Of a stretch of DNA of 64,000 nucleotides, positions 1 through 64,000 are shown one piece after another. Position numbers and translations under genes: made by a program. The stretch comes from Callorhinchus milii (taxonomy: Eukaryota), in the NCBI RefSeq assembly GCF_018977255.1, contig NW_024704752.1, positions 8,804,001 through 8,868,000 on the forward strand, written 5' to 3'. Position 1 is the first letter of the stretch, and each line of letters begins with the position of its first letter. A model generated the notes under the pieces. It saw only the letters and a list, made by a program, of their open reading frames with translations, had not been told where the DNA came from and ran no database searches.

Positions 1-959
1 CATCATCTCCATGGGATTTTGCTAGTACGATTACCATGTTGACCTACTAAAATTGTCACTTCGCTTGACAGTAATTACTTGTGAAGGACTTCAAGATGTT
101 TTAATGCGATAAGCCACTATAAAAAGTTCTCTCTTTTTTCAGTCTATTCCAGTTTCACACTGTAAAAATAACCACCCTGTTTCTGTTCTGTCTACAGCCG
201 TTTGACTTCAGTGATAGAAACTGCAAAGATAAAGTCACAGGCTGGAAGAACGCAATCTAACTGTACCCAAGCTTTCTCATTACTTTCCAAAAACATGTCA
301 GACTCCTCAGTTTAAGGTGTCGCCTGAACCCCTAGACACATTACTGCCTTGTGATACATTACCATTAATGTGTTTTTTTTTAGATCAATCTACTTTAGCT
401 CAATTTCCTCTGTAATTTCTGAAAGCATACACATCTGTGATCAGTTAACATTTCTGCGTTCTTTTCTCCTCCCAATTTGTTTTGGTTAGTCTCTCTTTCG
501 CTCCATTTCCCTATTTCCTCACATGCCACCCTCCTGCTGAGAAACTCAGGCAGTGATCAGGCTATAGCGATCTGAACTCATAAGCTAAGCAATAAACCAT
601 TTCCCTTGAAGTGCTCATCTCCATTGGACACTGGTACCATTTTTCCAATCCCTTTCCTCAATTGCATCTGCACCCACCAATAGTCTTAACTTTTCCCAGA
701 CGCTAACATTGAATATCCATACATCATCTATTACATTTTTCCCCAACAATAATGACTCAAACTGAGGGATGGTTGGCTCTCTATTTTTCACATGTGAGCC
801 TGGACTGAGAGTCTGGGCATGTAGAGCAAATGTGAAAGAACAGACCAGCCCAATCTCAACGTCATCCAACAACCTCACACACACTTTTCAGCAGGAGGTT
901 ACTGAACAATCTGGGAGCAGAAGCCCTGGCTTACTTTTCAATTCGACATTCATTTGTGA

Positions 960-1337
960 AGTCCTGTAGCTTAGCTGTTAGAGCACGCGCCTTGCATGAG
1001 AGAGGACCTGGGTTTGATTCCCGGACAGGGTGAAGTGATAGGCAAGTTTCTTACTCAACACGACTCTGTTTACCAAGCAGTAAGTAGGAACTTGGTTGTT
1101 AGTCAATTGGCAAATCATTTTTCCGTGGTTAATGATCCTTTAAAAAAAAGTTTAAAAAATAAGAATTTGGTCTCTCAATCCACGACTGTGTATGGGACAC
1201 TGCTGTGCACAATTGGCTGCCACGTTTCGCCCACAAACTATACAACCAATTCATTCAAAAGTATATTCTGTGAAGCTCTTTGAGACGTTTCAAAGACGTT
1301 ATAAGGTGCTATATCAAATGCAAGGATTATTATTATT
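960..1337 (+). mobile_element. tRNA-derived SINE, subfamily B (carries GTTTACC..GCAGTAAGTAGGAAC..GTTGTTAGTC segment), near full length
   Basis: tRNA-like head GTCCTGTAGCTTAG..GGTTTGATTCCC, Deu-like core GGGACACTGCTGTGCACAATTGGCTGCC, tail GCTATATCAAATGCAAGG(ATT)n. Confidence 0.85.
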
Positions 1338-2107
1338 AACCTAACTCAGACCAGCTAATACAGCACAGACTAGTGAGTGAATCTGGGATCATCCTGATCT
1401 AGGCTGTGTATAATTGAACCAACGTAGAGAAACGCATTGAGTACTCTAAAACTCAAAGTATGAAGCTATGAATGTCTGGTGGAATTCTACAAAGAACTTA
1501 AAGGATTTTTTTTACATACATCTACAGGAATCTTCAGCTGATATTTCTGAGAATATGATTCTTGGTATTTTAAGGTATTTATTTTATTTAACTAAATGCC
1601 TGAAAAAAGTTGATATTATTTTAAATTTGTATCATTAATTCAGGAAGATTAGCTTAATTGCAGATCCTAATTTGTGGGAAAGGGTGAACTTTACAAGGGC
1701 TAATGCACGACTAACTGCTTTAATGACTGGGAGTGGTGCAAAGGATTAAACAGTTCACTGTATCACTGCACCAAGCAAAATTACAAAACACAGAGAGAAA
1801 CAGCGCAGTAGTATAGGAATGTTAAATGAGGCACTCGCTTTTGAAAAAATATTTTAAAAGTTATAAATGGTCAGATAACTTCAAGCAAGGATGATTCGAG
1901 CTCACTTCATGTTCCCTTGTCCTAAAACCCATAGACTTGAGGCATTGGTTTGATTTTCCACATGCCTCATCCTTCACTGGTTTTGAAGTGACCTTATCTG
2001 CAATCTAGTGCAATCCTCGAGAGAGCTCAGAATCCATCAATTACAGAAATAACAGGCATGAGACTCGGGAAATCACTTTCCTTTGCTCCAAGGCTTATTG
2101 TGCGTCA

Positions 2108-2522
2108 GCTGCCTCAGTTGGAATCACTCTTACCTCTGAGTCAGAAGATTGTGGGTTCAACCCCACGTTGGGTACTTGAAACTCTAGTTTAGAGTGACAT
2201 TCCAATTCAGTGCTGTGGGAGAGCTATAGTGGCGCAGTTGTCGTACTTCAGATGAGATATTAAATGGAGGTCCCGTCTGCCTATTCAGATGGACGTTAAA
2301 TAGTACTGTTCAAAAATAGAAGGGATTTTCTTCCAGTGTCATGGGCAACATTCCCCAGATTAAATTGGTCATTTACCTCATGACTGTTGCTTTGTGCAAA
2401 ATTGGTTGCCGTGTTTGTTCAAACAAAAAAAAGTCACTCCACTTTACAATATATCTTGTAAGCACTTTGAGACGTCTTTTGTGAAAGACTATATACCAAA
2501 TGTAAGGATTGTTGTTATTATT
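2108..2522 (+). mobile_element. Older SacSINE1/DeuSINE-like element
   Basis: Head CTCAGTTGG..CTCTGAGTCAGAAGATTGTGGGTTCAA, body TCAGATGAGATATTAAA.GGAGGTCCCGTCTGCC, same 3' core and tail as the other SINEs. Related copies at ~15650-16030 (+), ~24890-25290 (-), ~41030-41300 (+), ~57480-57756 (+). Confidence 0.75.
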
Positions 2523-5500
2523 AATTATCCTATTTGGGCTGACCTGTTTCCCTTCAGGGGGAAGCAAAGGGAAGAGGGAAGAACTGCAACTTTTAGTTCC
2601 AATAACTAGCACTGGAAATTGTTAGCTTCTTTTTCTTGACGGTTTACATCTCACAACTTCAGTGTTTTTCCCCAAGTAAATGCCATTCAGTAAGGGATTA
2701 TAGCAATTTTACAGCAATCATCACTTTCAGTGATAACCATACAATGTAGGACCTACTTGAAGGCACTCTCATAGAAGAATATTGTATTGAAAAACTGCTT
2801 TCAACTGTTCTGCTTACAGGTTAATAATAATAATAATCATAATAATAAGGTGTATTGCAATTGATATATACTCTGGAAATTAGCTAATATTCCAAAGTAG
2901 TTTTTTATATGAACGCATTTTACAAAACTCTGTTTTTCAGAGTAAATCATCACTAATGCTAAAACGGTTGCAGCATTATGTTGCACACTACTCACGGAGG
3001 ACCACTATTCTCATCTGAAGTATTTAAAAAGCCTGATCAATTGGCAGTTCTGCTCTTTGCTGCTTGTGTGACGTTGTTGACACAGATAAGGGGCCACATT
3101 TGCCTTACAGAAATCACTGTGCTACAAAGAACAACAATAAAGATGCTTCAATGTGAGAAGACACAACTATGAAAGCATTAACACATGATTATAAGAGAGG
3201 TTTGGATGAAGAAGACCCTTTGGCCCATTTGACCTCATCCTTCCAGATTATATACCCTACCGTTCTCCTATCACAGCATGAATGAGTCAGAATTTTTAAA
3301 CAAGTCCTGAGTTCTGCCCTCAACCACCTTTTAGAAGGGGCTGGGGGGGAGGGCGGGGGGGGAGAATTGGACATTTATACCACATGTACAGCCATATTAT
3401 TAATGTCACTATAATATTGCAACACAATACTATACATTTAAGAGCTCAAAATGTTTTTCACTAAGACTGCAGTGAAGATCTTGCTGTTGAAACAAATCAT
3501 TCAAGTGAAAATGTTTCTTTCACTGTATGAAAACCTGAAATGATGCAAACTCTTTGCTTTTGAATCTATCAAATACCGATTAAACCAAGGTTCTGTTCAG
3601 TTTGAGATATTGTGAAAGGAAGGAAGGGGTGGTGGTCACAAGACTGATCCTGGCTGTGAAGTATAGATCAGGGTGGTCATCCTGTTACCTCTCCTCAGAC
3701 ATCAACATAGATTTTAATTATTCAAACAAAAAAAGGGGATTTTACATTGAAACATGTCCCTACAAAGCTGCAGCGAGATTTGTGTGTGGGTTTTAACAGG
3801 AACTGAGAAGCCTCCAGGACATTGTTTTCAACAGTAACATCTTTTCGCTCCAAAGATCATGTTTCAGCTGAATTTTATTCAAAGAATCATTTCCCTCTTA
3901 CTCTACGAATACAATTTTATGAACAAATGAATAGAATTTTAGGCTCCAGAAAAGTTTTCCTGTAACGTGCATGCATTGTGTGGTTATGTTTATTTTCCTC
4001 AGCCTGTAAACATGTTACAAGTCATAACTGTGCACTGACTTAGTAGCTCTGTACTGGAGATGCCATCCATTGAATGGAAATTGAATTGAGGTTCTGCTGG
4101 ATATTAAATGTCCCACTAACTCTTCAAACAAAGACTTAATACTGTGCAAAAGTCTCCCGATGCCCTGACCAATATTTCTCCCTTATCCAAATACACAAGG
4201 ATTGAGATTTATTGATCAATTATCTCATTACTATGAGACTCACCTATAAATGCAATCACGACACTTTACAGAAAACTTTGTGAAGGGCATTTAGACATTT
4301 TGATGCGATAGGGTGATGTATCAAATGCAAGTATCATTTATTTGTGTTACAGTTACATTTGACTGAATAACAGCCACTACATTTATTATTATTATTATAC
4401 TTAAACATATTATCCTCCTCTTAAACAGATTTGAATGATAATTTATAAGAGAGAGCTTGTTTGGCTATTCCTTTGCACAATGTGAAGATTGGCATTTTCA
4501 TTCTAACTAGCACACGCGTGCTAAAACTTTATTATCTTTAAGAGGTTTTGCATGTAACATTCCTCCCTATCTTTGAAAGAGCCTTGTCTATATTGTAAGC
4601 GAGGCCTGTGGCCCTCTGTTGTCTTGGGTCATTCATTTCAATCAAAACGGTGAATCAACAACCACAGGCAAGCTGCTGGAATGAACTGAGGGGAATCGTT
4701 TGACTCCACAACCAAGGCCAAAGTTCCCAGCTGTCAAGCCCTGTGCACGAACCGCCAATCACCCATGACATGGCGGACAGTCCATCTGACACCAGTCGTA
4801 TCGGAGGATGGGTTTGGAATGTGCTGAAGGGATTTCAACTGAACAGAGCTCTACACCGTACAAGAGAATGCATTAGGCAAAGTGCTAACTTAGATTATAC
4901 AAGTAGGAGAAACAGAATTCATGTCTTAAGGCTAGGAAACGAGTAATGGGGCACCCAGTTTAACTCAACAGGTAGCAATTAGTGTGCAATTCATGTTTAA
5001 ATCAACACCAGGTTCCACTCAGCGCTGGGCATCAAACCAGGACCCTGCCCTCCAGTGGTGACAGCTTCAGTTTAGAGCTAAGGAATGCTGGCAATCTTTA
5101 TGCACAATGCGAGTCCATACTTAAAATGATGCCAAAGATTTTTTAATAACAAACATGATAAGGTAGTTCAAGTAAAACTGTGTCAAGCAAAGGGTTTCGG
5201 AAAAGTGTTTCATATAGTTGTATAGAGTGATACTGCATGGAAACAGCCCAACTGATCCGCATTAGGGTTTATACTCCACAAGAGTTTTATTCTCTTCTAC
5301 TTCATGTATGCAGCAAGTTTTCTCCCAAATGTATTGATGTTATTTGCTTCAACCACAGTTTCCAGCAGTGAGCTCCACACTGCATCAAGCAAGCTCTTGG
5401 ATTAGTTAAGTCTCAGACCAAAACTGAGAGGTTGGCAAGGTTTACTGATTGGGCATCTTAACAAAGTTAGAGAACCAGGTCTCAAAACTAATGTGACAGT

Positions 5501-7289
5501 ATTAATAAGAGAAAGAGATGGATTCTGAGACATTCTATGTTTTATTAAAAACAGCACGAAAGAGGATTTATTCCAAGTTCCTTAGTGGGTTTTTCAAGAG
5601 GGTCTGGCCAATAAAGCATCACGAAACACATGCACCTCCGATATCAACATACTGTGCTGTACTAGGCAAAGGTGATGTCTCTATAGACCTTGCACCAGAG
5701 GAATCATATCATATGTCATATTACTGACAGAGCAGAACAGCAGCAGGTATTAAGATAGGCTCCAGCGTTGCTTTTAGATATTACAGTTGCTCTGATGCCA
5801 AAGGTTTAGAGGTCCCAGGCACAGGTTTCAGATAAATGGAACTGATTCTTCTTTAGCACTGTGCAGGGAGTAGGGTCTACTAACAGGAAACATTAAAATC
5901 AATTTGGGAGGTAGTTGTAGTCTCTTGCTTTATATGGATAACATTATATGGTATAGTTCACAGACTGGGAATAGGCGAAGTTCAAATCAAAGCCAACATC
6001 TGGCTGCTCCTGGATAATTTGGAAGATGGGTTTCATATATATCTTATGCCTGGTTATACTGCACAGTTGGGGTGGTTTCAAATCTATTCTCATGACGCAC
6101 CGACAATAAAAGTGCTGATTTACTGTTGAGGAATGAAAATGATGCACTGGCTGTAGCATAAATCCTGTTTATGCTGCAACAATTTTAAAACAATTTACTT
6201 TCAAAGTTCTTGGGTGGTCCATGGGACTGTCCTAAACCTTCCAAATGTTTAGGAGTCTGGCACAGTTGGTCACGCGACCGGCTTCTTAATAACATTAACC
6301 ATAGCCAGTGTTTGGCACCAGTTAGCAGAGCTGTCCTCAGGCCTGATTTCAAAGCAGGACATTTAAATCTGGATTCTTGCTCCTAATCTTTTTAACAATG
6401 GAAGTGAAATAAAATCTCTCCAGTACAACACCACCACCCCCTTGCATTTATTTAGCAGCCTTCACACAGGGTAAAGTTTGTGCAAATCCACCAGTTGGCT
6501 ATTCCTCTGTGATTTTTCTCTCAGCAGGGCCGAGAAGCTTATATTCCATTTTATCTAAGAATGCATATGAATGATAATAATAATCCTTGCATTTAGTACA
6601 ATGACAACATCAAAGCAGTTCAAACGTGCATCAGAAGGAATTGTTGAGTAATGTGGTTGGTGCATATTTTGTAGGCAAATGCGTTAGTTTGTGCACAGCA
6701 AATCCCCACAGTTAGCCATGGTGCGAATGACCAATGTTACCTGGGAGATTGTTGGTCAAAAGAAGGCAACTTGTCTTTTTCATGAGCTGAAAGTTAATAT
6801 GAAAAGATGGAGTGAACCTTGGTTTGTCATCTTCTCTGATGAAAAATTATACTGCATCAGCATTCACATCAGCACAGAATCATCATGGCAACAGCAGCTT
6901 TAACCCAGAACAAGTCTAACATACAAACGCTGAACCACTTGACTGGAAGTGCAACCAGTTTCACATCACTGAGCAAGCACCGAATCCCGATAGACCAAAC
7001 CCATCCCTTGAATAGAATTCCCAATCTGATTATGCACTGTAACAAACATCCAGCCTCACTCTTCAATGACAGACTAAACATAATCAAGCTACTGCCAAGC
7101 TATATACATTTTAGACACTTGATCCCTTTGGTGCAAAACACATTTGTTTTCATTGAATCAGGTGGTGAATGATTGCATAGGTCATGGAGCAATGATTCGC
7201 AAACTTATTTTTTCCCACAACCTTTCAAACCCCAGGCTTAGCATCACCTAATTCTCACATTTGGCTCACCTTTTCTCCTACTCACATCA

Positions 7290-7686
7290 ACAATAATAAA
7301 TTGGTCATTTTCAATCTACAACTGTTTGTGGGACATTGCTGTGTGCAATTGGCTGCCGCGTTCACCCACAAATGTACAATCAATTCACTTTATAGTATCT
7401 TCTGTGAAGCGCTTTGGGATGTCCTCCCGACGTGAAAAGCGCTATATCAAATGCAAGGATTACTATTATTATTATTATTAACCTTGCACTAAACACCTTT
7501 GACACTCTTAACCAGGTGTCTCGATAATTTCTACTTGTCACGACTCCTGCTCAGTGCTCAGGCAGCTGCACTGTTTCGCCCACAAAATACACAGTCAATT
7601 CACTTCACAGTATATTCTGTGAAGCGCTTTGAGGCGTCTCAACAAAGTAATAAGGCACTATATCAAATGCAAGTATTATTATTATT
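7290..7686 (+). mobile_element. Two 5'-truncated SINE 3' halves in tandem
   Basis: 7290-7480 and ~7575-7686 both end in GCTATATCAAATGCAAG plus (ATT)n. Confidence 0.85.
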
Positions 7687-8109
7687 AACATCCTTCAGTT
7701 GAGATATTAAACAGAGATCTCATCTATGTAGAAAGCTTAATGTAGGGTAATTGTTAAACTCTTGACTGGTAACTGTACAATAGCTCAGGGGATAAGGACT
7801 CCACTTAGGACAAATGCTCTAGATTCTATAAATACAATCTTGTTGTTGTTGTAGGTCAGTTATGAAAGTTAATGGCACAGAAACAGCAACAGACGCAGAC
7901 AGAACCACTGCAGCTGTGCCCATACTGTACCCTCCCAGACTGTTGCATGGTGGCTATTCAAAATAACCACAATCATGAAAAGACATTATAAAGAAAACAA
8001 ACTGTTCAGAATTGAGAATAAAGCAACAATTTAATCGTCACTCTCCCCCCTCACGATTTAGGTTGTCACGAGTACAAACTAAATGAATGTTTTCCGATGA
8101 ACTGAAGTT

Positions 8110-8410
8110 TGGCAGTGGGTTAGTCTGCTCTGCTTTCACCTCAGGGGCCTGGTTTGAATCCAGCCCAGATCAATCTGCTGAATGTTGCTCCTTTTCAAAG
8201 ACTTTAAACAGTCTCAACCCAATTCCTAGTGGGCCAGAGTGCACAGCTCAGAACTGCTCGTAAATTGGCACTAATTTGTAGGTCTCACTCGCAGAGACTT
8301 TAAGGGTGGATGGTGTGGGAAATTCAAACAGCACTTGTGTAGCTTTAGGTGAAGGATGCGGCATTACGCAGAGAGAGCTTTAAACCTGCTTCAAAACCGT
8401 ACCATGTCTA
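8110..8410 (+). mobile_element. Ancient LF-SINE-like element
   Basis: Ordered blocks CTTTCACCTC (8133), AATCCAGCCCAG, GTCTCAACCCAATTCCTAGTGG (8211) and AATTGGCACTAATT (8263) match the coelacanth LF-SINE consensus as I recall it. Confidence 0.6.
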
Positions 8411-9918
8411 TCACGGGAGTGTTTGATGCACGCAAAACCTTCTGGATGTTTTAGAGTGATTGCTTCTGAGGTGTGGCCACATAGAATTACAGTCACAGCT
8501 TTTATTACTGCAGGGGGAACAAATTGATGGGCTGCGGAATCCTCCATAAAGTTCTCTCAGCAACAAAAGCTCCAGCACCATCCACTTGCAGATCACGCCT
8601 CACGACCTAGATTCTCGCTCACAGCACATCAAAGAGCCATTCAGCTCTGTAATAACATTAAGCATTATAACACAAGGTATCAGAGAAGGCGCAGGTCCAG
8701 AACCAATGTATTTGCTCACTGTGGAAGAGATGTTGCTTCTCTACCATCAGCATAAAGGGGGCATCTGTTCCTGCAATCCAGCGCCAGAAACTCTGACCAA
8801 CCTATACACTGGTTGTAACAGAAAAATAATGAGTGTTTTTTTTCACGCACACAGGTAAAGTAGGATTGAATAAAAATCTGCACCTCCAAACCAAGAGCAA
8901 CGCGTTACATTTATATAACGCCTATCAACGCCGGGAGGACGTCCCAAGACGCTGCCCAGTCAGGGATTTGGACCCGAAACAGAATCGAAGTTCAATCGTC
9001 AGATTAAAATATTAAAAATAAGTTTGTTGAATTTCCAACATTGGCTGAATTATGTTTAATTCTCACAGCAGTTCAGAGAATCGATAAGACTCATCTGCAG
9101 GAAACAATCCTGTTTAAATACTGGCTGTACAACAGGTGATTAGGAGAGGGGATTGAGCTTTCCACTAATAATTCCACTAATAATTCAACAGCGATTTACA
9201 TCAGCAACTTTTCAAGTCCAAGAAACAAGAAAAATGGGCAATGTGATGTTAGATGAATTTCCCTGAGAACTTACTCACTGGAACAAAAAGCTTGAACGCG
9301 AACACTGATATTGCACAGGATCACGTTTGTCGGATTGGGGGTGTTTTCTGTCACTGTCTGCACACCCCACCAGGGAATAGGAGTCGGCAATTATGTTTGT
9401 GAGTGGAATATATATTCAAACAAAGCTCAGGACAGATCCTGGTTGAGTTTGGACGAGTGAGGAGCTCGGATAACCCATTGCATCTTTTGTGCTGCGTTAC
9501 TTTGATGCAGAAATTGCTACAAAAAAAAACAGTGCAACTGTATAAAAGCTCTATTTATTTCCTGTAATACTATACTGTTAATAAAATGACATGTGTTAAT
9601 TGTACGCAGAGCATTCCCAGACATTTGCTTTCGTGCAAAGGAATTTCTCTCCAAATGTTCACAAAGTCTTGTGACTCTTTTTTTCTTTGCAAAAAATCTC
9701 AAGAATATAAACATCAAACTATCTGTCGGGACCTGAATTTTTTTTAATGCTTTAAAACGTTTTTTTAATTCGATCTCCGTCAGGGGTTACATTGCACACC
9801 CGTTTCAAACACTTTCTGCACCAAACACCGACCTACCGGGGAAGGTGTGAAAGCTGCAAAGAAGTGCAGATCTTCGGAAAAACTTCCTAAAGCGATGATA
9901 ACTTTCCGGGGAAAAAAC

Positions 9919-10123
9919 NNNNNNNNNNNNNNNNNNNNNNNNNNNNNNNNNNNNNNNNNNNNNNNNNNNNNNNNNNNNNNNNNNNNNNNNNNNNNNNNNN
10001 NNNNNNNNNNNNNNNNNNNNNNNNNNNNNNNNNNNNNNNNNNNNNNNNNNNNNNNNNNNNNNNNNNNNNNNNNNNNNNNNNNNNNNNNNNNNNNNNNNNN
10101 NNNNNNNNNNNNNNNNNNNNNNN
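9919..10123. other. Assembly gap (205 N)
   Basis: Run of n characters. Confidence 1.
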
Positions 10124-10307
10124 TTTTCAGAGAACTTTGTAAAGTGCTTCCCTGGTTGTTGTGGGGGGTTACTTCTTTTTTTTTTTGGGGGGGGGGGGGA
10201 GGATGGGGGAGGATGGGGGGGAGTAGAGAGATGAAATCTATCTTCTTCCCACTTTAAAGGAGGGGTTTCAGCTCTTCCATCCTAGTTCCTAATCTGCTCT
10301 TTCTCTG

Positions 10308-10422
10308 CACCCCAACACCCCCCCAACCCCGCACACCCCCCAACCCCGCACCCCCCCCGGGACACCCCGCACCCCCCCCGGGCCACCCCGCACCCCCCCC
10401 GGGCCACCCCGCACCCCCCACC
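10308..10422. repeat. Short C-rich tandem repeat (~21 bp unit CCCCGCACCCCCCCCGGGCCA) at the start of anosmin-like intron 1
   Basis: About 5 imperfect units; forms G-runs on the transcribed (-) strand right after the splice donor. Confidence 0.8.
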
Positions 10423-10432
10423 TGCCTCTTAC

Positions 10433-10591
10433 CTGCAGGTTTCTGAAGGAGCCGCTGAGCTGAGCGATGCGGAGCCCCAGACACCGTGAGGTGCACCGGG
10501 CTCGGGAGTAGCTGCCGGAGGAGGAGGAGGAGGAGGTGTCCGCCCACCCCGGGGAGCAGAGGAGCAACACGGGGAGTACCAGCAGCCGCAT
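10433..10591 (-). CDS. ANOS1: First coding exon of an anosmin-1 (KAL1)-like gene; downstream exons not located in this window
   Basis: ATG at 10591-10589, 53 codons: MRLLVLPVLLLCSPGWADTSSSSSSGSYSRARCTSRCLGLRIAQLSGSFRNLQ, then a phase-0 GTAAGA donor at 10432. Signal peptide plus a match to human anosmin-1 [30 protein letters not shown], whose exon 1 ends at the same position. May be a paralog rather than the 1:1 ortholog. Confidence 0.85.
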
Positions 10592-10654
10592 CCCACCCGC
10601 ACCTGCACTCCCTGTCACTGACTCCGGGGCAACACAGCGGCCAACAGCTGGTCC

Positions 10655-12105
10655 CCAGGCCCCGCCCACTGCAGCCAGGCCCCGCCCACTGCAACCAGGC
10701 CCCGCCCACTGCCACCAGGCCCCGCCCACTGCAACCAGGCCCCGCCCCACTGCAACCAGCCCCGCCCACTGTAACTAGGCCCCGCCCCACTGCAACCAGC
10801 CCCGCCCACTGCAACCAGGCCCCGCCCCACTGCAACCAGGCCCCGCCCACTGCACCCAGGCCCCGCCCCACTGCAACCAGGCCCCGCCCACTGCAACCAG
10901 GCCCCGCCCCACTGTAACCAGGCCCCGCCCACTGCAACCAGCCCCCGCCCACTGCATCCAGGCCCCGCCCACTGCAACTAGGCCCCGCCCACTGCAACCA
11001 GGCCCCGCCCATTGCAACCAGCCCCCCTGCCCACTGCAACCAGCCCCGCCCACTGCAACCAGCCCCGCCCACTGCAACCAGCCCCGCCCACTGCAACCAG
11101 GCCCCGCCCCACTGCAACCAGGCCCCGCCCACTGCAACCAGGCCCGCCCACTGCAACCAGGCCCCGCCCACTGCAACCAGCCCCGCCCACTGCAACCAGG
11201 CCCCGCCCCACTGCAACCAGGCCCCGCCCACTGCAAACAGTTCCGCCCACTGCCACCAGGCCCCGCCCACTGCAACCAGGCCCCGCCACTGCAACCAGCC
11301 CCGCCCACTGCAACCATCCCCTTCCGCCCACTGCAACCAGGCCCCGCCCACTGCAACCAGGCCCCGCCCACTGCAACCAGGCCCCGCCCACTGCAACCAG
11401 GCCCCGCCCCACTGCAACCAGCCCCGCCCACTGCAACCAACACCCCGCCCACTGCAACCCGCCCCCCACCCACTGCAACCAGCCCCCCGCCCACTGCAAC
11501 CAGCCCCCCCCGCCCACTGCAATGAGGCCCCGCCCACTGCAACCAGGCACCGCCCACTGCAACCAGCCCCCCGCCCACTGCGTCCACTGCAACCAGCCCC
11601 CCCGCCCACTGCAACCAGCCCCCCACCCACTGCAACCAGCTCTCCCGCCACTGCAACCAGCCCCGCCCACTGCAACCAGCCCCGCCCACTTCAACCAGCC
11701 CTCCACCCACTGCAACCAGATCCCATCCCACCCACTGCAACCAGCCCCCCCGTCCACTGCAACCAGCCCCCCCGCCACTGCAACCAGCCCCCCGCCACTG
11801 CAACCAGCCACGCCCACTGCAACCAGCTCCTGCCCACTGCAACCAGCCACCCCCGCTCACTGCAACCAGCCCCCCCGCCCAGTGCAACCAGCCCCCCGCC
11901 CACTGCAACCAGCCACCCCGCCCACTGCAACGAGCCCCCCCACCCACTGCAACCAGCTCCGTCCACTGCAACCAGCCCTGCCCACTGCAACCAGCCCCCC
12001 CGCCACTGCAACCAGCACCCCGCCACTGCAACCAGCCCCCACCCACTGCAACCAGCCCCACCCACTGCAACTAGCCCCGCCCACTGTAAACCGGGCCCTG
12101 CCCAT
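10655..12105. repeat. GC-rich minisatellite, ~19-23 bp unit GGCCCCGCCC(C)ACTGCAACCA, roughly 65-70 copies
   Basis: Directly visible tandem array; units are uniform at the 10.7-kb end and more degenerate toward 12.1 kb. Explains the long low-complexity ORFs on both strands. Confidence 0.97.
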
Positions 12106-15100
12106 TCTCCTCTATCTCTTTGTGGCTTTCTGGTTCCCCTCTAATGTCAGCATTTAAAGAGCTTGATTTGCCTCTGATGGAATGAATGGGAGGGATGGTG
12201 AGAAAAGAGGGAGAGGAAAAAGGCTCTTGGATTCATCCATCCCCTTTTCCTGCATGTATTTAAGCTGCTCTGGAAAGTAAACCTGGGTTCATGCTTCTGG
12301 ATAAGCCAAGGAGGGAAGAAAAGAGGGCAGAGGTTCAGCACTGGGAAGGGAAGTTTAGAACAGACACTGGAAGTATTTCTTTACACAAAATGCACAGTCT
12401 ATCCACTTTACAATATACTCTGTGAAGCGCTTTGAGGCGTCTCAACCGTGTGATAAAGCACTCTATCAAAAGCAAGGACTATTAGAAACAGTTGGAACAG
12501 GTTATCAGGAAGGGTGGCTAAAGCCAGGTCTCATTGAATAAAGAGTTTGATACTGTAATGGGAAGATGGAAGGGTAGGAAGGTTTTGATCCAATGGGCCA
12601 CAAGACCTACTTTATCCAACCCTCTTTCACAATTGCACAGAATTAGGGTAACAACCTATTACCAGACAGAGGGTGGCATGATCATGGCATGAGTTCCGAG
12701 CCTTCCTTCACTGAGGATGAAAATTCATTGAAATCTGTAACAGACACTGCTGATTCAGGTTATACGTATCAATGTCCTCTGGTGTTCACTTATGGTGATA
12801 CAGTGAACTCATGGAAAGGGAAATATAGTCTGAAGGTCTAGAAATGCGGTATTCACAAAAAATAAATCCTGCATTGTGGTCGACTAAGGTTAGCCTAATA
12901 AAATGTTATACTGTGTGTCTTCAGTCCATCAATCACAGTGTGGTCTGTGTCCACCCTGCAATGTCATCCATCAGATTGGACAGTACATCCTTCATGGACA
13001 AGGACACTGCCCAACAAATAGATTCCTGAAAATTTGTGGACATCAATTACAATTGATTGTAGCCCTTTTCTTTCCAGGATAGAGGAAAAACAGTTTCCAA
13101 ATTAACAATGAATTTAGTAATTTTCCAAAATTCTGAATGATCTCCTGCGCAATAGTGGGCACCACTGATTAAAGACCAATCAACCTGGTTCGTCAGCAGG
13201 ACTTGGAGATGCAGACTAGTCACTGGAGGCATAGATTCTTCCCACTCGGTTCCTGTTAACCCTGCAAGCCAAAGCCCTAATAGGTAAGGTAATCCAAGCT
13301 GGACAAGCAGCATGAAGTTTGCCACACAATGCTTTCAATGGCAAGCTATGTGATTTTAGCTGGTTAAATTCCAGCAGTACCAAACATACACATTCTGGGG
13401 TTACCAAGCTTTGGCTCTCGCCAACCTACACCTGATACTCTCAGGAATTGAGTCAGCAAGGTATGTCCCTCCAGGAAGTGAGTTTGTATTCCGTTCTAGA
13501 CCCACAGTCATTCCAATGTGTAAGTGACATACACACGTGGGACTCTTAGTCTGGTTTGGATACTCTTAAGGATCGTTTCTGCTTATGTCAAACTCCTGGC
13601 TGACAAAAACAAGAGGGGAATTGGCTAAACAATCAAAGAGAATCAGATAGATTGAAGATATGATCGTGCAGCATATTTTCAAGAATATAATTAGACACAT
13701 TGTGCATTCTGACAGGATCAGGCTCTTTGGATAAGAGGCATTAGGGTAAGACTGCTTCCCACTCCAACAATAATGAGGGCAATTCTGTGAAACTATGTTT
13801 CTGTTGCTTATCGCCATCTGTTGGTTCAAACACATAAAGACGCCACTGGGATCTGAAGGAGAATTGGTCGATTGGGAATACTTTTCATTCAGTAACAGAG
13901 TGAGATACTGTTATTGGGAATTTTATCTCAACCTTAATTATCAACAATTGTTTCCAATTTTTCATGCAAAAAAAAGCCTAAAAGTGCTTAATAGCAATAC
14001 TAACGTTGCATGTGATATACGCCTTATCAATTTATTGAGACGTGTAAAGTGGACTGACTGTGTATTTTTGGGGTGAAACAAGGAATAATAATAGCACAAA
14101 CAAGAATAAAGAGTAGATGTAGAGGTGACTGGAGGCATCGATGTAGAGTTTCTGGAAAGTATATGTAAGCAGGGGAGATGATTGAGGCAGAGAGAGTATT
14201 TTAGGAGGTTTTACAAGGGGATTTGGGAAATGGGGTCCAGACAAGCCAAGGGGTGCTCAGTGCTTACAAGTCTTTGATGAGTCAAAGTTCTGAGCAAGTC
14301 AGAAGGGACAAATTTATTATTCATTATACATTTCTTCACAAAAGGCAGAAGCCACCAACTTAACAGTTAGCCCTTATATGTATCTGACCCTGAAAATCTT
14401 CAAAGCCTTTAGATAACTTTAGAAATTTGCACCCAGACAGTTTATCAGTGTCTTTCATTCGTAGATGATGCTGTTAGCAAGAATAAATAAACAGGAGACA
14501 GGCTGACCAGGGATCTGATACTTCAACTCCATGGAGTTTTTTTTTAACTTTGACCCAAATTTCTCCCTTTCATGCTATACATGGTGACTCATTAACTGGC
14601 CAGTGTTCCATGGGCATTGCCTGCTCGCAGCACCATCCCCGAGACTGTGAGTGCCGGCAGGCTGGTCGACCACAGGAAAGCCTCGTCCTGTCCTCAATCA
14701 ACACACCTTTCCAGAAAGAAGTTGCTCCCTGTGATCACAATAATAATCCTAATAATCCTTGCATTTTATGTAGTGCCTTATCGCTTTGAGAGGCTTCACT
14801 ATTATTATTATCATGTCACTAAAGTGCCTCAAAGCGCTTCACAGAATATATTGTAAAGTGGATCGACTGTGTATTTTGTGGGCGAAAGTGTACTGACTGT
14901 GTGTTTTGTGGGAAAAACAAGGAACTTAAATCAAATGCCAGAAGTTCACACAGTGAAATACATCTTCAACACGTGCAGAAGTGGTATATGTGTTGGGGGG
15001 GCGGGGTGGGGGGAAGGGATCTGATTCTGGTGGTAGGTTAGGTTCCAGCTTTTCATCTCTGAAACCCGGCAGCCAATTACACACAGTAGTGACCAATTTT

Positions 15101-16355
15101 TTTTTATATAGGGATTATTACCCCTGGAAAGCGATCTGCCAATCGACTAACAACCAGGTTCCTACTTACTGCTAGGTAAACAGAGCGTGTGGAGTAAGAA
15201 AACCTGCCTAAGGTTTTGTGCAATCTGGAAATCAAACCCAGGTCCTCTCGCTTGCGAACGAGCTAACCACTACACTACAGGACTCCACAAAAGAGAGGTT
15301 GGAAATAAAGAAAGCCCTTTGGGACAAGTGATCTCATCAGGGCGGGGGGGTGGTTGAATGTTAGGCAAGTTTCCTTACTCCACATGTGTCTGTTTACCAA
15401 GCAGTAAGTAATCCCAATGGCTGGAACTGAGGAGACCACAATGTGCCTTGGTTCAGCACCTAGGCTTCTCAGCAACAACAACAATCAAAGGTGAAATTTG
15501 CTGACTGATACCCAATGCCATTGTAAAACCTGTTCCAGTAATAATCCTAGTTTTGCAATACACTGAGTAAAGTGTACATTTTGTTTTGTACAAAAAAGGC
15601 TAGCAAGGATAATCCATCAACATCTAGGCAGTTCTAGCAAATAGAACCAAGGTTCTGCCTCTGAGTCATTCTGTTGTAGTGTAGATACACGGCCCAGGTT
15701 GGCAACTCGAGCTCACAATGTAGGCTGACATTCTAATGCATCGTCTAACGTGACGTCCTTCAAATTAGATGTTAATTTGAGGTTCTGTCTGCCTGTTCAG
15801 GTAGATATTAAAGATCTTGTGGCACTATTTGAAAAGTGAAGAGAGTTTCTTCCAGTTTCCTGGCCCCCAAATCCCTTTGATTTGAAAAATAAATGTTCAC
15901 TTCACAACTGTGTGCTTCATGCAAGTTGGCTAATCTGTTGACCTAGAAATGCACAGTCAATACACTTCACAGTAAATTCTGTAAAAACTCTTTGTGATGC
16001 TTCAATATCATAAATTGCTATATCACTTATAATGTTTTCACGTAAGTACTTATAATACAGAAAATAATTAATGATTTAAAACATGTTGCCAGAATGAAAA
16101 AGAAAATAACCCAAATTCTATTGCTTTTTGCTGAGCAGAATCAGACTGATTTCATTGGAGTCAGCAGAATCCCGAAAGCAAACATCAATTGATTATTTGG
16201 TTAAAGTCTAATCTGTAGGAGACGGAATGACATCGTCAGTTAGAATATTGTCTATTCATCTCCTAACCCTGAGATTGAATCCAGCACGGGTTGGCAGAAA
16301 TTCCTGATTTCTGCTGGCTATGAGGATCTTTGTTGCAATAACTGGCTTCAAACTA

Positions 16356-16719
16356 TAATAATAATAATTCTTGCATTGATGGAGTGCCTTATCATCTGGG
16401 TGAGACATCTCAAGGTGCTTCATGGAATATATTGTAAAGACTAAAAGTGTATTCAGTGTGAGAAACACGACAGCCATTTGTGCACAGCAGTGTCCCACAA
16501 ACAGTTGTGGATTGAGTGACCAAATTATTATTTTTTTAGAAGGATTACACCCAGAAACGTGATCCTCTAATTGTCTAACAACCGGGTTCCTAATTACTGC
16601 TAGGTAAACAGAGGCGTGTGGAGTAAGGGAACTTGCCTAAGGTTTTGTCCTGCCCGGGAATCAAACCTGAGTCCTCTCACTTGTGAGGCGAGTGCTCAAA
16701 CAATACACTACAGGACTCC
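16356..16719 (-). mobile_element. tRNA-derived SINE subfamily B, full length
   Basis: Reverse complement runs from GGAGTCCTGTAG (16719) to an (ATT)n tail (16356). Further minus-strand copies or fragments at ~14740-14910, 15100-15286, 16920-17035, 18136-18240, 23280-23380, 24075-24183, 26880-27160, 29066-29348, 47590-47940, 48963-49050, 63788-63975. Confidence 0.85.
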
Positions 16720-17149
16720 TAGTTTCTCATTGGCACAAACTATTCTTAATTTGGTATAAATTGCCATTAAATAGACAGTTTCTCTGACTAGGTATGTTGT
16801 GGGAAACAGAAACAGCACAGAGATGCATTGTAGGAGAAATTCTTCTCTGGCTGGAATTGGCTACAGAAAGTAGAGGGATACTTAGTCTGTATTTAACTCA
16901 CACTGTACATGATTTAATAGTAATAATACTAATAATCCTTGCATTTGATATAGCACTTTATCACATCATTGAGACATCTCAAAGCGCTTCACAGAATATA
17001 TTCTAAAGTGAATTGACTGTGTATTTTGTGGGCAAATATGTTTCATTTTGTAGGAGTGACCTACATCAGCTAAGTGATTGCAAATGTATCCTCCATGAAT
17101 ATAAATCAATCAAATCTTTGAAGTGGGATTGACAGTAAGTGCAGTTTGC

Positions 17150-17520
17150 CTTGACCAAAGGATGCAGAGGGAAGAGTGACAAGAACAATCCCAGTCCTGA
17201 GGGGTCTAAGTGATGAAAATAAAAGGAGGCTATTTTCATCAGAGAAAGGAAGATTGAAGGGGAAGGTCACAGCATAAGGTCCGTGAAATGCAGAGAGGTA
17301 CAGAGAATGTAAATGTGAGCAGGCTATTTAACTTGCTCCATGTGGGGAGCACCAGAGAATACAAATATAAAGGTTACAAGACTTCAGTGAGAATGGAAAA
17401 AAACTTTCCTCTTCATTGGGAACAAACTCCCAGATGTGGTAGTAAGTGAGGAGTGGATGAGCATTATTAAACAAGAAATGGATAACTATGTGTTGGACAA
17501 AGGGACCAAGGACTAAAGAC
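17150..17520 (+). mobile_element. Decayed CR1 LINE ORF2 3' fragment
   Basis: Remnants of QRR.TR.IP.LRGLS..E / LFS.EK.RL.G typical of the CR1 ORF2 C-terminus; a similar relic lies at ~12250-12600. Confidence 0.55.
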
Positions 17521-17629
17521 ACCTAAAGAGGACAAGAGGGGGTAATCGGTCAATATCTGAGGTGATTAATTATTTTAATATCCCAATCATATCCCAGTTA
17601 ATACACCTGGACTGAGATGCCCTTCAGTG

Positions 17630-17750
17630 CACTATTTACTTTGATTGCAGTAAATTTCACAATCGCTCCAGTCCTGTTTACGAGTACATGTTTACTCTGC
17701 AGCCAAGGTTATCTTCTCATTAGATTCCTTCAGCAGACTATTTAATGCCG
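17630..17750 (+). promoter_or_regulatory. Candidate liver-type promoter of gene 1
   Basis: Three forkhead/FOXA cores T(G/A)TTTAC (~17633, 17676, 17689) and a TATA-like TATTTAA (~17739). A possible 86-nt 5'-UTR intron spans 17790 (gtgagt) to 17875 (ttttttcag), with a CTAAT branch at ~17852. Motif inspection only. Confidence 0.4.
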
Positions 17751-17880
17751 ACTGCCTTCTTGAGCTTTAACAGCCAGCCTGTGAAGCCTGTGAGTCACCC
17801 TCTGCAGTGCAGTAGTTAGTGTTGGAGTCTTCCGCCCGTCTTGCTTCATTTCTAATATTTGAATGTTTTTTTCAGCCAAC

Positions 17881-20874
17881 ATGAAGCTGCTTGGAGTGTT
17901 GGCCGTGTGCACTGTGCTGCTTATGCCTTGTGTTATGTCCCAGATACACGAAGCGATTCCCTGTGATTCCCAGGAGGTGGTGGCTCTGGCAGATCTGGCT
18001 GTCAACCACATCAATGAAGTTGAAAAGCAAGGATACAAATTCAGCCTGGACAGGATCGAAAACGTCCAGCAGTTGAAAAAGGTTAGTAAAAATTAAAACA
18101 TTTCTATCCCTCAGCTCTTCTTCCAGACCAATCTTAATAACAATAATAATCCTTCCATTTGATACAACGCCTTATCAAGCCTTTGTGATGTCTCAAAGCG
18201 CTTCACAGAATATATTGTAAAGTGAATTGACTGTATATCTTGCGAACTTTTGATATTGGTTATATTGATAATTTTTTTTAAAAAGCCAGATTGATGGATC
18301 AATAGGTTTGGAATAATTTGGTTGAATCTAACACACTGTAAAAACATGTCAGTCTTGAGGTTTTGATTGCACTGTGACCTCCTTGCCTCAATAATACTGC
18401 GAGAGAGAGAGAGTGCTTCTCCACAGGGACTCCACACTCCCTGTTACCCCGTTTCCCCACTATTTGCTCACGAAAGTACTGGCATTAACCCGTTCGATTT
18501 CCCCCTCAAGTAATGAATGTGCTGTCCTATGATGAGGTAATTTCATGAGCCTGCATAATGGGCCTTGCTTCTGCATCTCGCTTCTATCATTGAAAAAAAG
18601 CACCGAGTTCTGTAATGCATTTTGACATTCTGATCCTGAGAATGATCTTGCATTGAGTCCCAAGTAACCACTGCAAAATACAATCACTAGACTTTGCAGT
18701 AATTCATATGAAGCGCTTCGAGGCGTCCTCCCAGGAAAGGCGCTAGGTCAAATGCAGGGAATAAGATTTCTTTGAACTATTTCCTTTCAGGATGGTGGAG
18801 AAAACGTCTACTATATAGAAATTGATGTCCGTGAGACCAAGTGCCATATTCTGGACCCCAGGCCTCTCAGTGACTGTAAAATCCGTTCCTTCTTGGACAC
18901 CGTGAGTCTTATTACCTTCTCTCTCAACAATTCTTGTATTCCAGAATTCCCGTTAATATGTTGTCCAGAATTACTACTAAGTTAGGTTAGATTGCACAAA
19001 CGATAATCTTTGTGGTTATCGTTTGTGCAGTGTAACCTAACTGTTGTGGCCTTTGCACTGCATTGGTCAGCCCTAATCTAAGTTATTCTGCACATGTGCA
19101 ATTTATTTACTGTGACACTGAAAGTACTAATATTAAAACAATAACTTACCCAATATCAGGACAGTGTTACTGCTATAATATTAACCCAACCTCACTGGAG
19201 TCAAATAAAAAGCTCATCTTGAAGTAAAATTATACTTTTTAAAGTTATACATTGACCCATGACCCCACCATCCTCTTTTTCCTTCTATTTTGTCTTCATT
19301 ATTTTTCCTTTTTTAGGGGTTATTTTTCCTCTCACTGAGGTTCTCCAGGAATTTTCTTCTCTCTCTTCCATTTGACTCCTTTTTCTGATACTGCCATTAT
19401 TCACATTATCCATGGCGGAGAATTATAGCACATTATTTAACTTACTCAAGGTTACTACCTCAACCTTACTGGCTGGAATATAAGTGTCAGAATAGCTTGA
19501 ATGCTCCACTGCGTACAAAGCGATAAAGCCACCTTGGCTTGTCATCTTGTAACATAGTACACGTATTACGTATTTGTGACCTGGATTTTATATTCATTCC
19601 AGTTGAGAGGACAGAAGAAAGGCAAAGTTCCTCTGGGCCGCTCGAATGGGTTGCATAGATCTCTAGCATGTTTTGTGGGCAGATTCAAGCTTCCAAATCC
19701 GTTCCCTAAATCGCTTCTGACAGGATGATTTGATCTTCTGAAGTCAGTGGATGGTTAAACCTCTCATCTATATTGCCGTTCTGGCAGCAAATAGCTCTCG
19801 AAATAAGAGTTTCTATTTTAAATGCTGGGAAGGAAGAACAGCCGGAACATTTCTAATACAGTGCCATTCAGAAGTGATACAATGATGTATTGTGCTATTT
19901 GCTGCTTGGCAAACTAGATAAGATTTGCCAACTCATGGGATCAAATCCCCTCTAATTGTGGCTATAAGACTACTATCTGAATTGGTTTGGGGCCAGCCTC
20001 AAGTGAGAGTGGGCTCACAGCACAATATTTCCCTCCATTTGGCAATCTACTCAGAGGAACCACAGGATGAAATCAAAATATCCTATTGTTGCAATGCAGG
20101 GCTCTCTTCTGAGGTTTGTTTTGACGGAATAGAAAGGACGTTGTTCTAGACTAAACCGTGTTCCATTTGCTCTGTGAATGCTTGACGCTTTTGAATGGGC
20201 CTCTAAAATGGCAACATACTCCATTTCCCAGCACCAAAATCTCCACCCAAAAAAACTGATAAAGGTGACTTTGATTTGGACACAGATCATTAATCCTTTG
20301 CAGAGTGTATTTCTTTGTGCAGCTAACACATTCATCACACAAGGGCATCAATGAAAGGACTTAGTGTATTCAACATACTGACTATCCTTTGGATGCATGT
20401 CAAACCCAATCAAGTAACTCAAGGTTCTTCTTTCTCTCATTCTCATATTAGAAAGTCGAAGGAGATTGTAAGGTAATTGTAGTGACCAAGGCTGGAGCTC
20501 CAAGTTCCGTGGATGGTTATAGGTGTGAATTATCTCCAGGTATGTTCATTTTCTGCTTTGAACAACACTATATGGAGTCCTATAGCTCAGTGGTTAGAGC
20601 ACTCGCCTTGCAAGCGAGACACCTGGGCTCAATTCCAGGCAGGGCGAAACCTTGGGCAAGTTTCCTTACTCCACACAGAGCCTAATAATAATCCCTCCAA
20701 AAATAAAAAATAAATTGGTCATTTTCAATCCACGACTGTTTGTGGGACACTGCTTTGCGCAATTGGCTGCTGCATTTCGCCCACAAATATACGGTCAATT
20801 CACTTTACAGCATATTCTGTGAAGCGCTTTGAGACCTCTAGAAGACGTGAAAAAGTGCTATATCAAATGCAAGG

Positions 20875-20912
<38 letters not shown>

Positions 20913-23841
20913 CACAGCTTAGGCTAAAGGCTCAATGCCACTTTTAGTGATAGTCGTCATATTGGCTCAGTATCATTTGTTTAAGCTGAGAAACTTCGGT
21001 AAAGGAACAAGCACATACAAAGACAAGAAAGGGCACTGCCAAGGTTTAGTAGTATAGAAAAGAACTCTTTATATCTGTCAGTCTTCCCTTCCTTGCACAA
21101 TCATAGCTTTATAAACTCCAGTCTAATTTCACCAAAGCTGTTTTACTACTACTTTAGTCAACACGTACCTCTTTTGCTCCTCACAGATAGTATAGTCCAG
21201 TATTCTCCTCTTCTTCCAGGTACTATCATTGTGTTAAATTATAGATTCAGTGAAAAGAAATTAAAAGTAAAAATGTGCAGGAGATTGAATCAGATACTGA
21301 GAGAGCAAGATAGGTTAATGTTCTGGGTGTGACTCTGACTCTTTATCAGAATCATATCGTCTAGCAGTCCTTATACAGCAGGCCAAGCTCTGGTGGTTTC
21401 AAATAGTTGCAGGGAGTTGTATGGAATTTTAGATTAAACACTACTCTTTCACCTGAGGGACATGAATTCAAATCCCAAAAATGATAAAAAAAAGAGTCCA
21501 GTGTGAAATGTGTTTGGGACAGTCCCTGCAGTTGAGAGTAGGGTGGAAAGTGGGATTAGTTATCTCAGGAGATACCAGGGTTTGAACTTGGAACCTCGAG
21601 TCAGTTGCGCAGTAGGTTTACTGACTGAGCCATTGAAGGAGTCTAATGGTTTTATTAATGTTTGCATGCACTGTTGTGTTACAGATTCAGCTGAAGATGT
21701 TATCGAGAAATGTCCTAACTGTCCGACTCTATTACTTCCAAACGACACTGGAGTCCTATACGCTGTGAATGTCTCATTGCACAAATTTAACCATGTGAGC
21801 AATCACATGCACAAGTTTCAACTTCGTGATATAACACGAGCTTCTGGCAAGGTACATCTCTTCATTCCTAGATCGCACCTGAAGACCTTCCTCTTCGACC
21901 ATGCCACCAGTCACCTCCGCTCTCTCCCTGGCTCTCCGCAAGCTACGCTATTGTTAAGTGCTCAGAGATGCTATCCCATGTGAAGGGCGCTAAATAAATC
22001 GTTCTTGTTCATAAATTATTTTCACTCTGTCAAAGATTCTGAGGATGTTTTTGAGCAGGAAAAGGCCATCAGGCCAACAAGCTTTATTTTTTTTTATCTG
22101 AACCCCCATCTATCAGCCTTCTAACCATATTATCATTCTATTCACTCTCTTGAAATGCATCTAATTGCCTCTTGAACCCACAATTCTGTCACTGAGGTAA
22201 GGCATAAAATCAGATACTTCAGTGGTTACAACAATATTTAATTTGATTCTGTTTCAGGGAGTTGGGAGTCCAGTGATGGTGGAGTTCAGTATCCAGGAGA
22301 CTCCATGTAGGAAAGCCTCACCTCTATGTTCCCTGATTGCCTTGATTTCTCCAGTGAGTATTGTAAACACAGTATCCATAGAAAAAATAATGGAGTGAGT
22401 TGCAAATTGTAATCTGATTGAGATTCAGATAGTTTATATATAGATTAATGGATTCCTGGGAATGAGTTAAAGACAGGAATCCAATCAAGTGGTTCAGATG
22501 GTCAATATATAGAATAATGGATTGCTGGGCGTGAGTTAAAGGGATCTGGTAGCTAGTCACATGATTCAGATGGTCAAAGTATAGAATAATAAATCACTAG
22601 TAGAGATTGGAATCTAGTTAAAGGGTTTAGAAAGCTTTGTGAGGCTAGGGGTGACTGGAACCCTCTCTCCTGCAGGGAGGGGGTAACTTGTGCTGGGATA
22701 AAGTTCCTCAATTGGCCAGTTTCACTGTGAGACTCGGCAGCAAGTGATGTTGGTTGGGGTGAGGGGGGGCGGTGGTTGTCGATACAGATAGAACAAGAAT
22801 GGCGGTTGGGAACACACCACCCAAAACTGAAAACGTATGATATCTCCTAGTTCTTTTACCTCTCTTCTCTCGTTATGTAGCAAAACGGTTTCTGTGCAGC
22901 GACTGTCACTCCAGCTGGTGCTACTGCCCCTGAAATAGTGGATGTGACTTGTGAGTTATACTCAACCAAGGTAAGTGATGTAGCATGGGACCATTAGTTA
23001 TCAAGTGGAGTCCTATTGTGGTACAGCTAATATTTCTCTTACCTCAGCCTCTAATCTCTCTCTCCATCATAATATTCCTTCTCTTTACTTTACTGATATT
23101 CGTGCTCCTCTGAATATAACGCTTTTTCTTCCCATATTTCAAATAATACCATATTCTGCCTATTCTTTCTCCTGCACATTTACTGCACTGAAATTCTGAC
23201 TTACTGACCCTTCACCAACTGCAACTCATTCTTCCCCAGAACCTCAAGACCGTGGAATTCTTCACTACTCACGTTCTTAATAATAACAATAATCCTTGCA
23301 TTTGATGCAGTGCCTTATCACGTCATTGAGACATCTCAAAGCGCTTCATACTATATCGTAGAGTGAATTGACAGTATATTTCCTTTCCTGCTACAGTTTG
23401 CAAGCTTTCCTACTTGCGCACGTCTTCACCTACACACTATATGTTTGATTTATCTAACCTCTCTTATGTTAATCTTGAACCACGGTAATTTTGAATTACA
23501 ATGTGCTTATGTTTTGAATATTGCAGGTTGCCCCCGACAGTAGTACAGCACCACTGGAAGGTGAGAGTGGCACTGTGGCATCACCAGAGGCCGCCACCGT
23601 AGCAGTTGTTGAAAATAATCCCACGGCAGCATCAGAAGTTGCTATTTCTCCAGGAATAATGATTCCTCCTAAACGCAAGCGAGCAGTTCAGGAATCCTCT
23701 GAATCCTCTGAAGAACTGTTGATTGGCACTGGTCAAGCAGGAGCTGGCTCTGAAGTACTACTCAAACTTAGCAGATTCCCTGATCTCCCCGCGCATCTTA
23801 CATCCTGCCCAGGAGTGCGCAGGCACCCCGAGCATCTGTGA
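17881..23841 (+). CDS. AHSG: Fetuin-A / alpha-2-HS-glycoprotein-like, 7 coding exons, 355 aa (gene 1)
   Basis: Exons 17881-18081, 18791-18901, 20452-20539, 21685-21851, 22258-22353, 22881-22970, 23527-23841; all AG/GT bounded, joined frame open (1068 nt). Signal peptide, IPCDS, YYIEIDVRETKCHILDPRPLSDC (human FEIEIDTLETTCHVLDPTPVARC), VEGDC, DSAEDVIEKCPNCP, C-terminal CPGVRRH (human CPGRIRH). AATAAA at 24018 and 24035. Confidence 0.9.
20574..20908 (+). mobile_element. tRNA-derived SINE subfamily A, full length
   Basis: GGAGTCCTATAGCTCAGTGGTTAGAGC (A box)...CTCAATTCC (B-box-like), Deu-like core, long (ATT)n tail; inserted 35 bp after gene 1 exon 3. Confidence 0.9.
21870..22010 (+). mobile_element. 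L2 LINE 3' end fragment
   Basis: Encodes SHLKTFLFDHA (L2 ORF2 terminus), followed by GTGAAGGGCGCTAAATAAAT tail. Confidence 0.65.
22422..22625. repeat. Degenerate ~70-bp tandem triplication in gene 1 intron 5
   Basis: G(A/G)TTCAGAT..TATAGA.TAAT...AGTTAAAG recurs, with units starting near 22422, 22491 and 22563. Confidence 0.7.
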
Positions 23842-26042
23842 GCAGAAATAACCCTGTCCAATTTTCCCCGCAAAAACAACACCACATTATCTTCACCCAA
23901 CGGAGGAATGAAGCATAACTCAAATGATAACAGCCACTTCAGAATTGGCAACGAAACAGTCAACACAGCAACACAGAAGAATTCTCTGACTTCCCTCCTC
24001 TTGTGTTTCAGGGTGAAAATAAAATGTAATCTTAAATAAACAATGAGCCATTGCATGGTGGTAATATGTCAATATAATAATAATAATCCTTGCATTTGAC
24101 ATAGCGTCTTATCATGTCTTTGAGACTTCTCAAAGCGCTTCACAGGATATACTATAAAGTGAATTGAGTGCATATTTGGTGGGCTATATAGAGAAACTGC
24201 TTGTCTGAGGAAGATCCAGCATCTTCATGTTGCAAATCATATATTGTCATTACACGACACTCAGTATTTGCAATCTTTTTTTTCTATCAGAATATAGGTG
24301 ATTGGTTGACAATCTTTCACAGTATAGTCAAAATGAAGCTCTCACTCCACTCAATATTTTGCCAAACATTACAAAGACACCACCCAACAAGGTATCGAGT
24401 TATTGCAGAATTTATAATTAATTAGAGATTTTTCTCATTAAAAGATTCCAACTTATAATGGTATGCCTTTTGCATACTCACTATCATTATAAGGGTACCC
24501 AAGGGTATCATAACATTGAGAAATAGAGTGAAGGGTGAAAGATACAAGTGGTTTGGGTGAAAACAGATAAGATAAACCAAGAACTAGAAGTTAAATTAAA
24601 ATAGGATAAGAGTTTAAAATAAAGATCCATTCTGCACCTGGGAGACTCTCTTACATTTTTGATTCCAGTTTTTGATTACATCTCTACGTTTTCTTCTTAT
24701 AACCTACAGGCCTTTAAAATCAAGCTCAGCCTCACCCAACCACTACTTGATTTAATCACTTAAACCCTTTTCAACTGTGAAGGCATCCTGTATTAAAAGC
24801 AAAGAGACACATGGTCATTACGCTGTACAGTATATCTTGTGAAGCACTTCGGGACATCCTCCCGATGTAAAAGGCACTATACCAAATAATAATAATCCTT
24901 GCATTTGATATAGCGGCTTATTATGTTGTTGGCACGTCTGAAAGTGCTTCACAGGATATACTGCAAAATGGAGTGACTGTATTTTGTGGGTCAATTCCAC
25001 AGCCACGTGCGCACAGCAATGTCCCACAAACAGCTATGGAGTGAGTGACCAATTTTATTTTGGGGGATTGTTGGCCAGGACACCGGGAGAAACTCTTTTC
25101 GAATAGGATCCTTAACATCCACCTGAACAGGCAGTTGGGTCCTCGGTTTAATGTCTCATCCAAAGGATGGCACATTCAACAATGCAACACCCACCCAGCA
25201 CTGTATTGGAGTGCTTTCTTACACTTTGTGACATGGGGTTTGAACCCACAACCTTTTGACTCAGAGGTGAGAGTGAGCCAGGCTGACACACAGACCATTT
25301 CCCCTAGAAAGCAATCCAAATCGGTTCCATCTTAGTAAACTTGGTAAACAGAGGCATTTGGAGTAAGGAAACTTACCTAATCCACATCCCACTCAGGAAT
25401 CAAACCCGGGTCCTCGCTAACCAATACACTATGGTGAGCCATACATTGAATCACTGTGCCATTTTGTTCGTAGAATATTCTTTGGTAAAGGTATTGATGG
25501 ATTTCCTAAATAAAATCAAAAGTTCCTTTGTGGATTGTTAGACTATATTGTTTAACTGTTGTAACACAGCAGAACGTGTACCTGTGAATCCACGCAAGAG
25601 ACATGCCAAACCGATTTTGACTTTTGAATCAGTTAAACTATCCATGAATTCAGCGTCCTTTCCAGCAATAACAGGACATGACCACATCTGCAAATAACAG
25701 AAATTAAGATAAATAGATATTCAGCTATTACAAAAAAATCACCCTCTATTCATTCTGAACATTATCAAAATCTAAACGAACCTAATTTACATAAAATACA
25801 AATCAAAAACATGTTCTTCTATTCTAGGAATATTGCATTCCTTAGATTCATTTTTTTAAAAAAATCCAATCCATGCAATCTTTTGATGGGGAAGGAAAAT
25901 CTAGGGAGGTGAACTTTCAGTTGAAGTGACAACGTTGGTTGTGACACTGTTTCATACCAGAGAATCTTGAAGGAGAGATCTCAGAGAGGGCTGTTTCGGG
26001 GTATATAATATTTTAAATGGGATCCAAGATCAACAACTTGGC

Positions 26043-26490
26043 ACAACAACAACAAGATTCCATTTATTGAGAGCCTTTCACGTCGGGAGGACGTCCCAAG
26101 GCGCTGTACAGTTGGGTCAGGACCCGAGCAGGGGGGAAATGGTCAGGGTGAGGGGAGGGAAGGGAGGGAGCGAGGAGGGGGTAGAGAGTCGAGAGTGGAG
26201 CTGAAGGCTCGGTCAAAGAGAAAGGTCTTGAGACTGGCCTTGAAGGAGGAAAGGGAGGAGGCAAGGCGAAGGCACTGGGAGATAGAGTTCCAGAGCCTCG
26301 GGGCTGAGAGGCTGAAGGCCCGGCCACCGATGGTAGGGCGGTTGGGGCGGGGGATGTGGAGCAGACCGGAGCCAGAGGAACGGAGGGTACGGGCAGGTAG
26401 GTAGGGGGATAGTAGGTCAGAGAGGTAGGAGGGAGCGAGGCCGTGAATGGCCTTGTAGGTGAGGATGAGGATCTTGAATTCGATTTGTTT
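26043..26490 (-). mobile_element. L2 LINE 3' end (ORF2 C-terminus, 3' UTR and (TTG)n tail)
   Basis: Minus strand reads RPTIGGRAFSLSAPRLWNSISQCLRLASSLSSFKASLKTFLFDRAF, a typical L2 ORF2 end; tail GGGACGTCCTCCCGACGTGAAAGGC..AAATGGAATC(TTG)n. Short tails of the same family at ~8895-8975, 34985-35047, 35660-35725, 46220-46285, 46860-46975. Confidence 0.85.
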
Positions 26491-27741
26491 AAGAAAAACA
26501 GCTTGATGCTGTGATGGGAAGACAGTAGGGTGGGATGGTCTGAAAGGATGAGATGAAATGGGACCATGAGCTATTCTTCTTGATGTAAACTGACCTTGTG
26601 GGATCCTTAAGATGTGTCTGACCGTGTCTCAGTCAGGTAATAAAGGAGGCGACACTGTAATAGAATCTGGAAGAACAAAGGCTCAATTTAGCAGTGAAGA
26701 AACCCCACACCAAATCCCGTGTTTTACACCTTTCGCCTGGTTTTCTTCTTAAAAAAAGCAAATTTTCACCATTTAAACTTATTGATGATGAGATTTCCTC
26801 TTTTCTTTCCTTGTGTGTCTCTGCCATGACCCAGAGGAGGGTAGGTTACTTGTAGCTGGGATCTAACCAAAGACATACAATGATCCTTGCATTTGATTAG
26901 CTCCTTATCGCGCTCTCAAAGCAGTTCACAGAGTATACTGTAAAGCAACCAATTGCGCACAGCAGTGTCCCACAAACTTCATGAATTGAGTGACCAAATT
27001 ATTATTATTTATATTTTTGAAGGGATTATTGAAGGGATCTGGCAATCGACTAACAACTGGGCTCCTACTTACTGCTCGGTAAAGAGGCATGTGGAGTAAG
27101 GGAACTTGCCTAAGGTTTCGCCCTGCCCGGGAATTGAACCCGGGTCCTCTCGTGCTCTAGTGCTCCAGCCAATACATTACATGACACCGCAAATGACACT
27201 TTGAAAGTGGTTGCTGGGAATTGGGTGAAATAATTCTGATGTCCCTTCAGCTTTCTCCACTCCACCGAGACCAAGAGCTCAACGTACGAGTCCGACACTA
27301 CCAGCTTTACCAACCTGTACTCGGCTGCATCATCGGTATAACGATTCTGTGATCAGAAAAACATTTAGGGTTTGTTATATTTGGCTGCTTCATTTTGATA
27401 ATTTTTAATACTGGGTTATATTTAACAAAAATGTTAGCCATCACATGCTCTGAACTGACCTTTCAGAAGCTGTTTTGCCAATGTTTGATGTTTCACTTGG
27501 TGCATTTTTATCAAGCTTTTATATTTGTTTTTACTTGTTTACTTTTCTCTTGGCCAAACGTTTGATCTGAACTCAAGCTGCGCTTAGATTAGGAGCAGGA
27601 ACACGAGACCTTATTCTGCTGCGGAGAGGATTCACCTGCTCTGTCTGCAGCTGGCATCAGAGCCTCCCATCTCTCTGAACATCTGCTGCCCCCCTATTTC
27701 TCCAGCCCGCTGAGATTCTGCCCCTACAGCAGTCAAACAGT

Positions 27742-30700
27742 ATGAAACTGCTCTCTGTGTTGGTACTTGGCACGCAGATCTTTCACTGCCTTTCTGCAGT
27801 GGCTCAAGGCCAACAGCCCTCCTACAGAGCACTCTCTTGCAACGCTTTGAGGGTAGTGGCTGCAGCAGATCTGGCAGTTGAGCAAATGAATGCTGAGCGA
27901 TCAGGAGGTTACAAGTATATCCTCAACAAGATCGAAAACGCTCAGGAGAAGAGGGGGGTGAGTAGCACTACAACAACAACTTGCATTTATACAGCGCCGT
28001 TCACTTACGATAACATTTCAGAGTACTTCACAGAAGTAGGGTTGGATGCTGAGCTAGGAGCAAGGTGGCCAAAAGCACGGTTGGAGAGGTAGGTTTTAAG
28101 CAACAGGGCATTACTCTGATACTTGTGGAACGTTACGTTATTTGGGGAATCACCACAAGGGAAAGTTACATTCAATTTTGTAACAACTGGACAAACAAGT
28201 TGCAAAACATCAATAAATCAAAGCAGGATCTATAAGCGGTTGCTTTCTGATTAGTGACTGTTGCTTTCACAACAATTCAGCTTTTAGCTCATTGAAACGT
28301 TAGGTGAAGAGGTCCAGTGAAGCATATCACCACTGATAAAAAGAGTGGCAGAGAAATAGAAGTCAAGAAGTTATATGATACCAAGCTTGGCTTTCAAAAG
28401 CTAGTAGTTGCAGGAGGATTTGAAGACTGCAGCAGGTGAAGACTTCTCCAGTTTAATGTTCCATAAAAGAGGAAAGTAAAGCAATATATTACCAGAATAT
28501 GAATTATTGAGCAGAATAGGATGGTCTAAGTCTCTGGGGTGGATCACAGCGCCTTATCACCTCTTCGAGACATCTCAAAGCGCTGCACAGAATATACTGT
28601 AAAGTGAATCTTCCTTTTCCTTTCAGAAAGGCGGGTCATCCTCCTTGTTCTTAGAATTTGAGGTGCTGGAGACTCGGTGCCACTCACTGAATCCCAAACC
28701 TGCATCGGAATGCCAAATCAGGTCGGGCCGTGAAGCTGTAAGTCTCCTCCGTGTCACCTTGCCTGGAAATTCTCACTTTAATACAGCTTAGAATTATTGC
28801 AAACCTATGTCAGTGAAGAGTGCAGCTCAATGCAGACACGTTACTATATGACTAAGTTCACGCTCAAAACAGAGCCACCACAATCAATTGAGTTTTGGGC
28901 TTAGAAATAATATGCTTTTTTATCCACCGATTCTGGGAAGCACAGGAGGGGTACATAACTTACTGCGGGTTAGTTTTTATATAATTGTACAATATCCTGC
29001 TGGTACAAATCTGATCTAACAATTTCCTCACACGTGTATTGAAATGTTCGCTCAATTCCATCTTCATAATAATAATATTACTTACATTTGATATAGGGCC
29101 TTATCACGTCATTGAAACGTTTCAATGCGCTTCATAGAATATAATGTAAAGTGGAGTGACTGTGGGCAAAAAACGGCAGCCAAATGTACACAGCATTTTT
29201 TTAAAAAAAGAGAATATTACACCTGGAAAGCGATCCGCCAATCAACTAACTACCAGATTGCTACTTACTGCTAGGTAAACAGAGGCATGTGGAGTAAGGA
29301 AACTTGATTAGGGTTTCGCCCTCTCCGGGAAACCAACCCAGGTCCTCTGCCTCTCTTATATGTGAATCTGTGTCTCTTATTTCAGAATTCTGGGGACTGC
29401 AAAGTGAAATTGCAGATGAATTCAACAAGAAAGGTTCATGTTCAGAGCTACAGGTGCTTAATCTCCCCAGGTAGGCCAGTATTCTGTATATATAATTAGC
29501 ACAATAGGCAAGAGTTATGATAAAGAACACCAGGAGACTAACTCCCTAGTTTGGTGATGTCAAGACTAGAGCGACTTTCTATGCTTTAAGTGTATTACCT
29601 TATTAAGTGGATTGCCATTCAATCTGCTCCTCTGTCCTCAGCACACGTCTCTCGATTGTAATTCTTTAGTGCATCTCCCACTCTGTTTCTATATATTTTC
29701 TTTCTCCCCACCTCTGATCCTTCAGCGTGGTTTTATACTTTTATTTACAAAACTGTACTTTCTGAATAAGTTTTTTTAATATGCAGTAATATCCTGTTTT
29801 TGTTGTCAAGTGATTGAGGGGGACAAAGAGCTTCGGTCAGGCTATTACTTTTGATGTGTAAAGGCTGAGAGCTCAAATGGCCTCCAACAGAATATACTTT
29901 CTGCGTGTGCTTTTTTCAAGATTCGGATGATATGATTTTAAGAAGATGTCCAGGCTGCCCCTATCGAATACCTTTGAACAACACAGACGCCACACATTCT
30001 GTCATGATCGCATTGCAAAAATATAACAGGAAAAGCAACAGGACAAACTATTTTGCCTTGCATGAAATAACAAAAGCTTCCTCTCAGGTATGTCTTAAAC
30101 TGAACATAAACTTCATAGAAAATAGTTTAACAGAATTTTGTTCCTCTTATTTTCCGACACCTGTGAGCAATTGACCTTACACAGACTCCTTGATGCTCAA
30201 TTCCTAAATGCTTTGAACTGAATGACCCATTCAGATTTCAGATCTGATGCTGTGATTTGTACTATTTTACCTTACCTTAGTTGGATAATGGTAGGAATGT
30301 TACAAGCGAGCTTGATTATGCAAAGCATTATGTGTGATTTTATTTCAGATTGTTGCTGGGAAAAATGTATTTGTTGAATTTGCGATCCAAGAGACTGCAT
30401 GCAGTAAAGCTTCCCAGCGTCCAGACTGTCAGGCAGGGTTGGGAGCATTGAAGTCTACTGTAAGTGTGGAAATTTTGGATCAATGGGAACAATATGAAAG
30501 GGTATGGGAAATTGAGATTGGAGGAGGTAATTCCAGTGGGGTAACTAGCACCAGCACAGGCTCAATGGGTTGATTTTTTGATCCAGTGTTTGCAATTTCT
30601 ATCCAAGATGCAAACTTGCAATATCTTCTTCCCTGACCCACACTGGCTTCGATCAATTGAGGTTATTTTGCACAAAATTGTTCTTATTTAACAGAACATC

Positions 30701-32095
30701 TCAAAAAAACGAGGGTGATCCTTTCACAAATGATACATCAGATTTGGTTACTGAATAGTTCCCAATCAGCATCGCATTCCTACCATGCAATTCCGTGTTT
30801 GTAATGTCTCCATCTATATTAACCAAAGAAACCCACAGAGGCAGCAACTATCATTCAAAGATATTCCGGGTAGAGAGCTATTTTCTTTGCTCTGATTTGA
30901 CCTCTGCCTTTCTTTCTGTCCAGCACACGGGCTTGTGTACCGCCTCTGTCTATATGCCCATTTTTGGGAAAGAGAAGATTGAAGTGAACTGTGAACTCTA
31001 TGAACCGCAGGTAACATATCACTTTTAGACCCAAATGTTTTTAACTTTCAAGAACTATTTCATTGGCAGAACTTGCACCATTGCTTCTCAGAATTTTTTT
31101 TCTGAGCTCCAAATATCATGTTCCACATACTCTTACTTACGTCTCACCTGCTGAAAATAAAACTCATCGCATTCAACAACAACTTGCATTTACATAAGCC
31201 CTTCACGCATGATAGCGGCTCAGAGCGCATTCATTTGTTTACGACCCTCTAGATTCTGGGTTCCCCAAATGGTTTAGTGGTTAAAGGTGCCACCTGCCAT
31301 AGCACTAAAATATCTGGACCAGAAGATCAGAAGAAGATTTGAATGCTGCTTTGTGCTGAATGAGCTGGTCTCGGTTGCGGCAGCAGTTAAGATGTCAAAC
31401 GTGGTGTTAACACAGCGTTGCTTGTCGTTATGCTTGCCCAGTGTCCTTACTGAAATGTTCTTTGAGGAGATAATGAGATTCAGCACTGACACACTCCTCA
31501 GTCGAACAGCCTGCCAACACTGACATAACAAATTAGCCACTTGGAGAACTAACCAGCAGTCGTCAGCACTTTCATGAGAGAGAAAGGAAAGAAAATTGGC
31601 AAAGAGAGACCTTTGAAACCCCTCACTTTGCAGTCTATGTTTCCATATATTACACACGGTATCATAAAACCTCACCTTGGAGCCTTCTAATCACCGCTGG
31701 TGTCCTGCAAACCTAACTCTCATTTTGTTAAAATCCATGAAGATGTTGACATGGTCTTTCTAATACCGTAGGTGGTGGCCAATACAAGGAAGAGTGTGAA
31801 TAAAGGAGGGATCAAGAGAGGTCGTGCTAAAGAAAAGGGACGTGTCTCAAGGAGCAGGCGGCAATCACCTTCACATAAAGGCCAGCCACATGTCAAGAAG
31901 CAGCCAAGTGGCAGAGCTGCAACTACAAGGAGAATTGAATCATCCGAGGAGGTTCAAGGGTCTTTTGGCTTTGTTATCGGTACTGGAGGTACAAATGGGA
32001 ACTCCCAATCTCAAACATTCCCAATACTGCCCCCGCCTCGAACAGCCTGCCCAGGGAGGGCCCGTTACACTAGACCAGGCTTCCAGCCTATCTGA
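27742..32095 (+). CDS. Fetuin-A-like paralog with basic C-terminal region, 7 coding exons, 366 aa (gene 2)
   Basis: Exons 27742-27957, 28627-28737, 29386-29470, 29921-30087, 30349-30459, 30924-31010, 31772-32095; open frame (1101 nt). Signal peptide, two cystatin domains (FEVLETRCHSLNPKPASEC; CPGCP; Q|IVAG), terminal CPGRARY. AATAAA near 32272 and 32293. Confidence 0.88.
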
Positions 32096-35000
32096 TCTTG
32101 TTTTGTGATGCCTCCCAAGAGAAGTGAGCCAATCAATTCCTCCTGATAAGAAAACAATCTGCATTGACGCAAAAACAGCGCGGAATTCAGAGACGAGTCA
32201 TTTCATGTGGACTGAACCAAGCTGAAAGCAAAGTCTGTAAATGATGCCTGCGTTTGATTAATTAAAGTTAAAATAAAAAAAACTACAGATGCAATAAAGT
32301 GTCTAATCTCAGAGTTGCTAGTGCACCAACTGTTAGACTTAGCACTAATATTCTTACTCTATGCCTACCCTCATTACAAGGCTTTCAGGTATAAGGCGAC
32401 CTTTGTCAGAGAGGAGGTGGGTTTTGAATCTGAAGCCTGAGTTGATTGCAATGCAGATCCATGACATTTGGGGAGCAAATGCGCAAATACTCAATCAAAG
32501 ATTTACAGAACTCTAGTCAGTTGTTGCTGAAATGTATCCTTAAATAGCAATAAAGTACCTCTGTGTTGTTACATCTTTCAAAACACCAGAAATGAATTCA
32601 GAGGAAAGATCAAACATCAGCATTCAAAGATAACTCCACAGATTACAGTATTTCGAAACAATTGCACATAAGGATAGAGAGAGCAAACTCGCCCCCTTTT
32701 GGGAAAGTAAGGGACTTCAGATGGTATCCAGATGCAAACAGCTGATATTTATTACTGAGATATTGTCTGAATTTCCACAGGGTAATTTTCCCCGAGTGGT
32801 AATGTAACATTCAGACTGATGATACACCCGAGGAAATGTTGTCTCACTGAGCGGACTAGTTTTCTACGTTTTCAGCTCATGCACTGAGATGCTGAAACAA
32901 AGACCAATAACTGAAATATTTACAATAGCTTTATTTCTATAATATCTACTGAAACCACTCAAATAAGTACCTTAAACACAATACAAAAGCGTGATGTTTT
33001 CTTCCTTATTCTTTTCTCTTCCTATTCTCTCTTTGCTCTATTTTAATCTACAATTGATATTGATCGGCAAGAGCTCTTTGTTCCTTCTTACTGACTTGGG
33101 ATTCTGAGGCCAACCTACTGCAGCCTGACTGACATCAGCTAAACAGCACAGTTCAATGCATCATATTTCATTGAGCTACTGGCTTATAAAACTCCAGTGT
33201 ACAAATCAAATTGGAATCTGAACATTGTACGCATGTAGAAGCTTATCTGAAGGGAACCTGGAAAATCATAGATACTATAGCATTGGAGGAACTTGACCTC
33301 CGAGACTAGAAGGTCCACACATGTAATGGCAACACAAGTAATGGTCTTCAGCGGTCCAAGACACTACGAGTGAAAGGTACTATATAAATTCAAAATGTTG
33401 TTGTTGTTGACCTCTTGAGCCTAAGCTGTCACCTTAACTGCTTGATACAGTACCCAACTACTTTCTCCCAATTCCCTGCTCTTTTTGCTTCCCATGCTCT
33501 TGTATATTATTTCAGAAAATCATTCAACATAAGAACATAAGAATTTGTCAGGCGAAAGAAGACCAAGGCCCATCTCGTTTGCCTTCCATTATCCTGGCAG
33601 TCGCTTGACACGTCATGTCCCAAACTATATATTGTATATCCTGAGATATTAGTCTCTAACAGAAATCTATCTGATTTGTTCTTGAAACAAACAACACTTT
33701 CTGCTTCCACCGTCTTCCTTCAAAACTATACAAGCACAATCATTATTTCATAAGGACCACCAAAATATATAGTAAAAAGGTTGATGGTGGGTAGGCTCCA
33801 AATTCCTATTACATGTCTGGACCTTCTAGTCTACTAATAAGAGATAAAGACAGACGGATCAATCCAGTCACAGAGTGAACTTTTCCTTGATAATTCTTTC
33901 CAGTCAATCCATCCAGACAAGTAATGGGGGAGCACTGCCACCTGGTGCCAAAATAATAGTATGCATTAATCTACCACAAACTGAGGTTAGGGGTTCATTG
34001 AAAACTCCACTGGAGTCTCAGTTACAGAATTTCCTAAGTGTCAAATCAAGCTCAGGTATTCAATATCTTCTGGGGGCAAGTGTATAGCTTTTTGAAATCA
34101 ATAATTGTCAGTTTCAGTTTCACCAATTCTTTAAAATATCCAACTCATTATTTTTAATTTATTCGTGCATTTGTTGTATTCAGATCACCAGTTTTTGCTT
34201 CAATTATTATCAGTCAAAATAACCTTCGACATAGAAATAATAATAATACTAGAGGGTGACGAAAAAGTCGTGAAGCTACCCTATTATCTAAAAAATATTT
34301 CAACATTTCTTTAATACTTATTAGACATCGTAATGGTATCACAACCTTTTGGTCACCCTGTTATAATAATAGTCCTTGCATTTGTTGTAGAAACCTTTCA
34401 TGTCAGGAGGAGGTTTCAAAGCACTTCAAAGGATTTAGGCATTTGTAGGAGAACATGGTAGCCAATTTTCACAAAGCAATATCCCACAAACAGCGATAAA
34501 ATGAATGAACAATTTCCTATGAACAGCAGCATTAACTTCCGACCGATTTGCAAATGTCAAACAGGTCACTTCCACCGAAACTTTAGGATTTGTTTGAGAA
34601 TATCCATTGCTCCAACAGGTAGTCTGATGCTTGGTAATTAAGATGGGGGGAGTAAAAATTGGTAAGTTTGCATGACTATCCTGAAATTATCACTGAAACA
34701 GCCTCAACTACCGCACAAAGGACAATTCTGTTCTCTGATATTAATGTGTCTCTTTTGCCGTATCTGGCCGAGTCTGCAATCTCTGCAGAAAAACTGTCAA
34801 CAACAGCATTTTCAGGATGACCTTCATCTGATCTGGATAAAGTCATATGGAGTTCTTATTTTTTGCTGATTTGGGTTAGGTAGATTAGGCCCCATTATCT
34901 CCCTTTACGGTTGACATTCAGTTACGTTGGAAATTTGTTAGTAGTTCATGTTAGAGAAAAATCAAGAGGAATATTAGAAATTACAACAAGACAACAACAA

Positions 35001-35109
35001 CAAGATTCCATTTATAGAGCGCCTTTCACGTCGGGAGGACGTCCCGACATACATATAATCTGTGTTTATGGTTCTTTGGGGCTCTAACTGCAGGAACCAA
35101 GTCTTCGTC

Positions 35110-37459
35110 ATGAATCTGTTAGCTGTGTTTCTGACCTGTGCTCAGCTTGTTAATCCTCATGTTCTTGCTTATCGACAACTCAGTATTTTTGGAGCAATTC
35201 CTTGTGATGCAGTGGGAGCAGTGACAGCTGCTGACCTGTTCGATTGGTCACATTAACAGTGCTCGAAGGGAAGGGTATAGTACAGTCTGAACAGAGTCAA
35301 CAATGCCCAAGAAAAACAGGTGAGTTGAAGACTCGGGTTCATGTTAAGAAATCACAATAAAAACTCTTTACCCAACTTGTATTGAAGTGGGGTCCAATTC
35401 TGATTCATTTAAAATTTACAGTTGAAAGTGCTCCTTTGGTGTTCAGACATATCTTAATAATAATAATTTAGTCACTCAATTTGTGGGACACTGCTGTGCA
35501 CAATTGGCTGCCGCGATTCTCCACAAATATACAGTCGCTTCACTTTACAGTATATTCTGTGAAGCGTTTTGAGACGTCGAGAAGACGTTAAAAGCGCTAT
35601 ATAAAATACAAGGATTATTATTACTATTATTATGCTTGGTGGTAAATTAAGTGAGCAACGACAACAACAAAAGTACATTTGTACAGTGCCTTTCATGTCG
35701 GGAGGACGTCCCAAGGCGCTGGACAGATAGAGTTTCGGACAGCCTCACTAACGCATAACACAAAGCCATATGAATGAAGAAGACTTGACACAGAGTATCG
35801 TTGAGAAGTTAAGATGAACTGTTGCCTGCAACAAACTGTAACAAACTGTGCCATGTTCCACAGGTCTCGAAATGGCTTGCAGTATAACTAAATGTACATG
35901 ATTACAGTAGAACATTGTAAAGTAACGGTTTATGTCTTTCCACTTGCTTTGCAGTAGCACAAATATTTATTAATTAACCCATTAATCGTATCTGAGTAAA
36001 ATACTGAGTAAGTATCTGCTTTAGGGAGAGTACTACAGGATTATAGGGATAAATGCAGAATAAGATGACTAAATACTCTTTGGTACAGTGAACTGCAATG
36101 GCGTAGTATCAGATGCCTACCATGAGAGGAAGAGTAAAGCATTCATTCAAGCCCAGTTACAGTACCATGGGTTACTCCATTTTAATTGATTTGGCAATGT
36201 CCAGAGCGGAAATTCACAAGAGAAGTTCGGATGAGGAAGAGCCTTCATCCAATTTGATCTCATCCTTACAGAATACTTACCCTGTTGTCCTCCCATTATA
36301 AGCATCTTGATAGGACTGCTTTAATCTCCGACTGCCAACAGCTTCAGGGCAAGGAATATCTCCCTGGAGTGGATAGTTTTAATAATTTTAACGCGTGAAA
36401 TACGGCAGTGGAACAGAAATAGTGTTAGTTCTGTCATATTAACTCTAAGCTATAGAAACACAATATTTTGCAAACATCAATCATATTACAGCAACAAAGT
36501 ATCTCCTGATGCATGCATGAGTTAAAGTTATTGCTGTATTATTGGTAAATATTTCTTATCATGAGCTGAAATCTTCAAACAAAAATAATAAGCAGAGTTC
36601 CCTGTAGCGCCTCAAGGGTTAATTGCTCAAAAGGTGTGAAAGTGTAGAGAAATTAAATTTAGAATTTGCCCACAAAAATGTAATCAAATCACTTCATAGT
36701 ATACTCGGTGAAGCTCTTTCAGACGTCTCGAAGACGTGATGAGGGGCTATGTCAAATGCAAGGATTATTATTATTGATTATATATCATAATTAATTTTGA
36801 GATTTCATATTTAATACAATATACACACTTATATTCTTCTTTTACAGCTTCTAGGTTCTGTGAGGCTTCTCTCAAATCTGTGGGTCTTGATGAAATCATT
36901 GACGTAACCTGTGAGATATGCAACAAAGGTTAGTGCAAATTTTTCTTTCTGCTCATTCAATCCTCTAAACTGGGAGGAATCCCAGTTCTTAAATATTCAT
37001 TCTTGATTTGTCCTAACACTGTTTCACTTTCCTCTAACCTTCAGTGCCACTGTTCTCCCTTTCCACATCGCCTGCTGTGTGCTATTCTTTCTTACCCTTT
37101 TGCTAGATTTGATTTTGTGTTACATTCGGTCACAGAGGGTGACAGCCAAAGGATTAAGTGGCCAAATGGATTATGAATACAATAATCTGGGCCAAAGGCA
37201 GATGTTTATGGCAAAGAGGAAGAGATCAGTTTCAGGCTCTGAATTCCGAAAGCCAAGGAGGCCCAGAAAAGAGGACACATCATCATCATCATCATCATCG
37301 GAATCTTCAGAAGAAGACGGTGACATGAGGTCCAGTAACACATTATCGCAGTTTCCCAAATCTTCGTCCACACGCTCTAACCTGCCCAGAGCAGTGAGTT
37401 TGAATGAGAGAGAGATTATATCCATACAACACCAATCAACTACCAACACACAATGCTGA
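35110..37459 (+). pseudogene. Fetuin-A-like pseudogene retaining only exons 1, 6 and 7 (gene 3)
   Basis: Exon 1 35110-35319 (MNLLAVFLTCAQL..AIPCDA..AADL / SIGHINSARREGY / YSLNRVNNAQEKQ|gtgagt) has +1 (~35239) and -1 (~35279) shifts, with TAA at 35254 and TAG at 35278 in the ATG frame. Exon-6-like 36848-36928 (FCEASLKSVGLDEIIDVTCEI) is out of frame with its acceptor. Exon 7 starts at 37136 (KRKRS...SSSSSSSESSEE...FPK) with the terminal CP shifted out of frame. No exon 2-5 remnants seen in 35320-36847. Confidence 0.8.
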
Positions 37460-38651
37460 AACATATGCCAGTAAGATGAATGATAATAAAATAAAATGAC
37501 AATAGAAATGACTGTTTTAATCAGGATATAACATGTCACTCAATAACAATTATCCAGTGTCTGAATAATCTCTCTACCTCAATGAATATTCTTAAGAAAA
37601 AATAACGAGAAGCAACCCTTTTCTATACAGGCCTTTTTTTTTATTCTTACTAAAATCTGTTCATTTTAATAAACTTGAGAGACAACAGCTCAGTATATGT
37701 GGGCAAAACAGATACAACCTTATTATAGCATTATAGAAGATGAAAATACCAACCAAAATTAAATGGGGTCCGACAGAAGTTTGATGAGTGTAAATATTGA
37801 GTGTAATCTGAAGCTTTAAACATACTCACATGCCTTCCCTTAAAATTTCTAAAGATTCCAAATTGGTTAACAATTTTCGGTGAGTAACAAACAAGATATC
37901 AAACTATACTGTGGCTAATGAAGAACGTACTTTCTGGTAATAAAAGCTTACATGTTAGACTATAAAGCAGTAAAGAAATTAATTCAGTGAAACTCTTTTA
38001 GTGAAAGCCTATAAAAAGAAACACATTATTACTGGAAATGAACATTGTGTTCTACTTCATACACGTTCAAACCGCATTTTGGGTTATGAACATAGCTGGG
38101 CTGTGTAGTTCTTGGCGAACTGTTTATAATGCAAATAGCTGCTTGATTATTTTTCTTTCTTAGATAACTTCATGCTGCCCATCTAGAGAATGGCCCAGTT
38201 TCAAAGCAATATAGCATGTGGTAAAACAACAGGCACGATAGCTCAGTATTCGTTCACTCGCTCAGCTAAGCCAGGAATGAAAATAATTGTGTCAGATGAT
38301 GGATTCCTTATTTAAAATGAAACAATGACCCTTTCTAACTCAGTACAACGTCTCCAAGAACTTTCTGTGGTATAAGTACCTTCTACTTAGACAGATTTGT
38401 AAACACTTTGCCACAGCTTCATCGTATCATGCCACGAAAAGGAATATTTAACACAAAATTACAGAACATGTTTATTCCCACAATCCTCCTCACATCAAGT
38501 GAAACAATCTTACATTGCTACCACCACCGCCAATTGCGCACAGCGGTGTCCCACAAACAGTTGTGGATTAAGTGACCAAGTTACTAAATTTTTTTTGAAA
38601 ATTATTCATTTATTTTTTGAAGGTAGTATTACTCCCTCCCAGAAAAGCAAT

Positions 38652-38978
38652 GGAGTCCTGTAGCTCAGTGGTTAGAACACTCGCTTTGCAAGTCAGAGAC
38701 CTGAGTTCAATTCCAGGCAGAGGGCGAAATCTTGGGCAAGTTTCCTTACTCCACACAGAGCCTGATAATAATCCCCCCAAAACCAAAACCAATAATAAAT
38801 TGGTCATTTTCAATCTACGACTGTTTGTGGGACATTGCTGTGCGCAATTGGCTGCCGCGTTCGCCCACAAATATACAGTCAATTCACTTTACAGTGTGTT
38901 CTGTGAAGCGCTTTGGGACATCTTCCCGACATGAAAAGCGCTATATCAAATGCAAGGATTATTATTATTATTATTATT
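38652..38978 (+). mobile_element. Young SINE subfamily A nested within a minus-strand subfamily B SINE (38531-39127)
   Basis: Nearly identical to the 54045-54369 copy; its flanks rejoin to give the subfamily-B sequence GAAAAGCAAT|TCATCAATCGACTAACAACCGGG. Confidence 0.9.
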
Positions 38979-39312
38979 AATTCATCAATCGACTAACAAC
39001 CGGGTTCCCACTTACTGCTGGGTAATCAGAGTAAGTAAATATTCCCAAAGTTTCACCCTCCCGGAAATTGAACCCAGATCCTCTCGCGTGTGAGGCGAGT
39101 GCTCTAACTACTAATCTACAGGACTCCACACACAGGACAGTATCAACATTCTTCCACCATCACCAGCCAATCAGCTAAGAAGTTGACAGGAGGAGGGGTG
39201 GAGGAGAAATTCCTTGTACGCTAAGAGCAGGCTGACCTGATAAAATGAGCTCCGTCTCTCTCATTTCCTGAGTACGGCTCAAGAAGAAGTGTTAGAAGCA
39301 TTGTTGTGCGAT

Positions 39313-42300
39313 ATGAAGGCTCTTCTAGTATTTGTGGTTTGGGCTCAGCTGTCCAGTTCACGGGCTGAGCCCTCTCCTCAGCCCATTGCTCCTTTACTCT
39401 TGGATTCCACTAATTGCAACGACTCTAATACAATAAAGGTGTCAGGTTTGGCTCTGCAGGAAATCAATAGAAACCGCAGGGAAGGTTATATCTACAACCT
39501 GGTCAGCATCAGGAGCGCTCTGAAACAGTCTCAGGTGAATGAACATCATCTTGAATGCTGTATACAAGCAGGTTGAGAATGCTCTTTCACTAGTGGTTTC
39601 TCCGATCATTTTCATAATGTGCATTATGACTAACAAACTGTATTAGAAAATAGATCTGTAGATTGTTTCTCGTAAGTTTCAGAGGGATTGACAAGTTGAT
39701 CTATATCGGCAGAGGATGTTTGACAGCGATCCAGTTTTGTGAATGTTAAACACCCATTGGAACGAGGAAGAGATTTCACTTTGATGTTTAAAATTAATTA
39801 ATTAAATAATTAAATATCATTCGATGCACAATCAGCTGGCGCAGTTGCTGGTGGTAATCGAGAGACACGATGGTGATGCAAGTTATATTGTCAGGACAGT
39901 GGTTCTGGTCAGCAGACCCTCTTTTTCTTTTGCCCATCAGCCATCCAGATGACAATTGGCCATTCACTTCTTAAACTGCAAGGATTATTATTAATTATTA
40001 TTATTTTTATTGATAGCGTATTGATTGATAAGATGTTTTTGTGTTTTACCGTGTGTCGTGACTGTGATTTGCAGGGTAATGCAGGCATGGTGTATTATCT
40101 GACTCTTGGTGTTGATGAAACGGAATGTCACGTGCTGAGTAGGAAAGACTGGAGATCATGTGAGAGTAGGATGTTCCATCAATCGGTAAGTGTGAATTTC
40201 TCAATTCAGAAAGATCTAAGAAGACGCTAGAGGCAAAACCCAGAACAGACTGCGAATCTGAGTCCCTACAAACACTTAGACTCATAGGTAGTAATGATGG
40301 TAATGATAGGCATCTTAATATTTACTACGTGGGCTACAAAAGATTCAAATTTATCTGATGGAAAAGGCACCTGCTTTATTATTGTTTTGCTTTCCCATTG
40401 TAATAAAAGTTTCTTTAAATAAAGTACTTAAAGGGCAACTGTCTCAGTGATTTGCACCAGGTATAATACGTTTTAACGCTGTAATTTGATAGAGGATCAG
40501 ATTAAAAGAACTCACACAATTGCTATACTCCTTCCAAATTTCTCCTCCCCTCCATCTCGTCTGAAAATTGCTGACACCTGTTTGGACATGGCTCCAGGGT
40601 TGGCAAATATCTGGCAATACCTCAAATAAATGGCTCATTCCTTTCATAAAAAATGGAGCTTGATAGGACCTACAAAAGGATAATTATAAAATTTAAATCA
40701 ATCTGACACCAATGTTCACTGACTACAGAATTCATTGATGCTCTGAGGAGCTTGTCAGTATCATTTATAATTTTGTGTGAATTACAGGGAAAATTTGTCC
40801 AACATATTGTAATGAATTTACTTTTAGAGTTCTAAAATCAGTCCCTTGTTGGTTTAATGGAATACTTGATACTGATATGAATCTCACTGTATTGTGTTCT
40901 GTTTGCGCAAGGTTGCAGGTGAATGTAACGCAACATTACACATCAACAATCTAGAAAGGATTGTCTGCTTGCATGACTACAACTGTTCCTTAACCTCAGG
41001 TGAAGTAGATTTAATATGTAAAACTTCAAATGAAATGTTAAACTGAGGCCCCATCTGCCTGTACAGGTGGATATTAAAGATCCAATGGTGCCATTCAAAA
41101 AGGGAAGAGAGTTTACCCCCATTCAGGAGAACTTCTCCTGGTCAATAATTTCCCAAATAAAATTAGTCATTTGCTTCACGGCTGTTTGTGAGACATTGCT
41201 GTGCACAAAATTGACTGCCGCATTTGGCTTCAAAACACAAAGGCATTACACTTTACAGTATATCCTGTGAAGCGCTTTGGGACATCCTCCCAATGTGAAA
41301 AGGTTTCTTTTTGGTTTGCTTCTACTCACTGCAGTCTCCTCCAAAGGTTGCTCAGCTCACTGGAGAAAAAGTGAATCGCACAACAGGAGGTGAGGAGATT
41401 CTCCTGAATTCACATCACTCCTTGTGCAGAAGCAGCGAGTTTGTGATTGTGTGTGGCCACGATCAGTGATACAGGCACACAGATTGGGATCACACATGTG
41501 GCAAATACACCCTGTGGGACAGCAGTGTAGTGAGTTTTTAATGGGCTATTTAAGTATCTGTCTGTCTCCACTTCTTACAGCTTTCTGGGGCAGAGCATTC
41601 CACATCTTCACAAACCTCTCCGTGAAGAGATGCTCGCTCTCTGACCACAGTTCTAACGCATTCCTAGAACCCTAAAACGATATGTTTGTGTTGCAGCTGA
41701 TCGACGCACCGTGAGTGAAATATGTCCAGATTGTCCGATAGATCGTGATGATAAGGAGAATGAATCATCAATCAACAGTGCTAACAAGGCTCTTACAAAT
41801 TACAACCAAAATAGTAACAATACCAAATATTTCAACCTTCTCAATGTCACCAAGTATTCATTTCAGGTGAGCTACTTTACTTTTGTAATCAGATCGTACA
41901 ATATTCCTTGTTTATTTTTGCCAGATGGACCAGGATACAGAACACATTTTTTAAAAAAAGCTTTAGTGATGGGAGGACGGTAAGATGGGTATTCTGGAGG
42001 ATGAGATCAAATGAGCTGAAGGACTGTTTTCATCCTAACTACTCTTGCGATCTTGTGATTATTAAGATGCATCACAACTGAGCCCATTCCTTGGCTGATA
42101 AGAGGTAATCGGATACCTATCAAGAATGGGAGTCTTAGTTCATTTTTATCCTCCATACTCCAGGGCAAACATTACCTTGTATGCCCTTGTACGTCCAGCT
42201 CCATTAATCTAGTAATGTTTCCTTGTATTAAAGGCCATCCTGTTTTTCTTATGTTTCAGGGAATGTTTTTTGAAGCACATTTTGTGGAATTTACCATCGT

Positions 42301-43848
42301 GGAGACGGCGTGTTCAAAGAAACAGACTGTCAAAAACCTTTCAAAGTGCAAACCTTTAGCCCCTGGTGTTGCTGTACGTAATTATTGGGACTCTTCACTC
42401 TCAATGCAATTAAAAATCCTAAACAGTACAGTATCTAATTTGAAAGTGTGGGAAATGGTGCAATAGAGCTGCTCATCAAAGTTTATGTCTGAGGTACATA
42501 TGTTGTTGCTGGAGGGAACTCTATTTAACATCTAAAGTATGCTGTATCTGACCCTGACCTGGGAATGAAGAATGCTGGCCCCAGGTTAACATTCGTTGTA
42601 TTCCTCAACACTATTATCCCACATCTGAATAAGTACAGCATTTGCCCTCACAATAATTAGTTGCTTACAGAGATTTAATTACCAGTCTCCGAATGTGATG
42701 TTTTCCATTATTTGTAGCAATTTGGTTTCTGCAAAGCCTCAGTACAAATCGTCAACATGAAAGATGGTACAACTGTGACATGTGAGCTCTATCAGCCAGA
42801 GGTGAGCAAATACTTTTGTTATACTCTTTATTCAATCAGTTTATTTAGAGATCGCTCTTCTTGCTAAAAGTATAAGCTTAGCATTATAATTATTTTAGAT
42901 TCTTTTGAAATATATTTTCAATTTTTTTCCCCTTACAATTTGGCTTCCCCCCGCTCCTAAAGGATTTTATTTATACTGGGAAGGTTTCACGTTACTCGGC
43001 TTCTGGTGCATTGCCTAAGTGGTTCTTCATAAGAAATGTTAGATGGTGGGTGTTACAGGCTATTTGACCTTATGGCTAGTAAAGTTGCCGTGTGACACTT
43101 CACCAAAAAAGCCCCAAGCTTCTTCCCTGGCTTTTGCTGAATGAACTGATTTCAGGGGTTTTTACTGGGCTAAGGAGAGGAAAATGACTCAGGATACATA
43201 CTCTTGAGTGCTGTCCAGTGACCCCTGCTGAAAAATCATGTGTGGAATATCAAGACATTGAATGAGACCAAGATCAAGCTCGGTGATGATGCCCTTGTTG
43301 TTGAATAATTTGCCAGCACTTCTGGTCAGGGCACTCATCAAAATGGGCAGATGAGTGAGGCTATGGATGGTTCTGGTAACCATGGAACTTCACCACACCA
43401 TGTGTCAGACCCACAGGTGAAAATGTGTAGTGAGGATACAGAAATTGAATGACCATCTACTTGATCGCAGCCTGGATTACTCTTATATTAACAGTTTGTC
43501 TGTTCAGTTTCTACTGTTGAACAGGCGAACAATTTTACCTGTCATTTACAAATCCCTTGAGCAATGGGCTGTTTGTATTTTTGGTTTGCACCGCTATGTG
43601 GAATCTTTTCTGCTTTACAGGAATACAGGGACCTGAATCATCCTGATCATTGTCGTAATCAAGCCCTTATAGAACAATTACCTAGAGATCCGAGAGCGAT
43701 GAGAAAAGGCCAAACTTCAGGAATGCCAACCTTTATGCAAATGAATGAAACTGCAGAAAACCTTGTTGTGCTTCCATATTTTCCTTTGAAGCGATCTTCC
43801 TCAAGTTCTTGCCCATATTCTGTAGGAGGGACTAATTCTATCCGGTGA
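39313..43848 (+). CDS. FETUB: Fetuin-B-like, 7 coding exons, 338 aa (gene 4)
   Basis: Exons 39313-39534, 40075-40185, 40912-40999, 41697-41866, 42260-42373, 42718-42801, 43621-43848; open frame (1017 nt). CNDS..ALQEINRNRREGY, YYLTLGVDETECHVLSRKDWRSC, GECNATLHINN..YNC and CPDCP all align with human fetuin-B. AATAAA at 44139. Confidence 0.88.
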
Positions 43849-45850
43849 AAAACAAAGCACCCTTTATGATACTTTTACATCTATATAGAACTCCTTCAGG
43901 GTAAACCTTAGCATGGGTTTCTGAGGGATGTCTGAATGGAAAATGCATGAAAATCTGCAATTTGATTAAATCATCGAATATTTTCTTAACTTTTTAATAA
44001 TGTGAGCTCAGTTGGAAATACTAACAATGAGTATTAATAACACTTTTACTTAGATTTAAGCAGGCCTCTTGGATGCATTCTGCTGTGTGTTTGACCCATA
44101 AGCTTTGCATTATCTATTTGTTACAATCCTGATATGTCAATAAAATCAACAGTGCTTTCAACATGGCTCAACTTGATTCATTTCCAGCAACAATCCTCTG
44201 TCTATTGAATTGATTTATGGGTTTGACAGGTTTAATGCACAGAATATGAAGGGCTACTACGATGGGGAAGAAACAATCAGATTTACTGATATACCTCTCA
44301 CCCCTTGGAAACGATCTGAGTCAGTATCTTCTGGAAAGGGGAGAAAATTGAACCAGAGGCCCTCTTCAGAAATCATATAACAAAGGATTTCACACCTACG
44401 CCAAGATATCTGCTCAACTGCCCCATAGAGACAAAGAATATTCCAAACTCTAAATGTGCAAAACTGTAACCAACAGATTCTGTGGCATTGACCAATACAA
44501 TGTGTCTGATCCTGAAAATAGAACTAACACAATGTGCAAAACTGTACACGGTGTCAGCTTTTGAAGTGTGAGAATCTCTGTGTTTTTAAAAAAAACTCTG
44601 AAACACATTTTAAAGGCAAATGGTTATTGATAAACTTTATGCTAAAGTCAGCTAATTTAATTTCTTTTTCAAATACACAAAAAGCCAGGCTAGCTGGACT
44701 AATTGGGGGGCGGGGGGGGGGGGGGGGGGGGCGGCGGGGAGGGAGGAGGCAGGGGGAGGGAGGCAGGGTGGGTGGGTGGGGAAAGATTCGATCTGGCGAG
44801 CCGGAATTTCTGGCTAAGTGTAGTTCCAATGCGGGTACCAGCATTGTAATTGTTTGAAACCCCGTGAGCAGAAAATAGCGAATAAGCCAGCAAGGCTGGT
44901 GAGTTGGGGGCACAAGCTAGGAGAGTGGGCTGGTGGGAGTCTACATGCACGTGGGCTGATTGATTCTTTGAAAGAACAATCCATTATGTTCTATCTACGT
45001 GCCTTTTCCCCACACTGAGGCAAATTATTCCTTTTAAGATACCTATCTACTGTAGGTTCCTCTTAAAAACTAATGGATTCTACCTCAAGCACCATATCTG
45101 GCAGTGAAACCAGAGCTTTGCTATGAATGTCCGTGGTTTGTGGAAGGAAAAAAAAGAACTGTTTCCACAATCTTGAGGATTTGAAAAGAATGCATTAGAG
45201 CAGCGAAATGATGTTTGCCTCCAAAACAGTAAGGATGTAGGACAGTGTCTTTTGAGGTCTGGAGGTTTGTGAAAGTTCTTCTTTGCAATAAAACACATGG
45301 AAGGTATATGTATCTATTCAAAGCCGTTTGTATCAAAACTTTCCATAAAGTCCATTCTTATCTCCCACTAAAAGGTTATTCATGTCTCATCTACTCTGTG
45401 CTCTCAGTTTAGTCTTGTGCTGACTTTTAATCTCCGTTATCTCTCCATTACAATCCTCCAACACACAGCAGTGTATCGGCCTGTAAGGAATGTTAGAGAT
45501 TATAATGGCTAGAATATAGAAGCTATTGTTTTTGTTACAATTTTATTTGTTCGGGTCTTGATTTCTTGAAAAAGAAGATAGAAATAGTTTAGTTGGATGA
45601 GTCATGTAACAAGACTGCATTGATTGGACTGAGGAAGCCCTAAATATAATTTTCTTTTGCAAAGCTGTGATTCCAAAATCTAGAAATAGATTTGTTTGCC
45701 GACTAATAGGCAGTTAAGCGCACAAGAGAAGACAATGTTGACTCCACCAACTCTATCTGACCTTCACTTGGTGACATTGTGACAACACACGCATAGAACA
45801 TTTTCTTTCTTATTGTCAAGTCAATGTTGTTTGTCCCAAAAGCTGAGGTG

Positions 45851-45899
45851 AGAACCGTGTTGCATAAGCAAAGTCAAACATTTCATAAAATGTTGATTC
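45851..45899 (+). promoter_or_regulatory. Upstream block conserved between the two kininogen genes (second copy 53571-53619)
   Basis: AGAACCGTGTTGCATAAGCAAAGTCAAACATTTCATAAAATGTTGATTC vs AGAACCATGTTGCACAAGACAAATCAAATATTTCAAAAAGTGTTGATTC, about 70-75 bp before each ATG; contains a C/EBP-like TTGCA(T/C)AA and a forkhead-like CAAA(C/T)A. Confidence 0.55.
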
Positions 45900-45968
45900 G
45901 TCAGGGACACAAAGAGTTTGGTAATCTGATCTCGCTTTCGTGTCAGAGGCTGAATAATCTGACCCAAA

Positions 45969-48900
45969 ATGAAGCTTTTTGTTGTGCTCCTCTTCAGCTC
46001 CCAGCTGTTACACAGCAATGCTCGTTCCGTTTCTGACATTGACAGTGTGGATCCAATCCCTATTGATTGTGATGATCCTGAGCTTCTAAAAGCTGTAGAT
46101 TTCACATTACGTAAATTTAATGGTGAACGTAGAACAACTCATCAATATGCTCTCGATAGAGTTTCTTTTGGTACAGTGCAGGTGAGTTGAAATCTATTAT
46201 TCCATCATACAGAATCTGCGTCTTGGAACGTCCTCCCGACGTGAAAGGCGCTCTATAAATGTAATTTTGTTGTTGTTATTGTTGCATGCACTATTGTTTT
46301 CCTAATATTTTACATGTTGTCACTTTAGTTTAGAAAAAAATAAATTTTCCAATTTTTCAGCTCTTCTGAAAGAACTCTGACTTGTGGTTCGGTTAAAGTT
46401 CCACAGTTTGATGAGAAGATATTGTGTAGCTGATTTGTTCTGATATTTTGGGTTGTGATATTGTTGGGGGGGGAAAGGGAGGAGGTGGAAGAGTACAGTA
46501 ATATTGTCTTTGGATGCGCCACATGGAGCCTTTGTTGTTATTGCATTCTAACCTTTCAGGACAGTGTGCTTAAGTCCCATTTTCCTCACAAGCTCTTTTA
46601 TGTTCTGATGAAACAATATACAAAATTGTTCGAGAATTATTGATAGGTGATAATAATAATAAAGATATTAATAATAATGATCCTTACATTTGGTGTTGAT
46701 GCCCTAAAGCATTTCACAGGATAAACTGTAAAGTGGAGTGAGTGTCTGTTTTTTTGTGGGTGATGATAGAAACTACTAAGCCCGTAACCTTGTAAACTGA
46801 TGCCCCAGCACAGAAGGATGTGGTGTTGGGGAAGGGGAGGGAGGATGTTCACAACCACAGCTCATTTCCCCCCTGCTCGGATCCTGACCCAACTGTCCAG
46901 CACCTTGGGACGTCCTCCCGACGTGAAAGGCGCTCTATAAATGGAATCTTGTTGTTGTTGTTGTTGTTATTGTTGATGTATTTCGTTTCTGAGGTTGAGC
47001 AGATGCCCATGGGGAAGGTCGATGAATTAACCCAAACGCTGCCAAGTCCCTCAATGGGTTATCCTTTATATTTATATTTCTATTTCGTCCACAATACACA
47101 GACAATCCACTTTACAGTATATCTTGTGAAGCGCTTTAAGGTGTGTTGAAGACGTGATAAGCCACTATATCAAATGCAAGGATTATTATATTATTATTAT
47201 CATACATATATTGTCACAGAGTGGTACTGGTACGATTCTGACACCAAATCACCTACTTGTTGAGGGTCCTCTCCTCATCTCCCACTGCCTGGCGTAATAA
47301 GCTGAAACAAACACTAATATTTCAGCAATAAAGCTAAATGTCAGAAGCAGCTTTATTACTGTAACATTAACCGAAAATACTTAATGATAATATTAACAAA
47401 CATTTTTCCTTGTGGACACTTCCACAAATATCCTCAGTCTGCCAGTATAATCAGGATCAGGGCTTTTTATTAACCTTTTAGATCCAATATTACAGCACAG
47501 AAACAAATACTAATATTAAAGTAAACAAGCTATTCAAATGTCAGTAGCAGCTTTGTGAATATTAGAAATACAGTTAAATACATATTGATTAAAATAATAA
47601 TCCTTGTATTTGATATATAGCACCTTATCAAGTCTTTGAGATGTCTCAAAGTGCTTCTCAGAATATACTGTAAGGTAAACTGACTGTATATTTTGTGGGC
47701 GAAATGCAGCAGCCAATTGTGCACAGCAGTGCCCCACAAACAGTCATGGATTGAGTGACCAATTTATTTATTTATTTTTGAAGGAATTATTACCCCCGGA
47801 ACAGTGATCTGCCAATTGACTAACAACTAGGGTCCTAATTACTGCTAGGTAAACAGAGTAAGTAAACTTGCCTAATGTTTTTCCCTGCCCAGGAATCGAA
47901 GCTGGGTCATCTGACTTGCGAGGCGAGTGCTCTAACCAATAATCCAAAGAGTTCCATGGAAAGGAAATAAAAATAGGTTAATTAATTTATTCCTACTTGC
48001 CATGTAATCACCAATTATAATTTCTTCTTTCTTATTCTCCATTGTTTCCCAATCCGATTCTGCTCCACTTTCTCTTTTTGACTCTACTGGTAGATTTGAT
48101 TTCATCTTTCCCACAGAAATATTAAATTCATTGGTGGATGCACGGAGATAGGCATGTGCACAATACGTGTGAACAGTTGAGAGACTAAAATGTGAACAAG
48201 CAGTTTAGTTTCATTTGTTTAGATGGAGAATTGAGATTATTGCTGAACATTGACTAATTCTATTATACACAGAGAAAACGTGGGAGTCGATATTTCATCA
48301 AATTTGATATTCAGGAATCTAACTGCCTTGTGGAAAGTGAGAAAACCTGGACAGAATGCGACCACAGACCTCCTACAGTGGCTGTAAGTTTCTGAAACTT
48401 TCTTCCATTTAAATTGAGAAACCAAGCTGAAGGGTCCAGGTGAATAGTGGAAGAGAACATTAAATCTGTAGATTCGCATCCAATGGCATAGAGAATTTCA
48501 TTGTCATGGAGAATGGACAGGTTCCATTCAGCATGGGCTGTGCTGATGCTTCTCTCTGCTGGGGTTTTATGAGATTGGGAAATTTTGTTATAAGGATATT
48601 ACAAAAAAAATGCTATTTTTTGCCGTAAGTATAAAGTAGGGCCTGTTGGCTCATTTCCCAATGCCTTCTCCTTCTTTATAGAATTTGGCCCTTGATCCTC
48701 AATGGCATAGAAGTGGGGATCTGGGGAATCATGAACCTGAAAAATCTATAGTATAAGATTGCTAAGATTGTTACTGAACCAACTTGGTACAGTTCCCTCC
48801 TATATCCCAGTGTTGTGCTAGTTTTATGGTTGTGACTTTTTCATACAAAGCAAATCAGCAAAAAGAGGTAATCACACAAACAGGGGTTGCTTTCTTACAG

Positions 48901-51900
48901 TTTTTCCCTCCAGTCCTGAAGGTGCTGAATCATGCTAGGTACTATTGGGCAGATGTTAGTCATAATAATAATTATAATAATCCTTGGATTTGACATAGCG
49001 CCTTATCGTGCCTTTGAAACGTCTCAAAGTGCTTCACAGAATATACTGTATTTTTTAGTCTTTCCCCAGTATCTCACGTAAGTGACTGGTCTTCAAGTGT
49101 GAGCCCAGGTAGTAAGATTACCTGTGGGACTTCATAGCTAAGCCACATCCAATCCTCAAATGGCATTCATGCACCTATGTTTTTGCAACCGGGCGTCACT
49201 ACTTGGTTACAAGGAGTGATTTACCTTTCCCTCCCTCGTCAGCAACATTGAGGACATTGTGCTATAGAAATGCAATTTGTGGTTGTCGTCGCACTAATAT
49301 TGCTATTTATTCTCAGAATATTGGTCATTGTGAATCCAGTGTGTACATTCACAGAGCAGGAAGAATTTTAGAAGTGACTATGTACAACTGCACCATCATT
49401 CCAGGTAAGCAACATTGCATTTAGGCCAGCAAGTACATATGGGTTTCCTCCCCACTCGCCCCTTCCGCATTACGCTCATGAGAAATATCCCACAGTTGTC
49501 AAGGAAAAGCTGTCCATATTGTTCATTTGCAGACAAGATGTCATTCTGGATATATAATGCAGTTTTAACATACAGACCTCCAGCACTCTTTTATGGTTCC
49601 GAGATGAGCACATCAAACCATCTCTTGTTTGCAATAAAGAAATATTTGTAACAGTCTTATCTTTAGAAAATGATTTACAAACTAATTGATCGTAGTAACT
49701 AATTGTGTACCAAGCAAACAGGATAGACAGTGTCATGGAAAAAAATCAACCCTTGATGTCAAGAACCTGCACGGACACTGAACCTATCTCACACACAGAG
49801 AATTAACCTTCGACACTTAAATGTTCCTAATGCACAGAAAATGAAGCCTTAAACACCTAACCCAGCTAACACACAGAAAATTAACAATCCAAAACTAAAC
49901 TCAACCAAGACAAAGGAAATTGGCAATGATTATACGCACCAAAAATTACCCGTCACCTGTTTCACACTTTGCAGTGGCTTTACTAACTGAACCACAAGGA
50001 TAGATCTTGGGACAACTTGGTTTGAAGGCCTACCAATGGACAAACTACTACAGTATATCCTGAACAAACATGAAACAACTTAATCATGCCCAATATTATA
50101 CAGTTAATATAGATCTCACACCAAATTCTGTGTATATACAGTACTGCATAACATTTGAAACATACTCGCAACTGTTACTGTATAGGTTATGCATGTCTCA
50201 CACAAAAAACGCATTTGCTATTATATATGTAATGAAACATGAATAGAAATGGTATCACATATGTGATAATTGTGCTTACACATTAATTGCTTGTCACCTT
50301 GCTTCCCAGTTAACGATCCGTGGATTGTTCCCAAAATTGCACCTTGTCTTGGGTGTGCAATTTCTTTACCACACAACAGCTCCAGAGCTAAGGAAACCCT
50401 TGATTATTCTATTAAAAAGTTCAACAGTGACAGCAACTATCCTAATATCTTTGGGTCTGAGGTGATCTTCAAAGTGACTTCGCAGGTTAGATATTCCTTT
50501 GGAAATCTATAAACATTTAACTCATTCTTATACAGTATTTCTGGGGTTAGGAGGTTCTGAACTTAATGACACATCATCATATCTGCCTTTGTGTGATTAT
50601 GGGGAGAAGAAGCGTTAAGAACTTAATAAAGTGTGAAATAAGAAAAAGCCACAAAGCCAGTTTGCTGATACAATGCTATATGTTCGAAGCATCTAGTTTT
50701 ACGCAAATAAACAGAAACAATTATACACTATACCCAAAGTGAAGCCCACTCTAAAATCAAGGTTACTCCCTTCAGTGCTGCATTTATTTTAAATAGGTGG
50801 TGGCTGGATATTTATATACACTGAAGTTTTCTCTGCGGGAAACAGAATGCACCAAAAGTTCCAATGATGTGTGGCAAGATTGCATATTAAAGCCTGATAA
50901 TGCAACAACGGTGAGTATCACAGAAAGTAGCCTCTGCGCCCATCTCTACATGCTGTGCTATTCCCTGTAGTATTGCTTGGTGAAACTCTCCATACATTTA
51001 ACTTCAACACAGCGTGGATACAAGGAGAAAAAAGTGCATGTGATGACATATGTGGGGGCACAGAGAAAGAAGAGTGGAAAGAGGAAAGTACTGAGAAACA
51101 ATGGCTACAGTTACATTGATAAAATAGAGATGAAAATGAATGTAACAGGCAGAGAAGGTGGATCTTGCAATTAGAGGATTATCTACCACAGGACAAGTGT
51201 TTTGTATTGTATTCTGGGCAGGGATGTTAGAAGAGCCTCTGCCAAAATGGGTGAGAACAGAGTGTCTTGACAGTACATTGAGTAATACACAGTAATATAT
51301 TTTTAATCTATCTATGGTTTGTGTCAAGTGTATGTTAACATATCACCAGATTGGTTTGGATGAAGAAGGCCATTTGGCCCATCCAATTATTCTTCAATAA
51401 TATAGACTGGAATAGATTGGCAATTTAATGACTTCCTAACCACAACAACAACATCCTTGTACGAAGCTTGCATAAAGTAGAACTCATTTGCTAACAGCTG
51501 AAACTGTAAGTCTTGTGTATATCTCCTAAAGATAAATGGTACACACTGGGTCAACCCAAACAGTGCACCAATAAAGATGCCAAAAGAATATTGTAGTGTG
51601 ATGTGCTAGTTAAACCAGGTTTTACAGCAAATGAATTGTAAATATTTTTTTCTAATATTTACTCTCCAGCTTTACTGCAACTCAACTGTACTTTTCAGTA
51701 TTCGAGCAAATGAAATAGATACCTTTGTATCCTGCAGCACCGATCCGATTGGATTTCAAGTAATACTCTTAGAATTTGCTACTATATTTTAACAATCTGT
51801 TTAATCACTAATAAATTATATTACGTTAAGGAAAATGTTAAACTCAGTCTTAAAGTTGAAGCCTAATTTCCCCAGTACTTAAAAAAACTCACTGAAAACT

Positions 51901-52602
51901 GGCTGTGAATTAAGATTGTATTTAAGAATTTGCTAACTTCTGGACATTGAAATGCTAAGAAAATACAGTAAAGTTAGACTCAGGTGGAATTCCTCCTCCT
52001 AGGTTAGTTGTAATGCTCATCTCTCTACTCCTAACATTGCTTTTCTACTTCACTAATCATTTTGTGACCGATTGCACCTATTTTTGCTCGATAGTCCCTT
52101 GCCCATTCTACAACTGTTTGCTTTGAGATTTGATTTATAATTTAATTTGTCTAACAGAATTTTAAATGGGATAAACTTGGGAATAAAATAAAATGTTTTC
52201 CTCTTACTCTGTTTCAAGATGGAAGGATTCAGAAGCCAACCGACTGAGACCATTGGGATTTTGGCTCAGCAACGACAAAGACATAGGCAGCATCACTTTT
52301 ACCAACAGCAGGATTCCCATGAACAGCATCTGATAAACAAATCTGAGCAATCAAATCCAGCAGTCATTACAACTTCCGCTCCTCTGGAATTACCCCTTTC
52401 TGCAATAGATCAGCTTGCAGACCTTCTAGGACCAGAACCTCCTGTCAACTGCCCAGGAAAACCATGGAAGCCTTTGAGGCACATAACACCAACCGACCCT
52501 GTAAGTGAAACTGTTCCTCCTCCACTAAACACAGCTGAAGAGGGGGAACAACCCAAATCAGATGGCTTTTTCTTTGATTTTGACTTACTGGCTGGTTTGT
52601 AA
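45969..52602 (+). CDS. KNG1: Kininogen with two cystatin domains, 7 coding exons, 391 aa (gene 5)
   Basis: Exons 45969-46181, 48273-48383, 49317-49404, 50310-50485, 50797-50910, 51670-51759, 52219-52602; open frame (1176 nt). [25 protein letters not shown]|VVAG, His/Gln patch, CPGKPWK and terminal FDLLAGL (human HK CPGRPWK...YYFDLTDGLS). Confidence 0.88.
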
Positions 52603-53692
52603 AAAAAACTTCATTATTGTTACCAAAGAGAGTAATGAACTAAATAAATAATTATAATTGTATTATAAAGCCTTCATTTCCATCATGTCAGTATGTTTAA
52701 CTGTTCCCTGTATATTACTGAAACCTATTTGATGAAAATAAGGGATGAGTGCAAAAGAAGTGGAACAATGAAAAACCATATCATCACACGGGCCAATGCA
52801 CTACTTTACTTATTACCCTTTCATGAATGCAAACCCGACTCTTTAAAATAAACAGAATTATGGTCAATAAGTCCTTTTGTGTGTGTTTCATTGAAAAGTA
52901 TCAGGTTGCCAAGAGCCAGATCTTGGACACCCAAGAGTGTGTGTTGGGGTAATGTTGGAGATTAACAAGCTAAAATTGAATTGTGAACATTGTCTAGCAA
53001 GATTCCCACTGCTTGTTATATTAGACCAGGGGGTTGGCTTGCATGGTTAACAGGAGCCAAGTATATGCACTAGGTACAGGGCTCAATCTGCTGACCTAAA
53101 GATTAAAGATACCATCTGTGTATCGGTATAAGCCAAAAGAACTGAAGGTTGCAGGTTCAAATTCCAGCTCAGAGCTAGAATTGTGAAAATCAGATTTCTG
53201 TCCAGTTCCCTTCTATAATAGTGCTGCTGATGCCTATCCTTCAAAATAATGTTAAAACAATTTAGGTGCTAACTTTCTTCTTACTTTGCTAAATGAACTT
53301 GCTCAAAACTTGGATCTTAAAATATGGCATTACTGTAGAATGGTTTTGGCCACCTATTGATACTGGGGAGTGAAGTACATGAAAGAAGATGTTAGCCAAC
53401 CCAACTAGCAGTAATTTAAAGTCATTTGGAGAAGGATACAGGAGAGGAAGGAGCACAACACAGATGTAGAAATATTTGTTCACTAACTATGTAGTCATTT
53501 ATTCCCAAAAGCCAAACTGATATCGTATTTGCTTACATTATTTGCTTATTTGCTTTATTTGAGTAAACTCAGAACCATGTTGCACAAGACAAATCAAATA
53601 TTTCAAAAAGTGTTGATTCAATAGGTTTAACCACAGAACGGATAAGAGGAGCTTGATATTCTGATATCTTTTTAGCGAAAGAGGGAGGCAAG

Positions 53693-56600
53693 ATGAAGCT
53701 CTTGGCTGTGCTCCTCTTCATCTCCCAGCTGTTATACATTAATGCGCTTTTACCAACTCATATTGTGCCGACAGTACCTCCAATCCCTATTGACTGCGAT
53801 AATTTGGAACTTCAAGTTGCTGTGGATTTCACACTACGTAAATTCAACACTAAGGGTACAACAGGTCATAAATATGGTTTGCACCGAATTACTTATGCTA
53901 CTGAACAGGTGAGCTTTTATATGTTCTATATTTATGAGTATTTTATTATTGCATTAGTTAGAAGTTATTTCTACTTCCATTTTTTCTGCTAAAAATCTTC
54001 TATTTCAAGTTTCTCCTCTCTTCCTCACTTGAAAGTGGAGTTTTGGAGTCCTGTAGCTCAGTGGTTAGAGCACTCGCTTTGCAAGCGAGAGACCTGAGTT
54101 CAATTCCAGGCAGAGGGCGAAACCTTGGTTGGGCAAGTTTTCTTACTCCACACTCCTAATAATAATCCCTCAAAAACCAAAAACAATAATAAATTGGTCA
54201 TTTTCAATCTACGACTGTTTGTGGGACATTGGTGTGCGCAATTGGCTGCTGCGTTCGCCCTCAAATATACAGTCAATTCACTTTACAGTGTGTTCTGTGA
54301 AGCGCTTTGGGACATCCTCCCGATGTGAAAAGCGCTATATCAAATGTAAGGATTATTATTATTATTATTGAAGATTATCACTTCCAATTTCACGCATCTT
54401 ATCTCAGTTCTAACTGGCAATGAATTTACCAGTTGAGCCTCTATGCCATTTATCATGCATTTTCTGTCTATCTTTTATATCTCCTTAACCTGCCATAATT
54501 ATGACAATGTTATTGAATTTCATATGCCTCTATAAGGTGCCCTGAGACCATGCAAGTCAAACCCCTGGCGGAATTCTTTTATCCACAGAGAACAATTGGG
54601 AGTCGATATTTCATAAAATTTGATATCCAGGAATCTGACTGCCTTGTAGGAAGCAAGAAATCCTGGAAAGACTGTGGCTACAGAACCTCTGAAAATACTG
54701 TAGGTACCTGAAACTTTTACTCTGTTTTAAATTGACAAACTGAAGTGCAGGGTCAAGATGTATGGCGGAGGAGAACACTGAATTTGAAAAGTATGGAAGG
54801 AAAGATAAAATAAATCAATAAGTACTGATTAATGATTTTAAGATTGCTGGAGGAAGGAATGACAGCTGATCATGAGTTGTATGAAGTTTTGGATGAACAT
54901 AAAAGGAAAGGATTAATATTCTCAGTAGTGTCAACTGCAATCGTGAAGAGTTGGACATTAGCGGTGATAGGAGGAGGATCTACTTGAATAACACGATAAT
55001 CAGAAAAAGAAATCTACTAAACTTTCGGTTTTCGGTAATTTAGCCAACCTTTTATCCATGCTGACAAATTCCCTCTGATACCACATGCCTTAATATTTTC
55101 AAAAAGTAACTCCGTTGGCACCTTATCAAAAAGCCATTTGAAAATCCATAAACACAATAGCCATAGATTATCCATTATTTCTTAAATAACTCCATTAAAC
55201 CTTCTAAGCAAGAGTTGATTTTTTACATATCGATGCTAGTTGTCATTACTGAATCCATGCCTCTCTAAGTGATTATTATTGTGGTTTCAAAACTTTACTG
55301 ACTGATCCATAGAACCTAATGCTCTCTTTCCTTACTTGCCTGTGGTGTCACATTGGTAAAGACGATTAAAGTTGTTTTTTTTAACCATTATAATAAAAAG
55401 GGTGTAACACCACCTAATGACTTTGATATGTTAGCAGTTTCTTATATGTTATTTACAACACTTTTCCTCATAGCCATGTTTATTTTCAGACTAATGGTCA
55501 ATGTGAATCTAATGTGTACATCAACAACCATAGTATTGTGGAAGTGACATCTTACAAATGCACCCTTAAACCTGGTAAGTGGCATTGGACTCGGAATAAC
55601 AAGTACATATTTGCAGTAACAATTGCACAAGGACCAATTTTCCAGTTAGGCAATAGTGCTGGTTATAATTCTTAACCGTTTTCACGATCCACCTTATCTA
55701 GCGTGCTTTCTTCCCTCTGGGTTATCCTATTGCACACGGCACTTCTTGAATGACCTCAGTTTCCAACCTTTGGTCTATGCTACTTTTGAACTCGCTTCCA
55801 AAAGGGCTTAAGAATTGTTCAGGACACAGTTCTGATTTATACTCAATTGCTGTAGAGAAGGACCTAAATTCCACTTGTCTTTTATGGCTCTCAAACACTG
55901 CATTATAACAGGGCTCCATTGTCTCTGAATCTTGACTCTGGGATAAAGGAGTTTTTTTTAAAAAAAAGTACATCTTTATTTCACAAATATTTCACAAATT
56001 AATAGATTATGGGAAGTTAACATTCCCTTCTCAAACAGTCTAGAAAATGCCACAGATCAACTCAGACTGAACTTGATAACTACATCTGGAATTTGACTGT
56101 TGTGTTGACCTCCCTCATTCCTGACTCAACCATTACAGATTGAACTCTTCCTGCCTACATTCAAATAATATGCAGAAAATAAACAGGTGGATGTTAACAA
56201 TTCCATGGAGCTATTTGAAAACAGAATGGAGTTTGTCCTAGTTTCCTAGCCACCAATTTCCAGATATCCGATTTCTATGTTCTATGCTTCACAGAAACTT
56301 TGTGAAGCACTTTATAGGTTCTATACCAAATGCAAATATTATTATTTTATTATTATTATTATTAATTGTCATTAAAGGCTCCAGCATTCACACTGAGTTT
56401 AGGCTGCAGGTCAACTGTTTTGGCAACCCTGATATTGACAATGGCATGATGGCAACCAAAAAGACTTCTTTGAGGTCTTGTGTTCTACTGCAGGTTCCTG
56501 CGCTACCTTAAAAAATAGAAGCCGCATCTCCTGACTGGCAATCTAGGTTATCAATGATGGGATACACGATGTCAGCACGCACATGATATGATGTGATGAC

Positions 56601-59600
56601 AGGGTGCATCCTGTGCAGACGCAGATCTCTGCTGAGGCTCATACAAATTGGTTCTGCAAAGTAATAACTGTAGTGACTGCAAGCTTGACAAACCAAGTCA
56701 GTTGACAATGATAGCAAGCAAGCCTTGGAATTAATCCTCTCGGACTCAACTGAACAAATACATAAAATTGTTGACATGAACCCAAGCAACGTGGATTGGT
56801 TGCTTGGCCACTGAATCTGCACTAAATCCAAGCACCACAATTAATCATCTAACACTAAGACCAAGGGTTGAGGATCAAGTACCATGATTCTGTTTAGTTT
56901 TTGTGAAATGCAAATTACGTTTAGAATCCTCACTGTTTATTTTAGGTGTTAAAAAACAACTTTAATGCAGGGCATTGTATCAACACTCTTTTCATGGACA
57001 ATGTGGGGCAACAAGCAAACAAACTTTACAACGTGGGGGTGGGGAGCTTGGGGGGGAATGATTAAGCAATTACTGATTATGACATAAATGTTAGAATATG
57101 GGATGTTTTTGTACTCCACATTTCTCCCAATCTATGGTGAAGGCACTGACTGATGCCCTGGTATTGATGCACAGACCACACTCCAGTACCTCACCCACAT
57201 ATTCAGTCTTCTAGTATGAGTCTAAACAGAGTGTCAGCAGACTATTCAAGTGTGGCCAGTGTAACAACTAAGCCTTATCCGGCAATGCTGTACACGTAAT
57301 TTCCAGCAGTGATATTGAAATCGTGATCATATGCTTAATCCTACTGTATTGTAGGCTGGTCAGATGGGCTACAAGGATCCTTTCAGTCCTGTAATGATTC
57401 TTTGTTCACACATACCACTATTTCAATTTGCATGCAGTAATGCTTGTTCACTTCTGTTTAATTCAATTGGAGGTGGCATTCTTCAGAGGAGACCGAGGTC
57501 TGTCTGACTGTCCAGGTGCAAGTTAAACATCCTGTGGCACTACTCAAAAAGAGAAGGGAGTTTCTCTCAGTGTCCTAGCCAAATAAAATTGGCCATTCGC
57601 TTCAAGGTCGTTTGTGGGACATTGCTGTGCATAAATTGGCTGCAATATTCACCTGCGAATACAAAGCCATTACACTGCACAATAAGTCCTGAGAAGCGTT
57701 TTGAGACATCCTCCCAAAGTCAAAGAGACTACCACAATGCAAGGATTATAATTATTGTGCACTAATTGCTTATAATTTTGTTTTCCAGTTAGCAATCGAC
57801 AATTTGGACAGAGAGCATCTTTTCCTGGGGGCAAAACACTTGTACCACATGATGACCCTAAGATACAAGAGCTACTTCATTCCTCTGTTACAAAGATCAA
57901 CAATGAGAGTAACTCTTCTCATCTTTTTGTACCTGGCACTATATACACAGCTGTTAAACAGGTCAGACTTTGCTTTACAAATCTGTAGATATTTAAGGTT
58001 GCTCTTAATAACATTGTTCAAATGATTTTGTTCTGATTAACATGTGGATTTGCAGTGCACTCACAGGACAGGCATAGCACAGCCAAATGCTAAGTAAAGT
58101 ACCTGCTATTAACAATTTGCCTCAGCCCAAGTTTCAGAATGGCACTAATGCTGGTGGATTGACCTTTCCACTTTATAGAGTTATCTTGTAACCTCTGAGT
58201 GAAATTGCCACTTTTTACGCTAATTTCAAAGGCCATTTATTTTATTCATCCATCTTGGCTGGATTTAAACCTTGGTCCCAGAGATGAAAGGCAAGTAACC
58301 TCCCCAATGAATCAGCAGTTTACAATTTTGTTTGAAGAAAACTAATCACATTTTTTTGCACTGAACCATTCTCCAGATGAGGCTATCTTCTAACAGGTAA
58401 TTTCAATTTTTTTAAAAAATATATGATTAGGTGGTGTCTGGAATGTTATTCATGATATCGTTTGCTATCCATGAAACTGGATGCACCAAAAATTCCACAA
58501 TCGTACCAAAAGACTGCCCCGTGCAACAGGATAGGCTCAAGACAGTGAGTACCACAGAAACAGCTTTCACATTGCTTTATTGTTGGCCTATTCTCTATTT
58601 ATTGCACAGTGGGCCATCTGTACACAGAACATTTTAGATATTGTAATTATTTTGATATGTGGTTACTGTGTTCTCATGCCGCGAAATTAGCCCTAATGTG
58701 TCCTTGGAGACGAGTCAGCAAGCCTGAATAGTGAACACCCCCTTCTCCCACTCCACAGGGCGGATTGCATAATATTAACTGAGTCATCCGTAGCCAAGCC
58801 AGCCGCAGCCTCACATCAGGAGACCATTGACTTTCCAAAACCAGTATAATACAAACTCCTGAAACCATTTCTAATAGGATCCATAATTACACAAGGTTTT
58901 ACTGCATGGAAAAAGGCCATCCGGCCCATCAAGTCCGTGCCAGTGTTTATGCTTCACACAAGCCCTCACATCTTCTATTCCCCTCATCTGCACTCCTCTA
59001 TTCTCTTCTACCTCATGTTTGCATCAAGGTTTCTCTTAAATACATTGATGCTGTTTCTTCAATCACAGCTTCTGGCAGTGTATTATGTGTTCTCATCACC
59101 CTGTGAATGAAGAAGTTCTCCTAAACCTATTAGATCTTCCATATTGATCTCTTAGGCAGTCCTCAATGTCAGGTCCAGGGTTTCCTGAAGGAGCTGAACT
59201 TGGGGTTAAACATCCAGAAGCTAATGTGCCCCTATCAACCTCTGTAGGCACTAATTTTCTCATTGCCAATCAATTCTGAAACCATTGCAGAACTGTCTTT
59301 CTGTGAATGACGCCTTAAATTTGCTTAAACACAAGCAACTGTACTGTTGAGTAGAAAATTGTATTTTTCTAGTATTAGATGTATTGTATGTCCATAAGAC
59401 CTAATGGGGAAACAATTCTACTTTAATAATGGTCTTTAATAATGGTCACAATGCTATAATAACCTTCAAAATACAGTCACTACGTTTTAAGTATGTCTTA
59501 TGAAGTGCTTTGAGACGTCCTCCTGATGTAAATCACGTGTATTTAGTATAACCTTTTTAAGCAGGGTCCTAATGTGGAGATGTTTTTCATGAAAGCAACA

Positions 59601-60466
59601 TACGATAGACATTTGTCCATTAAACTCCAGATTTTATAGCTGATTTTTACTGCTTCATATTTTTCAAATAATTTCTTCTATTTTTGTAGCTGTATTGTAA
59701 GTCGACTCTGCATAGTAGACCTTGGTTGAATGCTCGAACGCTAAGTGTATCTTGCGGTGATGAAATGATTGACATAATACCCAAAAAACAGGTAATTTAC
59801 TCTTTTTTAAATACTATAATGCTGGATAAATTGTATTATTTAAGAGGGTATTTGCTTGCAAAAAATGCAACTATTTTAATAATGAGCATGCTTAGGGATA
59901 TGACTGAGGCTGTAAAAATCTATTCGTCAGCTAGCCAGGAATACACCAGTCTTCAACTTTGGCAGTGTAAAGTAACTCACCACCGCCATTATTGTTTGCT
60001 GAATCAGCAATATTAGTACCAGGTTTTGGCATTTGGAAACCAAACAATTGAGTGAAGCCAGATGCAACAGTTTTCAGCCTTTTCCAACTATTAAGTAAAA
60101 ATGTATTTCACAAAAATTCTTTTGTCCCTGAAGATATCAAATCAATGGACCAGACATCAAATTTATTCTGTTATAATTGCAGTTACATTGGAAGGCTTGT
60201 GAATATATTTATTCCCCTTTCTTATTTTCAAGGAATTCCAAATATCTCCAGGAATGGGGGCAATCAGGGGTGCTTCTGTTGAGGCTACACCTGGAGAACA
60301 AGTCGTCAAGACGCCTATAGGCACTGATGCGCCTTCACAAATGCCTGATTTACCAAAGCAGCAGCTCAGAGACCTTCCAGAGTCAAAGATCATCAATTGT
60401 CCAGGACAACCTTGGAAGCCCTTGAGGCAACCAAGCCTTGCTATTCCTCCAACCACAAGTTCCTGA
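53693..60466 (+). CDS. Kininogen-like tandem duplicate, 7 coding exons, 344 aa (gene 6)
   Basis: Exons 53693-53908, 54589-54699, 55490-55574, 57789-57961, 58431-58544, 59690-59791, 60233-60466; open frame (1035 nt). Exons 1-3 closely resemble gene 5 ([16 protein letters not shown]). Domain 2 has FPGG, Q|VVSG and RPW; tail has CPGQPWKPLR. Confidence 0.85.
54045..54369 (+). mobile_element. Young tRNA-derived SINE subfamily A, full length, in gene 6 intron 1
   Basis: GGAGTCCTGTAGCTCAGTGGTTAGAGC...GAGTTCAATTCC...GCGCTATATCAAATGTAAGG(ATT)n. Confidence 0.9.
55040..55330 (-). mobile_element. Decayed CR1 reverse-transcriptase fragment
   Basis: Minus strand gives IVFMDFQMAFDKVP (CR1 consensus YLDFQKAFDKVPH), preceded by an SCL-type motif. 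Confidence 0.7.
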
Positions 60467-61919
60467 AAGTGAGACTAACGTTTGTATGAAAGTAAATTAA
60501 AAGGAGGTGAAGTATTGCCAGCCTGATATGCTAGCACTTTTGTTTCCTGATTTTTTTCTTATTGGCATGTTAATAATACTAATTACCCAGTATTGTCAAA
60601 GAGACACGTAATATGCAATAATTGTAGAGGTATTATTCATTTCCAAGATGATAGGACTACATGTTAATTACTGCCATATATTGCAACACAGAACAATGCA
60701 CTCAAGTAGAACAATATGAACCAATGGAATGACACAGGTCAAAGTGTTACTTTGCATTCAAACATTTTGCTAAAGCTAAATTGTCTCCAGTATCTCCCAG
60801 AAAATATATTAGAAATTGTTGGCAACAAGCATTGTGTTCATTTATTTTTGTATTTGACCTTCATCCCGCACCACTGGAACAAATACCTTCTTGCAAAATC
60901 AACACAATATTCTCAAGTAGTCTTGATATAAATTCTTATATCATTGCATTGGGGCAAGCGATAATGACCTAGTGCTGAAGTTACTACACCTCCAGTTATC
61001 GAAGTTTACACAAGGCCATTAAGCCCATTGAGTCTGCACCAGCTCTCAGAACAAGCTGTTCATTCAAACCCGCTCTATCCCCCCCATACCCCTTGAATCC
61101 TGTAGAACTGTTATGCCTTTGATGTACCCTTCCAGTTCAATTCTGTAATTGGCTGAATTTAAATATTAGTACCAAGGAACAGAGAAAACACAACATCAAA
61201 ATTCAGTTTGTTTTCAGCATCTGGAAAAAGATAACCTTGCTACAGTGTGTGTTGGATATTCCTACATCATTTTTATGCATTCTCTTTTGGAAAATAAAGA
61301 ATGCTTACTTCACTTAATTATTCCCACTCATGGGAAAACCTCCCTCACATGCTATTAATAGAATATAGGATGTGAGTGGGATACAAGGGAACTTACGTTG
61401 GCTTCATGGGTGACGATCATAATTCACTGGAGAGTCAGGCACACAAGATTTATTCAGCAGTATAATTATACGTTGCACTGTATCACACAACCTTTCAGCA
61501 TTTACACTCTATAGCATTATACTGCGAGAGTAAAAGGCTTAGGGATATGACTGAGGCTGTGAAAATCTAATGGCCAGCTAGCCAGGAATACATGAGTCTT
61601 CAGCTTTGGCAATGCAAAGTAACTCACCACCTCCTTTATTGTTTGCTGAAGTAGCAATACTAGTACTAGAGTCAAAGTACTTAATAACTTTTCACTGATA
61701 ACTACTAATCAGTCTTTTACAATTCATTTTTTTTGATCAGCCGGGTGCCTGACACATGCGGAAACCCATCACCATCCAAACCACAATTCATCAATAGCAC
61801 TTGATTTTGTCCTTGTACAGATGCACTAAGTCCAGAAACTATTTTGTACTCTTATTCGAACTTTCTCAGCACAAAGCATTAATGTTCTTTGCAGCAGTGG
61901 TCCTTTTTTAGTCTATGCT

Positions 61920-63468
61920 TCAGTGCTCTTCCACAAGTGGTTCATCTTTTTGGTGTTCAGACAATGACAAGTGGATATTTGGAGATTTTTTCATCTTGAA
62001 ATGACCAAGGGTATACGCTCCCCTTATTAGGAATATTCCAGAAAGCGCAGCATGGTAACATCCATAGATGAGGAACTAGAACAAATGAGACAAACACTGG
62101 TAAAAATCCCTGGATTTGTAATCAACAATAAAAAAAAACTTGCATAGCTCCTAAAAAGTTGAAACATTTCAAAGCATTTCAAATAATAGTTGTCAAGTTT
62201 AATGATTGTATTTTTAGGCAGTAAAAAGTGGAACACCCAAAACAAGTCTTTCTTGTTAGTGATTACAAAACTAAATGAACTGCGAAGAGCGGTTTGCTTT
62301 GTGAACTCAACATTTCTTCAGCTTTGAGTCTGGGTTTAAGTTAAACCCAGATAAATGACATTAAAGTTTCTTTTTTCAAACACCAGTAAAAAAATCAACT
62401 CAGTTTTCAGATAAGAACATAAATAAGAATGGAACACAAGAAGATGAAACATCAAGCCCACAACTTCCAACACCATTGGAAACCTTCTCTATTTTAAACA
62501 AACAGATGAGCCAAGAGTTGACAGATGGATTTCGAAGTATTTAAATACAAGATAAATATATATTAGAACATGAAACAGCATAACATACTAAAAGGCCGGT
62601 GCCCGTTAGCAGAGATGGAGATGGCAAAGTATTTGAGTGTACTTAATAACTTTTCATTGAAAGCTACAAATCAACGTACTGAGAGTGCTGCTCTCAGACA
62701 GCCAAGAACAAGATTGCACCTCAATGAAACTTGACAACAAATTAACAGAAATTATTCTGACTTTGTATAATTTAGTGCTTAGGCTACAGTTAAAATTGTA
62801 TGCAGTTTTTAGCACTGCGCCATCAAAACTATATTGAAGATAAAGAGGAGAGCAAGAAGATGGATTCCTGGTTGGCATACAGCTTGTGATGGGAGATCTA
62901 TTTGGCATCTATCTATACTTAGCTCCAAATTCTGAGGAAAAGCTTGCAGAAGGTTGAGAGGGGCTATAATCAAAGCCTTCAATATGAGGAGAGGCACAGT
63001 TGATGTAGGTGAAAGCAAGCTATTAGAATCAAATTGTGATTTATGGTGCTTTTAAAATCCTTTTTGAAGTTTTGCGCCAGAAATAATTTATTTTAGGATT
63101 AGGATATGATTGATCTTTTATTTGTACTTTGCAGTGGAAATGGAAGGAGGAAAACAGTCAGGATAAATTTACGAGTCACTTTCTTTTCAATCTTTTCAGA
63201 ATTGGAAGATAACTTGGCTCCAAATCAATGAATGATTGGAAATTTCTGACCCTCACTATGTACAAGTATTTAAAGCTCAATAAGGATTCCCATCAAATGT
63301 TGAGAGGAAGGGAAAAATAATCTTACCTGGATGACAATGTCCAGTCCCAGGCCCCTTGAATCAACTACAATAATGGTCAGGATAGTCTGAAGTATAAGCG
63401 CTAAGCAATTGTTGATCCCAAACATTAAAGCATAACGTTGCATGTGTAGGTTTGATGCAATCTGGAAT
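61920..63468 (-). CDS. SLC19A3: Last two coding exons of an SLC19A2/SLC19A3-type thiamine transporter; the gene continues beyond the right edge
   Basis: Exon 63468-63327 (142 nt): [47 protein letters not shown]|gtaag. Terminal exon 62075-61920: [51 protein letters not shown]. Matches human SLC19A3 FQIAVNL..RYALVFGINT..VVDQRGL..IQ|FLVYGSY..GIFLMR. Minus-strand AATAAA at 61635-61640 and 61449-61454. Exact paralog uncertain. Confidence 0.85.
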
Positions 63469-64000
63469 CTGAGGATCAATCAAACAGAAATATCACTGTA
63501 TTTTCAGGGGAAAACGTGCAGAGTTTTAAAGACAATCCCATCAAATCAAAATAATGAAGGGATTGATAAATTACTCAGATGTTACTTGCCAACTATTATT
63601 AATTTTGGAACTATTGAGTAGACTCACGCTTAACTTTTCAAAAATGTTTATAGGTGTTTGGAATATTCCTTTTGGAAATCATGATTCAGGAAATGATTCA
63701 TCCTCTCGCAATTTATAATTATACAAGGCTGAACCTGCTTCATATTTTATAGATTTATCTGACTAACATTCCATAATGCACTAACAGTAATAATTCTTGC
63801 ATTTGATATAGCACCTTATGTCGTTGAGACATCTCACAGTACTTCACAGGATTTAAAGTATAGTGACTGTGTATGCAAACACAGCAGCTAATTTGCACAC
63901 AGCAATATCCCAAAAAATCAGATGAATGATCGATTTTATCTGGGGCATTACTGGTCAGGACACTGGGAGAAACTCTGCTATCTTTTGCAATAGTTCCATC

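Follow-up and report, generated by a model that had tools for sequence, protein, structure and literature searches.

In mammals the type-3 cystatin genes are arranged in the order AHSG-FETUB-HRG-KNG1, exon 2 of the human genes of this cluster measures 111 nt, and textbooks describe AHSG as a mineral chaperone, FETUB as an astacin inhibitor and KNG as a cathepsin inhibitor. Cystatins inhibit through a wedge formed by QxVxG and PW, and in fetuin-B inhibition has been ascribed to a trunk plus the hairpin motif QWVxGP, replacement of the mouse hairpin having raised the Ki substantially (PMC6400186). HRG is described as tetrapod-only, being missing from chondrichthyans and ray-finned fish (PMC2784779), and reviews describe chondrichthyan kininogens as lacking the domain 6 found in high-molecular-weight kininogen. 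A study of the tandem expansion of fetua in snakes calls this expansion snake-specific and shows the elephant shark locus in its Fig. 9 (PMC9907073).

The stretch of Callorhinchus milii DNA analysed here (the window, 64,000 nucleotides) holds five intact type-3 cystatin genes and one remnant, all on the forward strand (Table 1). Judged from sequence comparison, this is probably the C. milii copy of a jawed-vertebrate type-3 cystatin cluster, in which an AHSG-like trio common to sharks and rays has one dead member and only the kininogen gene was likely duplicated in the chimaera, with its features split between the copies and the roles of all genes being predicted ones. It is an ordinary gene cluster with an existing annotation, RefSeq containing all five intact genes, and a literature search confined to papers outside subscription found no description of the whole C. 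milii cluster.

Table 1. Coordinates, motifs and database counterparts of the six loci in the window.
Locus	Range	Strand	Coding exons or pieces	Linker	Hairpin	Database match
g1, AHSG/fetuin-A-like	17881..23841	+	17881-18081, 18791-18901, 20452-20539, 21685-21851, 22258-22353, 22881-22970, 23527-23841	CPNCP	KGVGS	= XP_007897321.2; over 355 aa = NP_001279349.1
g2, second AHSG-like gene (database name 'fetuin-B-like')	27742..32095	+	27742-27957, 28627-28737, 29386-29470, 29921-30087, 30349-30459, 30924-31010, 31772-32095	CPGCP	QIVAG	3 mismatches to NP_001279571.1
g3, dead third AHSG-like gene	35110..37400	+	frameshifted exon 1 35110-35319; exon 6 36848-36928; frameshifted exon 7 about 37130-37400			tblastn with ray proteins
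g4, fetuin-B	39313..43848	+	39313-39534, 40075-40185, 40912-40999, 41697-41866, 42260-42373, 42718-42801, 43621-43848	CPDCP	QGMFFE	= XP_007897454.1
g5, two-cystatin kininogen	45969..52602	+	45969-46181, 48273-48383, 49317-49404, 50310-50485, 50797-50910, 51670-51759, 52219-52602	CLGC	QVVAG	= XP_007897518.1
g6, kininogen duplicate	53693..60466	+	53693-53908, 54589-54699, 55490-55574, 57789-57961, 58431-58544, 59690-59791, 60233-60466	FPGG	QVVSG	= XP_007897725.2

The spliced reading frames of g1, g2, g4, g5 and g6 encode 355, 366, 338, 391 and 344 aa, are stop-free with canonical GT/AG introns, and differ from database proteins by 0-3 mismatches, except for one g1 variant with 6. The initial annotation had assigned one exon plan to all six loci, which holds for the five intact genes, each with seven exons in phases 0-0-1-0-0-0 and, as had been noted, an exon 2 of 111 nt (5/5), and fails for g3, where only exons 1, 6 and 7 were found. 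Type-3 cystatins are marked by a signal peptide, at least two cystatin domains and a tail ending in a terminal Cys; Pfam Cystatin matched two stretches in each of the five proteins, and the type-3 cysteine pattern is present in them, so that they belong to this class. The fold predicted for g5 comprises two cystatin domains and a low-confidence tail, with fetuin-B as best match (E 3e-16), and the last exon of g5 has no relative in the PDB. The linkers and hairpins listed in the initial annotation were all recovered, the hairpins lying in the second cystatin domain across the exon 4/5 junction.

Transcript evidence was obtained for positions 40700-60690, covering g4 to g6, where 15 of 16 modelled introns had support from contigs of two studies' RNA-like runs, none recorded as RNA and none labelled by tissue (4/4 tested in g4, 5/6 in g5, for which the listed rows did not include the joint of exons 1 and 2, and 6/6 in g6). 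No spliced-intron contigs were listed for the genomic-type run X4, and contig depth is unsuited to ranking the genes by expression.

Phylogenetic trees and tests were made on hand-picked subsets of 57, 35, 18/23 and 18/29 rows, after removal of proteins longer than 800 aa, of rows with no first domain and of 16 models that were fragmentary or mis-ordered; support values refer to the 57-row tree, apart from those for the chondrichthyan trio (80/88), the FETUB/HRG side (100/100) and the second value for g5 and g6 (96/93), which come from the 18/29-row subset, and AU tests refer to the 35-row and smaller subsets. The identities proposed initially, three AHSG-like genes, FETUB and two KNG genes, agree with the trees and database names. 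Both g1, with two shark proteins (100/99), and g2, with four (100/100), form one-to-one ortholog groups in the 57-row tree, the shark orthologs having the same tails and the same gene order as in C. milii, and fused gene models of catshark and whale shark place the g1 ortholog directly before that of g2. A sister pairing of g1 and g2 was rejected (p-AU 2.6e-27). Together with the g3 ortholog, both fall inside a fetuin-A superclade (100/99), within which none of six alternative groupings was rejected (35-row subset), and any of the three may be the one-to-one counterpart of bony AHSG. The name 'fetuin-B-like' does not suit g2, which lies in this superclade and lacks CPDCP and QWVxGP, although forcing it into FETUB was not formally rejected (p-AU 0.078).

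The protein encoded by g1, whose tail also carries KRKR, combines an acidic domain 1 (net -6) with an S-x-E cluster in its tail (four S-x-E), the combination taken to mark fetuin-A, whereas g2 departs from it in charge (+6; bony AHSG -7 to 0, median -4, n=17), net charge being a crude proxy, as coelacanth KNG domain 1 also reaches -5. The tail of g2, labelled basic in the initial annotation, is so but also holds an SSEE cluster. With an acidic domain 1 like that of bony AHSG and its S-x-E cluster, g1 is likely to act as a calcium-phosphate chaperone, and g2 would probably be a basic-tailed phosphoprotein and not a papain inhibitor. Among the rows orthologous to g2 only 2 of 5 retain QxVxG, and on this poor conservation a role of g2 as cathepsin inhibitor was dropped; g2 also lacks the hairpin-2 Trp. 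The listed motifs are mostly family signatures, CPDCP being present in bony AHSG (10 of 17 rows) and QVVAG in Xenopus fetuin-B.

The dead gene g3 was recovered by tblastn with ray proteins (exon 1, E 4e-12; tail, E 1e-6 to 4e-5), no trace of exons 2-5 being found at the locus by tblastn or profile search, and its ortholog is intact in rays. In the best trees the ray protein groups with g1, g2 and bony AHSG (90/83), and the chondrichthyan trio is joined (80/88), yet grouping with a separate ancient fetuin lineage, si:ch211-262h13.5, which coelacanth, gar, teleosts and crocodilians retain, was not rejected (p-AU 0.31 and 0.17). That g3 and its ray ortholog are the chondrichthyan members of this lineage and not AHSG duplicates is a possibility we take seriously without favouring it. 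The ray protein tail scored 36 bits on the si:ch211-262h13.5 tail profile as compared to 10 on the AHSG profile, the g3 tail piece reached 14.0 bits (0/500 shuffles), and a coelacanth protein matches the g3 tail at 9 of 13 positions (E 0.12); moreover, a fused gar model has the si:ch211-262h13.5 gene directly before a fetuin-B-like gene, as g3 lies before g4. However, the g1 and g2 tails also scored 26-29 bits on this profile, so that the tail may simply be ancestral. No paper containing 'ch211-262h13.5' was found in the search of literature outside subscription. Three S-x-E-bearing fetuin-A-like genes common to chondrichthyans, and a further unnamed fetuin lineage extending from coelacanth to crocodilians, both bear on the evolution of mineral chaperones in fish with calcified cartilage.

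Gene g4 has its closest matches in turtle, bird and crocodile fetuin-B (45%) and lies on the FETUB/HRG side of the tree (100/100), where its grouping with HRG was not rejected (p-AU 0.32 and 0.33). It shares the CPDCP of fetuin-B, the raised-elephant-trunk inhibitor of astacins and meprin, but its domain-2 hairpin I differs from QWVxGP in lacking the Trp, Gly and Pro, the junction concerned being backed by transcript contigs, and its tail measures 75 aa; the sequence is listed in Table 3 of PMC6400186, and both motifs are already in print. With an intact zinc-binding trunk, g4 would be a fetuin-B-type metalloprotease inhibitor, whose inhibition is predicted to be weakened or retargeted by the deviant hairpin. 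Elasmobranch fetuin-B was absent among the 13 matches of a word-based search with g4 and among the 20 representatives named of 150, which is weak and no evidence of loss. The absence of a His-rich glycoprotein, also noted initially, was confirmed in the window: no HRG gene or remnant was found between FETUB and KNG, only 5 of 260 tblastn matches falling outside modelled exons, all with E of at least 0.24 (best, 0.24). This absence is expected, since HRG has been published as tetrapod-only (PMC2784779).

The two kininogens are sisters (97/92; 96/93 in the 18/29-row subset) within a chondrichthyan KNG clade (99/95) of the KNG clade (100/100). An older origin of the pair was no more than borderline excluded (p-AU 0.057 and 0.048 with both domains; 0.087 and 0.29 per domain) in a sample with C. 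milii as its only holocephalan; a kininogen duplication within the chimaera lineage is likely, and ancestral features would then have been split between the copies. The single elasmobranch kininogen resembles both in its two domains and CPG-x-PW tail (CPGKPWK in g5, CPGQPWK in g6). In sharks and rays, one protein carries C-x-G-C, QVVAG, the hairpin Trp and a WGP[FL] motif at the kinin position (9/9 rows), whereas in C. milii these four features are split between the copies or lost. The first three occur in all 10 non-Callorhinchus rows of the KNG alignment. Here g5 keeps the linker disulfide and the terminal motif (DFDLL), with a short His/Gln stretch in its tail, and lacks the hairpin-2 Trp; g6 keeps the N-terminal Gly, QxVxG and PW, and lacks both linker cysteines and the terminal motif. 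All three elements of the papain-inhibitor set (Gly, QxVxG and hairpin-2 (P)W) are found in domain 2 of g6, which would make it the better candidate for a cysteine-protease inhibitor, and the function of g5, with a disulfide-locked linker and a domain-6-like end, would lie more in binding or scaffolding. Nature here provides a pair in which direct assays could show what cystatin motifs inhibition requires.

The long domain-2 branch of g6 (1.32, as compared to 0.38 in g5) calls for caution, since relaxed selection can mimic such a partition. In addition, g6 ends early and has lost the linker cysteines that 10 of 10 other KNG rows retain, and g5 scores higher against shark KNG (349 versus 273 bits), which would suit g6 being a duplicate that evolves fast, either because selection is relaxed or because it has taken on a new function, and g5 the working kininogen whose losses are incidental. 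We nevertheless consider this unlikely: g6 is intact, spliced in two studies, retains all other cysteines as well as the Trp lost by g5, and on the HK profile has, at 13.6 bits, a pre-cysteine segment that scores above 36 of 36 controls and above 500 shuffles, as no other fish row does.

In the tails of both kininogens, no recognisable kinin was found at the start of the last exon with a 28-segment profile (g5 -0.9 bits, 44/1000 shuffles as high; g6 -0.6 bits, 77/1000); g6 holds a degenerate segment at this position, PGMG..IR, which the profile did not support as a kinin, and canonical kinin release by either protein seems unlikely. In contrast to what reviews describe, the tails of chondrichthyan kininogens match high-molecular-weight kininogen in the C-terminal half of its domain 6: the post-cysteine part of this domain scored 18.7 bits in g5 and 12.3 in g6 (0/500 shuffles each), 6.9-22.3 in nine elasmobranch rows and 25.5 in sturgeon, with fetuin/HRG controls at or below 2.8. 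This match may already be in print, our search having covered papers outside subscription. Taken alone, the terminal DFDLL of g5 does not exceed shuffles, and the last 14 residues of g5 are by themselves not significant (57/1000 shuffles). On the segment binding prekallikrein/factor XI, g5 was not significant (3.1 bits, 83/500 shuffles as high; sharks up to 3.9), and g6 exceeded the controls (13.6 versus up to 8.3). As for the tail labelled 'His-Gln', that of g5 is net acidic with only 6 His (none in g6). Somewhat doubtfully, we speculate that the high-molecular-weight terminal exon is ancestral to all jawed vertebrates and not a lobe-finned innovation, that the low-molecular-weight form would be the derived splice form, since in chondrichthyan kininogens the domain-6 C-terminus and the kinin position share one exon, and that C. 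milii duplicated the gene, the kinin decaying in both copies and a pure cathepsin inhibitor (g6) parting from a domain-5/6-type binding protein (g5). If so, g5 could partner apple-domain proteases reported in cartilaginous fish.

The initial annotation had read the whole array as a plasma system particular to the elephant shark, in which the roles of mineral chaperone, astacin inhibitor and cathepsin inhibitor were newly shared out among the paralogs. The paralogs' motifs do differ as listed, the sister genes g5 and g6 complement each other in their losses, and elasmobranch fetuin-B was missing among those 13 matches; however, lineage specificity is not supported for four of the six loci, as g1 and g2 have shark orthologs and are not each other's sisters, g3 is intact in rays, the HRG absence is published, and CPDCP and QVVAG recur elsewhere in the family. 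We therefore regard that reading as very improbable. Since the three roles are textbook ones of AHSG, FETUB and KNG, their separation is the ordinary arrangement of the family. Redistribution of motifs survives in g5 and g6 only, mostly through motifs outside the original list (hairpin-2 Trp, terminal motif, kinin segment), and for g1, g2 and g4 the refuting outcome named in the initial annotation, plain one-to-one orthologs with motifs already described, was largely obtained.

Compared with known systems, the C. milii cluster shares with the mammalian one its tandem, co-oriented genes in the order AHSG-like, FETUB, KNG, and proteins of two cystatin domains followed by a tail clamped by a terminal Cys. 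It differs in having three AHSG-like genes (one dead), no HRG and two kininogen genes, and its kininogens have two cystatin domains, not three, and a single terminal exon each. The snake fetua expansion (PMC9907073) likewise consists of head-to-tail, seven-exon fetuin-A paralogs beside fetub with shifted functions, so that diversification of paralogs has a precedent at this locus, whereas the chondrichthyan AHSG-like trio is older than, and separate from, the snake set.

A sequence scan of the window found every motif named by the initial annotation where expected, the hairpins being those of the second cystatin domain, and splice models of the five intact fetuin/kininogen genes (g1 and g2, AHSG-like; g4, fetuin-B; g5 and g6, kininogens) gave an exon 2 of 111 nt in each, as claimed, with intron phases 0-0-1-0-0-0 (5/5). 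The observation was thus right, and unusually accurate for a reading without tools; the single exon plan proposed for six loci holds for these five genes but not for the dead AHSG-like g3, which comprises only exons 1, 6 and 7, exons 2-5 not being found by profile search. All five proteins carry two Pfam cystatin stretches, and the predicted structure of g5 (mean pLDDT 64.9) has two cystatin folds and a tail of low confidence, with fetuin-B as the best structural match (E 3e-16). The window belongs to Callorhinchus milii: of 9 matches to an exon-4 profile, seven were C. milii proteins. The models are identical to XP_007897321.2, XP_007897454.1, XP_007897518.1 and XP_007897725.2, that of g2 differing from NP_001279571.1 by 3 residues. 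A database copy of g1 (P0005) differs by 6 residues, probably through sequencing error; three are Ser to Phe changes in the tail, two of them inside the S-x-E cluster.

Coordinates of the features identified in the window
Feature	Position	Strand	Description
g1	17881-23841	+	seven coding exons, stop-free, canonical GT/AG splicing
g2	27742-32095	+	seven coding exons, stop-free, canonical GT/AG splicing
g3	35110-37400	+	remnant: frameshifted exon 1, exon 6, frameshifted exon 7
g4	39313-43848	+	seven coding exons, stop-free, canonical GT/AG splicing
g5	45969-52602	+	seven coding exons, stop-free, canonical GT/AG splicing
g5 exon 6	51670-51759		omitted in XP_007897578.1
g6	53693-60466	+	seven coding exons, stop-free, canonical GT/AG splicing
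Anosmin-1-like first coding exon	10433-10591	-	upstream neighbour of the cluster; GC-rich stretch
SLC19A-type folate/thiamine carrier exon	63273-63479	-	downstream neighbour
Tandem repeat	about 10660-12100		GC-rich, units of about 20 nt, immediately upstream of the anosmin-like exon
Assembly gap	9919-10123		205 N
tRNA-like SINE	20556-20700
tRNA-like SINE	38655-38980
tRNA-like SINE	54045-54360

Four runs mapped on 40700-60690, the g4-g6 part, supported 15 of the 16 modelled introns, 14 by listed joints and g6 exon 1-2 via contig pieces. The supporting runs are RNA-like and belong to two studies; run X4 has none of these joints listed, and the g5 exon 1-2 joint was absent among the rows listed. 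For g1 and g2, which lie outside the mapped span, the junctions are based on NP_ records, which we take to be cDNA-based. The RefSeq isoform of g5 lacking exon 6 would lose two domain 2 cysteines; a transcript contig of run X1 contains this exon. The flanking exons were assigned by Pfam (Cys_box, E 1.8e-5; Folate_carrier, E 1e-16). The SINE copies, together with numerous shorter pieces of repeats, sit in introns and intergenic stretches, where repeat depth in the run mapping was high.

Of the 1127 proteins that a profile search matched at E<=0.001, we took the top 150 and looked up the names of 20; the main tree holds 57 rows. In this tree g1 falls in a clade with proteins of catshark and zebra shark (100/99), and four shark proteins join g2 (100/100); g1 and g2 as a forced sister group were rejected (p-AU 2.6e-27). 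In fused gene models of catshark and whale shark the ortholog of g2 comes immediately after that of g1, with tails as in g1 and g2; the catshark model (P0181, A0A401NPB6) was reported by mass spectrometry in skin mucus (PMC10707392). Intact g3 orthologs were found in stingray, Hemitrygon and Mobula (exon 1, E 4e-12; tail, E 1e-6 to 4e-5). Judged by these sequences, the three AHSG-like genes therefore already existed before chimaeras and elasmobranchs diverged, and their diversity is pan-chondrichthyan, contrary to the proposal of a lineage-specific array. Together with bony AHSG and the fetuin lineage labelled si:ch211-262h13.5, the trio makes up a fetuin-A superclade (100/99); six alternative groupings inside it were tried and none could be rejected.

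The latter lineage (P0198, P0101, P0096, P0099) is set apart at 99/96; its label occurs in coelacanth, gar and teleosts, crocodilian 'fetuin-B-like' proteins are also members, and our literature search found no paper carrying the label. Database names of its proteins, fetuin-B-like or AHSG-like, are wrong. Tail similarity and position suggest that g3 may belong here; the best trees do not place it there. The SSEE cluster is present in g1, g2, a ray g3 ortholog and 5/6 rows of this lineage, compared to 2/17 bony AHSG and 0/11 FETUB rows, and this spread makes it likely ancestral.

On the FETUB/HRG side of the tree, g4 has fetuin-B as its best matches (45%), and its CPDCP and QGMFFE already appear in Table 3 of PMC6400186. 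CPDCP also occurs in 10/17 bony AHSG rows and the si:ch211-262h13.5 lineage, QVVAG in Xenopus fetuin-B, and Trp-less hairpins resembling that of g4 in gar, paddlefish and lungfish fetuin-B-like proteins; the proposed redistribution of motifs among paralogs thus mostly fails, holding for the kininogen pair only. No shark or ray fetuin-B was among the 13 matches of the g4 search, a faint hint that fetuin-B may be lost or strongly altered in elasmobranchs. The window has no HRG gene, as initially noted, and no HRG remnant was found in it; this is expected, since histidine-rich glycoprotein is described as tetrapod-only (PMC2784779).

The kininogens g5 and g6 are sisters (97/92, and 96/93 in a second tree) within a chondrichthyan clade, with borderline alternatives (p-AU 0.057 and 0.048). 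In an alignment with ten other kininogen rows, nine of the elasmobranch clade and one coelacanth, C-x-G-C, QVVAG and the hairpin-2 Trp occur together in all ten. g5 retains the linker cysteines and the terminal DFDLL and is missing the hairpin-2 Trp; g6 retains the Gly, QVVSG and PW and is missing both linker cysteines and the terminal motif. At the level of sequence, this pair is the true motif redistribution. The kinin position reads WGP[FL] in 9/9 elasmobranch rows, and a 28-segment profile recognised a kinin in neither g5 nor g6 (44 and 77 of 1000 shuffles as high).

In P0075, a kininogen of the high-molecular-weight (HK) type, residues 557-588 correspond to the PDB light-chain peptides 7QOX/7QOT. 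A post-cysteine tail profile from 20 HK rows (tetrapod-type and coelacanth) scored g5 at 18.7, g6 at 12.3, nine elasmobranch rows at 6.9-22.3 and sturgeon at 25.5 bits, the segments being anchored on a CPG-x-x-W motif that itself adds to the score; 26 fetuin/HRG controls reached at most 2.8 bits and 0/500 shuffles the g5 or g6 scores. The last 14 residues of g5 alone were not significant (57 of 1000 shuffles as high). Upstream, the prekallikrein-binding segment gave a weak profile signal in g6 (13.6 bits, against 8.3 at most in the controls) and was not seen in g5 or the sharks. Our reading is that the chondrichthyan kininogen tail would be HK-type, without a clear binding segment. A review states that domains 5-6 are missing from kininogens of cartilaginous and ray-finned fish (PMC8706920), cartilaginous fish have been flagged as an open test for kininogen (PMC3835742), and a report cited by PMC10499198 describes apple-domain proteases in a few of them.

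All five intact proteins are predicted to be secreted, each with two cystatin domains and clamped by a cysteine in its tail; as in mammals (PMC6346019), they would come from the liver and be located in plasma. The likely mineral chaperone is g1, with a domain-1 net charge of -6, inside the bony AHSG range (g2, +6). The trunk Asp of g4 could likely ligate the protease zinc, and weaker or narrower inhibition would be expected, since g4 lacks hairpin residues whose replacement weakened mouse fetuin-B (PMC6400186). g6, with a full three-part cystatin wedge, is the best cathepsin-inhibitor candidate; g5 keeps two of the three wedge parts and a conserved end. g2 is a poor candidate for this role, its QxVxG being kept in 2/5 and its linker Gly in 1/5 orthologous rows, with no hairpin-2 Trp.

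Our literature search found no published account of the intact identity of g3 in rays, the complementary decay of g5 and g6, or domain-6-like tails, which may already be in print. The suggested partition into chaperone, astacin-inhibitor and cathepsin-inhibitor roles is the textbook split, and the interpretation overstates novelty, as the cluster is known and annotated. Paralog expansion at the snake locus provides a precedent (PMC9907073).

Follow-up and report, generated by a model that had tools for sequence, protein, structure and literature searches.

In human fetuin-A, a cut at mature Arg322 yields two chains that are joined by one disulfide, and the FAM20C sites Ser325, 328 and 330 lie ahead of the cut, in the connecting peptide (PMC9340150). 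FAM20C phosphorylates the protein in vitro (PMC7865524), the main tail site is phosphorylated in only ~20% of plasma fetuin-A (PMC7865524, PMC9340150), and calcium phosphate is preferentially bound by phosphorylated fetuin-A (PMC9544022). Domain 1 is described as the key mineral-binding region in mammals, with a modulating influence postulated for the phosphorylated tail (PMC12092497); the effect of fetuin-A phosphorylation on calcification is called unknown by the authors of PMC7865524.

Other proteins with S-x-E sites have been described in cartilaginous fish. These fish have an expanded, S-x-E-rich spp2 expressed in mineralising chondrocytes, and elephant shark spp2.3 has 13-21 S-x-E motifs (PMC13188829); one region of Sparc-L in elephant shark contains 26 predicted sites, and an scpp gene of their own occurs in sharks and rays (PMC9122587). 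SPP2/Spp24 of cartilaginous fish resembles the genes described here in its cystatin-like domain followed by an S-x-E-rich tail and in its proposed mineral role, but differs in having one cystatin domain, many more S-x-E motifs and expression in mineralising chondrocytes, and the accessible sections of the source describe no two-chain tether. The SCPP family (caseins, osteopontin, elasmobranch scpp) shares the FAM20C S-x-E sites, but it derives from sparc-L exons and is defined by gene structure and synteny (PMC9122587), whereas the genes here have the cystatin fold. As for fetuins themselves, zebrafish is described in one paper as having three fetuin-like transcripts. The open-licence literature, which leaves most subscription papers outside, yielded no protein-level description of a cartilaginous-fish fetuin, no record in shark fetuins of the tail motif described below and no name for the third paralogue. 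The main text of a nurse shark plasma proteome does not mention fetuin, and its supplementary table may hold fetuin peptides; the 8 supplementary files of a catshark cartilage paper, which are not necessarily full expression tables, have no fetuin/AHSG entry.

The window, that is, the whole stretch of 64,000 nucleotides of Callorhinchus milii DNA that was analysed, contains a fetuin-A gene (gene 1) with the following features:

17881..23841, plus strand: gene 1, fetuin-A/AHSG, 355 aa, 7 exons, an open spliced model
17881-18081, 18791-18901, 20452-20539, 21685-21851, 22258-22353, 22881-22970 and 23527-23841, plus strand: exons of gene 1
17962..17964, plus strand: Cys28, invariant in 51/51 aligned fetuins and predicted to be the heavy-chain cysteine of the tether disulfide
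21687..21695, plus strand: linker S135-A-E, predicted FAM20C site
23671..23682, plus strand: KRKR (residues 300-303), predicted site for a proprotein convertase, P4 being Lys
23692..23715, plus strand: ESSESSEE, with four predicted FAM20C serines (308, 309, 311, 312)
23776..23811, plus strand: FPDLP...CP segment with Cys345, predicted light-chain tether

The gene 1 protein is a 100% match to Callorhinchus milii XP_007897321.2 and NP_001279349.1, named AHSG in RefSeq, and 5/6 of its joints were listed in contigs of 4/4 runs guessed to be RNA, the sixth being covered by contig pieces. Two Pfam Cystatin stretches give tandem cystatin domains followed by a C-terminal region, as in type-3 cystatins, and fetuin-B is the best PDB match both by sequence and by fold. 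In the AlphaFold model the two cystatin domains are confident, pLDDT is 42-63 at residues 251-330 and below 50 over residues 306-323, and it is 88-97 over residues 331-350; we infer from these pLDDT values, rather than from coordinates, that the motif is exposed and the FPDLP-to-Cys end docked. The whole protein contains six S-x-E (signal peptide judged by eye), four of them in the cluster, and the spacer AVQ lies between KRKR and ESSESSEE. With its predicted sites, the gene 1 sequence follows the pattern of FAM20C substrates, which is S-x-E/pS in a secreted protein (PMC8348777). Judged by position, the S135 linker site is likely the equivalent of human Ser138, and Cys28 would pair with Cys345 as Cys14 does with Cys340 in the human protein (mature numbering; both listed in PMC9340150).

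A tandem repeat with a 69-base unit in 2.4 copies occupies 22422-22590 of the window, in gene 1 intron 5. One contig of run X5 has an in-frame 3-base insertion at window position 23681, giving an extra Ala between KRKR and the cluster, and 3 base changes in the last exon and 3' end of gene 1, representing an allele or a related population. P0001 (UniRef K4G0H2), which stands for gene 1 as representative of its UniRef cluster, shows six differences, of which three are Ser to Phe and two are inside the serine cluster. RNA editing of the cluster was considered and rejected, as the Phe at three serines in P0001 is absent in four other records of the species; no such change is listed in the contigs either. 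The differences in P0001 are likely clone errors that hide the motif.

Two more fetuin-type copies are found on the same strand:

27742..32095, plus strand: gene 2, a fetuin paralogue of 366 aa in 7 exons
27742-27957, 28627-28737, 29386-29470, 29921-30087, 30349-30459, 30924-31010 and 31772-32095, plus strand: exons of gene 2
31850..31861, plus strand: strict furin-type site RSRR of gene 2, with RNKR at the matching place in zebra shark P0022
31928..31951, plus strand: second dibasic RR of gene 2 (31928-31933), then IESSEE (31934-31951)
35110..37459, plus strand: gene 3, truncated pseudogene, with exon 1 (35110-35319), exon 6 (about 36848-36928) and the last exon
37214..37318, plus strand: remnant tail of gene 3, with KRKR (37214-37225) and, after a gap of 18 codons, seven Ser and ESSEED (37280-37318)

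All 6/6 joints of gene 2 were found in contigs of run X3 (guessed RNA). Zebra shark P0022 is 60% identical to it and has KR-IESSEE at the place of RR-IESSEE. The gene 2 RSRR stands 26 residues ahead of a cluster that has only 2 predicted phosphoserines. The tail ahead of this cluster (31772-31933) is strongly basic with two predicted cut sites, the zebra shark layout being alike, and the predicted cuts would free a cationic peptide of ~24 residues. In gene 3, exon 1 carries frameshifts and stops, exons 2-5 did not turn up when looked for, and the serine cluster does not share a frame with the tether Cys-Pro (near 37383-37388); the absence of gene 3 among the spliced joints listed, beyond which there are 423 more, is no evidence either way. 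Intact gene 3 orthologues in rays (P0046, P0169-P0171), the best matches to gene 3 among five queries, have the same basic-then-cluster tail.

The motifs of genes 1, 2 and 3 were found at the places given in the preliminary description, and each is in frame within the final exon of a fetuin-type gene with 7 exons or, for gene 3, of what is left of one. The claim that a furin site followed by a phospho-cluster is common to all three tails holds for the presence of the motifs, but not for their integrity in gene 3, where the cluster is out of frame with the tether Cys. Nor does the name furin site apply throughout: the strict furin consensus is R-x-K/R-R, to which RSRR of gene 2 conforms, whereas KRKR of genes 1 and 3 is convertase-type rather than strict furin because of the Lys at P4. 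A basic P4 of either kind aids other convertases (PMC8401130).

Conservation was evaluated in an alignment of 13 non-redundant cartilaginous-fish orthologues of gene 1 (12 named species and one further record), and the tail counts exclude two sequences that lack the tail, a truncated model from white shark and an incomplete bowfin protein. The KRKR columns match in 13, 12, 13 and 13 of 13 orthologues and the SSESSEE columns in 13, 13, 12, 13, 13, 13 and 13 of 13, and the mean identity of the tail flanks to gene 1 is 0.28 upstream of the cluster and 0.18 downstream. The residue after the Lys-Arg pair is small (Ser or Ala) in 13/13, and FPDLP and CP are likewise identical in every orthologue (13/13). 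When the tails were shuffled 100,000 times each, a dibasic pair ≤12 residues before SSEE appeared at a frequency of 0.0007 for gene 1 and 0.00035 for gene 2, for patterns that were picked after the motif was seen and with gene 3 failing the 12-residue rule. Conservation is, at the level of sequence, stronger evidence than the shuffles for a real feature, and the aligned tails confirm the motif as a real, near-invariant part of the cartilaginous-fish fetuin-A tail.

Two trees, one quick and one careful, were built on the cystatin domains, and both recover bony AHSG, a paralogue clade (si:ch211-262h13.5) and three shark groups, but not their order. Gene 1 is sister to AHSG in the quick tree (SH-aLRT 82), and the careful tree joins genes 1-3 with bony AHSG at 82/95, unstarred and with no resolution inside; the paralogue clade is supported at 95 and 92/94, respectively. 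The placement of genes 2 and 3 differs between the trees: the quick tree puts ray orthologues of gene 3 beside the paralogue clade and fetuin-B, the careful one puts gene 3 with AHSG, and the AU test does not reject gene 3 joined to the paralogue clade (p = 0.19). The linker SPDSAED is common to gene 1 and AHSG. Where fetuin-B is described with the hallmarks CPDCP and QWVxGP (PMC6400186), gene 1 has CPNCP and gene 2 CPGCP, neither with QWVxGP. Genes 1-3 have the cystatin fold and fall within the fetuin/kininogen-like cluster, and the SCPP characters looked for (sparc-L 5' exons, exon structure, synteny and lack of a folded C-terminal domain) were not found in them, so the genes are fetuins, not SCPPs.

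The survey of the motif across fish fetuins that the preliminary description had suggested was carried out with 305 proteins (304 retrieved and the gene 2 model), which were sorted by clade profile and filtered for full cystatin domains, ≤520 residues and a terminal Cys-Pro, leaving 224. Among gene-1-type records the cluster is present in 17/17 (five being Callorhinchus milii), with [K/R]-x-[K/R]-R ≤12 residues before it in 17/17 and strict R-x-K/R-R in 0/17; gene-2-type records have the strict form in 2/2. Bony AHSG tails carry a cluster of at least two S-x-E sites in 22/24 cases, and the dibasic pair comes after the cluster in 18/22 and ≤12 residues before it in 0/22. In the paralogue clade, whose rows are not independent because they are mostly teleosts, SSEE is present in 128/129 tails, a strict furin-type site follows it in 121/129, and a dibasic pair lies just before it in 8/129 (four crocodilian, two gar, one coelacanth and one teleost). 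Fetuin-B tails have SSEE in 0/30, and a further group of five rows, which we take to be HRG-like, all have SSEE without a basic site. These counts indicate that the cluster is a general feature of jawed-vertebrate fetuins and not specific to sharks, and that the position of the basic site varies; the tail module is likely old in these proteins. What looks new is the order, since the predicted cut comes before the cluster in cartilaginous fish (17/17) and after it in bony AHSG (18/22), and a cut before the cluster would place the phosphates on the light chain.

The paralogue clade comprises P0027, P0028, P0031, P0033, P0186 and P0188-P0300 from gar, teleosts, coelacanth, caecilian and crocodilians, with no mammal or bird among its named rows. 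Its records are labelled AHSG or fetuin-B at random, si:ch211-262h13.5 being the UniRef label, and in gar the paralogue adjoins fetuin-B (fused model P0172). The clade resembles the shark proteins in its SSEE cluster, FP...CPG ending and near-neutral domain 1, and also, in crocodilians, coelacanth and gar, in basic residues ahead of the cluster, but it forms its own clade and in teleosts the strict furin site stands after the cluster.

With somewhat more confidence than doubt, we favour the reading that the shark tail serves as its counterpart in mammalian fetuin-A does after cleavage and phosphorylation, but with cut and cluster in the opposite order. A convertase of the Golgi would cleave the chain behind KRKR, and FAM20C would phosphorylate the four cluster serines. 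The resulting plasma protein would have two chains, and its light chain, once phosphorylated, likely aids in binding calcium-phosphate clusters; with the predicted cut ahead of the cluster, the phosphates would remain attached to domain 1. Phosphorylation of the cluster is highly probable, cleavage of the chain is probable, and a contribution of the tail to mineral binding is slightly favoured. Several points weigh against this reading: Lys at P4 deviates from the strict furin consensus, mineral binding in mammals depends chiefly on domain 1, the main tail site is phosphorylated in a minority of plasma fetuin-A, fish fetuins can be metalloprotease inhibitors that do without the tail, and genes 2 and 3 shift in position between the trees. 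Liver secretion, cleavage, the interchain disulfide, phosphorylation and mineral chaperoning would each follow the human protein, with which gene 1 shares seven exons, two cystatin domains, the linker S-x-E, the tail S-x-E cluster, the basic cut site and the Cys tether; it differs in that the human phosphosites precede the cut in a trimmable connecting peptide, leaving a 27-residue light chain with none listed. The shark tail is likely a re-ordered form of the known two-chain phosphorylated tail of human fetuin-A. The disulfide-tethered light chain opening with FAM20C sites, as proposed in the preliminary description, stands as a prediction, on the basis that Cys345-Pro346, like Cys28, is invariant in the 51 aligned fetuins, that the motif falls in a modelled disordered stretch and that the human protein undergoes such processing (PMC9340150). 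The predicted light chain would be 52 residues long in Callorhinchus milii and 43-44 in six sharks and rays, with 23-33 residues from the last predicted phosphoserine to the tether Cys.

Domain 1 of the shark protein is far less acidic than that of bony AHSG: by a crude residue count, made without a surface map and giving one evolutionary contrast, net acidity is +4 in gene 1 and +0.9 on average in 13 cartilaginous fish (range -1 to 4), compared to a mean of +6.5 in 22 bony AHSG (range 1 to 11; human not in the set). The paralogue clade is at +0.2, fetuin-B at 0.0 and gene 2 at -5 (net basic). A Mann-Whitney p of 6e-6 for this charge was set aside, as it reflects one contrast between two related groups. 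The acidic EID strand that had been cited for mineral binding is indeed present in domain 1 of gene 1, but the lower acidity of shark domain 1 weakens the argument drawn from it, and the strand is not diagnostic because acid-x-acid also occurs at that position in the paralogue clade. A near-neutral domain 1 could mean weak mineral binding overall. The same charge difference prompts a speculative and rather unlikely reading, that the ancestral jawed-vertebrate fetuin had its mineral-binding charge in the phosphoserine cluster and not in domain 1, that cartilaginous fish keep this arrangement, in which a light chain bearing four phosphates is linked through the disulfide to a near-neutral domain 1 and FAM20C and a convertase switch chaperoning on, and that the acidic domain 1 came later in bony AHSG while the paralogue keeps the old design. 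Shark fetuin-A, with its cluster on the predicted light chain and its near-neutral domain 1, amounts to a natural swap; if phosphorylation alone makes it a mineral chaperone, this would isolate the tail's share and place the origin of the acidic domain 1 in bony vertebrates.

The SSEE stretch resembles the clusters of caseins, and additional fetuin paralogues that carry the cluster lie at the locus, both of which agree with the idea that fetuins stand in for a missing SCPP family in cartilaginous-fish skeletal mineralisation, as does the lack of scpp genes in elephant shark (PMC9122587). We regard this substitution, which the preliminary description had proposed, as quite improbable, since bony vertebrates with SCPPs keep the cluster in the AHSG and paralogue tails counted above, and elasmobranchs, which have scpp and an expanded spp2, do not differ in the motif from elephant shark, which lacks scpp. 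Sparc-L and spp2.3 have far more S-x-E sites than the 4 of the gene 1 cluster, and one of the three copies, gene 3, is dead in Callorhinchus milii. A role as SCPP substitute is not supported, as sharks keep the cluster alongside scpp, spp2 and Sparc-L. Even a chaperone function that depends on tail phosphorylation would leave the view of shark skeletal mineralisation as it is, with spp2, scpp and Sparc-L as better candidates. A rather unlikely alternative, though less so than the substitution, makes the cluster a switch on processing or clearance, with phosphorylation gating the convertase cut as FAM20C gates furin cleavage of FGF23 (PMC8348777) and BMP4 (PMC12122004). In sharks the cluster begins only 4-5 residues after the basic site, the two are co-conserved, and the abundant Thr, Ser and Pro of the upstream tail likely mark an O-glycosylation region, all of which suit such a switch. 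FGF23 and BMP4 likewise link a FAM20C site to a convertase site, but through a single regulatory serine, whereas fetuin tails have a cluster; moreover, the spacer varies in length and the cluster is kept with the basic site well downstream in 121/129 paralogue and 18/22 AHSG tails, showing that fixed proximity is not needed.

There is also a small chance that these proteins are mainly astacin/meprin-type protease inhibitors or carriers, with a tail for non-mineral binding or turnover, given that carp fetuin, nearer fetuin-A in sequence, inhibits nephrosin and meprins (PMC6400186, PMC6346019), that several shark orthologues have CPDCP or a near form and that domain 1 is near neutral as in fetuin-B. 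CPNCP of gene 1 and CPGCP of gene 2 lack the zinc-blocking Asp, however, as both proteins lack the QWVxGP hairpin, and inhibition by carp fetuin is described as having no need of the tail (PMC6400186, PMC6346019), which leaves the tail conservation unexplained. Least probable of all, the chain would stay uncut and KRKR would be a positive patch pairing with the adjacent phosphoserines or binding polyanions. Lys at P4 in 17/17 gene-1-type records, never Arg, is odd for an optimised furin site and speaks for this, but the strict consensus is present in gene 2 and in 121/129 of the bony paralogue clade, human fetuin-A is cut in this region (PMC9340150), and in every aligned orthologue a small residue comes after the Lys-Arg pair.

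Elsewhere in the window, a fetuin-B gene at 39316-43848 (matching P0120) has a serine run before the terminal Cys, without an S-x-E cluster or a basic site. Two more cystatin-domain genes, at 45969-52602 and 53693-60463, have CPG-x-PWKP tails and no SSEE in their last exons; they are presumably kininogen-like. On the minus strand, a signal-peptide exon at about 10510-10670, which we take to resemble anosmin-1, adjoins a tandem repeat rich in GC (about 10250-12150), and 9919-10123, also beside this exon, consists of N.
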